Source of the DNA: Blastocladiella emersonii ATCC 22665
Lineage: Eukaryota > Fungi > Blastocladiomycota
NCBI GenBank assembly: GCA_025594325.1
Contig: JANHCV010000008.1
Span: forward strand, 868,001-932,000
Reading direction: 5' to 3'
Length of the DNA: 64,000 nucleotides
Shown here: positions 1 through 64,000 of the stretch, one piece after another
Layout: every line of letters starts with the position of its first letter
Position numbering within the stretch: the stretch's first letter is position 1
Notes under the pieces: generated by a model
Database searches by the model: none
What the model saw: the letters and a program-made list of their open reading frames with translations, nothing else
Told to the model about the DNA's origin: nothing
Program-made: the position numbers and the translations under genes

Positions 1-2
1 AT

Positions 3-1637
3 CCGCTCGGTGGTCCCAGCTCTACCCACAATGCCCCGATTCCAAGCGCGGGCTCGCCGTCACCCGTGGCCGCTGGCCCTTCACCGCCCTTGCCGGCCAC
101 GGCTGCCGGGCGCCGCGTGCTTCACGAGCAGTCCTTGCTGAAGGTCATGGACCTGCGCATCCAAATGATCCGCTCGGCTCTTCGGCAACGGAAACCCACT
201 TTGCAGCGCGACAAGCGGGCGGAGCTCGAGCGGCAGGGTCTGCGCACCGCCAAGCTTATCGAGGAACTTGAACATCTTGTCAACCGGCTTGAACGCGCTG
301 ACGACTTTGACGGACTTTCAGCCCTTGGTGCACCTGCGACCGAGCGGTTCGCTAGCGACGTTCCTCCTTCGCCAATAACGTGCCCGTCAAGCGTTACACT
401 GCCAGAGCTGTTCCCAAATCGCATATCGCACTCCGAACCTCGAGATTCTCGAGATCCTCCAGATGCCCAAGATTTACGAGAGCCACGCGATCCTCGAGGG
501 CCTCGCGATCCTCGGCGTCGCCCTTCACGCGACAGCAGCCTCTCTCGCAGCCGACCACGATCACGATCCCGCTTACGGTCCCACTCGCGTGCTCGCGCGC
601 CTTCTCGTTCGCCCGAGCGCTTACCCCACCACCCGCGCAACGACCTGCCCGCGCGGCAGCTGACCATCGACGAGTTCCGCATCCTCTTCCACCACATGCG
701 CGACCATGGGCCACGCTTTCGCCAAGTCGAGACGTGTCCGCGCTCCTCGACCAACGACCCGCGCCAGTTCGTCGAATGGGCGCGGCGTGCCGCTTCCGCA
801 CCCGATTGCCAGCCGTGCCCCGTCACGCTCGCCCTCGCGCTGCTTGCTTCCAGCTCCAATGTGCCGTGGCGCGTCTATCACCTGTACTCGGTGTTCCTGC
901 GCACCGAGATGCCCGACGAGCGCGCCGAGCGCATCTTCCTCGACGCGGTCAACCCCGCCCACCCGCAGTACCGCGACTGGGCCGCGCGGTGGCTCAACAT
1001 CCCACGGATGCCCGGCACGCCCGTCTCGGCCTTCTACACGGCGTACCACGCGCTACTCGAAGAAGCCGCGCCGGGCCGCGCCGACGACCTCGAGGGCTCG
1101 TGGCCCATCAAGCTCGCCTTCGCCGAGCGCTTATTCAGCTTCGTCGACCCGAACCCGCAGCACCTGCACCCGATCATCTGGCACCATTCGGGCACCGTCG
1201 AGCACATGAACGAGGTCCTGCGCGGCGTCGTGTTCGCCGACAACGAGCTGACGCGCGGGTACGCGGATGTGCGGCGCGGCGGCGACGGGTGCTGGTTCTG
1301 CCGCCACTTCGTCGACCTGTGCCCGCCATCGGCTCGTACTCATCCGCGCACCGCGTGCCCGCTCATCATGCACCCGTACGCGCTGTCCGAGGCCATCGTC
1401 GCCGCGATGCGGGTGGCGGAAATCGACTGGCCGCAGCTGCAACGCGACGCGCGGCCCGACAAGGCGGCGCTCGCGCGGGTTCATTCGCGGCTCGCGATTC
1501 TTGCACCGCAGTTCCCCGCCGTCAAGCCAGGCAAAGCGGTGCTTGACGCGGTCGGCCAGATGGGCGACCAGCTGCGCGGGCGGCTGCTCAGTTTGGTGGT
1601 GCCCACCATTGACGAGCTGTGGAAGAAGAAAGCATAG
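3..1637 (+). CDS. Gag-derived family member 1 (frame open to the window edge, 5' incomplete)
   Basis: LLKVMDLRIQMIRSALRQR helix; RS linker; core DPRQF...NVPWRVYHLYSVFLR...ERAERIFLDAVNP...WAARWL...IKLAFAERL; knuckle CWFC-x13-H-x4-C; no intron. Confidence 0.85.
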   Translation, partial: PLGGPSSTHNAPIPSAGSPSPVAAGPSPPLPATAAGRRVLHEQSLLKVMDLRIQMIRSALRQRKPTLQRDKRAELERQGLRTAKLIEELEHLVNRLERADDFDGLSALGAPATERFASDVPPSPITCPSSVTLPELFPNRISHSEPRDSRDPPDAQDLREPRDPRGPRDPRRRPSRDSSLSRSRPRSRSRLRSHSRARAPSRSPERLPHHPRNDLPARQLTIDEFRILFHHMRDHGPRFRQVETCPRSSTNDPRQFVEWARRAASAPDCQPCPVTLALALLASSSNVPWRVYHLYSVFLRTEMPDERAERIFLDAVNPAHPQYRDWAARWLNIPRMPGTPVSAFYTAYHALLEEAAPGRADDLEGSWPIKLAFAERLFSFVDPNPQHLHPIIWHHSGTVEHMNEVLRGVVFADNELTRGYADVRRGGDGCWFCRHFVDLCPPSARTHPRTACPLIMHPYALSEAIVAAMRVAEIDWPQLQRDARPDKAALARVHSRLAILAPQFPAVKPGKAVLDAVGQMGDQLRGRLLSLVVPTIDELWKKKA

Positions 1638-2040
1638 TATAAATTGCTCATTCAACTCGGTTCGTTTGAATCGCAGCGAGTACAATTTTGAGCACACCAT
1701 CATCGCGTCCTGCGGACGAATCTTGGGCAGTCAGCGCAACCCGAAGAAGACGGACCCCCGCGATTCACTGAGAGTGTCCGGCGTGTGAGCAATGCACCAG
1801 CACGTGGTCGGCCGCGGTGACCCGCAGCGCTTCGAAGTGCGCGCAGTGGGTGCGTGGGCGCAACTGGAAGGGTTGGTGGCTCATTTGGGCGCCGAGAGAT
1901 ATCAGCGGATGGTGCAGTGGTCGCGGCTGTGGCCACCGGGTATTGAGAAGTAGAGCGAGATCGGCTTGGGGACAAGCGGATGACGGGAGTCGAGATTGAG
2001 CGGCCGCGAGCTGCCTGTGGCTGTTCTGGCAGAGACTTGT

Positions 2041-2940
2041 TCAAGGCAGGGAAGCACGGTCATCGGGAAAGCGCAACGAGCCGAGCCGATTCGCGATATC
2101 GAGCATCGAGTAGTGCCGGCTATCGACAAGCGCATTGAGGCAATCGCTGCGTGCCTCGGGAACGCTCGCAATCTTGTCCAGGAACAACCGTTTGACGTAC
2201 GTGGAACCAACGATTACCCGCGACCGCTGCGAGTTGCGGAACACGTCCAAGACGGCCAGTTTGAACCCATTGACCGTCGTACCGGGCGTCGGTGTCAGGC
2301 GCACCCACTGGTCGATCCACCGCGGCCGCGCGTTCACGTCGAGCGCGCCGAGGAATCGAGTGCTTGCCTCCGAGTCAATCATGGGGAGGAGAATCACGAC
2401 AGCGTACGCGAGGTAAGTGTCCGGGTGCACGTTGGTCTTGACGTAGAGAAGCGCGCGCGCGAGCTGGCCTGCGGGAATCACGGCGCCCATTCGTTTGAGA
2501 AATTCGCGCGGGCTACTCGTACTGTGGCGGCCGGGCGGGGCGGGGATACGGAGGTACGGCCCGCGCGTGCGGACTAGCTCTTCGACTGAGCTCGTGGAAG
2601 GAGTTTTCGGCGGCGTGGGGAGCGGCGACTGCGATGAGGTGATTCGGGAAGCAGCTGGCTGCGCCCGAGGTCGACCAGCAGGTGATTCGCAGCGCGGCGC
2701 TGGCGCACCCACGTCGCTAAAGCGGGCCGTTGTGGAAAGTGGTTGTGCATAATCGGCTGCGGCGAGCCGCCGCTGCAAAGCATCCAATACGCTTCGGAGG
2801 CGCGCTTCGAGCGACGAGCGAAGGGGCTCCTGCTGCAAGTCGCAGGACACTGCCGGTTTGGACTGCAGCAAGTGAGGCACAGCCGGCGCGGCCAGAGCCG
2901 GACCATCGATACATGAGTCGTTTGTATGCAGTGGTTTCAT
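2041..2940 (-). CDS. Gag-derived family member 2, antisense, no clear knuckle
   Basis: SLEARLRSVLDALQRR; SPREFLKRM...LARALL...VHPDTYLAYAVVI...DSEASTRFLGAL...PRWIDQWVRL...YVKRLFLDKI; stops before any CxxC. Confidence 0.75.
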   Translation of the reverse strand: MKPLHTNDSCIDGPALAAPAVPHLLQSKPAVSCDLQQEPLRSSLEARLRSVLDALQRRLAAADYAQPLSTTARFSDVGAPAPRCESPAGRPRAQPAASRITSSQSPLPTPPKTPSTSSVEELVRTRGPYLRIPAPPGRHSTSSPREFLKRMGAVIPAGQLARALLYVKTNVHPDTYLAYAVVILLPMIDSEASTRFLGALDVNARPRWIDQWVRLTPTPGTTVNGFKLAVLDVFRNSQRSRVIVGSTYVKRLFLDKIASVPEARSDCLNALVDSRHYSMLDIANRLGSLRFPDDRASLP

Positions 2941-3023
2941 AGCATCGGAGTGGTTCGTGTGGGATGCCTAGAGCGAGAACGGGCGCGCGCGGTTCGCTGA
3001 CGCAACCGGGTCGCTTCCGAGCA

Positions 3024-3323
3024 TCATGTGACCCGAAATGCGTCTCTTCAGTCCGCGTCTGCCGCGAGCGCACCCCGTGCACGTGCAAGGACCTCGGTTC
3101 AATGGTCGCAGTCCTCATCCGTGTTTACGACGAGGAGCTCGCTGTAACGGGACCGTCAGCGAGGGCCGAACCTTGCCAGGCACAGCTGAGTATGGAATCG
3201 TCCGCGACACTAGTTTTCGCAGTTCACAAACGTTTGATGTGGGTCCTGCCTGTGATCGAGATTTTCGAGCTCAGCAGACATCTCGGCGGCCTCGAGCTAC
3301 GGACGCGTTTCGATATCATGTGA
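3024..3323. promoter_or_regulatory. Divergent promoter region with two TCACATGA E-boxes
   Basis: tcatgtga at 3024-3031 and 3316-3323, each about 85-95 bp from the ATG of divergent members 2 and 3. Confidence 0.55.
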
Positions 3324-3418
3324 GGCCGGCGTGACCCCGAGAGGCGCAATTATGAGGCTGATGAGGCGAGTCGCGGTCTCGCCACGCTCCCCGTCCTCCA
3401 TCCGTCGACCAAAACGCA

Positions 3419-5035
3419 ATGAATCATTATGTAACTGGGCGCAATTCGCTCGTCGGGCCAGCCTCGAAACCCTGTGCCCGTGCGCCGGCGCTTGCTCAAC
3501 ATTTATCCCCGTCCACCGAACCGCTGCTGCCCTTGCCGGCAGTGGCCGTCGACCGCCGGATGCTTCAGGAAAAATTGCTGCTAGAGAAGATGGAGCTTCG
3601 CTTGCGGTCTATACACTCGGTCCTGCACGAGCGCATTTCGGGCGGGCGACGCAATGATTTTGTAGCTTCCACCTTTTCTAGCGTTTGCGGCCTTGCTTGC
3701 ACCGGCGAGCCTTCAAAGCCCCTTGATTGCTCGATTGCCGCGCATCCTGTCCTTATGGGGTCTTGTCCCGACCACGACAGCCGCCCTCACCGCGTTGACC
3801 CGTCGGCCGCCGCTCGTCCGCCTGGAGTCGAGAACGCGGCTCCGCTCGTAGTCGAGAACGTGGCTCCGCTCTGCGACCAATCTTTGTGCAGCGACGAGCC
3901 CGTAGCCCGTGGTCTTACGCGCACTCAATACCTCGAGCGCATATCGATAGACCAGCGGCAACCGTGCCCGTCCTCTCGATCGCAATCTCACGGAGAACTC
4001 CCTCAACTACCTAGCTCTCACTCCGAAGAGCTCTCATCGCACTTGAAGTGCGACGCTCCGGTCCAACGAATGTCCATGAAAGACTTCCGCGTCCTGTTCC
4101 GCCATATGCGCGACCACGGCCCGCTCCTCTGGCAGTTCGATACCTCGCGGCTAAGATCAACCGACGATCCACTCGATTTCATCGCGCGGCTTCGGCGGAT
4201 CGCGTTCGCTCGCGACTGCGCCCCGAGCCCAGTCTCGCTCGCGCTGGCGCTGCTCGCGTGCAGCTCGAACGTGCCGTGGCGCGTCTACCACCTGTACGCA
4301 GTCTTCCTCCACGAGGACACGCCTGACGACGAGGCCGAGCGCATTTTCTTGGACTCGATCGATCCCGCGGACCCTGCGCGTCGCGACTGGGCTGCGCGGT
4401 GGCTCATCGCCTCTCCGCCGGCGGGCTCGTTAGTCTCCGACTTTTACGCATACTTCCACGCGCTGCTCGACGAGGCCTCTTTGGGCCGCGCAGACGAGTT
4501 GGAGAAGACGTGGCCGATCAAACTAGTCTTTTCCGAGCGCGTGCTCCATCGCCTCAACACGAAATCCGCGGCCCTCACCAAGATTCTGTGGAACCAATCT
4601 GGCACCGTGGCGGGCATGAGTGCGGCGCTCAGCGACACCGTATTCCCCAAGGAGAAGCTCCGCCCAGATTTCGCGAATTGGCGACGAGGATGCTGGTTCT
4701 GCCACCGCTTCGCCAAACTGTGCCCGCCATCGGCTCGCGAGCATCCGGGCGACCTGTGCCCGCTTCTCATGCACCCGCGCCCGCTCGCCGAGGTGATTGT
4801 GGATGCTATGCGCCTGGTCGGGATCGATTGGCTCCAGTATAAGCGGGCCGCCAAGCGAGACGAGCTTGCCCTCGACCAGGTCCTCACTTGGCTCGAGGAA
4901 TTGACACGTTACACGCCTACGATTCAAGCGGCCAAGTCGGCTATCGCGGCACTGCTCCAGCTGGTGAAGCGGATTCAGGTCCGAATGCTGAGCATGGTGA
5001 TCCCGGTGCTCGACCGAGCGTGGATCGAGGAGTAA
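3419..5035 (+). CDS. Gag-derived family member 3 (intact; sister of member 1)
   Basis: LLLEKMELRLRSIHSVLHER; core nearly collinear with member 1; CWFC-x13-H-x4-C. Confidence 0.85.
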   Translation: MNHYVTGRNSLVGPASKPCARAPALAQHLSPSTEPLLPLPAVAVDRRMLQEKLLLEKMELRLRSIHSVLHERISGGRRNDFVASTFSSVCGLACTGEPSKPLDCSIAAHPVLMGSCPDHDSRPHRVDPSAAARPPGVENAAPLVVENVAPLCDQSLCSDEPVARGLTRTQYLERISIDQRQPCPSSRSQSHGELPQLPSSHSEELSSHLKCDAPVQRMSMKDFRVLFRHMRDHGPLLWQFDTSRLRSTDDPLDFIARLRRIAFARDCAPSPVSLALALLACSSNVPWRVYHLYAVFLHEDTPDDEAERIFLDSIDPADPARRDWAARWLIASPPAGSLVSDFYAYFHALLDEASLGRADELEKTWPIKLVFSERVLHRLNTKSAALTKILWNQSGTVAGMSAALSDTVFPKEKLRPDFANWRRGCWFCHRFAKLCPPSAREHPGDLCPLLMHPRPLAEVIVDAMRLVGIDWLQYKRAAKRDELALDQVLTWLEELTRYTPTIQAAKSAIAALLQLVKRIQVRMLSMVIPVLDRAWIEE

Positions 5036-5235
5036 TACACGTGGTTTTTGAGGATTCACGTATCGCGCTGATGATCACCTCGAAGCCCGCACACAGGCGT
5101 GTGAAACGCGTAGAGAAATCACGCCATGAAGTGGTGACGCGCGCGGCCTGACTCGTCGCCGCCAAACGCCACGCTGAACGCGGCGCCGACCTCTCGCACC
5201 CGCACCCCAGTGCTGACCGAGCAACCACCCAAAAC

Positions 5236-5436
5236 ATGGAGCAACTTGATGCAACGAATGAAACACACCCGACGCTGGCGGAGTCGCTCGCGATTGAGTG
5301 CGAATGCGCCGCAAAATGTTCGCCTGCGACTCGCCACCTGCAGCGCGTCGCGGTGAGCGGCGACCAGTCCGACATCCGCATCGTCGTGCGCAGCAAGACC
5401 TACGCGCTACATAGCGTCGTGCTTATTCAGAGCCCA
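5236..5436 (+). pseudogene. Possible BTB/POZ N-terminal fragment, truncated
   Basis: SDIRIVVRSKTYALHSVVLIQSP resembles the BTB start pattern sDv.l.v..k.f.lHk.vL..S; the sequence loses similarity after QSP. Confidence 0.4.
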
Positions 5437-7368
5437 CCGCCCAGAACAGGCGCGGCCGCTCTGGGATTCGGGATGGGATCGAGAGCAGAGCGGAGGGAGC
5501 GCGACGCGAGGTCAACAACGACGACAAGCTGGACGAACACCATCAAGTCACCCAACCCACCGTGTTGCTTGCTCGTGGGCCGGGTCGGCCACGCCCGCCG
5601 CCGCGCCGACCACTTGCCCGTCCAGTTTGAGCACCATCTCGATTTTGGCGGCAGGTCCGAGTACCTTGCTCGCTGCGCAGCGAGATCCCAAAGCGAGGCA
5701 GCGAGCGAAGGCGGTTCTCACGGAGGCCAGGAGCAGCGGCGCGAGCAGCGCAGGTGGGGCGGGTGGGACCTGCGCGGGCGCACGGAAACCAGATGACAAG
5801 CACACGCGCGCGAGTGAGCGAGAAGGGAGGCGAGTCCATCGAGACGACGAGAGAGCGCCGCGCCGGTCAAGGGTTGAGAGTGGGGGTGGGTGCTGGCGGC
5901 GGGGGCCGCCAGCACACGATTTTCGATCATACCCTTCACTTGAGGGCAGCAGTAGCAGCGTAGGGGCGCAATGCAACAAGACGGATCACCCGAACCCCTC
6001 AAACGCAGCTGCCGCCGCTGGATCAAGTCTAGGCGGAGGAGTCGAGTTGCCTCCGAGGCGAGAAGGGCGGCGGTCCGAGTCTGCGTTCCAGACGCCAGGA
6101 TCGCATCAATTCGAGGCACAGATGCATGTTGCAGTGGGTCATATATTCCATGAGATGTCATTGCGGGTTTGGCGGGTTTGGTGAAGTCTCGACTTTTGGG
6201 ATGAGTGAGCGGTCGCGATCGCCGCGCGAGCAAGCGAAAAAGCTCGGGCATCAGGTGACAATCGCCTGACCGCTGCGAGACGCGTTTCGAGACGCGCTTT
6301 TGGCGCTGCCTCGGGAGACGGGCAGACGACGCACAACTGCCTCCCAACACCACACGCTTGATTGAGCCCTTGCCGTGTCGCGCAGTGGGTGCATCACGTT
6401 CACATCGCGGAGTACGCACACGCGCGGGGGCCCAGAAGGCACTTGGGCAAAGTTGTTCTATGTATCGTCGGGGAGTAGTGAGCCAAAGCAGTCAGGTCTC
6501 TCTAGTTCCGGGCTGGCAAGCAGGGTTCGAGTCCCTGTCGCATCTCGTCCAGTCCGCGTCATAGTATTGTAAAGGAGCCAGAGTTGCTCTGGCTGCGATG
6601 GTTCGCTACTCCAGTGGAGCAGTTGAGGCTTGGGCCGCGTACGGTGCATGTCCTGCGGCAGACACACACGTATCATGATTGGGCGCCTAGCGTAAGATCC
6701 CGTGGCCAGGTGGTCATCTTAAACTCAACCCGCAATCGTGGCGAATCCACGGGATAGAGGTGGAACAGATCCGGCTCAGTGGCAGTGAGCACGGTGAACA
6801 CAGCAGCTCCCAGCCCCAAGCGGCTGCTCCCTCCCTTTTGCACCTTACAAGAAAGTTGCGTTTACCTAAAGTACATGAAGGCGTGCACCGTACCTGCGTT
6901 TTGAGCCACTGTTACGCCGGATCAGATCAAGAACAGTGGGTCGTCGCTGTTTGCTGAACCTTCCTGAAGCCAGCTCGAGCCGTGTCCAGCGGGCGTATCT
7001 CAGAAATTTCACGCAGAACGTGTGCATGTCATGGCTAGCAAAGTTGCTTAGCTTGCGTACGGCTCTAGTTTGCCGCACCTCAAACGCTGCACAACCCAAG
7101 TGTGGCGGCTCCAAGGTGACTCTGACCAAGGACCAAACTTGAACGCTGCTGCAGCCGTATTCAGACGTGCTTCTTGCCAATTGCCTGACGCTAGGTTGTA
7201 GATCTTTTAAAGATCTATCAAAAAGTATAACAAAGGTTGGGGGTGAATTGAGTCACATAAGGGAGCAATGGGCAGCAAACGTGTCTCGCGCTTGAGTCGA
7301 CCGCACAAGGGCGAAACGATCAGATCGGACGTGGACACCTTCAGCAACTTTTGAGTAGACTATTTCAT

Positions 7369-7581
7369 CTGCAGAATGCCGCTGAGAACGCGCGCATAGG
7401 TCAAAGGGTGATTCCAAACGGGCGTCGTCAACCTCATCGAGTCGTGTCCAAACCGACCCCACGAGGCCAAGAAGACCAGCTCGAGCATGTTCACCTTGAC
7501 CAACTATGTTCGTTCAGCTATCAGCTGCAGATTGCTGTTGAGAACGCGCGCCTAGGTCAAAGGGTGATTCCAAACGGGCGT
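7369..7581 (+). repeat. Two 57-bp direct repeats, 156-bp period
   Basis: ctgcagaatgccgctgagaacgcgcgcataggtcaaagggtgattccaaacgggcgt at 7369-7425; near copy at 7525-7581. Confidence 0.85.
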
Positions 7582-7827
7582 TGACGCGCAAAGTCCCTCG
7601 CCGCAACCCTCTTGCTGCGGCGAGGTCGTGCGACTCCACCTTGCCCGCCGACACCTCGGGCTTCCATTATGGTTGCTCCGCTAGAAAGCCATGCAGCATA
7701 CTATTAGTGAGCAGGGGGCCGTGAAACGGGCTAAAACTGGGGGAGCGAGCTACCGCCACAAGAACGTCTGTCTCTCGCGGGCCGCGTCCACTCTCCCGCG
7801 CAACGCACTCCACCATGCAAACCGCAC

Positions 7828-10437
7828 ATGAATCAAGTATGCAACTCCATGCAACATGCTCTTTACGATCGACCTAACACGTTGCCGCGCGGTGCAGCCC
7901 AACGCGAGCTAGCACAGTGTCGTCGTGTTGTGGAAGGACTGCTCGACCATCTTGGCGTGACTTGGGACGCCCTCGTCGAGCTCCCATTAGCTAGCGACCC
8001 GGCTCTACGCATCAACCTGCGACAGGACGTGCTGATTGACGACCTCAGTGCTTGCCCTTCGGATGTCGTCATTCAGCTGCTCATGAACAACACGCTCCTT
8101 GCACTTGATTCTGCCGAGCGGGCACGCTTTCTTGCTGTTCCTGTCGGCGCTGTGTCTCGGGCCCTTGAAGGTTTTGCTTTGGCGACGAGCGTTCCCCCGG
8201 ATGCGTTGCCAGGCTCGCAAGTTGGTGCTCCCGCCACCGACTCGGCCATGAGCACCGCGTTGCATGCGCTCCGCGACTGGATTTAGGACCGGCTCGCCGA
8301 GACCCACGATTTTGTCTTGCTTCCTTGCGCCGGTGCTGCCAAGGCGCTATACGTGCTCCTCCTGCGACGATTCGATGCCACGATCCACTGCACCGTACAC
8401 CGCTTTGCTGGCTGCTCGCTCTCGGTACGGACTCAACACACTGAGGCTACAATGGCTGCACTTGTATCCGGCGCGTGGGGTGGTTACGCGTGGACTTTGG
8501 GTTGCTCTGCGGCGCACTTGCAACTTCCTAGCGTGTCGCTGCCGCGTGACGTGACGTTTGCGTTTCTTCACTCGCTGCAACACGTCTACCAGCTGTGCTC
8601 CGTAATTTACGACGAGCACGACTTATTGGCTACGGACCAGGCTTTGCCTAGCCACTTTTCGCGTCGCCTTGAGCCTAACGAACTGCTCTTGCGCATTGCA
8701 CAGATCGTGCTGCCTCAGGCTGCTCGATCAGCACATCATCTGCTCCCGCTTACTGTGGAGCTTTCTGCAGAAATCAGCATGTGTTCCTCTTACGGCACGT
8801 CGCGGCAGACCCTTCTTTTCCTCAATGCCTTGCATGGTTCGCCACTTGCTACAATCCTTGCTGTCCCCGTTCGCCAAGAACTGGATATCATTCTTGAGAA
8901 TGGTGAGCCACATTCCTTGCGGTGGAAGCGACGCGCTGTCTCTGTTGTTCCCTCAGCCCTCGCGGAAAATCAGCTTGGAAATCGAGTCCAACCCGGCATT
9001 AGCAGCGTACTGGTACGATGCTTCCACTTTGCGACTGCTGCACTCGCACTAACACCTGACCAACGAGTAGCCTGATTATCTTGGCTCAGCACACCGCAGC
9101 GATCTTGCAACTGGGCTTTCGTTTCCCCCGCGCTCCCCATGTCATTCGGACAGTTCACTTTCATCAGCGCCTGCATCGCCAACGAGCCCTCAGTCGCATG
9201 AGGGCGCGTCTGACCTTCACGCTACGCTGCGCGAAAAGTGTGACCCCGCCACCATGGCGCGCGCGCTTAGTTCCGTTGGGATTGACGCGAGGCGACTAGT
9301 TGCCGCCTCTGCCTCGTCTGCAACAGCGTTTCCGCGCTCTGTCATCTACAATTTAGTCGTACTACGCTCGCTTGATTCCCTTCTCGCGTCCGAACCTGGG
9401 ACACGAGCGGCGACAGACTTTTTGCGCGGGTTTACTTTCTCCATGGGCGTCGATTGGGCCTCGATTCTTTGTCGGCCACACGCGCTTGACGAGTACAAAC
9501 TAATTTGGGCTTCGGTTGGCCCTGCGCTTGGCAACTCACTCTCACATCAACTCAGGGCCTCCACAACGCTTCTTCGCGCCATGGAGCTAGCACCACGGCT
9601 CCTCGTCCTTCTCACATGCCTAGCCGACCATCTACACGAAGCGCTTGATACAGGCAGCATTGACGTCGCACCCGGAACCGACCGCCTTCACATCATGATC
9701 GCCATCGATCGCCTGGACAAGGCCAAGTGGACGCAATGCATCGAATGGTTTTCACGCGTCATGCCCGGCGCCAGTGTGCGCGAGTGTGGCCGCGGCGGGT
9801 ACAACAATGCAAAGCGGGAGCTTCGCGACCTTCGTGCCGCGCTGGAGTCGCATCCACTCGACTTGTTCTTGGAGTTTTTATTCTCTGCTGAATCGCTCGC
9901 CCATTTCCCTGCACTGCTTCCTCACGCAGTCGATCCGCGCGTGTGCTACAGTGCGGGCCGTTCTGCGTCTTTGGCCGCCGTTGCTGACCCAGCTTTCGGG
10001 ACCGCATCATCGACCGTATTGAGGATATCGCGTCCGCCGACGGAATCGCGCCCATGATTCGCGCGGTGCTCATTTTTTCGTGCGCGTACATGGCTTCGCC
10101 TGCTATGCTTGTTGCTTCCTCCGCCGATCCCAACGGACGGACCGACTACGCGCTCGCGTTCGCCAGCCCACCTGCTCGCATCACTGTTCCGAGTTTTGGA
10201 CAGCTCGAAGATAGGCTGCCAGCGTACACGTCACGAGGAACCTGGACAGTTGCGTCTGCAGAGGCAACTACCAACCGTGACGCGGAAATGCGGCGTCGTC
10301 TCTCCCTCGCCCTGTGGAAAAGCGTTCAACCGGAAGATCTTGCACGGGTCCCTATCGGGCTGCCAGGTTGGGAGGAATTCAAGCGCAAGCACGCGGCTGC
10401 ACTTGACACGATTTCTTGTGGAGTGAAGGGAGGCTGA
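7828..10437 (+). pseudogene. Long degraded gene of unknown family
   Basis: ORFs 7828-8286 and 8317-9075 share a frame across one TAG; further pieces at 9254-10057 and 10054-10437; less GC-rich than flanks; unrelated to the Gag family. Confidence 0.45.
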
Positions 10438-10693
10438 TGGTGAAATTTGGTTTTGCGAGATCGGAAAGCGGTGAATAAACTTGAATAGCTTCTCATAACG
10501 TAAAAACAGGCAGCATATTGTTGCTGATTTTTGTAAGCTTAGGCACCGGGCGAAGCCTCACGTCGCTCATTTCCACGTGGCGGGCGCCACCGCCCTGTCT
10601 CAGGGGCACATCTCCCCGCGCGCGCCCCTGCTCCCTTGCGACCCCGACTGGTACATGTAGCACACGGAATTTTGAGCTTTGACTTTATGCAAC

Positions 10694-12192
10694 ATGAAGC
10701 CCAGCGAGCATTCGCGTACCTCCTTGAATGCAGACGCGGAACGAAGGGAAAAGCTGCCAGATGACCCCGCCGCCTTGCGCGCCGTCCACGAGGCCGTGTT
10801 GCTGCGCGCAATGAATTTTCGGCTTCAGCTCATCCGTGGCGTACTTGATGACCGGCGTAGTCGTTCCGCACCCGAGAAATGGCAGAGTCGAATCGCCGAT
10901 CTCAACGCGGCATTGGGTCGCGCGGAAGGAACGCTCGCCTCAATCGAGACGCGCCGCGCCGCGCCGCGCTTGAAGTCCACGGGTCGACGGCCGTATCCTC
11001 TCTGATTTGTGGGGCTGCCCCGACTGTGGCGCGGGCGCGCGACTTGACTGTGGCCGAGAAGCAGCCTGCTCGAAACGATTTCGGTCGCGCAGACAGCCAT
11101 CAAATTCTACCAAGCCGCCGACCTCCGTCACCCAGTCACCAACATGTGCAACCGATGCATCGTCCTACATTTACCCAATTTCAAAGCGACACTCTGTACA
11201 AGCGCGTGATCCATGGCGTTCCTCCGTTTCGGCTTCCCGTGAGTGCCACTATGCGCGCACACCTTCCTTCATGCAGGACCGTATGGGACGCGCGCGAGTT
11301 CCTCGCTCGGCTCCGCGATGCCCTCCCAGGCGCTCCCATGGCCCACGCCCTCTTCGCTGCGCGCAATCGCGTTCCGCACTCTCTCTTCGTCACGTACGCC
11401 GTGTTCTTGCGCACTTGGACGTGCGACGACGACGCCGTTCGCATTTTTCTCGACGCGACGTCCGAGAACTGGAAACGCGAATGGGTACAGCAGTGGCTCG
11501 AGGTGCTACCAGCGGGCGGTAGTCCCGCTGAGGTTTGGGCCTTCTACCACCAGTTTTGCGCGGTATTGGGCATGTCCATCGAGCTGACTCCTGAAATTCT
11601 TAAAGAGGAGCACATCAAACGTGTCTTCGCCAAGAAGGTGTACTACACGCTCCAGTGGGACGTGGCCCCGCTGATTTTGCTCGTGGTCGAGCGCGCATTC
11701 TCGATCAGGGACCTGACCGCCGCTTACATCAAGATTTATGCAACGCCTTCGCATAATCCGTCACTGCCGGTTCCAGGTTCTGCCCCGCCCGTAGCGTGTC
11801 GCTTCTGTCACAGTGGTCTCGCGTACAAAATCCTGGCCCGACCGAACCAGTCATCCCACGACACAGCCAGCTGTTCCCTGCTCGACCACCCCAACGAGCT
11901 CGCTCACTTGCTCCTGGTCTCGGTAAGCGGGTTCAGGCTCGACGCACCGCGAGCGCCGCAGTTGAGCTCGTCGGACGCGGAACTGTTGCAGTTGACGGGT
12001 CAGTGGATCGAGAAACTGTGGGAAACACGAATCCCACGCGGCACACCTCGTCCAGACGCCCAAACCATGAAGTGGTGTCGCGACGTGTTCAAGGAGTTGA
12101 TCGAGCTGCCTGTCGCCATACGAGATCGCGTGCTTCGCGGGTTGTGGGCTGAGATTGCGTCGGCGACTGGGAAGCGGGCGACCTCGACTTGA
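10694..12192 (+). pseudogene. Gag-derived member 4, frameshifted in a (gcgcc)n tract
   Basis: N-helix LLRAMNFRLQLIRGVL in one frame; core and CRFC-x16-H-x4-C in the next; collinear with intact member 42749-44302. Confidence 0.8.
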
Positions 12193-12724
12193 TTGTGATA
12201 TATACTAGCGAGACGCCTCGCGCAGACCGCGAATACCGATCGAGCGGGACTACGATGGGGCTCCTTCCTTGAGGTCGCTCTTGATGCGTAACCTTGTGTC
12301 GCTCATCTGCACGTGAGGCTCCTGCGGCAGCCTCAGATTTCAGAGTACAGGCCCCGGACAACGGAAGCGGCTGTTTCATAGTGGATCATTGAGTAGCGAC
12401 GATTCGCGTTCAGGAGACGGAGTGGCGCAGCGCGTGGTTGAGCCACTCACATGACCGCGATAGAACGGGGGACGCGCATGGTTGGTCGCTGGCGGAAAGG
12501 CAGGTATCCGTCCTCCACGACCACGGCCGCTGTAGCGAAAAGTAAGAGCAGAATCTGCGTGGACCCTGGATCCCTGACGGTGACTCCCGAGAGGAGCAAA
12601 CCGACGCGCCAGGCTATTTCTAGGCACGCCTTGTGTGGCGGGGGCGGGGGTGGGGGGCGGCGCGCTTTCAACGCAAGGGTCTCCGACTCTCCACTTCACG
12701 CGATCATGAACCCACCATTCTACC

Positions 12725-14270
12725 ATGAAACCTTCACGTACTCCATGCAACGAGCAGCCCACATCGAATTCTGTTCCCAGGTCTGAGGCGGAAGTCGATC
12801 AAGGAGATGACGTTCTTACGCTGTTCCTCGCAACGCGCGATGTCCCGAAGAGCCGCGCCGACTACTTGCAACTTATGCAGGCGATGCTTCTCTGGACCAT
12901 GAATCTTCGATCGCAGCTCTTTCGCGTGACGCTTGAGTGTCGCACGCAGCAGCTACCGCCTGACCGGCAGCAGGCTACGATCTCGCGTGCGATTGAGTTG
13001 GTGGCTTCGATCAACGAGCTCGAGTCCCTGAGTGCGTCGCTTGTGCAGCAGCATGCGGCACTTCAGCACGTCGAATCGCCACCGCCCTCGTCGCCGCATG
13101 CGCAAGAACCTGATTGTTCCCACGACATCACCCCGCCATCGGACCCGGAGCCCCTGGCGCCTGCACCACCCGCATCAGCGCCGCCGCCCGCGCCAGTACC
13201 ACCTCGATCGGCGCCAGTATCTAACCACCCGCGGCCTTCCTACGACACGTCGAGCTTCTTCCTGGTCCGCAAAAAGGCACCGCTGTTCGCCATCTACGGT
13301 CCTCCGCAGCTGCGCGTGGCTCGAACTGCGGCCGAATTTCTCCAGGCCCTGCGCGCGCTGACGCCCACCCTCCCGCTCGTGCGAGCGCTGTACGTGGCGC
13401 GGTCCAACGTGCCCAAGCCTCTCTACCACATCTACGCTCATGTTGCGCGAAACGGCATCCGATTCCGAGGCCCGCCGCGTGTTCCTGAACGCGGCCGACC
13501 CGAACTGGAACTGCAACTGGGTCCGGCGGTTTCACGCGCTCGATCCGCGGCCGGGCAGCACTGTCGGCGACTACTTTGCCGAGTTCCGCGCGCTCGTCGC
13601 CGAGGTCGTTGATATCGACGATCCCATGATTGCCAGCGAGCGGCAGGTCAAGTACGTGTTCTCGAACAAGCTGTTCAAGGCATTCGGCAGCGCGTCGGAC
13701 CCGATTTACGAGATGGTGTGCGATCCGTCCAAGACCGTGGCCGTCATGGCCGCCGAGTTCGCGTCGCTCCCGATTCCTGGCTCGACTGAGGCCAAGCGCG
13801 CGTCTGCGCCAGCGCCCTCGGTCCCTGAAGCGGTCAGCCACGAGGAAGCTGCCCGGCCCACAAGTCCCTGTGCGTTCTGCTCTGCAACTTGCAGTACAGC
13901 TTTCAGTGCCAAAACCCATTCTACCCACACGTGTCCCCAGCTTTCCCGCGTCAACCAGCTCGCACGGACGCTTGCGAACGGGATCCACCTCGCGCAGGCC
14001 TCTGTCCCGCTCGATCTCTGGCACGGACGGATCGCCTCGACTCGCGAGTTCATTGAGGCGATGCAGAATGTTCGCTGGAACGTTGGCAACTACGAGGCCC
14101 GGATAGCTGGCCCCGAGGACAGAGACGCGCTAGTCCGGTGCGGGGATGTCATGAAGGCGCTCCTCGCGCTGCCCTTTCACAACGACCCATGGTCGCTCAG
14201 AGCGATCAAGGCAATCTGGCTTGAGGCGCACTCTGTATCGCTGTCGCGCGGTTGGCTACGCGGCGAGTAG
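12725..14270 (+). pseudogene. Gag-derived member 5, frameshift near 13440
   Basis: MKPSRTPCN...MLLWTMNLRSQLFR...NVPKPLYHIYA, frame change, then MLRETASDSEARRVFLNAADPNWN...CAFC-x12-H-x4-C. Confidence 0.8.
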
Positions 14271-14496
14271 TGCCTCTTGTAACATGAAAACATATTTAAT
14301 AAACTCAAAACCCTGTATTAAACGCCTCTTCAATTTGCTTGCTCTCCGACTTGACGAGCTGAAACAGTGTGGCGATTTCCGCGCCGCTCATGCCTTCGAG
14401 ACCCGTACGCGGCAGCGTGGCGCAACGCGTTCCCACGAGTAGCCTCTGCCGCGCAACCGCCGCTCCCGGCTCCATGAACCTGTCTCGCCCGCTTCT

Positions 14497-14967
14497 ATGA
14501 ATACGCCGAGTGCTACTCCATGCAATCGATTTCTTGCTCTACCTCCGTGGGATTCCGGCCCCGACCTCGCGCATACCGTCGCAGCGCTCGATCGCGCCGT
14601 GGCGGCGGCCAGCCTCGAGACCGCGTCCGGCCGCGACCTTGCTGTTCTCGAGCAAGGCGCGCTATGCAAACTTGTCTCTTGCCGTCGCGACTTGCTTCTG
14701 GCTGCCTTGCGCGTGCGAGTGGAGCCTGGTGGGCCCGTTTCGGCGGAGCCCATTGTCGCGGCGTCGCTTGCGCTGTCCGAGGCCCAGCCAACGCACGCGT
14801 CGATCTCGAAGCTTACTGCTTCTGTGTCAATCATCAATGTTCCGCTCAGCCCAGCAGCGACACCCAAGCTATTGCTCGAGCAGGATCAATCGCTGCATTC
14901 CGTGAAGAGCACCGCGGGGGGAAGCACGGCGCTGGTGGTGTCGAGCCCACACGATTCCCGAGACAAA
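14497..14967 (+). pseudogene. Gag-derived member 6, 5' fragment (sister of 47118)
   Basis: MNTPSATPCNRFLAL...LETASGRDLAVLEQGALCKLVSCRRDLLLAALRVRV matches the 47118 N-terminus; similarity ends at a 24-bp repeat. Confidence 0.75.
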
Positions 14968-15090
14968 TGTATGATCCGGAAACGTGAGCTTTATTCGGGA
15001 GAATGATGGGGGACAAGATGGAGAGGAAACAAGAGGGAAAAGGAGGGTGAGGAGGCCGCACACACCTGTATGATCCGGAAACGTGAGCTT
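14968..15090 (+). repeat. 24-bp perfect direct repeat around a purine-rich spacer
   Basis: tgtatgatccggaaacgtgagctt at 14968-14991 and 15067-15090. Confidence 0.9.
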
Positions 15091-15434
15091 AAAAGGATGG
15101 CCCAATGCGCGAGATGTAGGCGGTCGTCGCGACGATGGTGGTGCGCGACGAGTAGGTTTCTTTTGGCTTTTGATGCGCCCGAATGGAGCACGGGGATATA
15201 CTTTGATTCATGACGTTCAAAAAGGTCGGGTCGCGCCACAACACGTGCGCGCTGAGGTGGTACATTTCTCGAACTAGCCCCGAGAAAGAATGGAGCGGCG
15301 GTGCGGTGGGAAGAAGGGGACGCGGTGGTCACGTCCGCGTGACGCGCCACAACGCCGAACTACCGAGCCCCGGCTCTCCCACTCTCTCATCCCTCACCCG
15401 GCCCTGTACGAACTCCCATGTAACTTGATGCAAC

Positions 15435-17423
15435 ATGAAGCTTGCTGCATTTGGACACGATCTTCATGCTTCCGCGGGCTCAACCACCAGCTCGGCCTCG
15501 AACAAAAATCGCTCACCCGACGAGCACGGGGACTTGGTTGACGCCGAGCCCGCCGCCTTGCTCAAGGCCATGAACTTACGAATGGAGATGATACGCCTCG
15601 CAGCTGCTTCACGTTCCTCGCCCGTTGCTGGGCACCCCGACTCGGATGGGCAATCGGGCCCGCTCTCGCGTTCTCGCCGCATGACTTCGCCTCCCCGGGT
15701 CCACCCAAGCCCGCACCTTTCGCCTGCGCTACGCGATCAAAGTCCTCCTTCGTGCGACCTCGCTGCCCGCGTGGACCGCGACGCGCCACACTTCCAGCGC
15801 ATGGGTTCAGACGAGCCTCTCGCGCGCGTCCGGCGAAGCCCGACGCTGTTTCTCGAGCGCCTGCGCGCAGTTGCGTCAGACGCACCGCTCGCCCAGATCC
15901 TCCTCGCGGCGCGGTCCCGCCTTCCACCCGACCTGTACACGGTCCTCGTTGCGCTTCTGCGCCCCACCTTGTCCGACACCGAGGCCGAGCACGCGTTCCA
16001 CTGCGCTGCGCTTCCTAACTGGAATTACCGGTGGGTCCGCAGGTGGCTCGCGTTCGGGCCGCGGATGCGCAGCACGATTGGCGCATTTTACGAAGAGTTT
16101 TGCACGCTGCTTGGCTGCGTAACGCAGGTCACGCGCACGGTTGAGCGCGAGTTCCACGTCAAGGAATTGTTTTTGCAGCGGATCGAAAGTCACCTTGCTT
16201 GGAATCCTGAGTCTGTGCGCCGGATTGTGCTTGACCCGAACGGGTCGCTGGGCGATATCGCCGTTGAGTACAACCGGATCCTGCACGCCGAGCGGACGGG
16301 GTTGACGGCAGTCAGCCTGCGCGCAGAGTCCAAGACCCGAACTCGAGCCCCTCTACCTGCACCGCGAAACCGTTCGCGTTCACGATCCCACTCGCACTCA
16401 AGATCTCGCCCACATCAGGGTTTGCGCACGCGTACTCGGTCTCGCTCGCGATCACTTTCGCGAAACCGTTCGCGTTCACCGACCCGCTCGCGCTCGAGGT
16501 CTCGCTCGCGAACAGTTTCACGGACGCCGCCTACGCCGCGAAACCGTTCGCGTTCACGATCCCACTCACACTCCAGATCTCGCCCACATCAGGGTTCGCG
16601 CACGCGCGCCTGGTCTCTCTCGCGATTACTTCCCCGAAACCGTTCGCGTTCACCGACCCGCTCTCGCTCGAGGTCTCGCTCGCGAACAGTTTCACGGACG
16701 CCGCCTACGCCGCGAAACCTTTCGCGTTCACGATCCCACTCGCACTCAAGATCTCGCTCGCATCGGGGTTTGCGCACGCGTACTCGGTCTCGCTCGCGAT
16801 CACATTCGCGAAACCGTTCGCGTTCACGGACCCGTTCGCGCTCGAGGGCTCGCTCGCGTCAGGTTTTGCGCACGCGCGCCCGGCCGCGCTCGCGGTCAAT
16901 CTCTAGAACACCTTCACGCACACCGGCTAGATTGCGCCCAAGAGCGCGATCAATCTCGCGCGCACGCGCCCGGTCGCGGTCACGCTCCCGCTCTCCTGTC
17001 CGCTGCGAGCCCCGATCCTGTCGGCTGTGCATTGACCTGAACATGAAACTCCTGCCGCGGGGCACCACCAGCCAGCTCCGCTCGCTCGGTGCGCACCCGA
17101 CCAACCACCCGACCACATCGTGCCCGCTTCTGGACCGCCCGTACATTCTTGCTCGGCAGTTTGTTTCGGCGGCGCGCTTGCTTGGGTTTGGCGATCCCGT
17201 ACCGCCTCCGCCGGACGCGGACGCGGAACTGCTAGACAAGGTGACGTGCGAGTGGATGTGGAAGCTCCGCAGGGCGCCGATCCCGCCCCGGACGGCGCTG
17301 GGCGACGCGCTGGAGCTCACGTGGTGCCGCAGCATGGTCGGTGTCCTCTTCACGGTCCAGCAGCCGCGGCGGGCGCAGGTCCTGCGTGATCTATGGGGCG
17401 AGGTCGCGAGGCGTGTCAAGTAG
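15435..17423 (+). CDS. Gag-derived member 7 (intact, long RS tract)
   Basis: LLKAMNLRMEMIR; core; about 200-aa RS region; CRLC-x25-H-x4-C; tail WCRSMV. Confidence 0.85.
   Translation: MKLAAFGHDLHASAGSTTSSASNKNRSPDEHGDLVDAEPAALLKAMNLRMEMIRLAAASRSSPVAGHPDSDGQSGPLSRSRRMTSPPRVHPSPHLSPALRDQSPPSCDLAARVDRDAPHFQRMGSDEPLARVRRSPTLFLERLRAVASDAPLAQILLAARSRLPPDLYTVLVALLRPTLSDTEAEHAFHCAALPNWNYRWVRRWLAFGPRMRSTIGAFYEEFCTLLGCVTQVTRTVEREFHVKELFLQRIESHLAWNPESVRRIVLDPNGSLGDIAVEYNRILHAERTGLTAVSLRAESKTRTRAPLPAPRNRSRSRSHSHSRSRPHQGLRTRTRSRSRSLSRNRSRSPTRSRSRSRSRTVSRTPPTPRNRSRSRSHSHSRSRPHQGSRTRAWSLSRLLPRNRSRSPTRSRSRSRSRTVSRTPPTPRNLSRSRSHSHSRSRSHRGLRTRTRSRSRSHSRNRSRSRTRSRSRARSRQVLRTRARPRSRSISRTPSRTPARLRPRARSISRARARSRSRSRSPVRCEPRSCRLCIDLNMKLLPRGTTSQLRSLGAHPTNHPTTSCPLLDRPYILARQFVSAARLLGFGDPVPPPPDADAELLDKVTCEWMWKLRRAPIPPRTALGDALELTWCRSMVGVLFTVQQPRRAQVLRDLWGEVARRVK
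16363..16880 (+). repeat. Three 174-bp (58-codon) RS-coding units
   Basis: Unit start cgcgaaacc at 16363, 16537 and 16711; frame preserved. Confidence 0.85.
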
Positions 17424-17879
17424 GTGGCTGCGCCAAGTTCGTTGCGCTCTCTGATAAGGATGTAATTGAAGTTTTTATTTGAGCCGTGACCGCGGCGGAG
17501 CCATGCGAGGAAAGTATGGAGCCAATCGAAGATAGTTGCTCGTGAGTTGCTCACCGCCTTGGTATCCACCGAGATTCCGGGGTCGCGGAAAGCTGTCACC
17601 GATGCACGGGTCCGTAGACTCACGCGGTCGCGCAGAAACGTGGTCGAGGTTGAACGTTTGGGGTTCTCGAAACTGCACGCGACGTCCGAGCAGCATTGCG
17701 GTTGAGAGTCGTCCAGCATCATCATACACTCATCATTCTTGTGCGTGACCCGACGCGGAGGCATCATGTCGCGACGCGGCGGTCACGTCCGCGTGACGCG
17801 TGAAGCGTGACGCGAACCTGAGACCAGGGGTTCTGGTGAGACGCCCAGCCGCTTCAGCTCGCCCTCTCCCCACCTCGCC

Positions 17880-19448
17880 ATGATCGGAACGAAAGACTAT
17901 GTAACTCTATGCAAAATGCAACTTGCTGCATCTGGATGCAATCTTTATGCTTCCACATCTGGATGCAATCTTTATGCTTCCACCCACACGGCCGTCGAGT
18001 TGACTTTGAACGAAAGTTCCGACATGGGCAGCGACTTGGTCGACGCTGAGCGCGCCACCTTGCTCGAGACCATGAACATGCGAATGCAGTTGATTCGCGT
18101 TGCGCTTGCATCGCGCTGCTCGGGCTTTGCAAACTCACCAGAATCGACCCACGCGCAACTCGGGGCACCTAGAGACAAATCGCACCGGCGTCAACGCACG
18201 CCATCGAGTCGCGACCGCTCTGCTTCGCTCCCTGGAAACCAATCCAGCCCACAACCATCCCATGCGCTGCCTCGCCTGCCTTCCTGTGAACTTGCAACCT
18301 GTGTGGACCGGGGCGCGCCGCACTTCCAGCCTCTTGGTCGAGAAGAGCCTCTGTCGCGCGTAAGACGGAACGCGACTTCGTTTCTCAAGCACCTACGCAC
18401 TTTGGCCCCCGATACGGCCTTGGCGCCTCACATCCTCGCCGCGCGGTCCCGCTTGCCGCCGGACCTGTACGCGGTCTGCGTCGCGCTGCTCCGCCCGTCA
18501 ATGTCCGACACCGAGGCCGAGCACGCGTTTATGCGCGCGGTGCTACCCGATTGGAACCGCCGGTGGGTCCGCGAGTGGCTCGCGCTCGCACCGCAGTCGC
18601 GCGCCGCGATCGGCACCTTCTACGCCGAGTTCCGCATGAAGCTCGCTCAGGTAACTTCCATTACGGCCGAGGTCGAGCGCGAGCTTCACCTCAAGCTGCT
18701 GTTCGTGCAGCGAATCGAGGACCGACTCGCGTGGACCGCCGAGTCGGTGCGCCAAATCGTGGATGACCCGCACGGGTCGGTGAGCGATATTGCCTTCGAG
18801 TACAGCCGGATTCTGCGCGCGGAGCGCGGCGTGGCTATGAGAATTTCGACAGTCGTCACTTGCGCCCCGACGGCCCCGCGAACTTTGGCTCCGGCGCATA
18901 CAATGCGGACTCGATCGCGTTCAAACTCGAAGGCAAGTTTGCAAACTCGAGCCAGGTCACACTCTCGCTCGAAGTCGAGGGCACGTTCGCGCTCCCGACC
19001 GCGTTCTCAATCCCCTGCGCGCCGCGTGCTCCAACATTGCCTGCTGTGCGACGACCCGGACATTGACCCCCTGCCAAGCGACTGCGACGGGTCCGGCCAG
19101 TTTTGGAAGCGCCCCGGTGACCATTCGACCAAGACCTGCCCGCGCCTTGACCGACCCCGCGATCTCGCTGGGACATTCGTGGCTGCAGCGCGCGCGTTTG
19201 ATCTCGGCGATCCCGTGGCCCCACCGCCTAGCGCTGACGCCGAGGTCCTGAACAAGGCGATGGACGAGTGGAAGTGGAAACTTGTCAGGGCGCGGATCCC
19301 GCCCGGTACGACGTCAAGCAATGCGCAGAAGCTTAAGTGGTGCCGCAGCATGGTCAAGGTGCTGCTCGCGATCCACCAGCCGCGTCGGATGCAGGTCTTG
19401 CGCGACGTGTGGGACGAGGTCGCGTGGCGGGTTGGGCGGGGGGTATAG
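17880..19448 (+). CDS. Gag-derived member 8 (intact; sister of member 7)
   Basis: LLETMNMRMQLIRVAL; core; RS linker; CLLC-x24-H-x4-C; in-frame 27-bp duplication at 17929-17982. Confidence 0.85.
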   Translation: MIGTKDYVTLCKMQLAASGCNLYASTSGCNLYASTHTAVELTLNESSDMGSDLVDAERATLLETMNMRMQLIRVALASRCSGFANSPESTHAQLGAPRDKSHRRQRTPSSRDRSASLPGNQSSPQPSHALPRLPSCELATCVDRGAPHFQPLGREEPLSRVRRNATSFLKHLRTLAPDTALAPHILAARSRLPPDLYAVCVALLRPSMSDTEAEHAFMRAVLPDWNRRWVREWLALAPQSRAAIGTFYAEFRMKLAQVTSITAEVERELHLKLLFVQRIEDRLAWTAESVRQIVDDPHGSVSDIAFEYSRILRAERGVAMRISTVVTCAPTAPRTLAPAHTMRTRSRSNSKASLQTRARSHSRSKSRARSRSRPRSQSPARRVLQHCLLCDDPDIDPLPSDCDGSGQFWKRPGDHSTKTCPRLDRPRDLAGTFVAAARAFDLGDPVAPPPSADAEVLNKAMDEWKWKLVRARIPPGTTSSNAQKLKWCRSMVKVLLAIHQPRRMQVLRDVWDEVAWRVGRGV

Positions 19449-19687
19449 GGGGTTTGGGCAGGTTCAAAGCTCGCGAGTTGGGCTGCCACTAAAGCCATGC
19501 ATTGACTCGTCTTCTGATTTATACAACTTCACTTCTTGCTCGGTGACTTGGTTGTGACGCGACGCGACGCGACGCGACGAAGTGCGAGACAAACGCGGCG
19601 GCCGTCACGTGCGTGTTTGGAGACAGTTTGAAGCAAGCCTTTGAGGACCACCACCCCCGCTCCCTCGCAGACATTGAATGAAACCGG

Positions 19688-21199
19688 ATGAATGATACGG
19701 ATTGCGAGACTTGCTGCATTTGCCCTGCCCAGGTTTGCTCAGTACACGCGCGCAGTTCGCGTGTTGCGGCGATGGACCACGCACATGTGCAGCGGGAGCA
19801 GCGTGCACTCCTCGAGGTGATGTACTGTCGTATCGAGCTGATCCATGCTTCACTTCGTGCTCGTCTTGCGCCCTTGGACCCGGTCCAGTCCGAGCGCGCC
19901 GCGCACTTGGCAACTGAGTTGTTCGCTGCCGAAGCGGCACTTGAGCAAGTTCGCGCTGCTGCTACGGCTCAACCGCTGAACGACGACTGCGCCTCCCCCG
20001 CTGCCGTGCCTCAACGTGCTTCACCGTTGGAACGACGCGACCTTGCCACCGTCGTTAAAAATGCCGATATTCGCTTCCCACAATCGTGCGATTCGTTTTC
20101 AGAGGATTCCGGCTCTGAGATTGAGCACCTGCTCGCCGCTCTGACCCGTGCCGGTGTACCATCGGGCCGGCTCGCCGAAGCCCTGCTCCTGACCCGACCG
20201 CACCTCCCTGACGCCATCTTCCGCGCGTTTGCCATCACGCTGCGCCCGACCTTGTCCGACACAAACGCACGCGAATCAGTGCGTGGCCCGTTCCAACCTC
20301 AGCGGCCCGCTTGGCTTACGCGGTGGCTTGACTTCCGCGCAGACGGCAGCATGCACCAAGAGGAAGTCCTGCGCGCAGCGCAGTCAATCGTACGCGACGC
20401 AAACGGGCGGCAGCAAGAGGGTGCGCGGCTTGCGCATGTCAAGGAGCTTTTCGTCGAGCGGTTTGCTGACGTGGATCGCGCTGACGTGTTGGACCTGGTC
20501 GCCGATCCAGCGCGGACGCTCGAGGACGTGTTGCTGGCATGCTTTCGCGTTGCTTGGCGGAGCGACACGGTTACGACGCGCCATGCTGACGAGGCATTCC
20601 CCGAACCAGCTCCGCGGCGCAGCGCGAGACGGAGGGACCGCACCTCGCCACCGCAGCCGGTCGCTGTTTCCGCCGCAGCCGATTCGCAATCCTCGGCCAG
20701 CAACCTCGCATTCCAGCGCCGCTCCCCGCTCGCCGGCCTGACTTGCGTCTACTGCATCGCGTACATGACTGTGGCCCCGCTCCCGGATAGGCTACGGCTC
20801 ACTTTTCCGCACCGCGAAACGAAGTGCAACCGCATCACCCGCACGCACAACGTGGCCATCGTCATCTACCAAGCGCTGCGCTCGCTGCCTGCGGACCGGC
20901 GCTTCCGCTTCACGGCGCCGGCCCTGCGTGCCCCGCGGGCCGAGATCATGGCCCGGTTCAGCGAGCTCGAGGCGCATCTCGCGCGCGAGTCGACCACGCG
21001 CACGCAGTGGCTCGGGCACGCCGCCGTGGTCGCGATCGCGCGGCTCCCGCAGGATCGGCGCGCAGCGAACGCGGTCAGCGCCATGGTCGTGGTCGAGGGC
21101 ATGCTGCAGCTGTCTGACGAAACGTCGGTTGAAGAGGCGATCAAGCACGGAATGGGGTGGCTTGTGCGGCAGCGGGCGATAATGGGATATAGGAGATGA
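19688..21199 (+). CDS. Gag-derived member 9 (intact, divergent subfamily)
   Basis: LLEVMYCRIELIHASLRAR; GVPSGRLAEALL...LRPTLSD...PAWLTRWL...HVKELFVERF; CVYC-x18-H-x4-C. Confidence 0.8.
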   Translation: MNDTDCETCCICPAQVCSVHARSSRVAAMDHAHVQREQRALLEVMYCRIELIHASLRARLAPLDPVQSERAAHLATELFAAEAALEQVRAAATAQPLNDDCASPAAVPQRASPLERRDLATVVKNADIRFPQSCDSFSEDSGSEIEHLLAALTRAGVPSGRLAEALLLTRPHLPDAIFRAFAITLRPTLSDTNARESVRGPFQPQRPAWLTRWLDFRADGSMHQEEVLRAAQSIVRDANGRQQEGARLAHVKELFVERFADVDRADVLDLVADPARTLEDVLLACFRVAWRSDTVTTRHADEAFPEPAPRRSARRRDRTSPPQPVAVSAAADSQSSASNLAFQRRSPLAGLTCVYCIAYMTVAPLPDRLRLTFPHRETKCNRITRTHNVAIVIYQALRSLPADRRFRFTAPALRAPRAEIMARFSELEAHLARESTTRTQWLGHAAVVAIARLPQDRRAANAVSAMVVVEGMLQLSDETSVEEAIKHGMGWLVRQRAIMGYRR

Positions 21200-21500
21200 T
21201 TCGAACGCAGAGAGCATGGACGTTGCACATCCTGGCCTTCGTTCGCTCATAGTAAAGATATGCCCTTGACGCGCTGGCAAGGCGAAGACAAGAAGAGTAC
21301 GCCAATCGGCGGACGTGCGCCGCGCACGCCCACATCGCTCAACGAGCGCTAACAGAGCATGTACTTCGAGACATGGCGTGACCGGAGCCAGCGGATCCTC
21401 GCGTGGGCCTTGGTCATGCAGTCGGGCCGACCGGCAGCCTGAGCGGTCCCGGCGACGCGACAAGGCGAGACGCGACAAGGCGCGACGCGATGCGCCCGCG

Positions 21501-21588
21501 TCACATGACGCGTCGCGAGGCGGCGCTCCCTTCTCCTCTTCAACACCGTCACCTCCCATGTAACTGCGCATGAACACTCAATGCAACT
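21501..21588 (+). promoter_or_regulatory. Example family 5' module (E-box plus ATGYAACT)
   Basis: tcacatga 21501-08, atgtaact 21558-65, atgcaact 21581-88; similar modules occur at most members. Confidence 0.55.
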
Positions 21589-23399
21589 TATCCTCAAGTC
21601 AAACATCAACACTATGGACTGAGTCGTGTGAGCGCGTCGCGAACTTTGCTCGAACTCGACTGGTTCCAGCTGACGAACTCGGCAGGGAGCAACTGCTTGC
21701 GTCTCTCACGCTCTGTTGCATGGAATCTCGACTTGCACTGATCCGAGAGACCGTCTCGCGTCGGATTTATCCGTTTCCCTTCCCCCCAGTCAACACCAAG
21801 CTCAAACCTACTCCAGTCCCCCTTGATGAGCTCGAGAGACTTTGCGCACTTGTGGAAGCGCATCGGACCAACAACCCTGCACAAGACAAGCAGGGCGGGT
21901 ATTCGCCTTCAAAGCCGCCCTCAAACTATTGTAGCCCGCTTGAGCCGGGCACAAAATCGCATTCTCGTTCCCAACCTTCCCCGCGCTCCCGGTCCTCCCG
22001 GCGCTCCCGTTCTCCCTCTCACGTCTCTTCGGGACGCAGCCTTCGCTCGAAAGACGCGAATCGAAGTCGTGCAGATTCGCGAGACCGCTCTCGACGGCGT
22101 TCACGTTTGCACTCACGGAACCGCTCTCGACGGCGTTCACGTTCGCGCTCGCAAGACCGCTCTCAACGGCGCTCACGTTCGCAAAATGTGTCCCAGCTTC
22201 GCTCACGCTCGCGTTCGCGTTCGCGAACTCTGACACGGAGGCGTTCCCGGTCACGCTCGCGACGCCCCGCATCCCCTGTTCGACACAATCGGCCCCTCCC
22301 TACAGGTTCGACAGTGCCTCACCTTAACCACGGTCAGTTCCTCTGCCTGTTTCGCATGGTGCGTGAATCGGGCTTGCAGTTCAAGCGGCAACGGGGCTTA
22401 CAACATAAACGACGACTAGAAGACTCTTCTCGCGTCATGGCAGACGCCAACGACTTTCTCGCACGCTTGCGCGCTATTGCCCCTGGTGCGCCGCTGGCTC
22501 ATCTTCTCACAGTGGCGTTCCGATCGGTCCCTCGTGCAATCTTCCACATTTACGGCCTGTTTCTGCGCGACACCGCCTCGGATGCGGAAGCCACACGGAT
22601 CTTTCTCGACGCGGTCGACCCGCGAACGTACACTCCCTGGCTTCGCCAGTGGCTCGACTTCATGCCTGAGCCCCGCGAAACGGTTGCGTCGTACTACGCC
22701 AAGTTTCGTGCGCTGCTTGTCGAGGGTTTACGCTTTGATGAGGCTCTCGCGATAGACCGGAACATCAAGCAAATCTTCGCGGCCAAGCTTTACTTTGGAC
22801 TCGGATACAATCCAGACGAGCTGTTCGACGGCCTCCTGGGCGACCCGCGCAAGTCGGTTGCAGACATGGCCGCTGCAACCGGCGACCTCGTGTTCCCCTC
22901 GATACTGCTGAACCCGCTTCCGTCTTGCATCAAAACGACCGCATTCCGGGAACGGCAAGAGCCAGCGTCGCCGCTACTCCCGCAGGCACACACTTCATCT
23001 GGCGAATCGTGTACTTTCTGCAACTACCTTGGGGAACCGCTCGAGATCGCCAGGTTGCACGCCACCGAGGACTGCCTTTCGCTCAAGCACCCGCGCGTGC
23101 TCGCGCAGCTCCTGGTCACGGGTATGAGCAGCCTCGGGCGCCTCCCATCCTGGCTCTTGCGCGCGTCCATGGATGACGTTGAGCTCGAGCGTGCGATCCG
23201 CGACTGCTTTCACGTCCTGTCGCACACCCCGATCCCGAACTCGGCCGTACTCGTGCAACGGGAATCGGTTCTTTGCGCTCAGCGTGCCTTCTCGGCCGTC
23301 CTCGCGCTGCCGCCTGACCTCATGAAGCGCGCGCTGCGCAACATGTGGCCGTGTCTCCAAGCGATTCAGCCTCAGGCTCGTGTTCGTGTCAAGCAGTGA
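21570..23399 (+). CDS. Gag-derived member 10 (intact, RS repeats)
   Basis: LCCMESRLALIRETV; RS repeats at about 21960-22270; core; IKQIFAAKLYFGLGYNP; CTFC-x12-H-x4-C. Confidence 0.85.
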   Translation: MNTQCNLSSSQTSTLWTESCERVANFARTRLVPADELGREQLLASLTLCCMESRLALIRETVSRRIYPFPFPPVNTKLKPTPVPLDELERLCALVEAHRTNNPAQDKQGGYSPSKPPSNYCSPLEPGTKSHSRSQPSPRSRSSRRSRSPSHVSSGRSLRSKDANRSRADSRDRSRRRSRLHSRNRSRRRSRSRSQDRSQRRSRSQNVSQLRSRSRSRSRTLTRRRSRSRSRRPASPVRHNRPLPTGSTVPHLNHGQFLCLFRMVRESGLQFKRQRGLQHKRRLEDSSRVMADANDFLARLRAIAPGAPLAHLLTVAFRSVPRAIFHIYGLFLRDTASDAEATRIFLDAVDPRTYTPWLRQWLDFMPEPRETVASYYAKFRALLVEGLRFDEALAIDRNIKQIFAAKLYFGLGYNPDELFDGLLGDPRKSVADMAAATGDLVFPSILLNPLPSCIKTTAFRERQEPASPLLPQAHTSSGESCTFCNYLGEPLEIARLHATEDCLSLKHPRVLAQLLVTGMSSLGRLPSWLLRASMDDVELERAIRDCFHVLSHTPIPNSAVLVQRESVLCAQRAFSAVLALPPDLMKRALRNMWPCLQAIQPQARVRVKQ

Positions 23400-23751
23400 G
23401 CATACATATTCGCGGTTCTGCACGACAGAGCCCATTAGGTGTGTTCACCGAGCATTCAGCGTGGTCTTCTGTCTGGATCTGACGCTGAGGACAAGCGTTC
23501 TCTGTGGTGTGCGGGCGCGCCCCGGCCGGGTTCGGCCTGGCGCCGAGGCCGTTTGATGCCGTGAATACAACGACTGTTGTACACGCTTAGATTTCAGGGC
23601 ACCGCGGCTCATCCGCCTCAGCGCACGTCGCGTCTCGCGCCTCGTCTCCAGCATATCACATGATGTGGCGCTGGGGCAGAGCGGGGTTGGTTCGCACGCT
23701 CCCAAGCTCCAACGCAGCACTCTCTTACGCACTCCATCGATGCTAAATCCA

Positions 23752-24849
23752 ATGAAAACTCCATGTAATGATGATGGGCAACCAGCTTTATTGGCTGCTT
23801 GGCCTGATCCGCACGCCGTTGTTGCAACGTTTGTCCGAGCTCGCTTGGTCATGTCTGACCAGGCCCAGAAAGGCCGGCTCTTGCAAGCTATTATGTTATG
23901 CTCAATGGATCTTCGCGTAAAACAGATTCGCACAGCATCAGCAGAGCATATCGGTCTGGAAGCGTGCCCAGCCGAGACTGGTGGCGCTGAGCAGGAGGGG
24001 CGCGTTGGGTCGGTTTTGTTACACGAGCTCAATGCGCTCCGCCTCTTGATCGAGTCCCCGACGCTCAAAGCGCTTGCGGATGCCATATCTACCGATTCGA
24101 CTGTGTGCGAGCAGGCTCCTTCCCATGATGGTCAAGTTCTCACACAACCTCACTCATTGCATTGCGTGGAATCTCTGCCACCAAATGCTTTACTCGATAC
24201 ACGTCACCCCCGCGACACTTCGACTCAGCATCCGCTTTGGACACCATCGTCTTCTTCAGACACGCGCTCACGCACTCGTTCGCCTCCGCGATCCGCAGAA
24301 TCGCCGCGCCACTGATCGCGCTCACGCTTGCGGCCGCGATCCCGTTCCAGTCAGCCTTTTAGCGAGCTCTCGATTTCATGTACGAATAACATCCGGTCGC
24401 CGTCCCTTTCGCACTCCGACTTTCGTGCCATGTTCCAACGAGTTCGCGACTCCAGGGTCCAGCTTGTGACTCGCGCCGTACAGCGCGCAGAGCGGATCAC
24501 CGAGGGGCAAGCGTTCCTTCGGCGGCTTCGGAACGTCGCTGCGGGAGTCCCGCTCGCCCATCTCCTCTCAGCCGCCTACCAGAGCGTACCGCGGACATTA
24601 TACCACGTCTACGGCGTGTTTCTCCGCCAGACTATGTCTGACGCCAACGCCGAACGCGTTTTCTTGGAAGCCGCTGACCCACACATTCGGACCGATTGGC
24701 AGTGCCGCTGGCTCACGCTCTTACCCAAGCCAAACGAGCCGATCGCCACTCACTACGCCAAGTTCTGCGCTCTGCTTGCCGAGGTCGTGTCGGTCAATCT
24801 TGTGCTCAAACTTGATCAAAACATTAAGCAGCTCTTTGCGACGTCACTC
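23752..24849 (+). pseudogene. Gag-derived member 11, 5' half, split by the Gypsy insertion
   Basis: MKTPCN...MLCSMDLRVKQIR...core...IKQLFATSL; reads on in frame at 36947 as YFGLGYNP once the element and one TSD copy are removed. Confidence 0.9.
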
Positions 24850-25045
24850 TGAAGGCCCAGGGGACCGAGACTAGGAACGGCTCCATATAAGACTCGGTGT
24901 ATACTTCCGCCGTTAGGCTTCCCTGAGCAAATGGGGAGCGCGAGGGCAAATCGGAACAACAGCGAGGGGCGGGAGCGGCGGTGCCGCTGCACGCACTGTG
25001 CGTGTTGATTGAGGTCACTTGGCATCACCTGATCTGGTCGCAACA
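24850..25045 (-). repeat. 3' LTR (196 bp)
   Basis: Matches 31160-31225 joined to 36812-36941, with 5 substitutions by eye. Confidence 0.95.
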
Positions 25046-25057
25046 TCACCCCCCTCC
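25046..25057 (-). other. Polypurine tract
   Basis: GGAGGGGGGTGA directly before the TG of the 3' LTR. Confidence 0.85.
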
Positions 25058-25504
25058 AGCTTCGGCGTACCCGCTGCAGTGTGCTAGTCGGAGCGAAGAT
25101 CAGGCGAGTGGGTTGGTGACAGTGAGTGACCGGGTGCGGCGAGGGTGGTGGCTCAGCCGGCCGTGGCGCCGCCCGTGGCGCAGCCATGTTTCGTCCAGGG
25201 CCTTGGCCCGCTCCGTTCCGACCGCTCGCAGTGCGGGCGGGGACCGTCCCGCGTGCATGACGCGTTGCCGATGATCAGCGCACCGCTTGTCGCGGGTTGA
25301 GGTGTGCGTGCAGCACGTAGATCTTCAGGTTGCACTTGGCCAATGTCAGAGTGTGCGCATAGCATGGAGAGTTTGGGATTGCACTTGGCAAGTGGGGAGG
25401 GGAGCTCACTACGCTTGGCAGGAGATTCGGAGGCGAGGTGCACGTAGCAAAGAAGAGGGTAAATTCTGTACATCATGATACGTAATCCGCGCGCGGTGCC
25501 GTGG

Positions 25505-25837
25505 CTACCGCCGCTTCTTGGCCGGCGCCTTCTTCTGGTACTGCGCCGCCGAGGGGGCCGCAGCGCGTGCTGGTTGACGCCGCCCGCGCTGGCGCGGCCG
25601 CGGAGCTCCGGTTTCCCCCTGGGGCTCGCGCGTCTCGCGCGCGGCCTGCGCGCGCTGGTTCCAGTACGTCTTGATCGCCCCGCTGGTATCAAAATCGGTC
25701 GAGGGCTCCCACGAGTCTTCCAGCTTTGGGCTGGTCCACTTGACACGGTACTCGAGCACCGTACCGACGTAGCGATGGTTGAGGATCCGGCGGACCGCAA
25801 AGGACTGCTCCGTGATTGCCTCGCCCACCTCGATTAG
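25505..25837 (-). CDS. Integrase chromodomain tail, in frame after a TGA
   Basis: FAVRRILNHRYVGTVLEYRVKWTSPKLEDSWEPSTDF...YWN; same frame as pol. Confidence 0.85.
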   Translation of the reverse strand, partial: LIEVGEAITEQSFAVRRILNHRYVGTVLEYRVKWTSPKLEDSWEPSTDFDTSGAIKTYWNQRAQAARETREPQGETGAPRPRQRGRRQPARAAAPSAAQYQKKAPAKKRR

Positions 25838-28800
25838 TCAGAGGTAGTTCACGGGCACCTTCTCAACCAGCATGCCGGTCGCGTCGAGCAGCGTGTAGGC
25901 GCCGCCGCGGTTGCGCCGCACTACGCGGTACAGCCCCTCGAACCGCGGATCAGCCAATGAGGAACGGTCCGTGGTCAGGCACATGACCGTGGCGCCCGCG
26001 GGGAAGTCAAGCTCCTCGATCTTGTGGCGTTTGCAGAACGCCTCGAATGCTCGGGCAGCCAGCTTGGACGTGCGCTGCGCCATGGCGGGGAACACCACGT
26101 TGCGCATCAGGCCGAGTCGTGCCTGCTGCTTGACCTCGGTGAGTGGCCGCAGGGGCTTCTGCTCTGAGTAGTTGGCGAGCGGGTTCGACGGCCGCGCGAA
26201 CATGAGCGAGAACGGGGTCAACGAGTGGCGAGAGTGCGTCGAGTTGTTGTACACGAACTGGGCCATGGGGAGCGTCGACGGCCATGCCGCCAAGTTGCCC
26301 TTGATCGTCACGAGCAGCTTGGTTTTGATGGTGCGCACCAGTCGCTCAGCTGCACCGTTGCCCTGCGGGTGGTACGGCGAGATGAACCAGTGGTTGATGC
26401 CCGCCAGGCGCGTGAACTCGGCGAGGAGGTGGTTGGCAAACTCAGGACCATTGTCGGACTGGATGACGCGCGGGAACCCGTAGCCGAGGAAGATGTGCCA
26501 CAGGGCCTGCGCGATGTCGCTCGCCGTGATCGACTTGAGGGGCACGAGCCACGCGTAGCGCGTCGCGACGTCGATCACAAGGAGGATCTTGGAGAACCCG
26601 TTGGGCGACAGCGGCATGGTGGCGCAATTGATGGCAATGTGGTCGAGCGGGAACTCGGCCTTGACCAAGCGGGCCGGATGGAAACCGTGCGCCGCGATAG
26701 AGAAACGCTGGCAGTCCATGCAGTTGCGGGTGAGCTGGCGGCAGTCGCCAATGAGGCCAGGCCAGTTGTGGCCGTGCGCGTGCAGGTAGTTGCGCATGCC
26801 GGTCGCGCCCTGGTGGCACGCCGCGTGCGCCTGCTCAAGTAGGCCGGCGCGCTCGCCCTTGGGCGTCTCCTTGTCGGGCACGAGCTCGGCAGGATTGACG
26901 GCCACGACTGGACTCGCAGTGGTGGCAGCCTCCGCGGCACGCGCCTTGGCTGCCCGCGTCATCGCGGCCATGACTGCGTGGGTCGCAATCGCTTTCGCTA
27001 CGGCCTGGCGCGGCGGGCGCGACTGGAACACGAGATGGGCCGCGTGCTGCGGTTCGCTCCCATTGGTGCCGCCCTGCGGCAGGGTTGGGCGGAGCGGGTA
27101 CTTGCCTTTGGTGCACTCGTCGGCGCGGTACAGGTCCTGGAGCGTGGCGTGCGCGACGAACACACCATCCCGCACCTCACCCCCCTCCAGGTCGTTGGTC
27201 GGCCGAAAATTTTCGCGGGATGGAGTGGAGGATGAGGACGCAGGCTCGACGTCGCCCGCGTAGCCAAGCGCGTGCAGCCGCGAGAGGCAGTCGGGCATGG
27301 CGTTGCGGATGCCGGGGATGTACGCGATCTCGAAGTCGAGCGAGGTGAGGGTGTCGAGCCAGTTGGTGTAGATCGGCGGGAGCGCCTTCTGGGTGAGGAG
27401 GAACTGCAGCGCCTGGTGGTCCGTGAACAACGTGAAGCGACGGCCGGCAACGTAGTAGTAGAGGCGGGTCATGGCGAACACAATGCCGAGGAGCTCACGC
27501 TTGGTCGCCAAGTAGTTGCGCTTGGCCGCACGCAGCGCACGCGACGCGAACACGATGTAGCGCGGGTTCTTGGGCGAGCCCTGGAATAGCACAGCGCCGA
27601 GACCCGAGGCCAACGCGTTCGTGGCCACAAAGAACGGCTGCGAGAAGTTGGGCTTAGCGAGGCACGGCGCGTTCTCGACGGCGAGCTTGAGCGCGTCGAA
27701 GGCCTTCTGGCACGCTGGCGTCCACACCGCTGGGTTACGGGTGTCAATCACTGGCGTGTTGCGCAGCGCGTTGAGCGGCTCCATGATGGTCGCGGCGAGC
27801 GGGATGTAGGGGCGCAGGTAGTTGACAAGACCAAGGAACTGCTGCACCTGCTTGCCCGTGGTGGGGATGGACCAGTTGCGGATCTGCACAACCTTGGCCG
27901 GCGCCGGGCGCACGCCCTTGGCGGACACGACGTGGCCCAGCAGGTGCACGCGCTGGTAGAAGAAGTGGCACTTGCGCGGCTGCAGGCGGAGACCAAACTC
28001 GGTGAGCCGCTCCAGCGCCATGGCGACGTGGCGGCCGTGCTCCTCGACCATGTTTGAGAAGATGACAATGTCGTCAACGAACACGCGCACAAACGGCATG
28101 TCCTTGAAGATGTCAGTCATGACGGCCTGGAAGTGCGAGGACAGCGTCTTGAGGCCGAACGGCCCGCGGCGGAACTGGTACTGGATGTTCTCCCATGTGA
28201 ACGTGAGGATGTGGCTATCTTCGGGCGCGACCATGAACTGGTGGAACGACGCGCACAGGTCGAGCGTCGAGTAGACGAAAGCGCCCGCGACGATCTCAAA
28301 GATGGCGTCAATGAGCGGGATCGGGCGCTTGTCAGGCTCAAGCACCTCGTTGACGTGGCGCAGGTCGAGGCAGATGCGCAGGCCGGTGACCTTGCCGTCA
28401 ACGTCCTGCTTCTCAACGCTCAGGAGCGAGCTGTTCCAGTCGGACTTGCGGACGCAGCGTTCAATGACGCCGTGGCGGAGCCAGTCGGTGACAGCCTCGC
28501 CAAACGCCTGCAGGTTGGCCTGCGGTACGCGATACTGCGCGTGGTACTGGCGGTACTTGTCGGGGTTCTTGGCGAGTGACATGTTGATCTTGACGTGGAT
28601 CACCAAGTCCGGGTGTTTGCAGAAGGACTCAGGCAAGAGCGCCGCGTTGGCAGCAAGCGCATCTCGCATCCGCTGCGGCCAGTGCTCGGGCGGGACAAGC
28701 GGCTTGTCGTCCTTGGAGATGGGCGGGTCGCGCTTGTTGTTGGGCGCGGGCACCAACTTGTATGCGGGATCCGACGGGATGACGCCGCCAATGTAGATGC

Positions 28801-31072
28801 CGATCTGCGAGAGCACGTCGCGGCCGAGCAGCGGCACCTGGTTCGGGCTGTGCATGACGCGGAACTTGTGCGCGAGCTTGCGCTGGTTGGCGGACATGAC
28901 GCAGTCGAGGTGACCAATGCGCACGACCGCGCCGCCAATGCCCGTGATGGTCTTGTGCGCGCCGTAGACGTGCGGTGCGAGATGCTGCAGCGCCGAGTAT
29001 GGGAGGATTGAGACGTCGGCGCCTGTATTGATCATGGCGGAGATGACAAGCGGCGCCCCATTGGGACTCTTTTGCGAGACAAGAGAGATTGGGATCATGG
29101 GTTTTTCGTTTATTTTGGCGGAGGAATCTGCTACGTAGCAGGCAAAAGAGGGAACCGTGGGACACGACTCAACCTTGGTCAACTCGAGCTCCATCTGGTA
29201 GTTGTTGGCTGTGGCCATGACTTGGTCGCTACGCAAACACGAGGCGAGGATGGAATCACCCTGCGCGGAGGCAGTGGTGAGTGAACCGTGGTTTCCACAA
29301 GCGAGAGGATGGCTGCATAGGCCCAAGGGATCCGTTGGATCAAGAAGAGAAGGCGTACCCATATGCGGTCGGTTTGACAGCGCACCCGCGTGAGGTGCGC
29401 CGGCCAAGAAGAGGGTCTGCGGCACCAGCTGGACGCACTGCAGGTAGAGCACAATGACCCGCGTTGGCAGGGCCATGATGGCGGCGAGGAACTGGGTGGC
29501 GAGCGTGGCCATGTTGCCCTCGTCCTGCATCATGTCAAGCAGCTTGCCGATGAACTCCATGGCGGTCTGGTTGTCCTTGATCTCGGGCTGCACCAGCGGC
29601 GGGTGGCCCCGCAGCGTCGCGTACTTGATGGCCATGCGGATTGTGGACACGGCGAACTTGGGGCCGGGCAGCGTGAGGTTGTGGCAGTAACGCAGGGAGT
29701 GCGAGCGGGCGGTCTTGCCGTGGATTGACGTGGGAGCTGCGTAGCAGTACGCGCACGGCGTCCCCTCCATCTGCGTCTCGCACCCCTCGTTGACCAGTAG
29801 GCGCGACATTGAGGCAAGGAACTTGCGGACCTTGATGCCCGGGCGGTTGGGCAACTGCTGCTGCTGCTGCGGGTGCTGGTACGCGAACTGCTGCGGTGGC
29901 ATCTGCTGCTGCGGGAACAGCACGAACCCGCCAACCTGCGCCTGCTGCGGGAAATACTGCTGCTGCATGATGGGGACCGCGTACGGCATGGGCTGCTGAT
30001 AGTAGACCTGGCCGCCCTGCATCGGCAGCATCTCGGCCGAGTTGACCTGGAACGACTGCGGCGGCGCCTGCACCATGGGCGGCGGGGCCAAGCCATTTGG
30101 GCGGCCGTACGGCACAAACAGGTTCTGGTTCTTGTTGGGGCGCAGGCGCGGGGCGCCTTGGTGGTGGTTGCCGCTGCCACTGCCCCCCGAGGGGACCGTC
30201 ACGGCCTGCGGCTTGGCGGGCAGGTTGTTGTTGGACTGCTTCTTAGCCATGGCGGGGATTGAGAGGGTGTGGGACGCCACCTCCTTGATCATGTCCTTGA
30301 ACACCGTGTGCTGGTCGCCTGCCATGCGGTTGATCTTGACAAGGTCCTCATTGTGCAGGCCGAGCAGCTTGTGCACAAACATGGTCTTGATGAGGGGCTG
30401 GTTTCTGAGCACGGCCCAGTTGTTGTTGGCCGAGAGCGCGGCCACGAAGCGGTCGGCGGCGGCCTGGACCGTCTCGCGGTTGTACACCAGAATGTCAATG
30501 ATGGGCTGGTGGTGGATGTGGTAGTTGGGCGACTGCGTGGCGCGGAAGAACAGGTCCGTGGCGGCCTCGGTCGACATGCCCGGCTTGAGGCCCTTGTTGA
30601 TGCGGTTCCAGACCTTGGGCGAGAACAGTGACTGCAGGTGCGGGAGCGCTGCGGCGAAGGACAGGTACGACGCCTTGGACTTGACCGTCTCGAGCCACAC
30701 CTGGGGGTCACGGTGGGTGTCGGGGCGGTCCTCGATGCCATACGTTGGCAGGTTGGGGAGCATGCGCTTGAGGGCCTTGATCGACAATGACAACAGCGTC
30801 AGGGCGTCGTGACCCTTGAGGCGGTCCTTGGCGTGCTTGAGGACGCGCTTGTACATCTCGTTGTCGTTGGTCAGCTTGTTGAGCTCCTTCTTGAGGGTGA
30901 TCTTCTCCTTGGGCGTTGTTTCCGGGCGCAGCGCCTTGGCCTGGTTCTGCACGATCTCGTCGGCAATGAACATGAGCTTGTTGCCGAGCGCCAAAATCAG
31001 CTCCTCAAGCTCGAGGTACGCGGTTGGCAGCTTGGTGGTCGCGAGGTACGTCTTGAGGGGGTCGTTGGACAT
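25838..31072 (-). CDS. Gag-Pol polyprotein (single frame; several catalytic residues mutated)
   Basis: PR MINTGADVS; RT LRICLDLRHVN, FHQF, PFGLKT, FVDDIVIFS; RH VATNALASGLGAVL, FTLFTDHQAL; IN H-H-C-C, IQSDNGPEF, YHPQGNGAAER, FEGLYRV. Confidence 0.95.
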   Translation of the reverse strand: MSNDPLKTYLATTKLPTAYLELEELILALGNKLMFIADEIVQNQAKALRPETTPKEKITLKKELNKLTNDNEMYKRVLKHAKDRLKGHDALTLLSLSIKALKRMLPNLPTYGIEDRPDTHRDPQVWLETVKSKASYLSFAAALPHLQSLFSPKVWNRINKGLKPGMSTEAATDLFFRATQSPNYHIHHQPIIDILVYNRETVQAAADRFVAALSANNNWAVLRNQPLIKTMFVHKLLGLHNEDLVKINRMAGDQHTVFKDMIKEVASHTLSIPAMAKKQSNNNLPAKPQAVTVPSGGSGSGNHHQGAPRLRPNKNQNLFVPYGRPNGLAPPPMVQAPPQSFQVNSAEMLPMQGGQVYYQQPMPYAVPIMQQQYFPQQAQVGGFVLFPQQQMPPQQFAYQHPQQQQQLPNRPGIKVRKFLASMSRLLVNEGCETQMEGTPCAYCYAAPTSIHGKTARSHSLRYCHNLTLPGPKFAVSTIRMAIKYATLRGHPPLVQPEIKDNQTAMEFIGKLLDMMQDEGNMATLATQFLAAIMALPTRVIVLYLQCVQLVPQTLFLAGAPHAGALSNRPHMGTPSLLDPTDPLGLCSHPLACGNHGSLTTASAQGDSILASCLRSDQVMATANNYQMELELTKVESCPTVPSFACYVADSSAKINEKPMIPISLVSQKSPNGAPLVISAMINTGADVSILPYSALQHLAPHVYGAHKTITGIGGAVVRIGHLDCVMSANQRKLAHKFRVMHSPNQVPLLGRDVLSQIGIYIGGVIPSDPAYKLVPAPNNKRDPPISKDDKPLVPPEHWPQRMRDALAANAALLPESFCKHPDLVIHVKINMSLAKNPDKYRQYHAQYRVPQANLQAFGEAVTDWLRHGVIERCVRKSDWNSSLLSVEKQDVDGKVTGLRICLDLRHVNEVLEPDKRPIPLIDAIFEIVAGAFVYSTLDLCASFHQFMVAPEDSHILTFTWENIQYQFRRGPFGLKTLSSHFQAVMTDIFKDMPFVRVFVDDIVIFSNMVEEHGRHVAMALERLTEFGLRLQPRKCHFFYQRVHLLGHVVSAKGVRPAPAKVVQIRNWSIPTTGKQVQQFLGLVNYLRPYIPLAATIMEPLNALRNTPVIDTRNPAVWTPACQKAFDALKLAVENAPCLAKPNFSQPFFVATNALASGLGAVLFQGSPKNPRYIVFASRALRAAKRNYLATKRELLGIVFAMTRLYYYVAGRRFTLFTDHQALQFLLTQKALPPIYTNWLDTLTSLDFEIAYIPGIRNAMPDCLSRLHALGYAGDVEPASSSSTPSRENFRPTNDLEGGEVRDGVFVAHATLQDLYRADECTKGKYPLRPTLPQGGTNGSEPQHAAHLVFQSRPPRQAVAKAIATHAVMAAMTRAAKARAAEAATTASPVVAVNPAELVPDKETPKGERAGLLEQAHAACHQGATGMRNYLHAHGHNWPGLIGDCRQLTRNCMDCQRFSIAAHGFHPARLVKAEFPLDHIAINCATMPLSPNGFSKILLVIDVATRYAWLVPLKSITASDIAQALWHIFLGYGFPRVIQSDNGPEFANHLLAEFTRLAGINHWFISPYHPQGNGAAERLVRTIKTKLLVTIKGNLAAWPSTLPMAQFVYNNSTHSRHSLTPFSLMFARPSNPLANYSEQKPLRPLTEVKQQARLGLMRNVVFPAMAQRTSKLAARAFEAFCKRHKIEELDFPAGATVMCLTTDRSSLADPRFEGLYRVVRRNRGGAYTLLDATGMLVEKVPVNYL

Positions 31073-31140
31073 GGTGTGGTGGTGCCAAGGTTGAGCGCAA
31101 GCGAGAGAGAGAGTGTGTGTGTGTTTGCTCGGGAAGGCAG

Positions 31141-31159
31141 GGAGGTCTATACGGAAAAA
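31141..31159 (-). other. Candidate self-priming PBS
   Basis: No TGG tRNA-type PBS. TTTTTCCGTATAGAC follows the LTR and can pair with GTCTTATACGGA in the LTR (one bulge). Confidence 0.5.
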
Positions 31160-31225
31160 TGAAGGCCCAGGGGACCGAGACTAGGAACGGCTCCGTATAA
31201 GACTCGGTGTATACTTCCGCCGTTA
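31160..31225 (-). repeat. 5' LTR, element-internal 66 bp
   Basis: Matches 24850-24915 (one substitution); ends at the TA target of the Tc1. Confidence 0.95.
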
Positions 31226-31525
31226 CAGCCATTTTCAGAAGAGACAGGACTGGAGCAAAGCAAGCCGCAAGGCTTGCAAGCGCAACAGCAAGCGCGTGCT
31301 TGCGGCTTGCGCACAGGGCCGACGCAACTTGCAAGCAAGGGTTTGCGCGCTGCAGAGCGTGGGAAGGGTTCGGAAAAATAAGGTCAGCAGGGTCGCTCCC
31401 TGGCTCACAGCGCGCGGAGGGAGCGGCTCCGACTCGGGCCTCTCCTCTCTCGTCACCTCTCCCCCCCTCTTTGACTCTCCCCTCTCCCCCCTCCCCGACC
31501 GCGACTCGCCAAAACAACCTGCACC

Positions 31526-32700
31526 ATGAATCAACCCATAAAAAAAACATACAGTCCCGAGCTCAAAAAGTTGTGTGTGAAAGCGGTCATTGAGAAGGGC
31601 ATGTCCATCAAGGAGGCCTGCCACTACTATGAGGTCACGCGTTCGCCGGTCTACGCGTGGATCGCCGAGTACCGCGCAAGCGGCGCCATCATCGCCAAGA
31701 AGCGCACGGGTCGCACGCGCACGCTCACCGCTGAGGACGAAGCAGTGCGTTTGCCTTGGGGCCGGCTCGCACGGGTCCCGGTTCGCTTAACACGAGTCGC
31801 GATGTTGTCTTGTAGGCTCTCGTAGGCATTTACGAGGAGCAGCCCATGAACTACCTCCGCAAGGCGGCGCTTGCGCTTGCCGAGCTGACAGAGAAGGTGG
31901 TCTTGGTCACAACGGTATGGCGCGCCCTTGATCAGAACAACATCACGTATAAGAAGGTAACCGTATTGCCCTCGCGATGGGTCTGCCTGCAAGCAGCCAG
32001 TACTCACGCAACCCCTCGTGCGAGTAGGCCAAGTACCGCCACCCAAAGCGCGACGAGGATGCCCAACTCATCTGGCGCCTACTCTTCGACCGCCGCTTCA
32101 AGGCGAACCAGTGCGTGTTCACTGACGAGACGGGCGTTGACGCCGAGGCCGCGCGGCGGCGGTGCGGGTGGGCGCGCAGTGGTGTAGATCTTGAGACTAC
32201 CGCGCATCCAGGCACGGTGCGGCGCCACTACAACTTCGTCGCCTCAATTGACATTGACGGGTTCCTGACGTGCTCCGAGACCAAGACGTCCGTCAACCGC
32301 ATCATGTTCTGGGATATTGTGCGCACCACGATTGTACGTTCCCGTTTGTGCCGCCACGCGCGCAAGTAGCTCACCGCTGCGCATGTAGGCCCCAATGATG
32401 AACCGGTTCCCTGGCCCGCGGTCCGTGCTCGTGCTCGACAACGCGTCGATCCACAAGTCGCCCGAAAATATCGAGCGGATCGAGCAGGACTTTGGGATCG
32501 TCGTCGTGTTCCTCCCGCCCTACTCGCCCGACTTCAACCCTATTGAAGAGGCTTTCGGTATCTTCAAGAACGGCCTCCGCCGTGAGCCCTTGGTCGGGCC
32601 GGCTCGCGACGCAGGGGACCTGCTCTCCGCTCGCCTCCTTGGGTGTGTGAGCCCTGATGTCGCGCGCAAGCTCTACTGGAAGGCTGGACTTGAGTCGTAA
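31526..32700 (+). CDS. DD35E transposase, 4 exons
   Basis: HTH MSIKEACHYYEVTRSPVYAW; VFTDETG; VLDNASIH; LPPYSPDFNPIEE. Phase-0 GT-AG introns 31745-31815, 31957-32027 and 32334-32388 give a continuous frame. Confidence 0.9.
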
Positions 32701-33012
32701 CCTCCTTGCCTTCGATATACGATGTCTCTTCCGCGATCTATTCTACCTTGACTCTCTCCGCTCGCTCGCCCGGGTCGCCGATTTGGACGACGAAAGCTGA
32801 TCAAAGTCGCGTCACATGATATCGAAACGCGTCTCGTCTGGTGCGAGACACACTGACATTGAGGTCGAACCACCCCGGGACGGAAGCAAGGATATGAAAA
32901 CAGGATATTGAATACAACCAGCAAAGCGATCGACGGAAACGCGGAACAAAAACGCGGCAAACAGCGAATCGAACTGGATCCGCGCAACAACAAACCAAAC
33001 TCGCCTGCACCT

Positions 33013-34934
33013 TCACTCGTCGCGCCGCGGGACGAAGGCGAGGTTGTTGTCGCGGCACCACTTCGTGTAGTCCACCACGGTCATCTCGCCCGTCATGTAG
33101 CGGTCGTACTTGACGCGGTGCTCCTGCGCCATCATGACGTCGTAGTCCGCTACCAGGACCTCCTCGTCCTCAAGTTCGCGGGCGCCAAACTCGAGCGCAT
33201 CGGCCTCAACCAGGCTCGACGCGGCCGCCTCCTCGGCCAGCTGCGAGCGCAGGCGGAACCACACCGCCTCGTCATCAAGCGACGCGGCGGAGCGGCGGAG
33301 CAGCTTCGCCTCGCTCCTCATCCGCTCCGTCGGCAAGTCCTCGGACAAGGACAGGTGCGAGCGTTTGCTGCCAGGCCACAGCGGGCTCGGCATCCCCGGC
33401 TGACCGGCGGAGCTCGGCGAGGAGACGGCGAGGGTAGCCGAGTACTGGTTCCCGAGCGACGTCACGGGCGTTGGCGGGTACGGGTACGCAGGCGGCGGCG
33501 GGCGGGCGTCGTGGCCGCCGTGGTGCGGGTGCGGGTACGACGCGGGCGGCGCGCGGGCCTCATGGCCGTGGTGCGGGTACGGGGCCGACGCGGGCGGCGC
33601 GCGGGCGTCGCGGCCGTGGAGCGTGTATGGGGCCGACGCGGGCGGCGCGTGGGCGTCATGGCCGTGGTGCGGGTACGGGGCCGACGCGGGCGGCGGGCGG
33701 GCGTCGTGGCCGTGGTGCGGGACCGAGGGCTCGGCGCGGGCGGCGCGCGGGCGTCGCGGCCGTGGTGCGTGGGCAGGTACGGCGCGGATGCGTCATGGCC
33801 GTGGTACACGCGCGCGGCCGACGGCGTACGCTCGTCGCGGTCGTGGTGCGCGGGCGGGTACGGCGCGGGTGCGTCATGGCCGTGGTACACGCGCGCGGCC
33901 GACGGCGTACGCTCGTCGCGGCCGTGGTGCGGAGTCAAGTGCGCGAACGGCGTACGCTCGCCGCCGCCGTGGTGCGCGAGCGGGTACGACGCAGGCGGCG
34001 GGCGCGCGTCATGACCGTGGTGCGGAGTCAAGTGCGCGAACGGCGTACGCTCGCCGCCGCCGTGGTGCGCGAGCGGGTACGACGCAGGCGGCGGGCGCGC
34101 GTCATGACCGTGGTGCGGAGTCGAGTGCGCGAACGGCGTACGCTCGTCGCTGCCGCGGTGCGGGGTCGAGTACGCAGGCGGAGGCGGGCGGGCGTCGTGG
34201 CCGCCGTGGTGCGCGAGCGGGTACGACGCAGGCGGCGGGCGCGCGTCATGGCCGTGGTGCGGAGTTGAGTGCGCGAACGGCGTACGCTCGTTGCGGCCGT
34301 GGTGCGGGTACGAGGCGGGCGGCGGGCGCACGTCGTGAACGTGGTGCAGGTACGGGGCCGACGCGGGCGGCGGGCGGGCGTCGTGGCCGTGGTGCGGGAC
34401 CGAGGGCTCGGCCGGGTTGAAGGTGTACGCCGGGACGGGCGAGTACGGCGGGGGCGCAGGGCGCTCGTCGCGCGACAGCGGCGCGGGCGGGAAGGGCGTC
34501 AGGCCGGGGCGGTAGTCGTGCACAGCGCCCGCGTCGTGTTGGTTCGCGCCGCCAAAGGCGGAGCTTAGAGGCAGCGGGCCCGAGCGCGGGGTCCCGTCAC
34601 TGGCGGGACGGCCGAACGCCGTTGGCGGCGCCGTGGACCAGGACGGCGCGGACGGCGGATACCGACCGAGCTCGCTGCGGCCTGCGTCAGCCCCAGTGGC
34701 TGAAACACCGGCCGGGCGCGACGCGTGACGCGTCGAGCTCGCGGCCGCCGCCACAGCCGCCGCCACAGCCGCCGCCGCCGACGAGCTTGCCGCCGCGGCC
34801 GCGGCCACCGCCGCCGTCGAGGTGCGGCCGGCGCCGGGACGCGCAAACGGCACCGGGGGGAATGCGGAACCCTGCGCCGTGGCCTTGCCGATGATCCAGT
34901 CGAGCGTCAGGTGCTCGCTGCGCTTCGTGTCCAT
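33013..34934 (-). pseudogene. Tc1 cargo 1: His/Pro repeat protein, one frameshift near 33735
   Basis: MDTKRSEHLTLDWIIGK...(HHGHDARPPPASYP)n, then an acidic C-terminal domain ending KWCRDNNLAFVPRRDE. Confidence 0.6.
33470..34400 (-). repeat. Coding tandem repeats (93-bp core unit plus variants)
   Basis: cgtggtgcgcgagcgggtacgacgc at about 33968, 34061 and 34205; 31-aa unit HHGHDARPPPASYPLAHHGGGERTPFAHLTP. Confidence 0.85.
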
Positions 34935-34952
34935 GCAGAAGCTGCGAGCGAT

Positions 34953-36424
34953 TCAAATGACGTCGATGTAGCGCAGCGGCACGTGCATGTCCTCGGCGTT
35001 GCCGCCGATGAACAGGCAGTACCTGCCATTCTTCTCGCACTCGATGCAGCGGTGCGGCTGCCCCTTGAGCAGCTCCCTGGCGACCGACACGTACTTGGAC
35101 ACCTCCGACTCCTCGGCCGTGAGCACCATGTCACCCTACTTCACGTCGATGGGCGGCAGACCTGCAATGGTGGTGAGCGCGATGGTGATGCGGGAGTCCA
35201 CCACGCCCGACCCCAGAACCACGGACTCGAAGCGGAGTCGGCGAAAAACGACGAGCTGGGCGAGCTTGAACGAGGCCGTGTTGTGGATGTAGTCGTTGAG
35301 CACCTGGATCATGATGACCTCGGCCCACCGATCGCCGAGCATCGAGCGGGCAATCTCCTGCATCGTATGCTTAAAGTCGTCGTAGCACACGAAGATGGAC
35401 GAGGACACCTCAAACGTGTTGGAGATCTGCTCGGCGTCCTTGTCGGGCAGGATGGTGATGTCAAACTTGAGGAGGCGGTGCACGACGCCCGTGAGCACGC
35501 CCGCGTTGCGGTACCCGTTCTCAGGGTCTTCTTGGTCTTGGACGGGAGGAGCGGGGGGAGCGGGAGGGGCGTCGTTGTCGCGCGCCCGAGCGGGAACAAG
35601 GAACCACGCGGTGGATGCAACGGCGGTTGGCGTAGCGGCGGTCGGGGCCGGAACGGGGGTCGTGGCCGTGGCTGGCGCAGATGCGCTCGTGGCCGTAGCC
35701 GTACCCACGCGGGACGACTGGCGCGAGATGTAGGTGTTGGTGTCGATGATGCCGGTTCCCTTGCTGTGGGCGGGGACGTGGTCGTTAGCATCAGCGCACA
35801 CTGCGTGTGGGAGAGGCAGGTCAACGTACTTAACAGCTTCAAACCGACCATGACACTCGAGGCAGAAGCGCAGCCTCAGGTGCGTACCGCCAGCGACAAG
35901 AGCGCGCGCGGCGTCGCTAGCCATCCACGCGAACGCCGGCATCCACAGCACCGAGTCCTTGAGGAAGGCCTGGCGCGCCGCATTCTTGTCGTTGGACAGG
36001 TTGCTGTGCGCGAAGCCGTACTCTACGTGCGAGGGACAAGGGCAGGTCAGTTCGAGGTTCTTGACGCGACGCAGAGCCCTTGCGTCGCCGTACCCCTGTG
36101 GAGATGGCAATTCTTTGTGCGAGGCGCGGTGCACGTGAAGCTGGCGCAGTTCTCCTGGCCGTCCGCGGGGTCAATGTGGCCGAAGCAGACCCTGCAGTGA
36201 AGGCAGCTTTGGGCCGAGACGGTGGCCACAGGGACGTGACCCCTCCCTCGTCTTGCGCGCGGTGACGTGATGCTGCTCGAAGTCGGACGCGGTGATCTGG
36301 CGGGCGGCAGACTCGCGCGCGCAACGGACCACGACGGCGCCGTTGATGGCCACGGCCTCGGCGTTGTTGTTGGTGCCCACCATGAGGACGACCGAACGAG
36401 GTGAGGGAGAGGGGGCGACAACAC
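34953..36424 (-). pseudogene. Tc1 cargo 2: Cys-rich protein of unknown family; start uncertain
   Basis: CLHC, CPCPSH, CLECH and CIEC motifs. In-frame TAG at 35136, then GDMVLTAEE...HRCIECEKNGRYC...IDVI to a stop at 34953. Confidence 0.55.
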
Positions 36425-36811
36425 TACGGGCCTCGCGCGGGTTTTGTACGGTTGGCGGCGGCCCGATTGATCCCGCCCGAGCGTCTCGCTCTCGTTCTTG
36501 CACTCACTCCCTTGACTTTGGCTCTCGTGACTGTATCCTCATGGGGCTGGAGCATCATCTCGCTCGCTCACATGGCCTCAAGTCGCGAGGAAAACGTCAA
36601 GGGAGAGAGAGGATCTCGCTTCAGTCGCACTCAGGTCTCTTGCCTCGTCGGGTTATTTTTCCGAGCCTCTGCAGGCGCAAGGCGGGGCGCCGCAACGCGC
36701 AAGCAAGCCGCCTGCAACCAGGCTGTTGCTGCAGCTTGCTTGCGCGCGCGCAAAGCGCAACCGCAAGCAAAACCCTTGCGCCGTGTCCTGTCTCTTCTGA
36801 AAATGGCTGTA

Positions 36812-36941
36812 GGCTTCCCCAAGCAAATGGGGAGCGCGAGGGCAAATCGGAACAACAGCGAGGGGCGGGAGCGGCGGTGCCGCTGCACGCACTGAGCGTG
36901 TTGATTGAGGTCACTTGGCGTCACCTGATCTGGTCGCAACA
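36812..36941 (-). repeat. 5' LTR, outer 130 bp
   Basis: Matches 24916-25045 and ends in caaca. Confidence 0.95.
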
Positions 36942-37563
36942 CGCTCTACTTTGGACTTGGGTACAACCCGCCCATCATCTTTGCCATGCTCTCAGATCCG
37001 GCGAAGTTGATGGCTGACATGGTGGCTGCCGCCGCAGACGTTCTCGTTCCATTGCGGCTCTTGAACCCAGTTCCCTGGAACGGGCTTTTGGGGTCTATTG
37101 GGAAGCTCGCTGAGCGTTCCACTCCCTCCAGCAGATCCACGCCTCGCAGCGAAGCATCACGCACGGCGTGCGCGTTCTGCACGCGGATCGGTGAGCCGTG
37201 TGAAACGGCCGTTTCGCACTTTGCAGAGGCCTGTCTGTCGCTCAAGAACTCGCGCGTCCTCGCGCAAATCCTTGTCACTTCCCTGGACGCAATCCAAGCT
37301 CCTCTGCCCGGACACATGGACGCATGGACGCGCGAACAAGCGACGCGGAGTTTGAAGCGGCCGTACGGCAGTCTTATGAAGCGCTTGCCCACTCGCCGGT
37401 TCCGCGTTGTGCGACTGTGTTTCAGCAGAATTCGATCGGATGCACTTGTTGCGCATTCGAAGCTATCCTTTTGCTTGACCCGACACTTAGGGTGCGAGTT
37501 TTGCGCGAGGTGCAAGTGCAAGTCGGCAAGGTTGGCCCTGTCCCAAAGGCGAGGACTCGTTGA
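36942..37563 (+). pseudogene. Gag-derived member 11, 3' half
   Basis: LYFGLGYNPPIIFAMLSDPAKLMADM...CAFC-x12-H-x4-C; an 8-bp duplication at 37315-37330 shifts the frame before the tail. Confidence 0.9.
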
Positions 37564-37828
37564 CGGACGGTGTGAATATATCTGTGGCAGTTGTACACAA
37601 TTGGGTCAAGTGGGTGATATGGAAACGAAGCAGGTTCATTGCGTGTAATAAATACATGCAAGGAAACCGCGTGTTAGGATCAGAGTCGTACTCATGCTTT
37701 GTTGGCGGAACCAAAGGCCGACCGAGGGTGAGCGCGCCGCTCACTTGAAACGGCGCCCACGTGATGTAGCGGCGGCAAGCCAAAAGCGGCGATGCGGACG
37801 CCAGCGGCGTGCGCTCCCCTGGACCACC

Positions 37829-39538
37829 ATGAAACAGCCAAATGAAAGCACCATGAAGCCTAAGGCAATCTTGCACTTACCGAAACTCGTCGAACGAGTG
37901 TTATGCTTCGCCGTCCGCGCGCACGCGGACTCAACCGACCTGGACGGGCTGATGCAGTACGCGCGGGTGATGCGGCGCGCCGACGTTCCGCGCGTCACCC
38001 GCACCATTCTGCTCACCTGTCCGCTGCTTTCCATGGACGAGGCGAGCAAGCGCGGCCACCTGTCTGCACTCGAGCTGTGGCGCGAATTGCGGGTCCCCCT
38101 GACGTATTCGGCCGATGCTCTTCTTGGTGCCGGCAAGAATCTTCACTATCGAGTTCTCGACTTTTGGCACGATTCTGGCCTCCCGCTTCCCTCGCTTGCC
38201 GAATCCTCTTGGGTGGGCGGGTACTACGTCGCGCGGGGCATGCTTGGATCTCGCGTTGAGTCTGAGCCGGAAAACGTACGTTTTTAGGAGGCTGACTTTC
38301 AACTCGACTTGTGCTGACTTGTGCGCCCCACATTCTCCGCCCAGCGGCCTCGCATCGATGTCGAGCCGGGCGAGCTAGAAATTGTCGACATTTGTAATGA
38401 TTACGAAGACGACACGATCGTCGTTGACTACGTTGGCTGCCGGCTGACTGAAGCCAGCATTTCTCGCCTCAACGATGCACTTGCTGCTCATTATCGTTCG
38501 CCAGTCAAAACTTTGGAGTTTAGGCCTTGCAACTTGAGCGCCGATTCCTTCTGCTCGATCACCGTTCCACCATCCGTGACAAACATCGTGCTTGAGAACA
38601 TGCGTCACGACCTGCCTCCACGCGTGCCAGCTGTCCCCGCTTCACTGTCGCCGCTTCCCGATTCGGTTGACCACCTGTGGTTCAAGGAATCATGGGTTGA
38701 CCACGGTTGCGACGCTCCGCTTGGCGAGCTCTTCCCACCTAAGCTTAAGATTGTGATCTTTGATGGCTATGACTTCAGCCGTCTCAACGAATCATCCACG
38801 CTGTTCAACTACCTTCCCCAGACGACGACAGATATTCCTTTCCAAAGGTGTGCCTTCAAGAACGGCGCCAAGGCGACGCGTATACTTGATCCGTTGCAGG
38901 TTGCTCCCGCGTTCCAATTGCTTGTACGCTCGATCCCGCGCACCCTCACTTACTTGCTCCTCAACTATTGCGAGTTCACGCTTGCCGATGTCCAAGTACT
39001 TGCACCGTGCCTCCCCCCGTCGCTTACTGACCTTGAGCTTTCGGGTCTGCCAAAGGGTTCCATGGCCGCTCTCGCTCCACACTTGCCCCAATCGCTACTG
39101 TACTTCAACACTCCGTATTGTCCGATTAGCGACAGCGAGCTCGCGATTCTTGCCCAGTTTCTTCCACCTCGGCTCCAAAACCTTCAATTGTACCACCTCA
39201 CACCAAAAGACGACCCTGAATCGGACCAAGAGGACGATGGCTTGGGTTGGCGGAAGCTTCTCCACGCGATCGGAGGGCTATCGCAGCTCAGCTTCTTGGG
39301 TTTGGGCAACTTGGGCCTCACCGATGCGGACCTTATTCTTCTCTTCGAGGTACTGCAGGCACCTATCGAGCGATTGGTTCTCGACGAAAATCCCACCACA
39401 AACGCAAGTCTTGACCCTTTGAAGCGGTTTGCAAAGCGCATGAGGCGGATCCGCCTGTCTGTGTACAAGACGCGAATGACGGATGATGCGCTCCGAGCAC
39501 TGATGAATTACAAGCGCATCAAGTTTTTCCAAGGTTGA
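37829..39538 (+). CDS. Ankyrin-like plus RNI-like LRR protein, 2 exons
   Basis: MDEASKRGHLSALELW...YSADAL...VLDFWHDSGLPL. Intron 38276-38344 (gtacgt...gctgac...ccag) joins in frame to LxxLxL repeats (LTYLLLNYC, LTDLELSG, LQNLQLY, LSFLGLGN). Confidence 0.8.
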
Positions 39539-40261
39539 TTGGAACGCATGCGGACGAATCGTGCGGCCATTACGGGGGGAAGGTTGACCGCACAGCAGGA
39601 GGAATATATTGGTTTGAAGCGCCCATTTCATGGCTTTTCGCCAGAATCGAGTCTGGAACACTTCAATAAAGCAGCCGCGAGAGATCGAGCATATTCCAGC
39701 GGTACCACTGAGAACCGTGAAGACGAATAGTGGGCAAGAGAACGACTGGGTTAGACGCTAAGTGGCATACGCGAGCAAGGTTGATGCGCGACTTGAGAGC
39801 GAGTACGACAGCGTCACGTATCTCCACACAGTGCGATGGTTTCCGTGAGGCTAGTCGTAAAGGAGCGCGAGGTTGTCGTCGTCAAGCAGCAGCGCAAATT
39901 CCAAGTTGGTGCAGCAAACGGATTGCGTACGAGGAACTCTGGGCCTCGACTGATCGGCGATTCCAATACCACCGGAAGATGCGGCTCGGGTTGTCCCCTC
40001 AAGCACGGAAGCGAGGACAGCTCGCCAGCAAGCGCGCGGCCACGTCGCGCGGACGTCCGTTCGTTGCGTGGCGGACGAGCACGGCAATCCACAGCTCAGG
40101 TGAGAGATTCACGCGATTCATCGGTTGCATCAAGTCTCACGCCGTAGTTGCATCACTTTCGGCGGGGCGTGGAGAGGGAGCGAAGCGAGCGCTCTCATCC
40201 ATTGCGTGACGCGGCGCCAATCGCGTTGCGCCGGCCATCATCACTGTCTCACCTTGAACTC

Positions 40262-41463
40262 ATGACGAACCACGCAACCAGCACGTTACACTCCATGCAA
40301 CAGATCATGCTATCGACGGACTCTGCGATGACGGCGGGGCCGGACCTGGGCGCTTCTTCTCATGTCTCGGACTGCGCAAGCGATGAGGAAGCCAGACTCA
40401 TACTGCAAGACGAGGTCGACTTGCTGAGTGCGCTAGACGACTGCATCCAAACGGTCCAGTCCAAGCAGCGCCTCCGTATTACGGCTCAGCTGCTGCACGG
40501 GGGCAAACTCGAGCGCTTCGATTTCGCCCAATTCCCAGCGCCACCGCGCCAGTGTGCCGGAGCCGCCAGCTTGCCTAGCCCGACGCTCTCGCGTACCCGG
40601 CCACAGTCCAGCTACAGGATCGCAACCGCGAGCTCGAATGCGTCAGATCCATATCTCTTCCAGCTTGTCTCAAAGCACTCTCCAACCTTTTGCATCAAGC
40701 GTGACCACACGCCGAGGTCAATCACGGACCCGCGCAAGTTTCTTGCTGCCCTCCGCGCCGTGGCGCCTGGTGCGTCGCTCGCCTGCCTGCTCTTGGCCGC
40801 GCGCACCAAGGTCGGCTCTGGTCTGTACTGCACGTACGCCATCTTCTTGCGCGAGACCACGCCTGACCGCGAGGCCGAGCAGCGCTTCGTCCACTTGGTG
40901 AGAAACGGGTGGAACTGCCCATGGACCACGCGCATGTATCGCCTCCGTCCCGCTTCGCAATCGAGCGCTGACATGGCCGACTTTTACGCAAGGTACCGCG
41001 CGCTCATGGGCGAGGTCGTCGAGCTCACCCCTGCCGTGCCGTGCTTGCAGCACTTCAAGCGGGCCTACATCATGCGCGTGTACCACTGGCTGAGGTGAAA
41101 TCCCTTGCTGGTCCACAAGCTAGTCCAGAACTCGCGCGCTTCGCTTGACGAGGCCGCGGAGTTTTTTCGGGCTGGCTGTGCGTTGGAAGCGGGGCCATCA
41201 GTCGTCGACTGGCCTAGATTGGCTTGCTCGCCGTCTCGGTCGCGGTCGCGGTCTCGCTCCCGCTCCCGCTCCCGCCATCGCTCTCGTTCGCCGTCTTAGT
41301 CGCGGCCACGTTGGCAGTCACGGTCGCGGTCACGCGCTAGTCGAGCTTGGTCTCGTTCACGCTCGCGCTCACATACCCCGCCTCGTCTTTCATAGCGTAG
41401 TCGTTCACGCTCCCGTTCTGCTGATATTCGCCATGTAAAGACTGAGATTGACCGCTCACCGTG
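40262..41463 (+). pseudogene. Gag-derived member 12; stop at a conserved Trp, RS tail, no knuckle
   Basis: Core DPRKFLAALRAVAP; TGA at 41096-98 followed in frame by NPLLVHKLVQNSRASLDEAAEFF and RSRS with two more TAGs. Confidence 0.8.
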
Positions 41464-42214
41464 AGATACAATCGTTCACTTCATAATTTGTCCAAGCAAG
41501 AGGCACCATCATTGCTGACCGGATCACTTGCGGCGGAGGGACGAAGCGGCGACCAAGCGCACTTGATCACGACCTCGCCGCCGGTAGTCGAGTTCTGCCG
41601 ATCGCAGGTGCGAGAGCCAGACGCAGAAGGGGTTTTAATCTCTGTCGATGTCCCCCAAACATTATCCCATCCGTTGAAAACTGAAGTGAAAAGCGACGCG
41701 CGTCTTGCACGCGGCGCGTGACACGATCACGCCATTTCGCGACGCGTCTCGCGTCCGCGACCGCGGCCATCTCCCACCTTTGTGCAAGCACACGCAAAAA
41801 CTCCGAGTTAAAGCCGAAAAAAGGGCAACTAATGTCGGATACAAAAGGAAGTAAGTGGTATTCTCATCACAGGTTCTATAGACGGGGCGGGTTGGGTGGT
41901 CGCGGAAGTCGGAAGGAGGGGTGACCGCGACATCATGGCTGATGGATGTGTTAGTTATCAACCTCCGAACGCATGGTTCGAACTGATGCCGCCAGTTCCT
42001 CGCTCGCGTGGCCCAGAATCTACTTGAACCCAACTATCCACTTGCACCGCTGCCCCCACATCTTACAACCAACTGATCCCGGCAAAGTCCCTGAGCACGC
42101 CAGCGAGTTTGAAGTGACGCTCCGGAAGGCAGCCCGTCACGCAGCAAATCCGCAGGAGTGATGCGAAAAAGTCGTTAAACGGGCGCCTTCTCACGGCTCG
42201 AGCAGAGGCATCAT

Positions 42215-42496
42215 CATCGCAAAACCTGCAGCAGCGGTTCGGGGCCCGATCGCGGCCGGATCGCGGCCAGAAAGCAGCATCTGGGCCGGATCTGTGATAT
42301 TATCCTGATGCGGACCGGATCCGGCTCAGACGCCACGCGGGCGGCGCGGGCGGGGTCGGCAGCGTTGGGGCGGTATCCGGCCCAGATCCGGCCCTGATCG
42401 TGCCGTAATCCTGCCCTGATCTCGCCCAGGTCCGGGGCAGAGGCTGCCGTGATGCCGCCGCGAAGTGCGCACCGATCGTGTCACGATCCCGCTCGC
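42215..42496 (+). mobile_element. Solo terminal fragment of the Plavaka-like element
   Basis: Starts catcgcaaaacctgcagcag; about 280 bp match to 63319 onward, with transitions and a 14-bp deletion. Confidence 0.9.
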
Positions 42497-42748
42497 CGTA
42501 CAGCAGCTGTGCAAAACCATCGGTAAGGTAAGTTCTTCTCGCGCACTCGCTACACGCGAGCTTCTTCAATCGACACCGCGCTGTTGTTCGCTGCGTGAGG
42601 GCTCTATCGCGTTGGCGGTGACTCGAGGGATCGCTTGCTCCGCGCCGCTCATTTCCACGTGGCGCACCGACCTGCCGGTCGCTCGCTCCTGCTCGCGGCC
42701 CCGTATCACATGAAGCACATGAAATTATCCCCAGCGACTTGATACAAC

Positions 42749-44302
42749 ATGACGCTGGAAGTGCCTTTGTGTGCCTCCTCGCTTACACGGACTGATGGTC
42801 GATGCGACGAGCCCGTCTGTGTGCACGGCGACCAAGAAGCTTTGCTGGTGCACACCATGAACCTGCGGCTCCAGCTTATCCGCACGGTGTTAGACTCTCG
42901 AATTGGTCGGTCTGATTCCGCAAACCAGCAGTCGCGCGTCGTGGAATTCGCGACGGCTTTGGATCGCAACGAGCGCCTTCTTTCGGTTGCTGATACACGC
43001 CTTGCCGAGGCGACTTGGCTTGGGACCTCGGGTCGCACGCCCACTTCTAAATCTTTCACGCCCGGTTCTACACCTGCCACGCCTGCTTTCGCACCTGCCG
43101 TGGATGCAATGCCACCACCTAGCGTCGCGCGACGCAGGTTGCCACCTTCTTGCGGCGAATCGGTCCGCTCGCTGCGCCATCAATCGCCACCGCGCCACCG
43201 CTCGCGCTCGCGTGAGACCACGGCGCCGGGCACTTGTCGACTAGCCTTGCTCCCCGACGTGTCGCATGAAGAAGCGCTATATCGGCGTTTCATGAAAAGC
43301 GTGCCTCCCTTCTGGATTCTGGTGAAAGCCACCACGCTTGCAACCATGCCGTCGTGCCGCTCCATTTGGGACGCAGACAAGTTTCTTTCGCTCCTTCGCG
43401 ACGCGCTGCCGCGCATACCCTTGGCGCTCGCTCTGATCGCGACACGCAGCCGTGTTCCGCACAAGCTTTTCATCACGTACGCGGTTCTGCTGCGCGAGCG
43501 GACCAGCGACGAGGACACGGCTCGTATCTTTCTCGACGTGGCCAGCAGAAAGTGGGACCCCAAATGGGTCGCGCAGTGGCTCAAGGTGACGCCGAGGGGT
43601 CGAACGCGCGACGATATCTGGGCATTCTACGACGAGTTCTGCGCCGTGTTGAACAAGCAGGTCGAGCTGACGCCCAACGTCTCCTGCGAGCAACACGTGA
43701 AACGCGGCTTTGGCAAAAAGATTTTCTACGACCTGCGCTGGGACATGGCGCCAATCGTCTCCATTCTGACGGACCCCAGGTGCTCGCTAGAGGACGTGGC
43801 CGCCGGCCTCATTGAAACATACGTAACGCCATTGCCACGCTCTCTATCCAGACGATCGTCCTATCATCGGCCCGCCAGTGGGCTGGATTCGCGCGCTGCT
43901 GCGCCCAAGCGCTGCGGATTTTGTCACAGCTACAACGTACTCCACGAAATGGCCGAGTTCCACCAGGTGCCCCACGATTCGCCCGATTGTGACCTGCTCA
44001 AGCGCCCGGCCCAGCTCGCCCAGCTGTTCACCAATGCTGTGTGCGGCTTTCAGCTCGGCCCACTGCACGCGCCTCCCGCCAGCACATCGGACTCAGAACT
44101 GCAGCAACTGACTCGTCAATGGGCAGAGACACTGCGATGCACGCGGATCCCGCCTGGAACGCGTTGCACCGATTCGCGAGCTATGAAGTGGTGTCGCGAC
44201 GTGCTCCAGGAGCTGGTAACGCTTCCCGAGGAGGTGCAGGCGCGCGTCCTTCGGCCAATATGGGCCGAGGTCGGCGCACTGTCGGCGCGGCAAAGCCGGT
44301 AG
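42749..44302 (+). CDS. Gag-derived member 13 (intact; sister of member 4)
   Basis: LLVHTMNLRLQLIRTVLDSR; core; CGFC-x16-H-x4-C; tail MKWCRDVLQEL. Confidence 0.85.
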   Translation: MTLEVPLCASSLTRTDGRCDEPVCVHGDQEALLVHTMNLRLQLIRTVLDSRIGRSDSANQQSRVVEFATALDRNERLLSVADTRLAEATWLGTSGRTPTSKSFTPGSTPATPAFAPAVDAMPPPSVARRRLPPSCGESVRSLRHQSPPRHRSRSRETTAPGTCRLALLPDVSHEEALYRRFMKSVPPFWILVKATTLATMPSCRSIWDADKFLSLLRDALPRIPLALALIATRSRVPHKLFITYAVLLRERTSDEDTARIFLDVASRKWDPKWVAQWLKVTPRGRTRDDIWAFYDEFCAVLNKQVELTPNVSCEQHVKRGFGKKIFYDLRWDMAPIVSILTDPRCSLEDVAAGLIETYVTPLPRSLSRRSSYHRPASGLDSRAAAPKRCGFCHSYNVLHEMAEFHQVPHDSPDCDLLKRPAQLAQLFTNAVCGFQLGPLHAPPASTSDSELQQLTRQWAETLRCTRIPPGTRCTDSRAMKWCRDVLQELVTLPEEVQARVLRPIWAEVGALSARQSR

Positions 44303-45479
44303 GAAATACAAAGCGCGTATTTTATTAGCAAGCCCAGATGAGCACACGACTTCCCGCAAATCGGTATCGCTCGGGTTGCGTAGTTACGCGCGAGTCTGAG
44401 TGTGCAAACCTTGCTCGCGATCTCGGGCAGGGGGGCTAAGTGGGGGTGAGCAGGCTAGCCAAACCGTTGTCCCCGACCTCTGCTGCAGGTCACACGTGAG
44501 CTGACCCGCTCGCTGTGCTCCAGCAGCTCGGGTCACTCTGCCTCGTGGCGGCACGGGCCTTTCACCTCACCCACGTGTCCCCCAGCGCCCCCACCCTTCA
44601 GTTGTCGATTTCTCGCACTCTTTCTCTCTGAAATACGTTCGCCCTAACACGTTGATCATCTCGTGGAACTCACGTCCCGCTACGGCTCGACCCCGCCGAC
44701 CAGACGCCGCGTGGCCACCAGCTGTCCGCCAACCTCGCCGCCCCCGCTCTCGCGCAGCCTTCTCCGCTCGATCTTGAGCTCGTCGCCCTCCCCACTCGCA
44801 CCTACCGACGTGCAGGCGGGGCTCGCGGCCCTGCTGGTGCCCGTCCACGCTACAGACCTGCCCCACCCTCCCTTCTGCCCTCGCCGACTCTGCCCCGCTC
44901 CTTGGGCTTCGCCCCTGATCCGCTCGCCGCTCAGCTCGCCGTTCGCCGTTCGCCGGTCGATCGAACGCCTGAGCGCGCAGCCGCTACTTGCATGGTCAGC
45001 CGGCGCTTGGGGCTCTTGAACTTGTGAGCCTCGTCGTGCGCCGCGTCGTCCAGCCCACGCGCATGCACCGATCTGACCGCCATCCTCGTCTCTTCGCTCC
45101 CCTCACGTCTCTCCCTCCCCGGATCCGCTCCCGCCGCGCCAGCTTGCTTTGGTCGCGCTTGAGCATCCGAGAAAGTTTGCTGTGATGCAGGAGCTGTGGA
45201 CTCATGTTGTATCCCACGGTGCCAGCCAATCGCGATGGTTGCTCTGGCGCGTGAGTGCAGCGGGCGATGGTGGAGCTTTATTTGCGGGTGCGTTTCCCCT
45301 CAGTGCAATACAACACACTTGATTATTGCAGTCCGATCGGCGCGAAGGGGCGGCGGGGTGGGTCGTGATGTTCACGCCCGCGTGACTGCCCGTGGCGACC
45401 CAAGCCAAGGAGTGGCTGACGCGTTCCGGAGCGGAGCGACTTGCCCTTTCCTCTCCTCGTACGCGTGATATGTCATCAA

Positions 45480-46856
45480 ATGGAGGCCTCCGGGGCACAC
45501 ACTTGCTGCACCTGTATCGTCGCATGCGTGGGGCCCTGTCCCGTGCACGCGAGCAGCGCGCTAGACTTGCAACTTCCCTCGCGTGAAAGCGCTGCTGCGC
45601 TGATCAGCGCGATGAACAGCCAGCTCGACTTGATCCAGACTACCTTGCGATATCGCATCGGCTCAACTCATCCCCCCTCCTTTATGCAAACTTCGCTCGA
45701 TCTCTCAGCGAGTTCTCGCGAACGTCCGCCTGTCGATGACTTGGTGCAGCGGGTCAAGTCCGCTCAGTTCCACTTCACGGTCCGGGACCCGCTGAACGAG
45801 TCGGTCGGCTTGGAGGTCGACGCACTACTTGCCTCGCTCCTCGCCGCTGGAATTCCTTCCGGCCGTCTCGCCGAAGTCCTTCTCGCCACCCGCGACCGCG
45901 TTCCTCGCGACATTTACCGCGCGTTCGCAATCACGCTGCGCCCCGACATGTCCGACTCGGCCGCGCGAGTGGCAGTCAAAGCCGTCTTTTCGTCGCCGCG
46001 TCCCGCGTGGCTCACTTCGTGGCTTACGTTCGTTGTCAAGCGGCACATGGACGGGCACGTCGTTGTCAAATCCGCGCTCGCAATCGTACGGGACGCGTGC
46101 GGAGACCGATCCGGCGGCACGCGGCTCGCGCACATCAAGGCGCTGTTTGCGGACCGCATCGTTGGTGTGAACGCCGATGCGCTCCGCGACGAGATTGCAG
46201 ACGCGCGGTGCACGCTAAGCGAACTGCTCGCGAAGGGAATCCACCTGGCGCAGGACGCGGGCGAGTCCCGGCCGCGCCAAATTGACGCGCGTGATCCGAT
46301 TTCACGCAGCGTGACGCCGGTCCGCGGCGCGTCACGCTCCTCTCGAATCATCACGTGCGGCTTCTGCCGCGAGCTGCTGGGCGTACCGCACCGCAAGGGT
46401 AAGCTGCCAAAGGCGGACGGACACACGGCCGACACGTGCGACCGCGTCATCAACCCGACGAACGCGGCCGTCACGGTGCACCTGGCCCTTCGCACGTTCC
46501 CGCACGCGACTCACTCGCGGGTCTCTGCGCCGCCCCGCGTCGGCTCGCTCGAGGCGATCATCCGTTGCGAAGACGACATGCTCGAGGACGTTCGCGTGCT
46601 CGCGCGCGAAATGAAACCGTACTGCGACGACAGTAACGCGGGGCGGCTTGGGTACGCGGTCCTGCGCGAGCTCCAGACCGTCCAGCCCGCCAAAGTGCGT
46701 GCGATGGCCGTCTTCAAGATGATCACGGTGCTCCACCGGATGGACCGCGCGCCAGCCGGCCAATCAGTTGAACTCACCCGCGATGACGCCGTGCGGCACT
46801 TGCGCGATGTCGAGTCGCGGATTGGGATTGGATACCGTCAACTGAAAGGAAAGTAA
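45480..46856 (+). CDS. Gag-derived member 14 (intact; sister of member 9)
   Basis: LISAMNSQLDLIQTTLRYR; GIPSGRLAEVLL; HIKALFADRI; CGFC-x18-H-x4-C. Confidence 0.8.
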   Translation: MEASGAHTCCTCIVACVGPCPVHASSALDLQLPSRESAAALISAMNSQLDLIQTTLRYRIGSTHPPSFMQTSLDLSASSRERPPVDDLVQRVKSAQFHFTVRDPLNESVGLEVDALLASLLAAGIPSGRLAEVLLATRDRVPRDIYRAFAITLRPDMSDSAARVAVKAVFSSPRPAWLTSWLTFVVKRHMDGHVVVKSALAIVRDACGDRSGGTRLAHIKALFADRIVGVNADALRDEIADARCTLSELLAKGIHLAQDAGESRPRQIDARDPISRSVTPVRGASRSSRIITCGFCRELLGVPHRKGKLPKADGHTADTCDRVINPTNAAVTVHLALRTFPHATHSRVSAPPRVGSLEAIIRCEDDMLEDVRVLAREMKPYCDDSNAGRLGYAVLRELQTVQPAKVRAMAVFKMITVLHRMDRAPAGQSVELTRDDAVRHLRDVESRIGIGYRQLKGK

Positions 46857-47117
46857 TAGAGCGAGTTGTTGACAAGTTGCCGCAGCAACAGTTCATGTGA
46901 GCCGCGTGTGCAATGGTGAGTGTTTTAGTCACGGCTGTCCAAGGTTAATTAGATCGTGAAGCCGCAAGCTACACTATCAAAACGGGTTGCATCAGGCACA
47001 CAGGGAGAATGGACCAGCAGCGCCGTTCGCAGCAGAGTGGCGCAACGCGTTCCTACGAGTGGCCGCCGCCCGCGCAACGGCCGCTCCCCGCTCAATACAC
47101 ATGTCTCGCCCCCTGCT

Positions 47118-48614
47118 ATGAATACGCCGAGTGGCACTCCATGCAACCTATTTCTCGCTCTATCCCCAACGGATTTCGACCGCGACCTGGCGTCTGCCGT
47201 GGCGGCGTTCGATCGTGCCGCGGTCGCGGATGAACTTGAGACCGCATCCAGCAGGGAGCTTGCCGTTCTCGAGCAGGGAGCGCTTTGCAACATCCTTTCT
47301 TGCCGTCTTGACTTGCTTCGGGCTGCGTTGCGCGCGCGCGTCACACCTGAAGCCGTTTTGGCGGAGCCAATCGTTGGAGCGTCCCATGCCTTGTTCAACA
47401 CCCAATCGACATGGACGGCGATCGCCAAGCTTATTGTTACCAAACCGACTATCGAATTTTGTACGGATCTGACTGTATCCGCCCTCCCTGTGGTGGAATC
47501 ACTCGTGCAGGGACCGGCTCTGCTTTCAGCTGCGGCCGAGCCGCTCGCGACCGAACTCGAACTCTCCGCATCATCGTCCGAGCTGGATTATCACGAACCG
47601 GTCTTGGCCACCACGGTGTCGGTGTACTCGGCAGCTCCCAATCCAACGCAACCGGCAACTGCACCAGACCTTACGTCCCGCCCCGAGGCAAAACCCAAAC
47701 TGGCGCTTGCGCTGAATCACACCCTGCTTTCCGCGTGCGCGACCCTCGGACCGTACATTCGCGCCATCGAGCTCGGCCACGAAACGGACGACTTCGACTA
47801 CGACGCGATTTGCCGTGCTGCCGAGTCCATGGTTGAGCTTCTCTCAATCGGAGTCGAGCCAGGCCGCCTCGCGCACGCGTTGATCGACTCGCACGACCGC
47901 GTCCCGTCCAGCATCTACCGCGCCTACGCGATCGTGCTTTTGCCCGAGATGCCCGACGACGCAGCGCGTGCTGCCGTGCTATCCGTGTTCGGTTCACTGA
48001 GGCCGGCGTGGGTCGCGAACTGGATCAGGTATGCCGTGAAACCGAAACCGGACCGGCAGTTCAAGCTCCAGGGACTGTCGCATTTTGCGCTGCGGATTCT
48101 GGTCAACTCGGATTCGGGGTTCGCGACCCGCTCTGCATGCGTGCACATCAAGTCCCTTTTCATCGACCGCTTTGCTTGGGTTGATCAGTCAGCGCTCGCC
48201 CAGCGGATTAACGATCCGGAGTGCAAGCTCAAGGAGCTGTTCAAGGCTGCGTTTGGCTTGTACGAACGGACCGCTGCTCCCTTTGACCAGCAACCGAAGT
48301 CGCCCCTTGCTGTTTCCGCTGGCCCTTCTGTTGCCGCCGACCGTGTGCCGCTTACCTCCAAGCCTGTCATCAAAACACCGCCAAGGAAGCTATTGACGCG
48401 AAAGTCGATCCAGATGCCGCTTGCGCGTGATGAGCCGCACGTGGAGCAACCCGTCTCGATTTTAGCTCGCGGACTGCTGCTTCCTTCGATTGTCGCAAGG
48501 ACGTGGCCCACCCAGCTTTGGGCCATTCTGCTTCCGCGGGCCGCCCGCCGCCCAAAATCCTTGAACTGGGTGAGATCGAATGCTCAACCCTTGCCGCTCA
48601 GACAATTGATGTGA
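47118..48614 (+). CDS. Gag-derived member 15 (core, no knuckle; overlaps member 16)
   Basis: MNTPSGTPCN; LCNILSCRLDLLRAALRAR; GVEPGRLAHAL...PAWVANWIRY...HIKSLFIDRF. Confidence 0.75.
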   Translation: MNTPSGTPCNLFLALSPTDFDRDLASAVAAFDRAAVADELETASSRELAVLEQGALCNILSCRLDLLRAALRARVTPEAVLAEPIVGASHALFNTQSTWTAIAKLIVTKPTIEFCTDLTVSALPVVESLVQGPALLSAAAEPLATELELSASSSELDYHEPVLATTVSVYSAAPNPTQPATAPDLTSRPEAKPKLALALNHTLLSACATLGPYIRAIELGHETDDFDYDAICRAAESMVELLSIGVEPGRLAHALIDSHDRVPSSIYRAYAIVLLPEMPDDAARAAVLSVFGSLRPAWVANWIRYAVKPKPDRQFKLQGLSHFALRILVNSDSGFATRSACVHIKSLFIDRFAWVDQSALAQRINDPECKLKELFKAAFGLYERTAAPFDQQPKSPLAVSAGPSVAADRVPLTSKPVIKTPPRKLLTRKSIQMPLARDEPHVEQPVSILARGLLLPSIVARTWPTQLWAILLPRAARRPKSLNWVRSNAQPLPLRQLM

Positions 48615-49203
48615 TTGGTGCTTCGGCCGCTCGCTCTGCCCGGCCATCCGATCCGCGCCCTTTATCGCCACGGCTTCCTTCGCGACCTCCCGCTTTGCAC
48701 CACCCCGACTCTCTAGTGGTTTGCCATCGCGGCGCGGAGTTTGACGTGGATCTCGGCCACGCACTCCGCGACTGTGGCCCTGCCCTCCGGCTAACACAAA
48801 CCATGCACCGCGACTACACGTTCCAATCAGGTGCCGAGTTCATGGACGCGCTCCAGCGCTTTGCGCCCAATTTTGGTCTCGCGAGCCTTCTCCTCACCGC
48901 TTCCCGGTGCGTGCCGCGGCCGCTTTACCATGTCTACTCGCTGTTCATGCGCGAGGGCATGCCGGACGACTTGGCGCGAGAGCTGTTCTTCAACGCCCTC
49001 GACCCGGCTTGGAAGCGCGACTGGGTCCGCTAGTGGATCGCGCTCACGCCGCAACCTGGAGAGTCTGTGTGGTGCTTCTACGGCACGTTCCGCGCGGTGC
49101 TGTCCGAGGATGCCGTCGTTGACCGCGACCCCGCACTGCGCCAGCTCAAGCTCGTCTTTACCGACAAACTGTACGCGGGGCTCCGGAACGTGCCGGGCCC
49201 CGT
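48503..49203 (+). pseudogene. Gag-derived member 16, 5' part (second core), split at 49203
   Basis: AEFMDALQRFAPNFGLASLLL...VPRPLYHVYSLFMR...WKRDWVR*WI...QLKLVFTDKLYAGLRNVPGPV; continues in frame at 60068. Confidence 0.8.
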
Positions 49204-49799
49204 CATCGTGAAACGCCATTTTGGCGCTGGAACCAGGCTAGCCGATTGGAGCTCGCAGGAGACCCGATTGGACCTGCAACCTGACCCGACTGGGCCTGGC
49301 TATACCCGACCGCGCCTGAGGTGACCCGATTCCTCATGGAAATAAATTAAATGAGGTCAGCCCCGGACTCGAAGACTTAGACACGTAAATCGATGAGCTC
49401 AAATTCTACCTCAAGAATTAAATGATGGATTCGCGGCCCGAAACGCTCGATCAAGGAAGAAAGTGCTCCCTGAAAGGGAGCGCTATCTGAGGAGAGACGG
49501 TGCAATAATGAGGAGAAGCGAACGAGCTCGAGATATATACAGGTACGCCAGCGCAAGAATTCTGAAATCCTAGCGAACTGCAGCCGCGGAACAGAATGAA
49601 CGCGTGCGAGTCTGCTTCGTGTAGTGCGGGCCGAGTATCAGGTTGAGGACGGCGACGATTGAGCTGTTGTTGATGATTGCGCGGCCGCGCGCGGGGTTGG
49701 AGTTGACTCGCCCATCCGCGTGCGCACGATGACGCCCGTCTCGCTGCAGCGGCGGTCAACCACGAGCGTGTCGGATCACGGCGAACTCGCGCGCGCGAC

Positions 49800-50990
49800 C
49801 GCCGTCGTACCGGCACTTGACGAACTGCACCAGGTGGCCGATGCGGTGGGGATTCCGGCCGTCGTCGGTCACGGTCGTGCAGAGCACGCCATCGCGGGCC
49901 ACGCGACCGTGTTACAACTTCTGCCGCGCGTGCGCGATCTGCTCGATCGGGCGCCAAAGCAGCGCCGCCGACGTCATGGCGATCTTGGCCTGCTTGAAGA
50001 CGCCGATGGTCACGTCGGGCAAAAAGTCGCGGTCGCCGTCGCGCGCCGTAGCCGCGGAGCCACACACGAGGAGAAGCGGACAGCGACGAGATCGGGACGA
50101 GGCGGTGGTCGACGCGGCGCGCGCGAGGTGAGCACGTGCGAGTACACGTGGAAGATGGACGTGAGCAGGTCGGGGCGGAACACGGCCAGGTCGGCGAGCG
50201 CGTAGGCAGCGAGCGGCGAAGCCCGTCGCCCCACTCCTCGTCACCGCCGCCGTGGTCGGTCGCGCCACCTGACTCGCCAGGCCGCCGCCGCCACTGGCGG
50301 GCCTGCCGAAATACACGTCGGCCTCGGGCTGCACGATCTCGAAATGCTAGTACAGCGGCGGAGTCTCGAGCCACTCGTGCATGAACACGGGCAGGCGGAC
50401 GAGGGCCACGAAGTCGGCGAAGGCGCGCATGATGGCGAGGAGCGACTCGACGACGGCGATGGTCTTCATGGTGCACAGGCCGACGGCGACCACGTTGACA
50501 AACACCGGGTAGATCGTGGCCTCGACGGTGATGGACTCGGACCGCGAGCGGCGAAAGGGCGAGGAGAAGGGCAGCGCCGGCGACGCGTAGTAAGTGAGCG
50601 GCTCTACGACCGACTTGCGCGACGGCGGGTCACGCTTGCGCATGTCGCGCTCGGCGCGCAGCGTCTGCAGGGTCGCACGCGCGCCACGCGCCGCGGCGAC
50701 GCTATCTCGCGGGTGAGATGTGGCAAATAGTCGGCGGGAAGGGAGGTGGGGTGCATGATGTTGTTGTGCTTGAGCCGCGGGTCCAGGTGCAGCTCCTTGC
50801 AGGACCCGAACAAGACCGTGACGGCCGCAGCGTGGTGTAGCGGGCGCGCCTACTCGGTCGCGAGCAAGCGGGCACGCAGGCCGAGCTCGAGCGAAGAGGT
50901 GGCGGCCGGCGGTAGTGGGTAAAGCTTCATGGGGCGCCGGCAACAGCGAGCGGGGGGGAGAGTGAGGGCAGCCCGCTCCGGGACTTGGCG
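49800..50990 (-). pseudogene. Decayed gene in the outer element; boundaries approximate
   Basis: Coding-like stretches joined across in-frame TAGs: LLATE*ARPLHH..., ...WLETPPLY*HFEIVQPEADVYFG. Confidence 0.45.
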
Positions 50991-51225
50991 TTTTTTCGAG
51001 CAGCGGTCGAGCGGCAGAGGCCCTGTCAACCAGTCACATGAGCCCCGGTGACGTCGGCGCACCTGCGTTTCGCTCGCGCCGATCGACGCCACCGGCTCGC
51101 CCTCACTTGAGCGCCCGCCCGCCACCCCGCGCAGCCCGCTCTTCCATCCGCCCTCACGAGCACGACACCCTGGCGATCCGCCACCCGACCACCACCCGAT
51201 CCCTGCCCATCCTCCTCACCATGGC

Positions 51226-52280
51226 GGACTGTGTCGCGCGTCCGTGACGCTCCGTCTCCTCCCCGTCGCGCTCGCGCTCGCGGTCCTCAAGCTCCCGCCT
51301 GGCCTCGCCGGCATGACCACGCTCGGCCACCGCCTCAAGACCCTCGGCAAACATACGCTCGCTCTCCCCCACGGTTCTGGAAGCGTATGCGTCAGCCTGG
51401 CCGTCCCCGCGCTCCGTGAGCACCGCGCTGACAGCGCTGCATCGTCCCGACACCGTCTAGGCTTCGATCGCGACGCGGCTTCTGCCCTAACGTGTGCGAC
51501 AAGACCACGCTCTCGGGGCGTCCCCAGCGTGACCCGCGGCATCGCCGCCCGCTCGTCTGGCTTTACACGTCGTCGACGTACGCGATACGCTTGCCCGCGG
51601 TGCCGCAACGCGTACTTCTCGACTGACCTCTCATCCCCGCGACTGCTAGGCACCATGCCCCCGTGGTTCGAGCACTTTTAGTACCACGTCATCTTCGACA
51701 CGGACGGCGAGTTCGTGCCCGCCGTCGCCGACGTCGAGCTGGTGGTGCGCGTCCTGTACTAGGTCTACGCCGTGGTCGACCGCATCTCGCACGCGCATGC
51801 GCGCCCAAGGGCTACCACCACGCCACGTCCGTGTTCTACTCGGGCCGCACTCCGTGCCACGAGGACCACGCCGGCCGCCGTGACAAGATGATCGAGGCCG
51901 CTGGCGACTGGTTATCTAGTCGTGGACCCGAAACCCCGAGATCGCGGTCGTGGAGAAGACGGCGACCTGCAAGAACAAGGTCGCGGCCGCCGAGTTCATG
52001 GCCGTGCTCAACAAGACCGTCCCCGTTTCGCCCTGCGACTGCCCGCCCGACATCGTGTCCCAGACGCTGCGCGAGGCCGTGTTCATTCATCTCGCACGAG
52101 GTCGTCGTGTTCGACGTGAGAACGTCATGTTGCCAAGGTCGCGGGCCCCAGCGCGACGCCAAGTCGGAGGTCGCGGTCGCGGTCGTGGTCGCGGGCGCCC
52201 CTCAAGCGCACGCGCGAGCTGCGCGAGGAGTACGCGAATGGCCGGAGCAGGCGATCTGCGTTTGTTGGGTGATGCATTGA
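51226..52280 (+). pseudogene. Decayed divergent gene in the outer element
   Basis: MPPWFEHF*YHVIFDTDGEFV...VRVLY*VYAVVDR...KNKVAAAEFMAVLNKTV; stops and frameshifts. Confidence 0.45.
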
Positions 52281-53823
52281 ATTCGAGTGTCTTTCTCTGA
52301 TCAATTTCTCTTTTCTTTTCGATTTGCTAGCTGTATTTCGAGGAGCTGATTTTTTGCAGCGTGAAAAACGCGCTTAGTGCAGGAAACCCGATTGGGTTGG
52401 TTGTGAGGCCGAGTTTCAATTGAATCTGGCGAGGTCCAATCGGGCCTCCGGGGTCCGATTAGAGACCTTGCGAAAAGTCGGGCCCGACTTTCGTCCTGGC
52501 CCCACGCATTCAGCCACGCGGTGTGGCGTAATGCACAGGCCCGCGCGAGCACCGGCCCCGACTTTTCTAGGGGGACCCGACTTTTCTCGGGGTCGGTCCT
52601 GCGCGAGCGCTCGAGGTGCCAGATCAGGGACCAGTCGAGCGGGGAGGGTCTCGCGAGCCCCCACGGCAAAGCCTCGGGGCCAACGTGGCCCGCGCGCGCG
52701 TGAGGCAAGCCACATCGCAAAACCTGCAGCACCGCTCTGGCCCGGATCTGAGCCAGACTGCGCTTCTGGGCCGGATCCGGCTCAGACGCCGGCGGCGGGG
52801 TGGGCGCGCGCGGAGGGGCTGGGGTGTTGGGGCGGGATCCGGCCCAGATGAGCCGTCTGGCTCAGATCCGGGCCAGATCTGGTTGCCGGGCCCAGATCCG
52901 GCCCAGACGGGGGACTTGGCCGCGAGCTGCAGCTGCCATGGCCGCGAGCCGCGGCGGCGGGACGGTGGGACGCGGTGTCAAGTATCAAATGCATGTATTG
53001 ATTGCTATGGGTCGATCCGCGGGGCGAGGGCGAGCGAGAGTGGTCGCTGCGCAACGTGGTCGCGATGCCCGCCGCGGGCGACGCCATACCCGCCCACCAG
53101 GGACTGGTGGACAGCGTGGGGACGCGGCAGCAGCGACCACCGCGGCGGCGGCGGCCACCGTGCGTAGCGGTGGCTGCTGAGCTGATGCGATGGCCGCGAG
53201 TCGGCCCGGCCGGCCACACGGCCGCTGCGGTGGCACGGTCCGCGGCGGCGGCAGCGCGAGGTCCGGCGCGCGAGGACGGCGGCGACTTGACCCGCGCCGG
53301 GTCTTGAGCGAGGTGGCGCGTGTCGGAACGATCCGGCGGCGACGGCTTCACCGCCACCGTCTTCTGCGCGGCGGGCCCAAGACGCGCGCGCGAGAGATCT
53401 CGACGAACGCCAAGGCGCGGCGAGCCGCCGAGGCACGGTCGCGCGCGGCGGCACGCTTGTCGGGCGGCTCAGCGCTGTCGATGATGCCTGTCGACCCGCG
53501 AAAACGAGTAGGCGGAGTGCGGGCCATAGGTCGCGGCGCGCGCAGCCAATGCGACCGCCGCCACGGAGCCGCGGGCGAGCGAGAACCGGCGTCGGCGGAG
53601 CCGCGGGCGAGCGAGAACCGGCGTCGGCGGAGATGGTGGTGGGCCAGCGACCGTCGGGACCGCGCGTGAAGTTGCAGCCGTGTGCGACCAGCCGTGCGCG
53701 ACCGACGGACTCGGGTGAGGCAAAGAATGCAATGAAGCCGAGCCGGACTAGCCCATGGCGGCTGCAGACGTGGTGGAGAGGAGGGGCGAGCGCGGCGGGG
53801 TGGGGATGGTGGGCGAGCGTTGC

Positions 53824-56371
53824 TCAGCGCAGGATCGAGTTGAAGGCCGTGTCAGACTCCTGGAAGAACTGCTCGCGGCCGATGAACCAATTAAGGTGGT
53901 AGTACGGCTTCTTCTTGGGCTTCCCGTTGACGAGGTGCTTGAGGAACGTCGGCACGAGATGGACAGGGCCGACGATGGCGGGAACGGGTACGACGGCAAG
54001 GGCGTCCTCGCGGCGCACCTGGATCAGGTGAGTGATGGCGTCGCGGGCGAGCATGGTGTTGCTGTTGGGCTTGAACCGCGAGAACCAGCGACCGACGGCG
54101 ACCTGGAAGCGGTCGTCAAAGCCCTTGATGGCAAAGTCGAGGAAGAGGATGGGCTCCATGATGTTGAGCCCGCCCTGGTTGCCGCGCCAAGCCTGGGTTT
54201 GTCGCCAGGGGGAGGCGATCAGTAACGAGTGGTGTAAAGCGGCAGGAAGATAACAAGGCGAGGTTAAACGTACCACAAAAAAGTCGTTGACGAGGCGACC
54301 ATGGGACTCGGTGACGCGGGCCTTGAGGATCTCGACGATCGGCTGGCGGTCGAGGTCGCTCGTGCGATGGATCTCCATGCACTGGAACCCGCGGACCTGC
54401 GACACGCGGCCGGCGGCATCGGTAAGGTCCTTGGGACGAAGCGCAGCGTTGGCGTCGCGGTTGCTGGGTGGCAGAAAAGGACAGGGAGCGAACAGGAGAG
54501 TGGCGTCAGTGCATGACTTCGAGAGAGGGCAGTGATGCGGGAGTACGTACTCGATGCCGAGCAGGACGTGCTTGGCCATGGCCTTGGTGAGGCCGCGCAG
54601 GAGGTTTGGGAACTTGTTCTCGAGCCAGTCGAGCGTGACGCCGCGGCGGGACCCGCGCAGCAGCGAGGGAACGACACTGAGCGTGATGCGGCGCTCCTCG
54701 TACTGCAACTCGACGCAGCTGACGGCGGGCTGTGGTTCAGCAGCAGCGTCAGTAGCGGCCGTCGGCGCGCCAGCGCCTGCAGTCGTCGCGCCGTTGCCCA
54801 CAGCGCCTGTGGCCGCCGACATGGCATTGACCTCGGCAATGAGCTCCGGGCTGCCGTAGAGGCGAGCGTAGACGCGGCCCTCGTCCGTGGCAATGTCGAT
54901 GTCCATGTTGTCGACACACCGGATGGTGCCTGCAGCGGCGGGCGCGGGGGCAGCAGTGGCGGCAGCAAAGGTCGTTGTGGGTGCTCGGGTGGGCGCGGGG
55001 GCAGCGGTGGCGGCGGCAAAGGTCGTTGCGGGTGCTTGGGCGGCGGGCGCAGGGGCAAAGGTCGTTGCGGGTGCTGGGGCGGCGGGCGCAGGGGCAAAGG
55101 TCGTCGCGGGCGTGGAGGCACAAGCGGCGGCCACTCGAGCCCGCGCGCCGTCCAGTGCCCGGTCGAGGGGCGCGAGCGTCGGGTCGACCTTGTCGAGCGA
55201 GATGAGGTCGGGGTGGTAGACGCGCATGTAGGAGAACTGCGCGATCAGGGCGTCGCGTGCAGCAATGTTGAGCGACGCCAAAATCTTGAGCGACTGCTGG
55301 CTGTTGGTGCGCTTCGTTGGTGCTGTCGCGTACACCTTGTGCTGGAGCTCGATTGTGGTCTCGGTGCTGGACGCCGCCGGCGCGCCGAAACGGCGTGCCG
55401 AGCCCGGGATGTGGTTCATCATATGAAACACGAGGGCGTCGGGGAGGTCGACACCGGCGTCCTCAAAGAACAGCACGAGGTGCTCGAAGAAGACGTCGAG
55501 GTACCGTCCAATCAGCTCCAGCGCCGAGTTGGTGAGGGTCGGCGAGGACGCGAGCGTGGCCACGGTCGCGAAGCTGCTGAACAGGTGCAGGACGCGGTCG
55601 TTGAGCTCCTTCTCGCGAAACAGGCCGATCAGGTGCGGCACAATCACCTACAGGCAAAGCGACGCAAACACGATGAGTAAGCATTGGAAGGGAGCCAGCC
55701 AGCAGCGAGTCTACCCAAGCACGGAGAAACACACGTACGCGGTAAAGGCACCGCCACTCGTGCCCGGCGAGCTTGTCACGCGTCATGATGGCGCCGGCGC
55801 GCAGCGGGTTGCTCGAGAAGGCGGGCGTCATGCTGATGCGCTGCTCGAGGCTCGGCGGGTGCGTCACGCGCTTCTTGACAATGGCCTTGAGCGCCGACCA
55901 CAGGTAGCGGCCAAACGCGCCGATATCGAGCTGGTGCAGCAGGTCGACAGCGAGACACTTGAAGATGTTGACGCTGGGCCACTCCTTGAAGCCGCTCTAC
56001 ACGTCGTTCGTGTGGGGGCAAAATGGTCGGTGAGTGAGACATGGGCGGCGCCAAAGCGCAGTGGGCATGGAGAGAGCCAGCGCACCTTGAGCAGGTGGTA
56101 CCCGAGAGTTTTGGCCAGCGCCTTGAGCTGGGCCTTGCTCAGGCCCATGACGGCGGGTCGACGCGCTTGGCGCGGATCTCCTCGATGTTGTAGGACCCGA
56201 AGATGAGCATGCGTTTGAGAAACTGCGCGACCTCGGTCGGGCAATGCGGGCAGACGATGCCCTGCTTGGTGAGCGTCATGATTGAGAGCTCAGGGAGGTC
56301 GCCGAGCACCTGCAGCAGCCGCATGAACGTCTTGTAGACGTCACCGGGTGCGACTCGCATCGGACGCCCGC
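53824..56371 (-). CDS. Plavaka-like transposase, spliced, N-terminal part apparently missing
   Basis: GDLPELSIMTLTKQGIVCPHC (compare ADYPEQ...CPxC); AVDLLHQLDIGAFGRYLW (compare PD.LHQ...G.F...L..W); VFHMMNHIPGSARRFG. Exon boundaries not fully resolved. Confidence 0.65.
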
Positions 56372-56768
56372 TACACATGCGCGAGTACAAGGGCAAAGTC
56401 AGTGAGGGTGGGCGGCCCAGCGTTGGCGTGCGCGCGCGCGGGAGAGATTGCGGCGCAGCGGCGAGGCAGCGACGCGCCGAGCACATGATTGGCGCGTTGG
56501 CGCGTTGGCGCGTTTGCGCGTTCGGCGGCGTGCTGCACAGCCTGCTGCACAGCGGCGGCGAAGAGGCAGGCAAAGAGGGGGCGCCCCCTCGCCCCGCCCC
56601 GCCCGCTCCCGCTCCCGCTCTCCCTCCCCTCTCTTGACTTTGCGCCTGCTCGGCCTCGGTCGCTTCTGCTCCCGCAAGACACCCGCCGCCCTCGACCTGC
56701 TGGCATCCGACCCACCCGCCCTCCACCGCCACCGTCACCGCCATCTCGCGTCCCGAGCGTCGCCCGTC

Positions 56769-59365
56769 ATGGCGTCGCACCAACCCGCGCCCAGCCCGTT
56801 GTCTGGCTCGGCGCCCGCCAAGCCGCCACTCAACATGACGGCGGACGAGATCCAGATGATCATGCAGTTCCGGCAGCAGCGGTCCATGCCGCAGTATCAG
56901 CAGCAGCAGCATCATCATCCTCATCATCATCAGCAGCAGCAGCACCAGCAGCAGTTCCCGTTCCCGCCGCCGGACCCAACCTCGTTTGCGCAGGCTGCCC
57001 CTCTCCCCATCGTGTCTCTTCCCGCCGCCACCGCGCGTACCCCCGCCACGGACCGGTTGATGACGTTCGCCCCTGCTCCCGACCCCTCCTTGCCCTTTTT
57101 CCTCAGCTCCACCACTCGCGCGCCGCCCGCCTGCTCGCCTGCTGCCGCCGCCGCTGTTGCTGCCTCTCCGGCGGTGGCAGCAACGGCCCCACAGCCCAAC
57201 GACGGCAGCAAGCCTCCGCGCAAGTGGCGGCGCCGCTTGAAGCACAACCCATTTGCCTGCGGGCCCGTCTTGCCCGCCGCTCCTCCCTCCTCTGCGCCCT
57301 TGACTGTTCCGCCATCTGCGCCCGTCGCTAGTCTCGCCCCTCTCGCCCCGCTCACCCCTCTCGCCCCGCTCACCCCTTTCACACCATCATTGGCGCCCGC
57401 AGTCGCACCCACCAACGGGTGGGCACAGCTTCGATTGCGTACAATTGATGGCACCATGATCGCCAAGGTCTACTCGGCCTTCGTCACGCCGTACATGACC
57501 CGCTTCGACCTGTCGGATCTTGAGAACGAGTGGCCAAGCGCCCATGTACGGTCCACGGCCAACCGCGAGTTGCGCCGGGTGCACTGACTCTGCTGCCTGC
57601 CTGTGTATAGCTTGAGTTCGCCAACCTGAAGGACGAGTTCGCCTGTGCTCGCTCCAACCTCTTCACGCTGGTCCTCAAGTTCATCAGGCAGAAGCTGGTC
57701 AACAACGCCTCGATCGCCTCGGGGACCTGGGACACGGCGCACGCCGCCTTCAAGGCCGGCAACATGGGCGTCCTCAAGCCTGCGTGGACCAACAACGTGC
57801 TCTTTGACGCGGCCGGCAACCCAAACACGATCCTTGAGGTGCTGCTCGACAGCGTCCTCCTGTTGTCCGTGAACTGTACGTTGCGTGCGTCTGCCCATCC
57901 CTCGACACAACTTGTACCCCTCATTCGCCCCTCCCCTCCCCCTCCAACCTTGCCCTCATAGCGAATGTATCCTTTGGATCCATCGCTGTGCTGGTGCTGC
58001 AGGAACTGGACGGGGCCGTGCTCAAGGTCAACCGCGCCCAATGCTTCCTCGCTCTACTTCTCGCTGTGATACGTTGCGCCTCCGCCGTCACCGCCGCTTT
58101 CTTTCTGCGGCCTGCTCACCCCCGCGCGCGCGCGCTGCCTAGCTGGGCTCGGCCCTGTCGCCCGCGAAGGGGTGGGGTGACTTCCGCAACCAGTCGGACC
58201 GGCAATCCAACCTCACCAAGCTCCGCAAGGTCGTGGCGGAACCCAACTTTACCAAGAAGGTGACCGGCTTCTCGGTGCTGTTCCGCGAGACGTGTGCCCA
58301 ACGTGGGTACAGTACGGGCTTTGCGTGGTTCACTGCCCCGCCGCCGAGCACTGCCACGCCCGCGTCCGGCCTTGCCATCGCCGGGGCACCAGCAGCGGCC
58401 TCGGCCTCGTCATCGGTACCCGCCGGCGCCATGCCCTTCTCCAACTCGGGCTACGCGGTCGAGATGCCGTTGGGCAACACGTCATCAATGCTCATCAACC
58501 CCGGCAACCCGGCGTCGCCTCTTCACCTCGCTGCCCACAACGGCCTCGACCCCGGTATCTTCGAGCTGCTTGCGCGCAGCGGCAACGGTAGCGGCTCGGC
58601 CTCGCTCACCATGTCGGCCTTGACCTCGGCCGCAGTCCCGCTTGCCACCAGCGCGCCCTCGCTCGTGCCTGTCGAGACTACGACCGCGCCCTTCCCCTCG
58701 TCCCCGCTCCCTCGTGCCGACGCTGACGCCAACAACGATGACAAGGGCGACGAGAGCGACGCCAGTCCCCTTCGTCGTCCACGTTCGCTGACCCCGCCAC
58801 CACCTCGGCCACCACCACCTCCGCCACTGCAGCAGCGGCCTTGTCGTATGCTCCCTTCCCTTCGCTGCTGTCTCCGCGTCCGGGTGACCAACGCTGACGC
58901 TCATGCCATCGCCCCCACCTCCCAGCCCATCGCTCCGCTGCTGCAGGTGTTGGTGCCAGTGCGACACCGACCAGCGGGTCCGTGGTCGAGCCCCAAGTCG
59001 GCGCAGCACACGGGCTCACCTCGCCGGCCGCGGCCATCGATGCTGCGGCTGCTGCTCAAGATCCAGCGGGCGTGGTCGACGGCGAGACTGAGGCCAAGCT
59101 GCGCCAGTCGGCGGCGTCCGAGGGTGGCGTCATTGAGGACAACGAGCGCGCCAAGGACAACGAGTCGGCGTGGACCGATGCCCAAGTCACGCAGGAGACG
59201 GACCCGACCAACAACGTCGAGAACGCGCCACCCGCGCCTCCCACAACGCCTGCGACCTGGGCCAAGTCGACGCGCGTGCGCAAGCCCAGCGCCAAGCGCG
59301 CGGCGACGCTCGCGGCGTTCGCCATCTCGGTGCCTCGCAGAACGAAGACCAAGGCCAAGAAGTAG
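56769..59365 (+). CDS. Second, divergently transcribed spliced gene of the element (unknown function)
   Basis: MASHQPAP; poly-Q/H tract; WAQLRLRTIDG...; intron-separated blocks LEFANLKDEF... and VVAEPNFTKKVTGF; basic tail RKPSAKR...KTKAKK. Confidence 0.6.
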
Positions 59366-60065
59366 GCCAAGGGCGCGCGCGCGCGCACGCGCTGTTGCAC
59401 CGTGGGGGGGGGGGGGGGGCGGGCGAGCGGGCAGGCCGGCCGGCCGGCCGCCCAAGCGTGTTCCGATATGATGATATTGTATATATATATACCCGAATGC
59501 TGCGGATGACTCCCCGACTGGGTCAGGATCTGAGCGCGATATGGCCTGGATCCGGCGACGATACGGCCAGGATCTGAGCGTGACATGGCCCGGATCCGGC
59601 GACGATACGGCCAGGATCTGACTGCGACGTGTGCCCGGATCCGGCCACGATGCGAGCGGGATAGTGACACGATCGGTGCGCACTTCGCGGCGGCATCACG
59701 GCAGCCTCTGTCCCGGACCTGGGCGAGATCAGGGCAGGATCACGGCACGATCAGGGCCGGATCTGGGCCGGATACCGCCCCAACGCTGCCCAGACGCTGC
59801 CCCGACCCCGCTCGCGCCGCCCGCGCGGCGTCTGAGCCAGATCCGGTCCGCGTCAGGATAATATCACAGATCCGGCCCAGATGCTGCTTTCTGGCCGCGA
59901 TCCGGCCGCGATCGGGCCCCGAACCGCTGCTGCAGGTTTTGCGATGGACTTTTCGCAAGGTCACTATTGAACCTGCCCGTCCCGACTTGGATCAAGTTCC
60001 CAATTGGGCGGCAGTGGTCCAGCCACCTCAACCACCCCATTCGGGTCAGCCAGAAATGTACGATG

Positions 60066-60659
60066 GTGCAGTCTCTCATCTTCGACCCATGCATTACTCT
60101 CGAGTCATTGGCTGCCTCGTTTGCCGGCGGCGCCGCCCCGCTCCAATCGCCCTCCCCACCTGCGAAAAGAAACGCGAAGGAGTGCGCGTTTTGCAAGAGG
60201 GTGGTGTGGCTTCGCAAAGCGTTCACATCACACTTGACGGACGCATGTCGGCACATCAGCACCATCCGTCTGCACGCGCGCGTTGTCGCGGACGCGGTCA
60301 AGAGTGCTGCGCTTACGATCCCGAAATTATCGGGCTCCCCGCACACCCAAGCCGAGCCGCTCACGGCGCTCATGTTGCAGCAGCTGCGTGAAGCGCCGCT
60401 CCCAGACGGCGCGCTGGATTGGGCCGGTTCCACCATCTCCAAAGCGTGCAGTCTGCTCTTTGCACTGATCTCGCTCGCGTACGAGCTTGGAAACGGTGCA
60501 ATGCGGGACCTGTGGAAGCTCGTCGAGTTGATTAGCGGGACGAGTAGCTGTTTTGATTCCCGAAAGGGGCCCAAAAAGAACGTTGATGTTTTTTTTGATG
60601 TGGTTCCAAAGTGTTGCAATTCCGACATTAGTAAGCTGAGGCGGCCCGCTGACTGCTAG
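60066..60659 (+). pseudogene. Gag-derived member 16, 3' part
   Basis: VQSLIFDPCITLESLAASF...CAFC-x12-H-x4-C...MRDLWKLVE. Confidence 0.85.
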
Positions 60660-60840
60660 TACAGCACACAACCCAGTTGCGCACGAGACTAGAGATGTGC
60701 CGAGCGGTCGCGTTGCGCCACACACGTGAGCGATGGGGGCAGTTTTCCCGAAGCGGCCAACGGTTCGGCTCGCGGCTTGCGCGTCACATCTCACGCTGCT
60801 CCCTACTCGTGTGCGCGTCTGACCGCACGCATGTCACTTT

Positions 60841-61863
60841 ATGCAACTTAGAATGCGAGCTCAATGCAATCTGCCGGTCGAACGTTCCTCATCCTTGGGC
60901 CACGGCCAGAACCTGCCCCTTGTCGCGCCGCGCGACCTCGCAGCGATGCCGCCGCCACAGGACCAGTCGCTTGAGGCGCAAATCCTCAACTCGATGAATC
61001 TTCGCTTGCACCAGGTCCATTCGGTGCTTCACCATCGTATTGCATGCTTCGCTGAAACCCACACTGAGTGGAACGTGCGTCGCGGCGATTCTGATCCGCC
61101 ACTCTGCCACCTAGCAGATCTCTATCCAGCCGATGGGGCACGCCGGCTTCTACTCTCGTACAGCCCGGCACCCTTGTCGACTCTTGCACTGGCCGAATGT
61201 CCCGCACCTCGTTTGCCACCTGCTGGCTCGAGCGGACCCAGCTCCCGCGACGACGCGTACGAGCTGATTGACACATCCGGTCATTCTCTCTTCTACCAAG
61301 TCTCTGCCCGCGTACCCAGCCTTCGCACCACCGGTCAGCAGCGCGTTCCAGTCGTTTCAGACCCGCGCGACTTCCTCGCCGCCCTGCGTGGGGTCGCGCC
61401 GCACGAATCGCTCTCGCGCCTTCTCATTGCGGCACGGACCAAGGTGACGTGGATGCAGTTCTGCACCTATGCCGTTTTCCTGCGCAAGTCGACGCCCGAC
61501 CGCGAGGCCGAGCACCTCTTCATTAGCGTTGTCGAAAACACGTGGCGGCCCGCTTGGACGGCACGCTGGAGCAAGCTTCGGCTCAGATCGCGCTCAGCCA
61601 AGGACATGGATCGGTTCTACAAGGCGTTCTGCGCGCTAGTTGGCGAAGCGGTCGGGCTCACGCACGAAATGATGCACGAGGAGCACGTGAAGCGCGTGTT
61701 CAATATCACCGTGTCCCGGTCCGTGGGATAGAGCCCCATTACCGTCCAGAACCTCATTCCGGACCCGAGGGCGACGCTTCTCGACGTCTGCAACGATTAC
61801 ATTTGGCTTGCCAAGCCCGGACCAAGTACAACCAAGCATGCTCGAATGCGGCTGTTGAGATGA
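60841..61863 (+). pseudogene. Gag-derived member 17; TAG at the conserved Trp (sister of member 12)
   Basis: ILNSMNLRLHQVHSVLHHR; core; SVG*SPITVQNLIPDPRATLLDV continues in frame to a stop at 61863. Confidence 0.8.
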
Positions 61864-62088
61864 GCGGGCTTGTGTGTGCGACTGTTGCTTCAATACACCA
61901 CGTTTGCTCGTCTGTTGTGCGCGTGGATCAGAGAGCCTGGCCTGCCTGGGTGCCGGCTTCGGCGGCCACGCGCCGTCCACCTCCCTGCGACCTCACGTGA
62001 GGAGGCGCGCAAGCCGAACTCACGACGGCGCGTCAGGCCGACCTGACCCCACTCTCCCCTCGGACCGTGCCCCCTGGCAGCTATACCA

Positions 62089-63318
62089 ATGAAGACTCCA
62101 TGCAACTTGAATGAAAATCGGTTACCGACACACGGTGACCTTGTCCGCGTTCCGGGCCTCCCACTTGCCGCGGCCGCCGAGCGAGACGCTGGGTGCTGCG
62201 AGGACCAGCAAAAGAGACTTTTGCGCGTCATGGAGCTGCGTCTTCAGGTTATAAGAACCACTCTTGCTATTAGACTTGATCGATCTCCCGCTCCGTCACA
62301 TTCGGCGACCGCTGCCGCCGCTGAAATCGGATCACTATTGTCTCAGCTCGCGAGTTTGACGGAGCCGCAACAGATTGTTGCTCGTTCCTTCAACGAGCCC
62401 GCTCCTGTCCTGGCTCCCGCCGGCTCGGACACGCCTCGTCTCGACCCGGCGCATGGTCATTGCAAACCCGAGCCCGAGTTTGGAGCAGCTCGTTCTCAAG
62501 GCCCAGCTCATACAGGTCCGACCACGACTTACTCAACAGGGACCTTGAACTCGCCCAGCAGCCGTACCTCCCTTTGTTCCTTCGACGACCACCTTCGCTT
62601 CAGACTCAAGGAGTCTGGCCCCAACGTGCCGCTCACGGTCTTGCTGGCGCATGCTTACCCAAACGTCCACCGTGCCCTGTATCGCAGGTATGCTGTCTTC
62701 TTGCGCATGACAGCAACCGACGACGAGGCGAAACAAATCTTCCTCGACGCTCTCAAGCCAATTGACGATCAGCTGTCGTGGATTAACCGCTGGCTCCGCA
62801 TGAAGCCCCGGCCGAGCACTACCGTCGCCAAAGTCTTCTCGACCTATATCCTTGTCCTCCGCGAGCAGATTGTGACTGACGCCATCTTTCAAAGGTTGTG
62901 GCACATGAAAAAGCTCTTTGCCGACAAGTTGTTCATGTCGCTCGGGTACATCCCGAAGACGTCGCTGGAGATGATCGCCGCGCCTGATTTGACTTTGTCT
63001 GAGATGGCCGCCGCACTTGGCAACGTTGTGTTCCCGGCGGTTCACTTGTCCGCACCGATGCGAGGCAGCGATGCGGTAACCCGCGGCGGCGACAGTATCG
63101 CCTGCATGTACTGCCGGCAGCTTTGCCAAGCAGTTAATATTGTCCGCTCTCACTCCACGCGCGAGTGCCAGGCACTACAGGACACTTGCTCCGTCGCCAC
63201 TGCAATCGTGAGCGCCGCGCGAAACATGGCCGTTCCAAGCCCTCCGCATTGCGCGGCCGCTTCGCTGAACCATGTCTTCCTCGCTACTGCGAAACAATGG
63301 GTCGTCGACGTGACCCGA
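62089..63318 (+). pseudogene. Gag-derived member 18, tail interrupted by a transposon
   Basis: MKTPCN; LLRVMELRLQVIR; core; CMYC-x12-H-x4-C; the TIR starts at 63319 inside the tail. Confidence 0.85.
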
Positions 63319-64000
63319 CATCGCAAAACCTGCAGCAGCGGTTCGGGGCCCGATCGCGGCCGGATCGCGGCCAGAAAGCAGCATCTGGGCCGGATCTGTG
63401 ATATTATCCTGACGCGGACCGGATCTGGCTCAGACGCCGCGCGGGCGGCGCGAGCGGGGTCGGGGCAGCGTCTGGGCAGCGTTGGGGCGGTATCCGGCCC
63501 AGATCCGGCCCTGATCGTGCCGTGATCCTGCCCTGATCTCGCCCAGGTCCGGGACAGAGGCTGCCGTGATGCCGCCGCGAAGTGCGCACCGATCGTGTCA
63601 CTATCCCGCTCGCATCGTGGCCGGATCCGGGCACACGTCGCAGTCAGATCCTGGCCGTATCGTCGCCGGATCCGGGCCATGTCACGCTCAGATCCTGGCC
63701 GTATCGTCGCCGGATCCAGGCCATATCGCGCTCAGATCCTGACCCAGTCGGGGAGTCATCCGCAGCATTCGGGTATATATATATACAATATCATCATATC
63801 GGAACACGCTTGGGCGGCCGGCCGGCCGGCCTGCCCGCTCGCCCGCCCCCCCCCCCCCCCCCACGGTGCAACAGCGCGTGCGCGCGCGCGCGCCCTTGGC
63901 CTACTTCTTGGCCTTGGTCTTCGTTCTGCGAGGCACCGAGATGGCGAACGCCGCGAGCGTCGCCGCGCGCTTGGCGCTGGGCTTGCGCACGCGCGTCGAC
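63319..64000. mobile_element. Inverted second copy of the Plavaka-like element (runs off the window)
   Basis: Reverse complement of about 59266-59946; appears identical by eye except G16 versus C17. Confidence 0.95.

What the first reader, a model, noticed from the sequence alone, without database searches (positions are those of the whole stretch)
3..63318. Tandem array of about 18 domesticated Gag (capsid plus knuckle) genes: candidate undescribed system
Seen: 18 intronless paralogs. Eight are uninterrupted full-length ORFs of about 460-660 aa (3, 3419, 15435, 17880, 19688, 21570, 42749, 45480). They are highly diverged yet keep the N-helix, core, CCHC-type knuckle and tail. No pol and no LTR pairs flank them. 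Established: Ty3/Gypsy Gag has been domesticated as capsid-forming or restriction genes (Arc, PEG10, PNMA; Fv1 from an ERV). Inference: this is an expanded host family that forms RNA-binding capsids or restricts retroelements.
Basis: partly seen in the sequence, partly recalled or inferred. Interest (0 to 1): 0.93.

Follow-up and report, generated by a model that had tools for sequence, protein, structure and literature searches.

The report
Tandem Gag-derived gene family in Blastocladiella
A water mould (Blastocladiella emersonii) carries dozens of diverged, pol-less copies of a retrotransposon capsid (Gag) gene lined up head to tail along one chromosome and kept open by selection, which would be the first large Gag-derived gene family seen in a fungus, though what it does is still unknown.

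Summary
The window (B. emersonii ATCC 22665, contig JANHCV010000008.1, 868001-932000) carries 19 copies of one protein family plus a duplicated tail fragment. Eighteen of the 20 are on the + strand. The family is Gag-derived. Its profile matches the Gag region of a full Ty3/Gypsy element in the window (E 6.5e-9). It also matches the Gag ends of 23 chromovirus polyproteins that carry Retrotrans_gag (hhalign 94%, E 1.5e-7; shuffled controls score 14-21 against 64.6). No copy has pol or LTRs. Similar arrays sit at seven other sampled places on the same contig. 23 of 25 annotated relatives lie on that contig, and none was found outside this species. Purifying selection is clear (dN/dS 0.2-0.4 in the core; zinc ligands kept in 26 of 28 copies), with many pseudogenes. 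This is a locus-bound family evolving by birth and death, not ordinary retroelement copies. Not supported: a capsid fold (Foldseek found nothing with a pLDDT 92.5 model), a canonical knuckle (spacing is CX2C-X11-25-H-X4-C), and any function.

The parts
1..1637 (+). Family copy, complete. The ORF is open from the window edge and starts 34 nt upstream of the window according to L008.
   Evidence: (profile positions 18-489 in one frame)
2044..2967 (-). Partial copy in inverted orientation. It has the N-helix to the core and lacks the knuckle and tail (one truncation).
3419..5035 (+). Complete copy, 538 aa
10676..12192 (+). Near-complete copy read in two frames (one frameshift). The long ORF is 437 aa.
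12710..14270 (+). Copy read in two frames (one frameshift)
14443..15003 (+). N-terminal fragment only (truncated). It is 76% identical in DNA to the start of the 46956 copy.
15435..17423 (+). Complete copy, 662 aa, with an Arg/Ser-rich linker enlarged by a 174-nt tandem repeat
17880..19448 (+). Complete copy, 522 aa
19688..21199 (+). Complete copy, 503 aa, with an extra Cys-rich N-terminus
21570..23399 (+). Complete copy, 609 aa, with an Arg/Ser-rich tract before the core
24316..37645 (+). Broken copy. The N-terminal part is missing, there is one insertion (the LTR element) and at least one frameshift.
24850..36941 (-). Full-length Ty3/Gypsy LTR retrotransposon. It has 196-bp TG..CA LTRs that are 97-98% identical, and one of them is interrupted. 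The flanking 5-mers differ at one base.
25838..31072 (-). Gag-PR-RT-RNaseH-IN polyprotein ORF, 1744 aa, uninterrupted. Residues 115-541 match the family profile.
31226..36809 (.). Nested insertion with perfect 25-bp terminal inverted repeats and a TA duplication. No transposase domain was found.
40148..42394 (+). Degenerate copy. Core and tail pieces remain, the N-terminus is missing and there is an internal loss.
42749..44302 (+). Complete copy, 517 aa. This is the one modelled. Residues 25-93 form the N-helices, 168-362 the core, 389-414 the zinc motif and 415-516 the helical tail.
45480..46856 (+). Complete copy, 458 aa from the ATG, with a Cys-rich N-terminus
46956..48614 (+). Open 552-aa copy that has lost three of the four zinc ligands and has a degenerate tail
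48434..49321 (+). Core-only fragment. Both ends are missing and it has one in-frame stop.
59743..59991 (-). Tail fragment lying in the left arm of the inverted repeat. It is a copy of the 3' end of the 62089 gene.
59862..60656 (+). C-terminal fragment (knuckle and tail)
60823..61728 (+). Truncated copy with the N-helix to the core
62089..63525 (+). Complete copy, 478 aa. Its last 207 nt lie inside the right arm of the inverted repeat.

Best explanation
This is a lineage-specific multigene family descended from the Gag gene of a chromovirus-type Ty3/Gypsy retrotransposon. It lost pol and LTRs and multiplied by tandem and segmental DNA duplication along one B. emersonii chromosome, not by retrotransposition. 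It has since evolved by birth and death: roughly half the copies are kept open by purifying selection and the rest are decaying. These points are shown. The protein has a helical N-terminal hairpin, a variable disordered linker that is often Arg/Ser-rich, a 12-helix core homologous to the Retrotrans_gag part of capsid, a Cys2-His-Cys zinc site with an enlarged loop, and a helical tail. From that anatomy I infer that the proteins still self-associate and bind nucleic acid as Gag does. The evolutionary pattern is many old, strongly diverged paralogs, moderately high dN/dS, frequent pseudogenes and a transposon-rich neighbourhood. The mechanism I commit to is therefore a repertoire used in conflict with retroelements or viruses, acting as decoy or poison subunits or by sequestering their RNA. 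I put the chance that this particular role is right at about 0.35. I put the chance that it is a selection-maintained, locus-bound Gag-derived family at about 0.8.
For: Family and array. Source genome and position. Gag ancestry: the family HMM matches the window's Gypsy polyprotein at residues 115-541 (32.8 bits, E 6.5e-9 among 3011 targets). hhalign of A1 against the window Gag gives 78%. hhalign of 28 family members against the N-terminal 420 aa of 23 chromovirus polyproteins with PF03732 gives 94% probability, E 1.5e-7 and 282 columns. The reversed control scores 19 and 22 block shuffles score 13.7-20.6, against a real score of 64.6. The family HMM lands on residues 148-305 of P0131, where Pfam places Retrotrans_gag at 145-214. 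No pol was found in about 150 kb of other arrays, and no LTR-like DNA in the spacers. Duplication in place: 18 of 20 copies are on one strand, spacers are 99-1800 bp, and arrays sit at seven other sampled places between 186 and 1302 kb on contig 8. 23 of 25 annotated relatives are on that contig, which is 5% of the genome. Selection: dN/dS is 0.36 at dS 0.55 for the closest pair, 0.23-0.37 for the core, 0.21-0.5 for knuckle plus tail and 0.4-0.6 for the linkers. The four zinc ligands are kept in 26-27 of 28 copies. DNA similarity between copies stops at the ORF ends. Age: the closest pair is only 72% identical in protein, so no young copies were seen. A paralog was already in place when the Gypsy element inserted into it. 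Sister copies keep 22-28-bp ACGT-core patches about 100 bp upstream of the start while the rest of the spacer is unalignable. Species restriction: a profile search of 1.84 billion representatives gave 25 B. emersonii proteins and one spurious repeat protein.
Against: No Pfam family hits any member, and no PDB sequence does either. Foldseek finds no capsid or other fold at E below 0.9 in the PDB, for either the full model or the pLDDT 92.5 core model. In BFVD only weak retroviral Gag and caulimovirus coat matches appear (E 0.07-0.4). GC3 of the paralogs is 0.64-0.77, against about 0.91 for neighbouring host genes and 0.87 for the Gypsy element. That suggests weak or conditional expression. No expression data could be consulted. 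The full-length ORFs are absent from a 15-billion-protein collection, and public gene models are truncated or chimeric. No orthologs in other species are known, so the usual synteny criterion for co-option cannot be applied. For the conflict role specifically: the only full-length element seen shares about 16% identity in the aligned core, while known Gag-derived restriction by lattice poisoning needs close relatives (PMC13709905). No test for positive selection was made.
Confidence: 0.55

Rival explanations
1. The copies are relics of a gag-only, non-autonomous retroelement, or of an LTR-gag tandem array made by unequal recombination. On this reading the array was amplified as a large tandem repeat and has no function for the organism. 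The open frames reflect past selection while it was mobile, or selfish maintenance.
For: Gag ancestry. About half the copies are broken. Codon bias is low compared with host genes. The surroundings are transposon-rich: a Gypsy element, a TIR element, Plavaka, and PIF1-like helicases. Neutral spacers would be unalignable at this age, so the lack of LTR similarity is not decisive for old copies.
Against: Spacers as short as 99-240 bp leave little room for LTRs. The strong same-strand bias and confinement to one contig argue against insertion by retrotransposition. Copies that differ at dS 0.55-1 and more still keep 450-660-codon frames and dN/dS of 0.2-0.4, and they diverged after duplication in place. 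There are no young, near-identical copies. Short upstream patches are conserved.
Confidence: 0.17
2. The family serves a cellular role that uses Gag-type self-assembly and RNA binding, not defence. Examples would be packaging or storing particular mRNAs in a life-cycle stage such as the zoospore (Arc/PEG10-like), or acting as Arg/Ser-rich RNA-binding regulators.
For: The N-terminal helical hairpin, capsid-homologous core, zinc site and basic Arg/Ser tracts are all retained under constraint. A shared ACGT-core upstream motif suggests co-regulation.
Against: Known cellular Gag co-options are one or a few conserved genes, and all three in fungi are single copy (PMC8321522). Dozens of paralogs at 20-50% identity with frequent pseudogenes and no orthologs elsewhere are unusual for a housekeeping or developmental role. 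There are no expression data.
Confidence: 0.2
3. The family is not Gag-derived at all. It would be a host helical zinc protein whose domain was captured by the local Gypsy element, or whose likeness to Gag is convergent.
For: There is no Pfam gag hit for the family or for the window element's own Gag region. There is no capsid fold by Foldseek. The zinc motif spacing is non-canonical.
Against: The profile-profile match is to 23 independent chromovirus Gags that do carry PF03732, mostly from metagenomes and Mucoromycota. It covers the Retrotrans_gag region and the zinc motif colinearly, and controls are far lower.
Confidence: 0.06

Closest known systems
Gag of chromovirus-type Ty3/Gypsy retrotransposons (Retrotrans_gag PF03732 plus zf-CCHC)
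   Same: The order is colinear: helical N-terminus, capsid-homologous core, Cys2-His-Cys motif. Homology is detectable by profile-profile comparison and by HMM to the element in the window.
   Different: There is no protease, RT, RNase H, integrase or LTRs. No Pfam hit reaches threshold. The zinc loop is enlarged from 4 residues to 11-25. A conserved helical tail and variable Arg/Ser linkers are present. Copies are arrayed rather than dispersed.
Co-opted gag genes of fungi (Crtg12-14; Wang and Han 2021, PMC8321522)
   Same: They are gag-only genes without LTRs, evolving under purifying selection in a fungal genome.
   Different: Those are single-copy, derived from Ty1/Copia or Bel-Pao, and conserved in synteny across families. 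This family is Ty3/Gypsy-derived, has at least 60 copies sampled, is known from one species only and lies in Blastocladiomycota, a phylum that the fungal co-option screen PMC10799480 did not cover.
Mammalian PNMA, RTL/SIRH and SCAN-domain families; Drosophila dArc1/dArc2
   Same: They are Ty3/Gypsy Gag-derived genes expanded by duplication, partly in tandem clusters.
   Different: This family arose independently. It has far more copies per cluster and far higher divergence between neighbours. Capsid formation and function are documented for some of those families and for none of these.
Gag-derived restriction factors (mouse Fv1; yeast Ty1 p22/p18 and Drt2, PMC13709905)
   Same: They are endogenised Gag retained as an open frame under selection. 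This is a plausible model for how a pol-less Gag could act, by poisoning capsid lattices.
   Different: Those are single genes closely related to their targets, and Drt2 does not even cross-restrict a subfamily with 79% identical Gag. Here the only full-length element seen is about 16% identical in the core, and no activity is known.

Membership tests
Ty3/Gypsy Gag (Pfam Retrotrans_gag PF03732 and relatives) | Match to a curated gag or capsid family at its gathering score | tested here: not met
   There were no gag families for 10 paralogs at E up to 1. There were none for the window element's own Gag at E up to 10.
Ty3/Gypsy Gag (Pfam Retrotrans_gag PF03732 and relatives) | Detectable homology to Gag of bona fide elements, colinear over the capsid region and zinc motif | tested here: met
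   hhalign gave 94% probability and E 1.5e-7, with controls at 14-21 against 64.6. HMM hits fall on the window polyprotein at residues 115-541 and on the PF03732 region of P0131.
Ty3/Gypsy Gag (Pfam Retrotrans_gag PF03732 and relatives) | Two-lobed all-helical capsid fold as in Ty3 CA or Arc | tested here: inconclusive
   The core model is confident (pLDDT 92.5, pTM 0.85, 12 helices). Foldseek gives no PDB match below E 0.9 and only weak Gag and coat matches in BFVD. Foldseek is insensitive for small helical domains, and no other superposition tool was available.
Ty3/Gypsy Gag (Pfam Retrotrans_gag PF03732 and relatives) | Canonical zinc knuckle C-X2-C-X4-H-X4-C | tested here: not met
   The spacing is C-X2-C-X(11-25)-H-X4-C in 26 of 28 copies. 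There is no zf-CCHC hit. The window's Gypsy Gag has the same enlarged loop.
LTR retrotransposon, autonomous or non-autonomous | Flanking LTR pair with target-site duplication, and pol in cis for autonomous elements | tested here: not met
   There are no direct repeats around any paralog. Spacers show no similarity to the local LTR or to each other beyond 22-28-bp patches. There is no pol in the other arrays.
Co-opted (domesticated) gag gene in the sense of Wang and Han 2021 | Gag-derived ORF without the rest of the element, evolving under purifying selection | tested here: met
   plus the rows above
Co-opted (domesticated) gag gene in the sense of Wang and Han 2021 | Orthologs kept in synteny in other species or families | tested here: not met
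   The profile search of 1.84 billion representatives found relatives only in B. emersonii. Unannotated genomes of relatives could not be searched.
Co-opted (domesticated) gag gene in the sense of Wang and Han 2021 | Evidence of expression | not testable with these tools
   No transcript data were accessible. The full-length ORFs are absent from the protein collection.
Gag-derived restriction factor (Fv1, p22/Drt2 type) | Close relationship to the Gag of a resident or recently active target element | tested here: not met
   The only full-length element found is about 16% identical in the aligned core. No closer element appeared among 120 pol relatives. A genome-wide element census was not possible.
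Gag-derived restriction factor (Fv1, p22/Drt2 type) | Signature of an arms race (positive selection at interface sites) | not tested
   Only pairwise Nei-Gojobori estimates were made, and all are below 1. Site models need curated subfamily alignments.

The most novel reading that the evidence does not exclude
B. emersonii maintains a chromosome-restricted, co-regulated repertoire of more than 60 diversified Gag-derived proteins. On this reading it works as an innate immune or genome-defence array against retroelements or viruses, analogous in logic to KZFP, TRIM or NLR clusters but built from capsid. Alternatively it is a set of self-assembling RNA carriers used in the zoospore stage. Either would be an independent and unusually large domestication of capsid in an early-diverging fungus.
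Probability: 0.25. Interest if true: 0.82.

Novelty: new variant of a known kind. Interest (0 to 1): 0.6.

Why it matters
Gag domestication is well documented in animals. In fungi it is known only as three single-copy cases, none from Ty3/Gypsy (PMC8321522). The kingdom-wide co-option screen skipped Blastocladiomycota and relied on Pfam domains, which do not detect this family (PMC10799480). A family of dozens of selection-maintained Gag descendants in arrays spread over about 1.1 Mb of one chromosome would be an extreme case of capsid reuse. It would also be a natural data set for asking how capsid proteins diversify once freed from an element. The finding further shows that the public annotation of this model fungus misses the family in its full-length form.

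Tried and rejected
- **Protein searches.** The word-index search with one paralog and with the Gypsy Gag region gave nothing.
- **Exact look-ups.** Nine full-length ORFs and the polyprotein are not on record.
- **Family and structure databases.** Pfam on ten paralogs gave no hits. The PDB sequence profile search gave none.
- **Fold searches.** Foldseek with the full model against PDB and BFVD, and with the core model against PDB, gave no significant match, so the capsid fold stays unproven.
- **LTR search.** No LTRs or solo LTRs lie around or between copies.
- **Repeated elements.** The non-family gaps of the window have no counterpart in about 150 kb of other loci.
- **Nested TIR element.** I looked for its transposase and found no domain.
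- **RNA genes.** No tRNA or Rfam family was found.
- **Upstream k-mer test.** Unbiased k-mer enrichment upstream of the starts was not above shuffles. Only the post hoc GTGACGCG-type motif test was, so I treat it as a lead.
- **Giant-virus or Helitron cargo.** I considered these readings because of the FNIP and PIF1-like neighbours. I rejected them because the copies are too old and too diverged, and the arrays lack hallmark genes.
- **Literature.** Nothing on this family appears in the genome paper or in searches on Blastocladiella or Blastocladiomycota with retrotransposon or Gag.


Full report
**What is there**

The window is 62% G+C with no gaps. Long ORFs on the + strand are mutually related at 22-52% identity. 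I built a profile from 11 of them and searched all stop-to-stop segments of the six frames. It finds the family at 19 places plus one duplicated tail fragment. Eighteen of the 20 are on the + strand. Nine copies carry every module in one frame.

One further ORF (46956) is open but has lost three of the four zinc ligands. Two copies need one frameshift each. Seven are fragments or degenerate. One lacks its N-terminal part, is split by a transposon insertion and has at least one frameshift. I give counts only, as required.

My scripts printed the bounds of the stop-to-stop segments that matched the profile. For broken copies these bounds lie near the breaks.

**Source**

Several database proteins match the window at 99-100%. 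They are hypothetical proteins of Blastocladiella emersonii ATCC 22665. The window is JANHCV010000008.1:868001-932000, on a 1.80-Mb contig of a 34.27-Mb PacBio HiFi assembly (PMC9730499). The public gene models for the family are truncated at internal methionines, spliced, or chimeric between two neighbouring paralogs. None of nine full-length ORFs exists in a 15-billion-protein collection.

**Anatomy of the protein**

The alignment and the AlphaFold models give five modules:
- an N-terminal helical hairpin (residues 25-93 of the 42749 protein);
- a disordered linker of very variable length, often Arg/Ser-rich, and in 15435 enlarged by a 174-nt tandem repeat;
- a 12-helix core of about 190 residues (model pLDDT 92.5, pTM 0.85);
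- a Cys2-His-Cys motif;
- a helical tail with pLDDT above 90.

The motif is C-X2-C-X(11-25)-H-X4-C, not the canonical knuckle. Its four ligand columns are kept in 26-27 of 28 near-full-length copies.

**Is it Gag?**

Direct evidence is negative. There is no Pfam family, no PDB sequence match, and no Foldseek match below E 0.9 in the PDB for either model. BFVD gave nothing at E of 0.001 or below. A few retroviral Gag and caulimovirus coat proteins do appear among weak hits (E 0.07-0.4).

Indirect evidence is positive and controlled.
- The window holds a complete Ty3/Gypsy element whose polyprotein carries PR, RT, RNase H and integrase. The family profile matches its N-terminal, Gag-position region over residues 115-541 in one colinear alignment. 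That alignment covers the core, the zinc motif with the same enlarged loop, and the start of the tail (27 bits). With a broader 28-member profile the score is 32.8 bits, E 6.5e-9 among 3011 targets. hhalign gives 78%.
- The pol of that element is 35-45% identical to chromoviruses of Mucoromycota and metagenomes, many of which carry Retrotrans_gag. The family profile hits two of these, and in P0131 it hits exactly where Pfam puts Retrotrans_gag.
- hhalign of the 28-member family alignment against the first 420 residues of 23 such polyproteins gives 94% probability, E 1.5e-7 and 282 columns. The confident stretches fall on the Retrotrans_gag region and the zinc motif. The reversed template scores 19.0 and 22 block-shuffled templates score 13.7-20.6, against 64.6 for the real one.

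I therefore accept Gag ancestry. I leave the capsid fold unproven.

**Retroelement copies or a locus-bound gene family?**

- **No pol or LTRs.** No paralog has pol or flanking repeats. Spacers are 99-1800 bp in the tight runs. They have no similarity to the local 196-bp LTR or to each other, apart from 22-28-bp patches.
- **Arrays elsewhere on the contig.** Looking up annotated relatives gave seven other places on contig 8 with same-strand arrays: about 196, 565, 704, 861, 958, 1165 and 1290 kb. Together they hold about 45 further copies and no pol. Two divergent copies lie on contig 6.
- **Confined to one contig.** 23 of 25 annotated relatives sit on contig 8.
- **Extent of the window's cluster.** It runs from about 860.7 kb to at least 966 kb.
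- **No young copies.** Among 28 near-full-length copies the closest pair is only 72% identical in protein.
- **Selection.** For that pair dS is 0.55 and dN/dS 0.36. By module, the core is 0.23-0.37, knuckle plus tail 0.21-0.5, and helix and linkers 0.4-0.6. DNA similarity between copies ends at the ORF ends.
- **Priority of the paralog.** One paralog was already in place when the Gypsy element inserted into it.

**Evidence pointing the other way**

GC3 of the paralogs (0.64-0.77) is well below that of nearby host genes (about 0.91) and of the Gypsy element (0.87). That suggests weak or conditional expression. No expression data could be consulted. No relatives exist outside this species among 1.84 billion representatives, so orthology and synteny criteria cannot be applied.

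**Mechanism**

- **Shown:** Gag ancestry, loss of pol and LTRs, amplification in place, purifying selection on the core and zinc site, and birth-and-death turnover.
- **Inferred:** the proteins self-associate and bind nucleic acid.
- **Committed reading:** a conflict-related repertoire, acting as decoy or poison Gag or by sequestering RNA, at about 0.35.

The main weakness of the committed reading is that lattice poisoning in yeast requires near-identical partners (PMC13709905). The only full-length element seen here is about 16% identical in the core. Rivals are a cellular RNA-packaging or regulatory role (0.2), functionless relics of a gag-only element or LTR-gag tandem array (0.17), and a non-Gag origin (0.06).

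**Comparison with what is known**

Wang and Han (PMC8321522) list three fungal gag co-options. All are single copy and derive from Copia or Bel-Pao. The fungal co-option screen PMC10799480 omitted Blastocladiomycota and depended on Pfam. The genome paper does not mention transposons or gag. The family is thus undescribed. It is a new variant of the known kind 'Gag-derived host genes', distinguished by its scale, tandem organisation, confinement to one chromosome and altered zinc motif.

**Verdict**

Interest is 0.6.

Noticed in passing
window 24850-36941 (-): A complete Ty3/Gypsy (chromovirus-related) element sits inside one paralog. It has an uninterrupted 1744-aa gag-pol ORF and 196-bp LTRs that are 97-98% identical. 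Neither the ORF nor the element is in the public protein sets. No chromodomain was detected, although most pol relatives have one.
   Followed up: partly
window 31226-36809: A 5.6-kb insertion lies inside one LTR of the Gypsy element. It has perfect 25-bp terminal inverted repeats and a TA duplication. It holds a 70% G+C block of 48-, 81-, 93- and 144-nt tandem repeats that encodes a Pro/His-rich 490-aa ORF on the - strand. No transposase domain was found, and the public annotation calls a 957-aa gene there.
   Followed up: partly
window 53824-56360 (-) and 56139-57245 (-): A Plavaka (KDZ-type) transposase gene is present (PF18759 on the annotated 719-aa product), with a second weak Plavaka-like ORF next to it. 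The area is a transposon-rich gap in the array.
   Followed up: no
window 59266-59946 and 63319-64000; also 42215-42496: A 682-nt inverted repeat (99.85-100% identical) reaches the window end and encloses two family copies. Each arm holds the last 207 nt of a paralog plus 22/44-nt tandem repeats. A third copy, 93% identical, lies at 42215-42496. This could be a recent inverted duplication, a foldback-type element or an assembly artefact.
   Followed up: partly
window, 60-135 bp upstream of the starts at 15435, 17880, 19688, 21570, 45480, 60841 and 62089; also 42643-42664 and 10561-10582: A GTGACGCG / TCACGTG-type (ACGT-core) motif occurs upstream of 7 of 13 copies that have an N-terminus. About 2 would be expected by chance (P about 0.0015, motif chosen post hoc). 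Sister copies keep 22-28-bp patches around it, followed by a CT-rich tract. This may be a shared promoter element.
   Followed up: partly
window 16362-16898, 22084-22183; ORFs 66, 15435, 17880 and 21570: Arg/Ser dipeptide-rich tracts sit at different positions in different paralogs, before the core or between the core and the zinc motif. At least one was recently enlarged by a 174-nt tandem repeat (2.9 copies, 90% matches).
   Followed up: no
window 19688-19760 and 45441-45560: Two paralogs of one subfamily begin with an extra Cys-rich stretch of several closely spaced Cys followed by His. This may be a second metal site.
   Followed up: no
window 38321-39538 (+): A 405-aa ORF with a weak FNIP-repeat match (E 8e-5) and leucine-rich repeat character lies in a gap of the array. 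Its GC3 is only 0.63.
   Followed up: no
L002 20736-21826, L007 20328-20942, L003 3927-6917: PIF1-like and Herpes_ori_bp-like helicase genes lie beside three of the other arrays. They may be Helitron-type elements.
   Followed up: no
window 18501-18800 with 20822-21124; 43346-44302; 45948-46853: The public gene models of the family are wrong in form. One joins pieces of two adjacent paralogs, one is spliced, and others start at internal methionines. The family is therefore invisible in proteome-based surveys.
   Followed up: yes

What the first reader, a model, noticed from the sequence alone, without database searches (positions are those of the whole stretch)
3024..62000. Shared TCACRTGA E-box upstream of the array genes
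TCACRTGA (either strand) occurs at 3024, 3316, 12447, 21501, 23656, 42706, 46893 and 61993. Each lies about 35-280 bp before a family ATG, including the antisense member. CACGTG variants occur at about 10574, 19606 and 60723. The flanking intergenic DNA is otherwise not alignable. RTCACRTG is the Cbf1/CDEI site and TCATGTGA the MITF/TFE M-box. This suggests the genes are under host bHLH control instead of LTR promoters.
Basis: partly seen in the sequence, partly recalled or inferred. Interest (0 to 1): 0.75.

Follow-up and report, generated by a model that had tools for sequence, protein, structure and literature searches.

The report
Shared E-box upstream of Gag-like genes
A short DNA word (TCACATGA/TCACGTGA) really does sit about 100 bases upstream of most members of a tandem array of retrotransposon-Gag-like genes in the water mould-like fungus Blastocladiella emersonii, far more often than chance allows, and is most likely an ordinary transcription-factor binding site that these genes share.

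Summary
Eight of the 10 lie 43-278 bp upstream of a family start codon.

- **Enrichment:** the motif is in 8 of 15 upstream regions, against 0.2 expected (0/2000 shuffles). It is the top-ranked 6-, 7- and 8-mer there.
- **Wider set:** counting CACGTG and a newly seen palindrome, TCACG-YCCG-CGTGA, 14 of 15 promoters carry an element. All 9 intact genes do.
- **Position:** 12 of the 15 have an element within -140..-40 of the start codon.
- **Selection:** synonymous sites between paralogues are saturated (dS 0.9-3.3) and the promoters are otherwise unalignable. Retention of the motif therefore implies selection.

The window is from Blastocladiella emersonii ATCC 22665. The array genes are homologues of the Gag of a resident Ty3/gypsy element, but have no pol and no LTRs.

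The site fits a T-flanked class-B E-box, as bound by Cbf1/MITF-type bHLH-ZIP factors. Binding, the transcription start, co-expression and family specificity could not be tested. Whether the motif came from the host or from an ancestral LTR also cannot be decided.

This is a new instance of a known kind of element, of moderate interest.

The parts
3024..3031 (-). TCACATGA, 91 bp upstream of the antisense family member (ATG 2940, - strand), sense orientation
3316..3323 (-). TCACATGA (reads TCATGTGA on the + strand), 103 bp upstream of ATG 3419. Part of a 25-nt block also found at 32809-32833
12447..12454 (+). TCACATGA, 278 bp upstream of ATG 12725 (frameshifted member)
21501..21508 (+). TCACATGA, 69 bp upstream of ATG 21570
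23656..23663 (+). TCACATGA, 96 bp upstream of ATG 23752 (member later split by a retrotransposon insertion)
42706..42713 (+). TCACATGA, 43 bp upstream of ATG 42749. A second CACATGA lies 9 bp downstream and a CACGTG at 42656 (-93)
46893..46900 (-). TCACATGA (TCATGTGA on the + strand), 225 bp upstream of ATG 47118
61993..62000 (.). Palindromic TCACGTGA, 96 bp upstream of ATG 62089
32812..32819 (+). It lies inside a 5.6-kb insertion nested in the retrotransposon's 5' LTR, with no family gene downstream
51034..51041 (+).
10574..10579 (.). CACGTG, 120 bp upstream of ATG 10694. Sits in a 19-nt block (CGCTCATTTCCACGTGGCG) identical to the one at 42646-42664
19606..19611 (.). gtCACGTGcg, 82 bp upstream of ATG 19688
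60723..60728 (.). CACGTGa, 118 bp upstream of ATG 60841
15329..15342 (.). Palindrome TCACGTCCGCGTGA, 106 bp upstream of ATG 15435. Centre of the only conserved upstream block shared with the paralogue at 17916
17783..17796 (.). Palindrome TCACGTCCGCGTGA, 133 bp upstream of ATG 17916
45372..45385 (.). Palindrome TCACGCCCGCGTGA, 108 bp upstream of ATG 45480, in a distant paralogue
3419..5035 (+). Intact Gag-like family gene (538 aa)
2041..2940 (-). Antisense, partial family member (profile positions 28-333)
15435..23399 (+). Four consecutive intact family genes: 15435-17423, 17916-19448, 19688-21199 and 21570-23399
42749..48614 (+). Three intact family genes: 42749-44302, 45480-46856 and 47118-48614
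62089..63525 (+). Intact family gene (478 aa)
24850..36941 (-). Ty3/gypsy LTR retrotransposon inserted into a family member. The gag-pol ORF is 25838-31072 and the 3' LTR is 24850-25045. The 5' LTR is split into 31160-31225 and 36810-36941 by a nested 5.6-kb insertion. Its Gag is the family's homologue

Best explanation
TCACRTGA is a cis-regulatory element under selection in the promoters of a tandemly amplified, Ty3/gypsy-Gag-derived gene family of Blastocladiella emersonii. The plain CACGTG sites, and probably the split palindrome TCACG-YCCG-CGTGA, act as its equivalents.

The element sits about 70-130 bp upstream of the start codon. Most likely it is bound by a host bHLH-ZIP dimer of the Cbf1/MITF type, which prefers a T 5' of the CAC half-site. 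That factor would open or activate these promoters, so that the family is expressed from its own short promoters and not from LTRs.

**Shown:** the motif's existence, its enrichment, its positional clustering, its retention against saturated neutral divergence, the Gag ancestry of the genes, and the absence of LTRs.

**Inferred:** the class of binding protein, the direction of its effect (activation) and co-regulation.
For: - **Enrichment:** the motif is in 8 of 15 upstream regions against 0.22 expected (0/2000 shuffles). CACRTG is in 12 of 15 against 4.2. Any of the three element types is in 14 of 15.
- **Rank:** it is the top-ranked k-mer at k = 6, 7 and 8, and the family-wise shuffle test gives 0/1000.
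- **Position:** 12 of 15 promoters have an element within -140..-40, against 1.6 expected. All 9 intact genes carry one.
- **Promoter side:** the divergent pair 2940(-)/3419(+) has two copies in an intergenic region with no 3' ends.
- **Selection:** paralogue dS is 0.9-3.3 and dN/dS is 0.26-0.58, and the promoters are unalignable. The few conserved blocks between the closest paralogues are centred on CACGTG or the palindrome.
- **Flanks:** the T and A flanks are exact at all 10 TCACRTGA sites, whereas CACATG sites inside coding sequence lack them.
- **Pseudogene decay:** in the frameshifted pseudogene 10694, the position aligned to the TCACATGA of 42749 has decayed to GTACATGTA.
- **Literature:** Cbf1 prefers TCACGTG. 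A Pho4 (bHLH) network functions in B. emersonii. A Cbf1-like progenitor, from which MITF descends, predates the fungus-animal split (PMC8256859).
Against: - No transcript, TSS or binding data could be consulted.
- No bHLH gene of this genome was examined.
- Two of the 10 sites (32812, 51034) are not upstream of a family member, so the element may not be family-specific.
- Nine of the 10 sites are the asymmetric CACATG with perfectly fixed flanks, and 5-6 of the 7 oriented promoter sites point the same way as the gene. That is not expected of a symmetric homodimer site, although the bias is not significant.
- The CACGTG copies at 10574 and 42656 have C/G flanks, the Pho4/Myc-type preference and not the Cbf1 type.
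- The palindrome's half-sites are 6 bp too far apart for a single bHLH dimer.
- Three degenerate members have no proximal element or a far one (12725 at -278; 14497 and the fragment at 40295 none). The intact 47118 has TCATGTGA at -225 and a plain CACATG at -20.
Confidence: 0.6

Rival explanations
1. The element is a general promoter or chromatin-opening site used by many B. emersonii genes, as Cbf1 sites are for a general regulatory factor in yeast. It would then not mark a family-specific regulon, and the family shares it only because it is a common promoter component. This overlaps with the best explanation on mechanism and differs on specificity.
For: - Two TCACATGA sites lie outside family promoters.
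- Non-family ORFs at 5236 and 7828 have CACGTG at -198 and CACATGA at the start codon respectively.
- No other promoters of this genome could be sampled.
Against: Within the window the motif is almost absent outside family promoters: 0.17 per 15 random windows. However, the window holds few if any ordinary genes.
Confidence: 0.25
2. The motif is a relic of the U3 promoter of the ancestral retrotransposon and was copied with each tandem duplication. On this view the element is functional but of LTR origin, not host origin.
For: - The genes are Gag homologues.
- Tandem duplication would copy promoter and gene together.
- The motif lies at a similar distance from the start codon in most copies.
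Against: - The resident element's LTR has no CACRTG, only CAGGTG.
- No LTR-like repeats or termini flank any array gene.
- The family is only about 17% identical to that Gag, so the founder element is unknown.
Confidence: 0.2
3. The conserved word acts at the RNA level or is read by a non-bHLH protein. For example, its ATG could start a regulatory upstream ORF in the 5' leader, or a homeodomain-type factor could read TCATGT.
For: - The motif contains an ATG.
- 5-6 of the 7 oriented promoter sites are in the sense direction.
- TCATGTGA contains a start-stop pair.
Against: - The upstream ORFs from the motif's ATG are 10-111 codons long, with no shared peptide and no fixed relation to the main ATG.
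- The equivalent positions in other promoters hold CACGTG, TCACGTGA or the palindrome, none of which has an ATG.
- Two promoter sites are in the reverse orientation.
Confidence: 0.1
4. The pattern is chance or residual sequence identity from recent duplication, with no function.
For: The whole-window count alone is only marginally enriched, with 2 of 100 shuffles reaching it.
Against: - The family-wise test over all 8-mers gives 0/1000 and the placement tests give 0/2000.
- dS is saturated and the promoters are unalignable, so identity by descent cannot explain an exact 8-mer in seven or eight promoters.
Confidence: 0.03

Closest known systems
Cbf1 site / CDEI (RTCACRTG) of budding yeast
   Same: The core and the 5' T are identical, and both CACGTG and CACATG versions are accepted. 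The site is promoter-proximal, as it is in yeast MET genes. Cbf1's preference for TCACGTG is documented (PMC8256859).
   Different: The site is not in a centromere: there is no AT-rich CDEII or CDEIII next to it, and there are many copies in 64 kb. The preceding base is R at only 6 of 10 sites. The organism is a blastoclad fungus in which Cbf1 has not been studied.
MiT/TFE M-box (TCATGTGA) and CLEAR element (GTCACGTGAC) of animals
   Same: Nine sites are exactly the M-box core and one is the CLEAR core. T/A flanks are required in both cases. According to PMC8256859, the MITF subfamily descends from a Cbf1-like progenitor older than the fungus-animal split.
   Different: MiT/TFE proteins proper are an animal family. 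The full 10-bp CLEAR palindrome is not present. The target genes here are Gag-like genes, not lysosomal or pigment genes.
Ino2/Ino4 ICRE (core TTCACATG) and Pho4 sites (CACGTGG/CACGTTT) of yeast
   Same: These are bHLH heterodimer or homodimer sites with a CACATG or CACGTG core in the promoters of a co-regulated gene set. The copies at 10574 and 42656 (tcCACGTGgc) have Pho4-type flanks, and a Pho4 network exists in B. emersonii (cited in PMC8256859).
   Different: The ICRE has a longer consensus that is not seen here. Nothing links these genes to phospholipid or phosphate metabolism.
[quoted passage not shown]
   Same: The genes are Gag homologues without pol or LTRs. They have intact ORFs, dN/dS below 1, and promoters of their own.
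   Different: The three known fungal cases are single-copy and derive from Ty1/copia or Bel-Pao (PMC8321522). This family is Ty3/gypsy-related, multi-copy and tandem, and is known from one contig of one species. Co-option criteria such as orthologues in other species are not met.

Membership tests
Class-B E-box (bHLH/bHLH-ZIP binding site) | CANNTG hexamer with a CACGTG or CACATG core | tested here: met
   There are 10 TCACRTGA sites. CACRTG is in 12 of 15 family promoters against 4.2 expected.
Class-B E-box (bHLH/bHLH-ZIP binding site) | T at -4 and A at +4 (Cbf1/USF/MiT-TFE flank preference) | tested here: met
   The flanks are exact at all 10 TCACRTGA sites. Among the CACGTG variants they are one-sided at 19606 and 60723 and absent at 10574 and 42656.
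Class-B E-box (bHLH/bHLH-ZIP binding site) | Located in promoters upstream of the transcription start | tested here: inconclusive
   The sites lie 43-278 bp upstream of start codons and in a divergent intergenic region. No TSS data were available.
Class-B E-box (bHLH/bHLH-ZIP binding site) | Bound by a bHLH protein of the organism | not testable with these tools
   The only support is from the literature: a Pho4 network in B. emersonii and a Cbf1-like progenitor in the fungal ancestor (PMC8256859).
Point-centromere CDEI | RTCACRTG followed by a 78-86-bp, more than 90% AT CDEII and then a CDEIII | tested here: not met
   The flanks of every site are GC-rich and no 2-kb window falls below 55% GC. 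There are ten sites in 64 kb, each tied to a gene start.
LTR (U3) promoter | The gene is flanked by direct long terminal repeats with TG...CA ends | tested here: not met
   No direct repeats flank any array gene. Upstream regions do not align with each other or with the resident LTR.
Retrotransposon Gag homologue | Sequence homology to the Gag of an LTR retrotransposon, including the Cys-His motif | tested here: met
   hhalign gives probability 83-84%, E 8e-6 over 148 columns, against E 0.17 for the best of 25 shuffles. The alignment is colinear, with invariant K..F and CX2C...H...C. There is no Pfam gag hit and no significant fold match.
Co-opted (domesticated) gag gene | Loss of pol and LTRs with an intact ORF under purifying selection | tested here: met
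   Intergenic gaps are 250-450 bp with no pol. dN/dS is 0.26-0.58.
Co-opted (domesticated) gag gene | Orthologues at a syntenic site in other species or families | tested here: not met
   A profile search of 1.84 billion representatives found 25 hits. The 19 named ones I looked up are all B. emersonii ATCC 22665 on one contig, and one further hit is a spurious TPR protein.
Co-opted (domesticated) gag gene | Expression as a host gene | not testable with these tools
   No transcript data could be reached. The GenBank models exist but are truncated.

The most novel reading that the evidence does not exclude
A domain of several hundred kb on one B. emersonii chromosome holds dozens of tandem, fast-evolving Ty3/gypsy-Gag-derived genes. 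These genes would form a single bHLH-driven regulon with a fixed promoter layout: an E-box or palindrome about 110 bp upstream of a start-proximal ATGYAAC element. That would be a lineage-specific, amplified 'Arc-like' capsid-protein system switched on together, for instance at one stage of the zoospore life cycle. It would be the first multi-copy, gypsy-derived gag co-option in fungi.
Probability: 0.2. Interest if true: 0.65.

Novelty: new member of a known kind. Interest (0 to 1): 0.4.

Why it matters
If the element is functional, it gives a concrete handle on how retroelement-derived genes obtain and keep host-readable promoters. Here an 8-bp T-flanked E-box is the only sequence retained across promoters whose neutral sites are saturated.

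It also points to an unstudied, species-restricted, tandemly amplified Gag-like family in an early-diverging fungus. For fungi, the literature I read lists only three gag co-options, all single-copy.

It adds a candidate target set for Cbf1/MITF-type bHLH factors near the base of the fungal tree. This bears on whether the T-flank preference is ancestral to fungi and animals.

As a cis-element it is otherwise ordinary.

Tried and rejected
**Identifying the family**
- Pfam scans of the family and of about 30 other ORFs found only the retrotransposon pol domains, plus weak FNIP and Plavaka hits.
- The word-based protein search with the 42749 gene product found nothing.
- The PDB sequence search with the family profile found nothing.
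- Foldseek with an AlphaFold model (pLDDT 74.7) against PDB and BFVD gave no significant match. A few retroviral Gag rows appeared at E 0.09-0.26, which I treat as inconclusive.

**Other scans of the window**
- Rfam and tRNA scans found nothing.
- A literature search for the bare word TCACATGA returned only primer sequences.

**Hypotheses tested and dropped**
- The uORF hypothesis was not supported.
- A CDEI/centromere reading was rejected on composition and copy number.
- TR-GAG-type non-autonomous elements were rejected because no terminal repeats flank the genes.

**Could not be done**
Together with collections that hold only viruses, metagenomes, prokaryotes, phages, plasmids and E. coli, this meant no other part of the B. 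emersonii genome could be fetched.
- The pol search gave only distant chromovirus-like relatives (44% identity or less) and did not identify the host.

**Operators' rules**
- The window is not human.
- No spliced model was used.


Full report
**1. The observation**

Nine sites are TCACATGA. The site at 61993 is the palindrome TCACGTGA.

Over the whole window the count is only marginally high: 11 matches against 3.8 +/- 2.6, with 2 of 100 shuffles reaching 11. CACGTG is not enriched overall (25 against 28.6). The signal is in where the sites lie.

**2. The genes**

The window is 62% G+C. It carries a tandem array of ORFs of about 500 aa that align with each other at about 25% identity. They have no Pfam match.

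An HMM of ten members, run against the six-frame translation, finds about 20 members or fragments. Nearly all are on the + strand. One partial antisense member lies at 2041-2940.

I fixed 15 start codons from the alignment and the sequence: 2940(-), 3419, 10694, 12725, 14497, 15435, 17916, 19688, 21570, 23752, 42749, 45480, 47118, 60841 and 62089.

- Nine of these genes are intact.
- The others are frameshifted (10694, 12725), fragments (14497, 60841, 2940) or split by a transposon (23752).

**3. Statistics**

- TCACATGA is the most over-represented 8-mer in the fifteen 300-bp upstream regions. It is in 7 regions with 9 copies in the whole window (nominal p 1e-6). Its sub-words top the 7-mer and 6-mer lists.
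- In 1000 dinucleotide shuffles of those regions, no 8-mer was shared by more than 6 regions (mean 4.05), against 7 observed.

| Element | Promoters with it (of 15) | Expected from shuffles | Shuffles reaching it |
|---|---|---|---|
| TCACRTGA | 8 | 0.22 | 0/2000 |
| CACRTG | 12 | 4.2 | 0/2000 |
| CACGTG | 7 | 2.1 | 6/2000 |

Random real 300-bp windows give 0.17 for TCACRTGA.

**4. A third form of the element**

Two intact genes have no CACRTG in the 300 bp upstream (17916, 45480). A third (15435) has only a distal one, at -193. All three carry a 14-nt palindrome, TCACG-YCCG-CGTGA.

- It occurs only three times in the window, at 15329, 17783 and 45372.
- The three copies lie 106, 133 and 108 bp upstream of those ATGs.
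- About 0.07 occurrences are expected from base composition; that estimate is my own arithmetic.

Counting all three forms, 14 of 15 promoters have an element and 12 of 15 have one within -140..-40, against 1.6 expected (0/2000). All nine intact genes have one.

**5. Evidence for selection and against shared descent**

- Pairwise dS between paralogues is 0.9-3.3, which is saturated. dN/dS is 0.26-0.58.
- The upstream regions do not align, apart from the overlapping divergent pair 2940(-)/3419(+) and short blocks.
- In the closest pair, 15435/17916, the conserved blocks are GACGCGG.GGTCACGTCCGCGTGACGCG and the start-proximal ATGTAACT..ATGCAA.
- In 10694/42749 the conserved block is CGCTCATTTCCACGTGGCG.
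- The TCACATGA of the intact 42749 aligns with a decayed GTACATGTA in the frameshifted 10694.
- The T and A flanks are exact at every TCACRTGA site, but not at CACATG sites inside coding sequence.
- The divergent intergenic region 2941-3418 has no 3' ends and holds two copies. This argues for a promoter role and against a terminator role.

**6. Organism and family**

A profile search of 1.84 billion representative proteins found only 25 relatives. The 19 named ones I looked up are hypothetical proteins of Blastocladiella emersonii ATCC 22665. All lie on one 1,801,506-bp contig, with locus tags H9P43_006651 to 006885.

Several relatives are 100% identical to parts of window ORFs, and one is flagged as encoded by the window. 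So the window is from that contig. The deposited gene models are shorter than the ORFs.

The genome paper reports 10,031 genes and 21 contigs and does not mention this family in the passages I searched (PMC9730499).

**7. The family is Gag-like**

A Ty3/gypsy element lies at 24850-36941. Its gag-pol ORF is 25838-31072 on the - strand and carries RVP, RVT, RNase H and integrase domains. It is inserted into one family member, leaving 23752-24849 on one side and 36944-37533 on the other.

- The family profile matches the Gag part of that polyprotein with hhalign probability 83-84% and E 8e-6 over 148 columns. The best of 25 shuffled controls scores E 0.17.
- A MAFFT alignment is colinear over the whole length. 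K..F and CX2C...H...C are invariant in Gag and family alike.
- The AlphaFold model is all-helical, with confident cores. It found no significant structural neighbour, so the Gag assignment rests on sequence.
- No array gene is followed by pol or flanked by repeats.
- The resident LTR (about 197 bp, TGTTGCGACC...GGCCTTCA) has CAGGTG but no CACRTG.

**8. Mechanism**

The sequence is a T-flanked class-B E-box.

- Cbf1 prefers TCACGTG and Pho4 prefers non-T flanks.
- A Pho4 network is reported to function in B. emersonii.
- A Cbf1-like progenitor, from which animal MITF descends, predates the fungus-animal split. All three points are from PMC8256859.
- From established knowledge, TCATGTGA is the MITF M-box and RTCACRTG is yeast CDEI.

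The best-supported reading is a bHLH-ZIP site that activates or opens these promoters. The class of binding protein, the TSS and co-expression are inferences.

Several observations cut against the simple version of this reading:

- The asymmetric core has fixed flanks, and its orientation is mildly biased towards the gene's direction.
- 10574 and 42656 have Pho4-type flanks.
- The palindrome's half-sites are too far apart for a single dimer.
- Two sites lie outside family promoters.

A uORF role for the motif's ATG is not supported. The upstream ORFs are 10-111 codons long with no shared peptide, and the equivalent elements in other promoters lack an ATG.

'Host instead of LTR' cannot be decided. 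The motif may have come from the founder element's U3.

**9. Novelty**

As a cis-element this is a new instance of a well-known kind.

The context is less ordinary. The literature I read lists three gag co-options in fungi, all single-copy and from copia or Bel-Pao elements (PMC8321522). This family is gypsy-related, tandem and multi-copy.

It is known from one species only, so it does not meet the usual co-option criterion of orthologues in other species.

**10. Limits**

The genome-wide background, further family promoters and transcript evidence were therefore out of reach.
- No referred steps arose.

Noticed in passing
window 3429, 10687, 12745, 14520, 15418, 15428, 17899, 17916, 17936, 21558, 21581, 23763, 47141, 60841, 60864, 62100 (+ strand): A second shared element, ATG[CT]AA[CT] (often CTCC-ATGCAAC-TT), clusters at -17..+23 of family start codons. 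Of 27 + strand sites, 17 lie within 60 bp of a start (16 of them at -17..+23). All four ATGTAAC in the window are at -17..+10 of a start. The A before TGC-AAC is kept whatever the codon (CCA, CAA, GGA or TTA), so the constraint looks like a nucleotide-level one. In six genes the E-box or palindrome centre lies 103.5-115.5 bp upstream of it.
   Followed up: partly
window 5236-5796 and 7828-8286 (+): Two ORFs with no detectable protein similarity to the family start with the same nucleotide hallmark, ATGAAn...ATGCAAC. A degenerate member begins at about 40295 with the same element. This suggests a shared 5' module on unrelated coding sequences.
   Followed up: partly
window 3302-3326 (-) and 32809-32833 (+): A 25-nt block, gcgTCACATGATATCGAAACGCGTC (24 of 25 identical), joins the E-box to an ACGCGT (MluI-box-like) word. 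It occurs in two otherwise unrelated places.
   Followed up: partly
window 23752-24849 + 36944-37533; 24850-36941: One family member is split by a Ty3/gypsy element with possible target-site copies CACTC/CGCTC. The element's 5' LTR is itself split (31160-31225 / 36810-36941) by a 5.6-kb insertion of unknown nature. That insertion carries 48- and 93-nt tandem repeats at 33485-34460.
   Followed up: partly
window 59266-59946 and 63319-64000; also 42215-42496: There is a roughly 680-nt perfect (100%) inverted repeat covering the 3' end of gene 62089-63525 and its downstream DNA. A third copy at 42215-42496 is 97-98% identical. This is either a recent inverted duplication or an assembly artefact.
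   Followed up: no
window 13440-13832, 18501-21124, 45948-46853, 48803-49030: The deposited GenBank protein models for this region are truncated or chimeric relative to the ORFs. Many begin at family-profile position 224, and one joins parts of two neighbouring genes.
   Followed up: partly
window 16356-16984 (in gene 15435-17423) and 21570-23399: Long Arg-Ser dipeptide-rich inserts, encoded partly by 174-nt tandem repeats, sit in the linker between the family's two conserved domains. The homologous linker in the retrotransposon Gag is Gln/Pro-rich.
   Followed up: no
whole window; relatives P0078-P0102: Every named relative found among 1.84 billion representative proteins lies on the same 1.8-Mb contig of B. 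emersonii, spread over about 235 locus tags. The family therefore appears to be confined to one chromosomal domain of one species.
   Followed up: partly
window 38321-39538 (+) and 56142-57386 (-): There is a weak FNIP-repeat hit (E 8e-5) and a very weak Plavaka-transposase hit (E 0.044, below threshold). These were the only other family signals in the unannotated parts of the window.
   Followed up: no

What the first reader, a model, noticed from the sequence alone, without database searches (positions are those of the whole stretch)
29420..31072. The Gag of the resident Gypsy element aligns with the array genes
Gypsy RDPQVWLETVK...GLKPGMSTEAATDLFFRAT versus array TDPRKFLAALR...LRPTLSDTEAEHAFHCA. 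Gypsy ETVQAAADRFVAAL...IKTMFVHKLLGL versus ETVASYYAKFRALL...IKQIFAAKLYFGL. Both carry CxYC/CxFC-long loop-H-x4-C followed by a similar helical tail (FLAAIMALP versus AFSAVLALP). A likely donor lineage and its derivatives sit in one locus.
Basis: partly seen in the sequence, partly recalled or inferred. Interest (0 to 1): 0.85.

Follow-up and report, generated by a model that had tools for sequence, protein, structure and literature searches.

The report
Gypsy Gag related to tandem gene family
The capsid (Gag) part of a young Gypsy retrotransposon in the water mould Blastocladiella emersonii is a distant relative of a large, undescribed, species-specific family of tandemly repeated genes, so this family looks like a new case of retrotransposon capsid genes kept and multiplied by a fungal genome.

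Summary
Window 29420-31072 (- strand) encodes Gag residues 1-551 of an intact 1,744-aa Gag-Pol ORF of a Ty3/Gypsy element.

- **Homology.** A 42-member profile of the array family scores the Gypsy ORF at 43.3 bits (E 2e-12 among 1,406 local ORFs; background at most 10.8 bits). hhalign gives 94% probability. Seventy other Gypsy polyproteins reach at most 13.6 bits.
- **Array origin.** The array core also aligns with canonical Retrotrans_gag Gags (hhalign 92%). Array and Gypsy share an unusual C-x2-C-x10-25-H-x4-C knuckle.
- **Limits.** Pairwise BLAST is not significant. The "helical tail" is not significant on its own.
- **Family.** It is found only in Blastocladiella emersonii. At least 56 ORFs lie in about 210 kb sampled along 1 Mb of one contig. 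They lack LTRs and pol, and dN/dS is 0.2-0.5.

The resident copy is a young insertion (LTRs about 97.5% identical) that split an array gene and later took a Tc1/mariner insertion. It is therefore not the donor. The direction of descent and the meaning of co-location remain unresolved. Function is only inferred; Gag-decoy restriction is my best guess.

The parts
24850..36941 (-). Complete Ty3/Gypsy LTR retrotransposon, including a nested 5.6-kb DNA transposon. It is inserted antisense into an array gene. The 5-bp target duplication is CACTC / CGCTC, with one mismatch.
   Evidence: The LTR pair and flanks were read. The LTR starts TG and ends CA. A polypurine tract, GAGGGGGGTGA, lies next to the 3' LTR.
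24850..25045 (-). 3' LTR (196 bp).
   Evidence: blastn self-comparison.
31160..31225 (-). 5' LTR, inner 66 bp (98.5% identical to the 3' LTR).
36810..36941 (-). 5' LTR, outer 132 bp (97.0% identical). It is separated from the inner part by the nested transposon, with a 2-bp TA overlap.
25838..31072 (-). Uninterrupted Gag-Pol ORF of 1,744 aa. Pfam domains: protease aa 656-761, RT 895-1048, RNase H 1117-1243, integrase 1404-1609.
30263..30715 (-). Gag aa 120-270: the capsid-like helical core, homologous to the array core.
29684..29755 (-). Gag aa 440-463: the expanded-loop zinc knuckle, C-x2-C-x14-H-x4-C.
29438..29665 (-). Gag aa 470-545: the post-knuckle helical tail (ends ...FLAAIMALP). It is collinear with the array tail but not significant on its own.
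31226..36809 (+). Nested Tc1/mariner-like DNA transposon in the 5' LTR. Terminal inverted repeats are CAGCCATTT / AAATGGCTG, with a TA duplication. The transposase is broken: HTH at 31526-31825 and DDE_3 at 32395-32700 lie in different frames.
23752..24849 (+). 5' part of the array gene split by the Gypsy insertion. It is a paralogue of 21570-23399 (about 45% identity) and ends ...IKQLFATSL. There is an in-frame stop in its upstream RS-rich part.
36942..37560 (+). 3' part of the same split array gene. It resumes YFGLGYNP... and carries the CAFC...H...C knuckle.
66..1637 (+). Array gene, full core.
2041..2940 (-). Array-family ORF on the opposite strand: N-terminal part and core only.
3419..5035 (+). 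Array gene.
10879..12192 (+). Array gene.
12725..14270 (+). Array gene in two overlapping frames (12725-13612 and 13440-14270), apparently frameshifted.
15435..17423 (+). Array gene with a roughly 250-aa Arg/Ser repeat between the core and the knuckle.
17880..19448 (+). Array gene.
19688..21199 (+). Array gene.
21570..23399 (+). Array gene.
40148..41098 (+). Truncated array gene, core only. It is the source of TDPRKFLAALR.
42749..44302 (+). Array gene.
45441..46856 (+). Array gene. NCBI model P0076 starts at an internal Met, position 45948.
46956..49321 (+). Array gene without a knuckle (46956-48614), followed by array-family fragments (48434-49321).
60841..61731 (+). Truncated array gene, core only.
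62089..63525 (+). Array gene whose 3' end runs into a 682-bp repeat that starts at 63319.

Best explanation
**What the interval is (shown).** It is the gag part of a structurally complete, young Ty3/Gypsy retrotransposon of Blastocladiella emersonii. The window is JANHCV010000008.1:868001-932000.

**What is shared (shown).** The element's Gag and the surrounding tandem genes descend from one Gag ancestor. They share three parts in the same order:
- a Retrotrans_gag-type capsid core of about 150 aa;
- a CCHC knuckle whose Cys-to-His loop has grown from 4 to 10-25 residues;
- a helical C-terminal region.

**What the array genes are (shown).** They have no protease, RT, integrase or LTRs. They carry an N-terminal module of their own (M-x4-T-x-C-N ... 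LLxxMNLRLxLIRxALxxR, then a Pro/Ser/Arg-rich linker). They lie head to tail. Their coding sequence is under purifying selection.

**How they arose (inferred).** A gag of this Gypsy lineage, or of its ancestor, was immobilised, gained the N-terminal module, and was multiplied by tandem duplication over about 1 Mb of one chromosome. The resident element is a much later insertion of a surviving relative. It happened to land in, and break, one array gene.

**What they do (inference only).** The array proteins keep the capsid-assembly core and a nucleic-acid-binding knuckle, often next to Arg/Ser-rich stretches. They would therefore bind or co-assemble with Gag of the related elements and disturb particle assembly. 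That is a decoy-type restriction, as with Ty1 p22 or mouse Fv1. A large, fast-diverging tandem family would fit that role.
For: **Element anatomy.**

**Homology of Gag and array.**
- HMMER 22.5 bits with 15 sequences, rising to 43.3 bits with 42 sequences (E 1.6e-15).
- Rank 50 of 1,406 local ORFs, with background at most 10.8 bits.
- hhalign 59.2, probability 93.9%, against a shuffle maximum of 19.1; probability 93.6%.

**Specificity.** The 70 other Gypsy polyproteins score at most 13.6 bits by HMMER and at most 21.3 by hhalign.

**Array core is a capsid domain.**
- The profile aligns to P0032 residues 54-152. Pfam places Retrotrans_gag at 53-140 there, and the array's CxxC falls on that protein's zf-CCHC at 234-250.
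- Against 7 PF03732-type Gags, hhalign scores 52.0, probability 92.4%, with a column-shuffle maximum of 20.
- 15 of the 20 best weak hits fall in Gag regions.
- The AF2 core model has pLDDT 95.8. 24 of its top 50 Foldseek PDB hits are retroviral capsids.

**Shared odd knuckle.**

**No LTR or pol around array genes.**

**Selection.** dN/dS is 0.32-0.51 over whole genes and 0.20-0.50 in the core.

**Distribution.** 24 library clusters, all B. emersonii and all on one 1.8-Mb contig. 56 family ORFs lie in about 210 kb.

**The insertion is younger than the array.** LTR divergence is about 2.5%, against paralogue dS of at least 0.35.
Against: - The direction of descent is not shown. The Gag sits on a 2.9-substitution branch with no supported position, and the AU test is indecisive.
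- No second copy of this Gag was found anywhere, so only a single sequence stands for the Gypsy side.
- The array profile did not retrieve any Gag-Pol from 1.84 billion proteins at E <= 0.001.
- No array member reaches Pfam's threshold for Retrotrans_gag.
- No single Foldseek match is significant; the best E is 0.94.
- The tail similarity is not significant alone.
- The N-terminal modules do not match.
- No orthologues in other species were found, so a formal criterion for co-option is unmet.
- Purifying selection also acts on gag of mobile elements.
- There is no expression or functional evidence. The restriction mechanism is a guess by analogy.
Confidence: 0.6

Rival explanations
1. Reverse direction. 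The array is an older host family, itself of ancient Gag origin. The Gypsy lineage replaced its own gag by recombination with an array transcript or gene, so the element is the recipient and not the donor.
For: - The best tree places the Gag inside an (unsupported) group of 18 array rows rather than outside the family.
- The nearest Pol relatives, at 37% identity, have Gags with no detectable similarity to the resident Gag. A swapped gag would produce exactly this.
Against: - That placement has no starred support, and array monophyly is not rejected (p = 0.32).
- The Gag is at most 20% identical to any array member, and its branch is far longer than any array branch. This speaks against a recent capture.
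- The Gag lacks the array-specific N-terminal module.
- Gag divergence beyond recognition at 37% Pol identity is ordinary for LTR elements (established knowledge).
Confidence: 0.12
2. The 'array genes' are not host genes. They are gag-only remnants or non-autonomous relatives of retroelements piled up in a transposon-rich, perhaps pericentromeric, region. Their conservation reflects selection on mobility, or simply recent origin.
For: - The region is rich in mobile DNA: Gypsy, Tc1/mariner, a 682-bp repeat, and PIF1-like and Herpes_ori_bp-like helicase ORFs in neighbouring loci.
- Several copies are truncated, frameshifted or interrupted.
- The family is confined to one species and one contig.
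Against: - No LTR-like direct repeats flank any unit.
- There are no pol remnants beside them.
- Units lie head to tail on one strand with short spacers. This is the pattern of tandem duplication, not of insertion.
- Paralogues are old (dS 0.35-1.7), yet most ORFs of 440-660 aa are intact and have dN/dS of 0.2-0.5.
- A conserved, family-specific N-terminal module with a conserved start motif is present.
Confidence: 0.15
3. The resemblance is chance, or comes from composition in a GC-rich genome.
For: - Pairwise BLAST and phmmer are not significant.
- The tail alone is not significant.
Against: - The profile score lies 15 or more standard deviations above shuffles.
- The score doubled when the family profile was enlarged.
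- Among 1,406 six-frame ORFs of the same GC-rich DNA, the best non-family score is 10.8 bits, against 43.3 for the Gag.
- Two separate segments align in the same order.
Confidence: 0.01

Closest known systems
Co-opted LTR-retrotransposon gag gene families: Arc/dArc, PNMA, RTL/SIRH, the SCAN domain, and Crtg1-14 of Wang & Han 2021 (PMC8321522)
   Same: - A Gag capsid domain is kept without protease, RT or integrase.
- There are no LTRs.
- The coding sequence is under purifying selection.
- Some known families are duplicated: PNMA, RTL and SCAN, and Crtg9 is tandemly duplicated.
   Different: - According to that survey, the three fungal cases derive from Ty1/Copia and Bel-Pao, not from Ty3/Gypsy.
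- This family is limited to one species in the libraries searched, so cross-species orthology is not met.
- The copy number and tandem density are far higher, at least 56 ORFs in about 210 kb.
- It has its own N-terminal module and an expanded-loop knuckle.
- A live relative of the putative source element is still in the genome.
Gag-derived restriction factors: Ty1 p22 (PMC4599808), mouse Fv1, sheep enJS56A1
   Same: They are Gag or capsid fragments encoded in the host genome alongside related active elements. They are proposed to act by binding or poisoning capsid assembly. This likeness concerns how the array may work, not membership.
   Different: - p22 is made from the element's own internal transcript.
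- Fv1 and enJS56A1 are single genes.
- No interference, interaction or expression has been tested for the array, and no positive-selection test was made.
Ty3/Gypsy (Metaviridae) Gag with Pfam Retrotrans_gag (PF03732), Ty3_capsid (PF19259) and zf-CCHC (PF00098)
   Same: - Capsid core followed by a Cys-His knuckle, in the same order.
- Profile-profile match to PF03732-bearing Gags (probability 92%).
- The core model draws retroviral capsids as its commonest Foldseek hits.
   Different: - Neither the resident Gag nor any array member reaches Pfam's thresholds.
- The knuckle spacing is C-x2-C-x10-25-H-x4-C instead of C-x2-C-x4-H-x4-C.
- A helical domain of about 80-100 aa follows the knuckle.

Membership tests
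Ty3/Gypsy LTR retrotransposon (the resident element) | Direct LTRs that begin TG and end CA, flanked by a short target-site duplication. | tested here: met
   The 196-bp LTRs lie at 24850-25045 and at 31160-31225 plus 36810-36941. They are 97-98.5% identical and run TG...CA. The 5-bp flanks are CACTC / CGCTC, with one mismatch.
Ty3/Gypsy LTR retrotransposon (the resident element) | Pol domain order: protease, RT, RNase H, integrase. | tested here: met
   Pfam gives RVP at 656-761, RVT_1 at 895-1048, RT_RNaseH at 1117-1243, Integrase_H2C2 at 1404-1457 and rve at 1490-1569. The nearest relatives are chromodomain-bearing Gypsy polyproteins at 37% identity.
Ty3/Gypsy LTR retrotransposon (the resident element) | Gag with a canonical C-x2-C-x4-H-x4-C zinc knuckle. 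| tested here: not met
   There is no canonical knuckle anywhere in the polyprotein. A variant, C-x2-C-x14-H-x4-C, lies at aa 440-463.
Pfam PF03732 Retrotrans_gag (array core and resident Gag core) | Score above Pfam's gathering threshold. | tested here: not met
   Nine proteins gave no hit at E <= 1. Of 36 cores, one matched PF03732 at E 0.022 and one matched PNMA at E 0.027, both below threshold.
Pfam PF03732 Retrotrans_gag (array core and resident Gag core) | Remote homology to bona fide members by profile comparison. | tested here: met
   The array profile against 7 PF03732-bearing Gags gives hhalign 52.0, probability 92.4%, P 5e-7; column shuffles give 10.9 +/- 2.1, max 20. The HMMER alignment to P0032 coincides with its PF03732 and zf-CCHC segments. 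The resident Gag alone against that profile is weak (26.0, P 0.009).
Retroviral/retrotransposon capsid (CA) fold | Significant structural match of a confident model to solved CA structures. | tested here: inconclusive
   The core model has pLDDT 95.8. The best Foldseek E is 0.94, so no single hit is significant. However, 24 of the top 50 PDB hits are HIV-1/2, HTLV-1, BLV or HML2 capsids. The best local fit is the HIV-1 CA C-terminal domain (TM 0.54, 4.3 A over 83 columns). The whole-protein model gave nothing.
Co-opted (domesticated) gag gene | Loss of the other element parts (LTRs, pol). | tested here: met
Co-opted (domesticated) gag gene | Purifying selection on the coding sequence. | tested here: met
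   Pairwise dN/dS is 0.32-0.51 over ten pairs, and 0.20-0.50 in the capsid core. This does not exclude selection on a mobile element.
Co-opted (domesticated) gag gene | Orthologues kept in other species at syntenic sites. | tested here: not met
   The exhaustive profile search of 1.84 billion proteins found family members only in B. emersonii; one other hit was a repeat protein. Unannotated genomes of relatives could not be searched.
Co-opted (domesticated) gag gene | Expression as a host gene. | not testable with these tools
   No transcript data are held here. The genome paper reports 23,370 ESTs that could be mapped (PMC9730499).
Gag-decoy restriction factor (Fv1 / Ty1 p22 type) | Binds or co-assembles with the target element's Gag and lowers its transposition. 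| not testable with these tools
   This is inference from the retained capsid core and knuckle only.

The most novel reading that the evidence does not exclude
Blastocladiella emersonii keeps an immune-like arsenal of 50 to more than 100 fast-diverging, tandemly duplicated Gag-decoy genes. They descend from the same Gypsy lineage that is still active in its genome, and they restrict that lineage by poisoning capsid assembly. This would be the first Ty3/Gypsy gag co-option reported in fungi. It would also be a case where decoys and target can be studied side by side in a culturable organism.
Probability: 0.2. Interest if true: 0.8.

Novelty: new member of a known kind. Interest (0 to 1): 0.6.

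Why it matters
Capsid genes of retroelements have been reused by hosts for synaptic RNA transfer, placentation and virus restriction. Almost all known cases are in animals. A survey of 2,011 eukaryotes found only three in fungi, none of them from Ty3/Gypsy (PMC8321522).

Here an early-diverging, culturable fungus carries a very large tandem family of Gag-like genes. The family has no Pfam family and is not discussed in the genome paper (one search found no mention of gag, LTRs or transposons). A related Gypsy element with an uninterrupted Gag-Pol ORF sits in the same genome. That pairing makes two questions directly testable: how a gag becomes a host gene, and whether such genes act against their own relatives.

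There is also a practical point. Current gene models for the family are truncated or fused, so the family is under-counted in the public proteome.

Tried and rejected
1. Word-indexed protein searches with the Gag region (aa 90-560) and with one array protein found nothing. This was probably because low-complexity words filled the candidate list.
2. I looked for Gag relatives among the N-terminal parts of the 70 nearest Pol relatives and found none. A profile of the Gypsy side could therefore not be built.
3. An exact-sequence look-up of the Gag-Pol ORF found nothing on record.
4. A tblastn and LTR search of seven further array loci (about 146 kb) found no other copy and no solo LTR.
5. A metagenome scan with the Gag found no relative.
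6. A search of PDB sequences with the array profile found no hit.
7. Foldseek with the whole 327-aa array model, against PDB and against viral structures, gave nothing usable. Two retroviral Gag hits appeared at E 2.2 only.
8. The array's N-terminal module showed no similarity to the Gag N-terminus.
9. A tree to place the Gag gave an unresolved position, and the AU test was indecisive.
10. I considered and rejected the idea that the 66-nt repeat alone was the LTR. The LTR is 196 bp and is split by a nested transposon.
11. I considered and rejected co-location as evidence of donor status. See the interpretation verdict.
Full report
**What is at the coordinates.**
- Window 25838-31072 (- strand) is one uninterrupted ORF of 1,744 aa. 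Its Pfam domains run protease, reverse transcriptase, RNase H, integrase, which is the Ty3/Gypsy order.
- The finding's interval 29420-31072 is Gag residues 1-551. Gag has no Pfam match.
- The window has about 62% G+C. It carries many long + strand ORFs that are 20-45% identical to one another; these are the 'array genes'.
The array strings, however, come from four different genes, at 40724, 15957, 22677/22764 and 23286.

**Where the window comes from.**
- An exhaustive profile search of 1.84 billion proteins with the array core found 25 proteins. The 20 looked up were 19 hypothetical proteins of Blastocladiella emersonii ATCC 22665, all on the 1.8-Mb contig JANHCV010000008.1, and one unrelated repeat protein.
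- Three of them are 100% identical to window ORFs.
- One fetched locus overlaps window 1-4392 exactly, which places the window at 868001-932000 of that contig.
- The genome paper for this strain does not mention transposons or gag.

**Is the resemblance real?**
- Pairwise searches say no. BLASTP's best E is 0.13 and phmmer's is 0.017, both against only 19 sequences.
- Profiles say yes.
  - A 14- to 15-member array profile against the single Gag gives hhalign probability 65-69% over 143-161 collinear columns.
  - The score is 41.6 against 13.2 +/- 1.9 (max 19.5) for 200 shuffles, and against a maximum of 21.3 for 70 real Gypsy polyproteins.
  - HMMER gives 22.5 bits, E 3e-9, as one domain covering both the core and the knuckle.
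- I then fetched seven more loci along the contig and collected 42 family members. With that profile the resident ORF scores 43.3 bits, E 1.6e-15. The match covers profile positions 6-292 of 309 and polyprotein residues 122-541.
- Among all 1,406 six-frame ORFs of the window and loci it ranks 50th, among family fragments. The best non-family ORF scores 10.8 bits.
- hhalign rises to 59.2, probability 93.9%, with a shuffle maximum of 19.1. The session's own hhalign tool gives 93.6%.
- A score that doubles as the family profile deepens is what true homology predicts.
- Taken apart, the three segments differ in strength:
  - the capsid-like core (Gag 120-270) is strong;
  - knuckle plus tail is moderate (24.0 against 11.6 +/- 1.9; HMMER E 1.7e-5);
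  - the tail alone is not significant, though its best match falls where expected.
- The array's conserved N-terminal module has no counterpart in Gag.

**What the shared domain is.**
- The enlarged array profile also finds weak matches in other Gypsy polyproteins. 15 of the 20 best lie in their Gag parts.
- The best is P0032, at 13.6 bits. Array profile positions 34-135 align to its residues 54-152, where Pfam places Retrotrans_gag (53-140). The array's CxxC falls on its zf-CCHC at 234-250.
- Against a small profile of seven PF03732-bearing Gags, the array profile gives hhalign 52.0, probability 92.4%. Column shuffles give 10.9 +/- 2.1, max 20.
- An AlphaFold model of the array core is very confident (pLDDT 95.8, eight helices of at least four residues).
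- No Foldseek match is significant by itself; the best E is 0.94. But 24 of the top 50 PDB hits are retroviral capsids, and the closest local fit is the HIV-1 capsid C-terminal domain (TM 0.54).
- The knuckle is atypical, and atypical in the same way on both sides. It is C-x2-C-x10-25-H-x4-C (mode 12) in 32 of 42 array members, and C-x2-C-x14-H-x4-C in the Gag. The polyprotein has no canonical knuckle.
- So the array proteins are capsid-plus-knuckle proteins of Gag origin, and the resident Gag is the nearest Gag that could be compared.

**Anatomy of the element, and what it says about 'donor'.**
- The LTR is 196 bp. The 3' copy is 24850-25045.
- The 5' copy is split into 31160-31225 and 36810-36941 by a 5.6-kb Tc1/mariner-like transposon. 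That transposon has 9-bp terminal inverted repeats, a TA duplication and a broken transposase.
- The LTRs are about 97.5% identical. A polypurine tract adjoins the 3' LTR.
- The element lies inside an array gene. The gene's frame runs ...IKQLFATSL up to 24849 and resumes YFGLGYNP... at 36942. Removing the 5-bp duplication restores the family motif.
- The closest sampled array paralogues already differ by dS of at least 0.35. The insertion is therefore far younger than the array. This copy is a late arrival, not the ancestor.
- About half of the pre-insertion window is array coding sequence, so landing in an array gene needs no special explanation locally.
- No further copy or solo LTR was found in seven other array loci.

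**Are the array units genes or element relics?**
- They lie head to tail on one strand. They have no flanking direct repeats and no pol remnants.
- Most ORFs of 440-660 aa are intact despite old divergence.
- dN/dS is 0.32-0.51 overall and 0.20-0.50 in the capsid core.
- They share a family-specific N-terminal module with a conserved start motif.
- Several are truncated, frameshifted or interrupted.
- This favours a tandemly duplicating host family with turnover over a pile of dead elements. However, expression and cross-species conservation are untested or unmet.

**Direction of descent.**
- In a tree of the core, the Gag sits on a branch of 2.9 substitutions per site with no supported place.
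- Holding the array together as one clade costs only 0.95 log-likelihood units (AU p = 0.32).
- The data therefore allow either reading: the Gag as sister to the whole array (donor lineage), or less likely a capture of an array gene by the element.

**Comparison with what is known.** The nearest known kind is the co-opted gag gene family (Arc, PNMA, RTL, SCAN, Crtg1-14). In the survey of Wang & Han (PMC8321522), the three fungal cases derive from Copia and Bel-Pao. This family differs from the known cases in five ways:
- it is of Gypsy origin in a fungus;
- it is very large and densely tandem;
- it has an expanded-loop knuckle and its own N-terminal module;
- it is restricted to one species in the libraries searched;
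- it coexists with an intact relative of its putative source.

**Mechanism.** Decoy-type restriction, as for Ty1 p22 (PMC4599808) or Fv1, is an inference from the retained assembly and nucleic-acid-binding parts. It has not been tested.

**Verdict.** The family is a new member of a known kind and is of moderate to high interest.

Noticed in passing
window 31226-36809: A Tc1/mariner-like DNA transposon is nested in the Gypsy 5' LTR. Its terminal inverted repeats are CAGCCATTT / AAATGGCTG, with a TA duplication. HTH (31526-31825) and DDE_3 (32395-32700) lie in different frames, so the transposase is broken. At 5.6 kb it is unusually long. It also holds 48-nt tandem repeats (33460-34404) that code a His/Pro-rich 490-aa ORF on the - strand.
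   Followed up: partly
window 59266-59946, 63319-64000 and 42215-42496: A 682-bp inverted repeat pair is 99.85% identical; the second copy is cut by the window end. A third copy of 295 bp is 93% identical. This is an unidentified mobile element. It overlaps the 3' end of array gene 62089-63525.
   Followed up: no
window 38321-39538: A 405-aa ORF between array clusters has a weak FNIP-repeat match (E 8e-5) and a leucine-rich-repeat-like sequence. It is not part of the family.
   Followed up: no
window 16356-16987 (in gene 15435-17423) and the N-terminal part of gene 21570-23399: Long Arg/Ser dipeptide repeat expansions lie inside array genes, at different positions in different paralogues. They could be nucleic-acid-binding or phosphorylation-regulated stretches.
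   Followed up: no
window 45441-46856, 13440-14270; loci L002, L003, L006, L007: Public gene models of the family are truncated or fused. P0076 starts at an internal Met (45948), although the ORF and the conserved N-terminal motif start at 45441. P0071 joins three family stretches through predicted introns. Several models do not translate colinearly from the DNA.
   Followed up: partly
contig JANHCV010000008.1, 186 kb to 1.18 Mb (loci L001-L007): Family members lie on the + strand of the contig from 186 kb to about 1.0 Mb, and on the - strand at 1.12-1.18 Mb. The clusters therefore converge on a point near 1.0-1.1 Mb. Neighbouring loci carry PIF1-like and Herpes_ori_bp-like helicase ORFs, possibly Helitron-type elements.
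   Followed up: no
N-termini of array genes, e.g. window 21570, 62089, 12725: A conserved start motif, M-x4-T-x-C-N, is followed by a helix LLxxMNLRLxLIRxALxxR. This module is absent from the Gypsy Gag. Its role (lipidation site, oligomerisation) is unknown.
   Followed up: partly
window 25046-25837: About 790 nt lie between the pol stop codon and the polypurine tract and 3' LTR. They include a 215-aa ORF on the element's strand (25153-25800). It was not examined.
   Followed up: no
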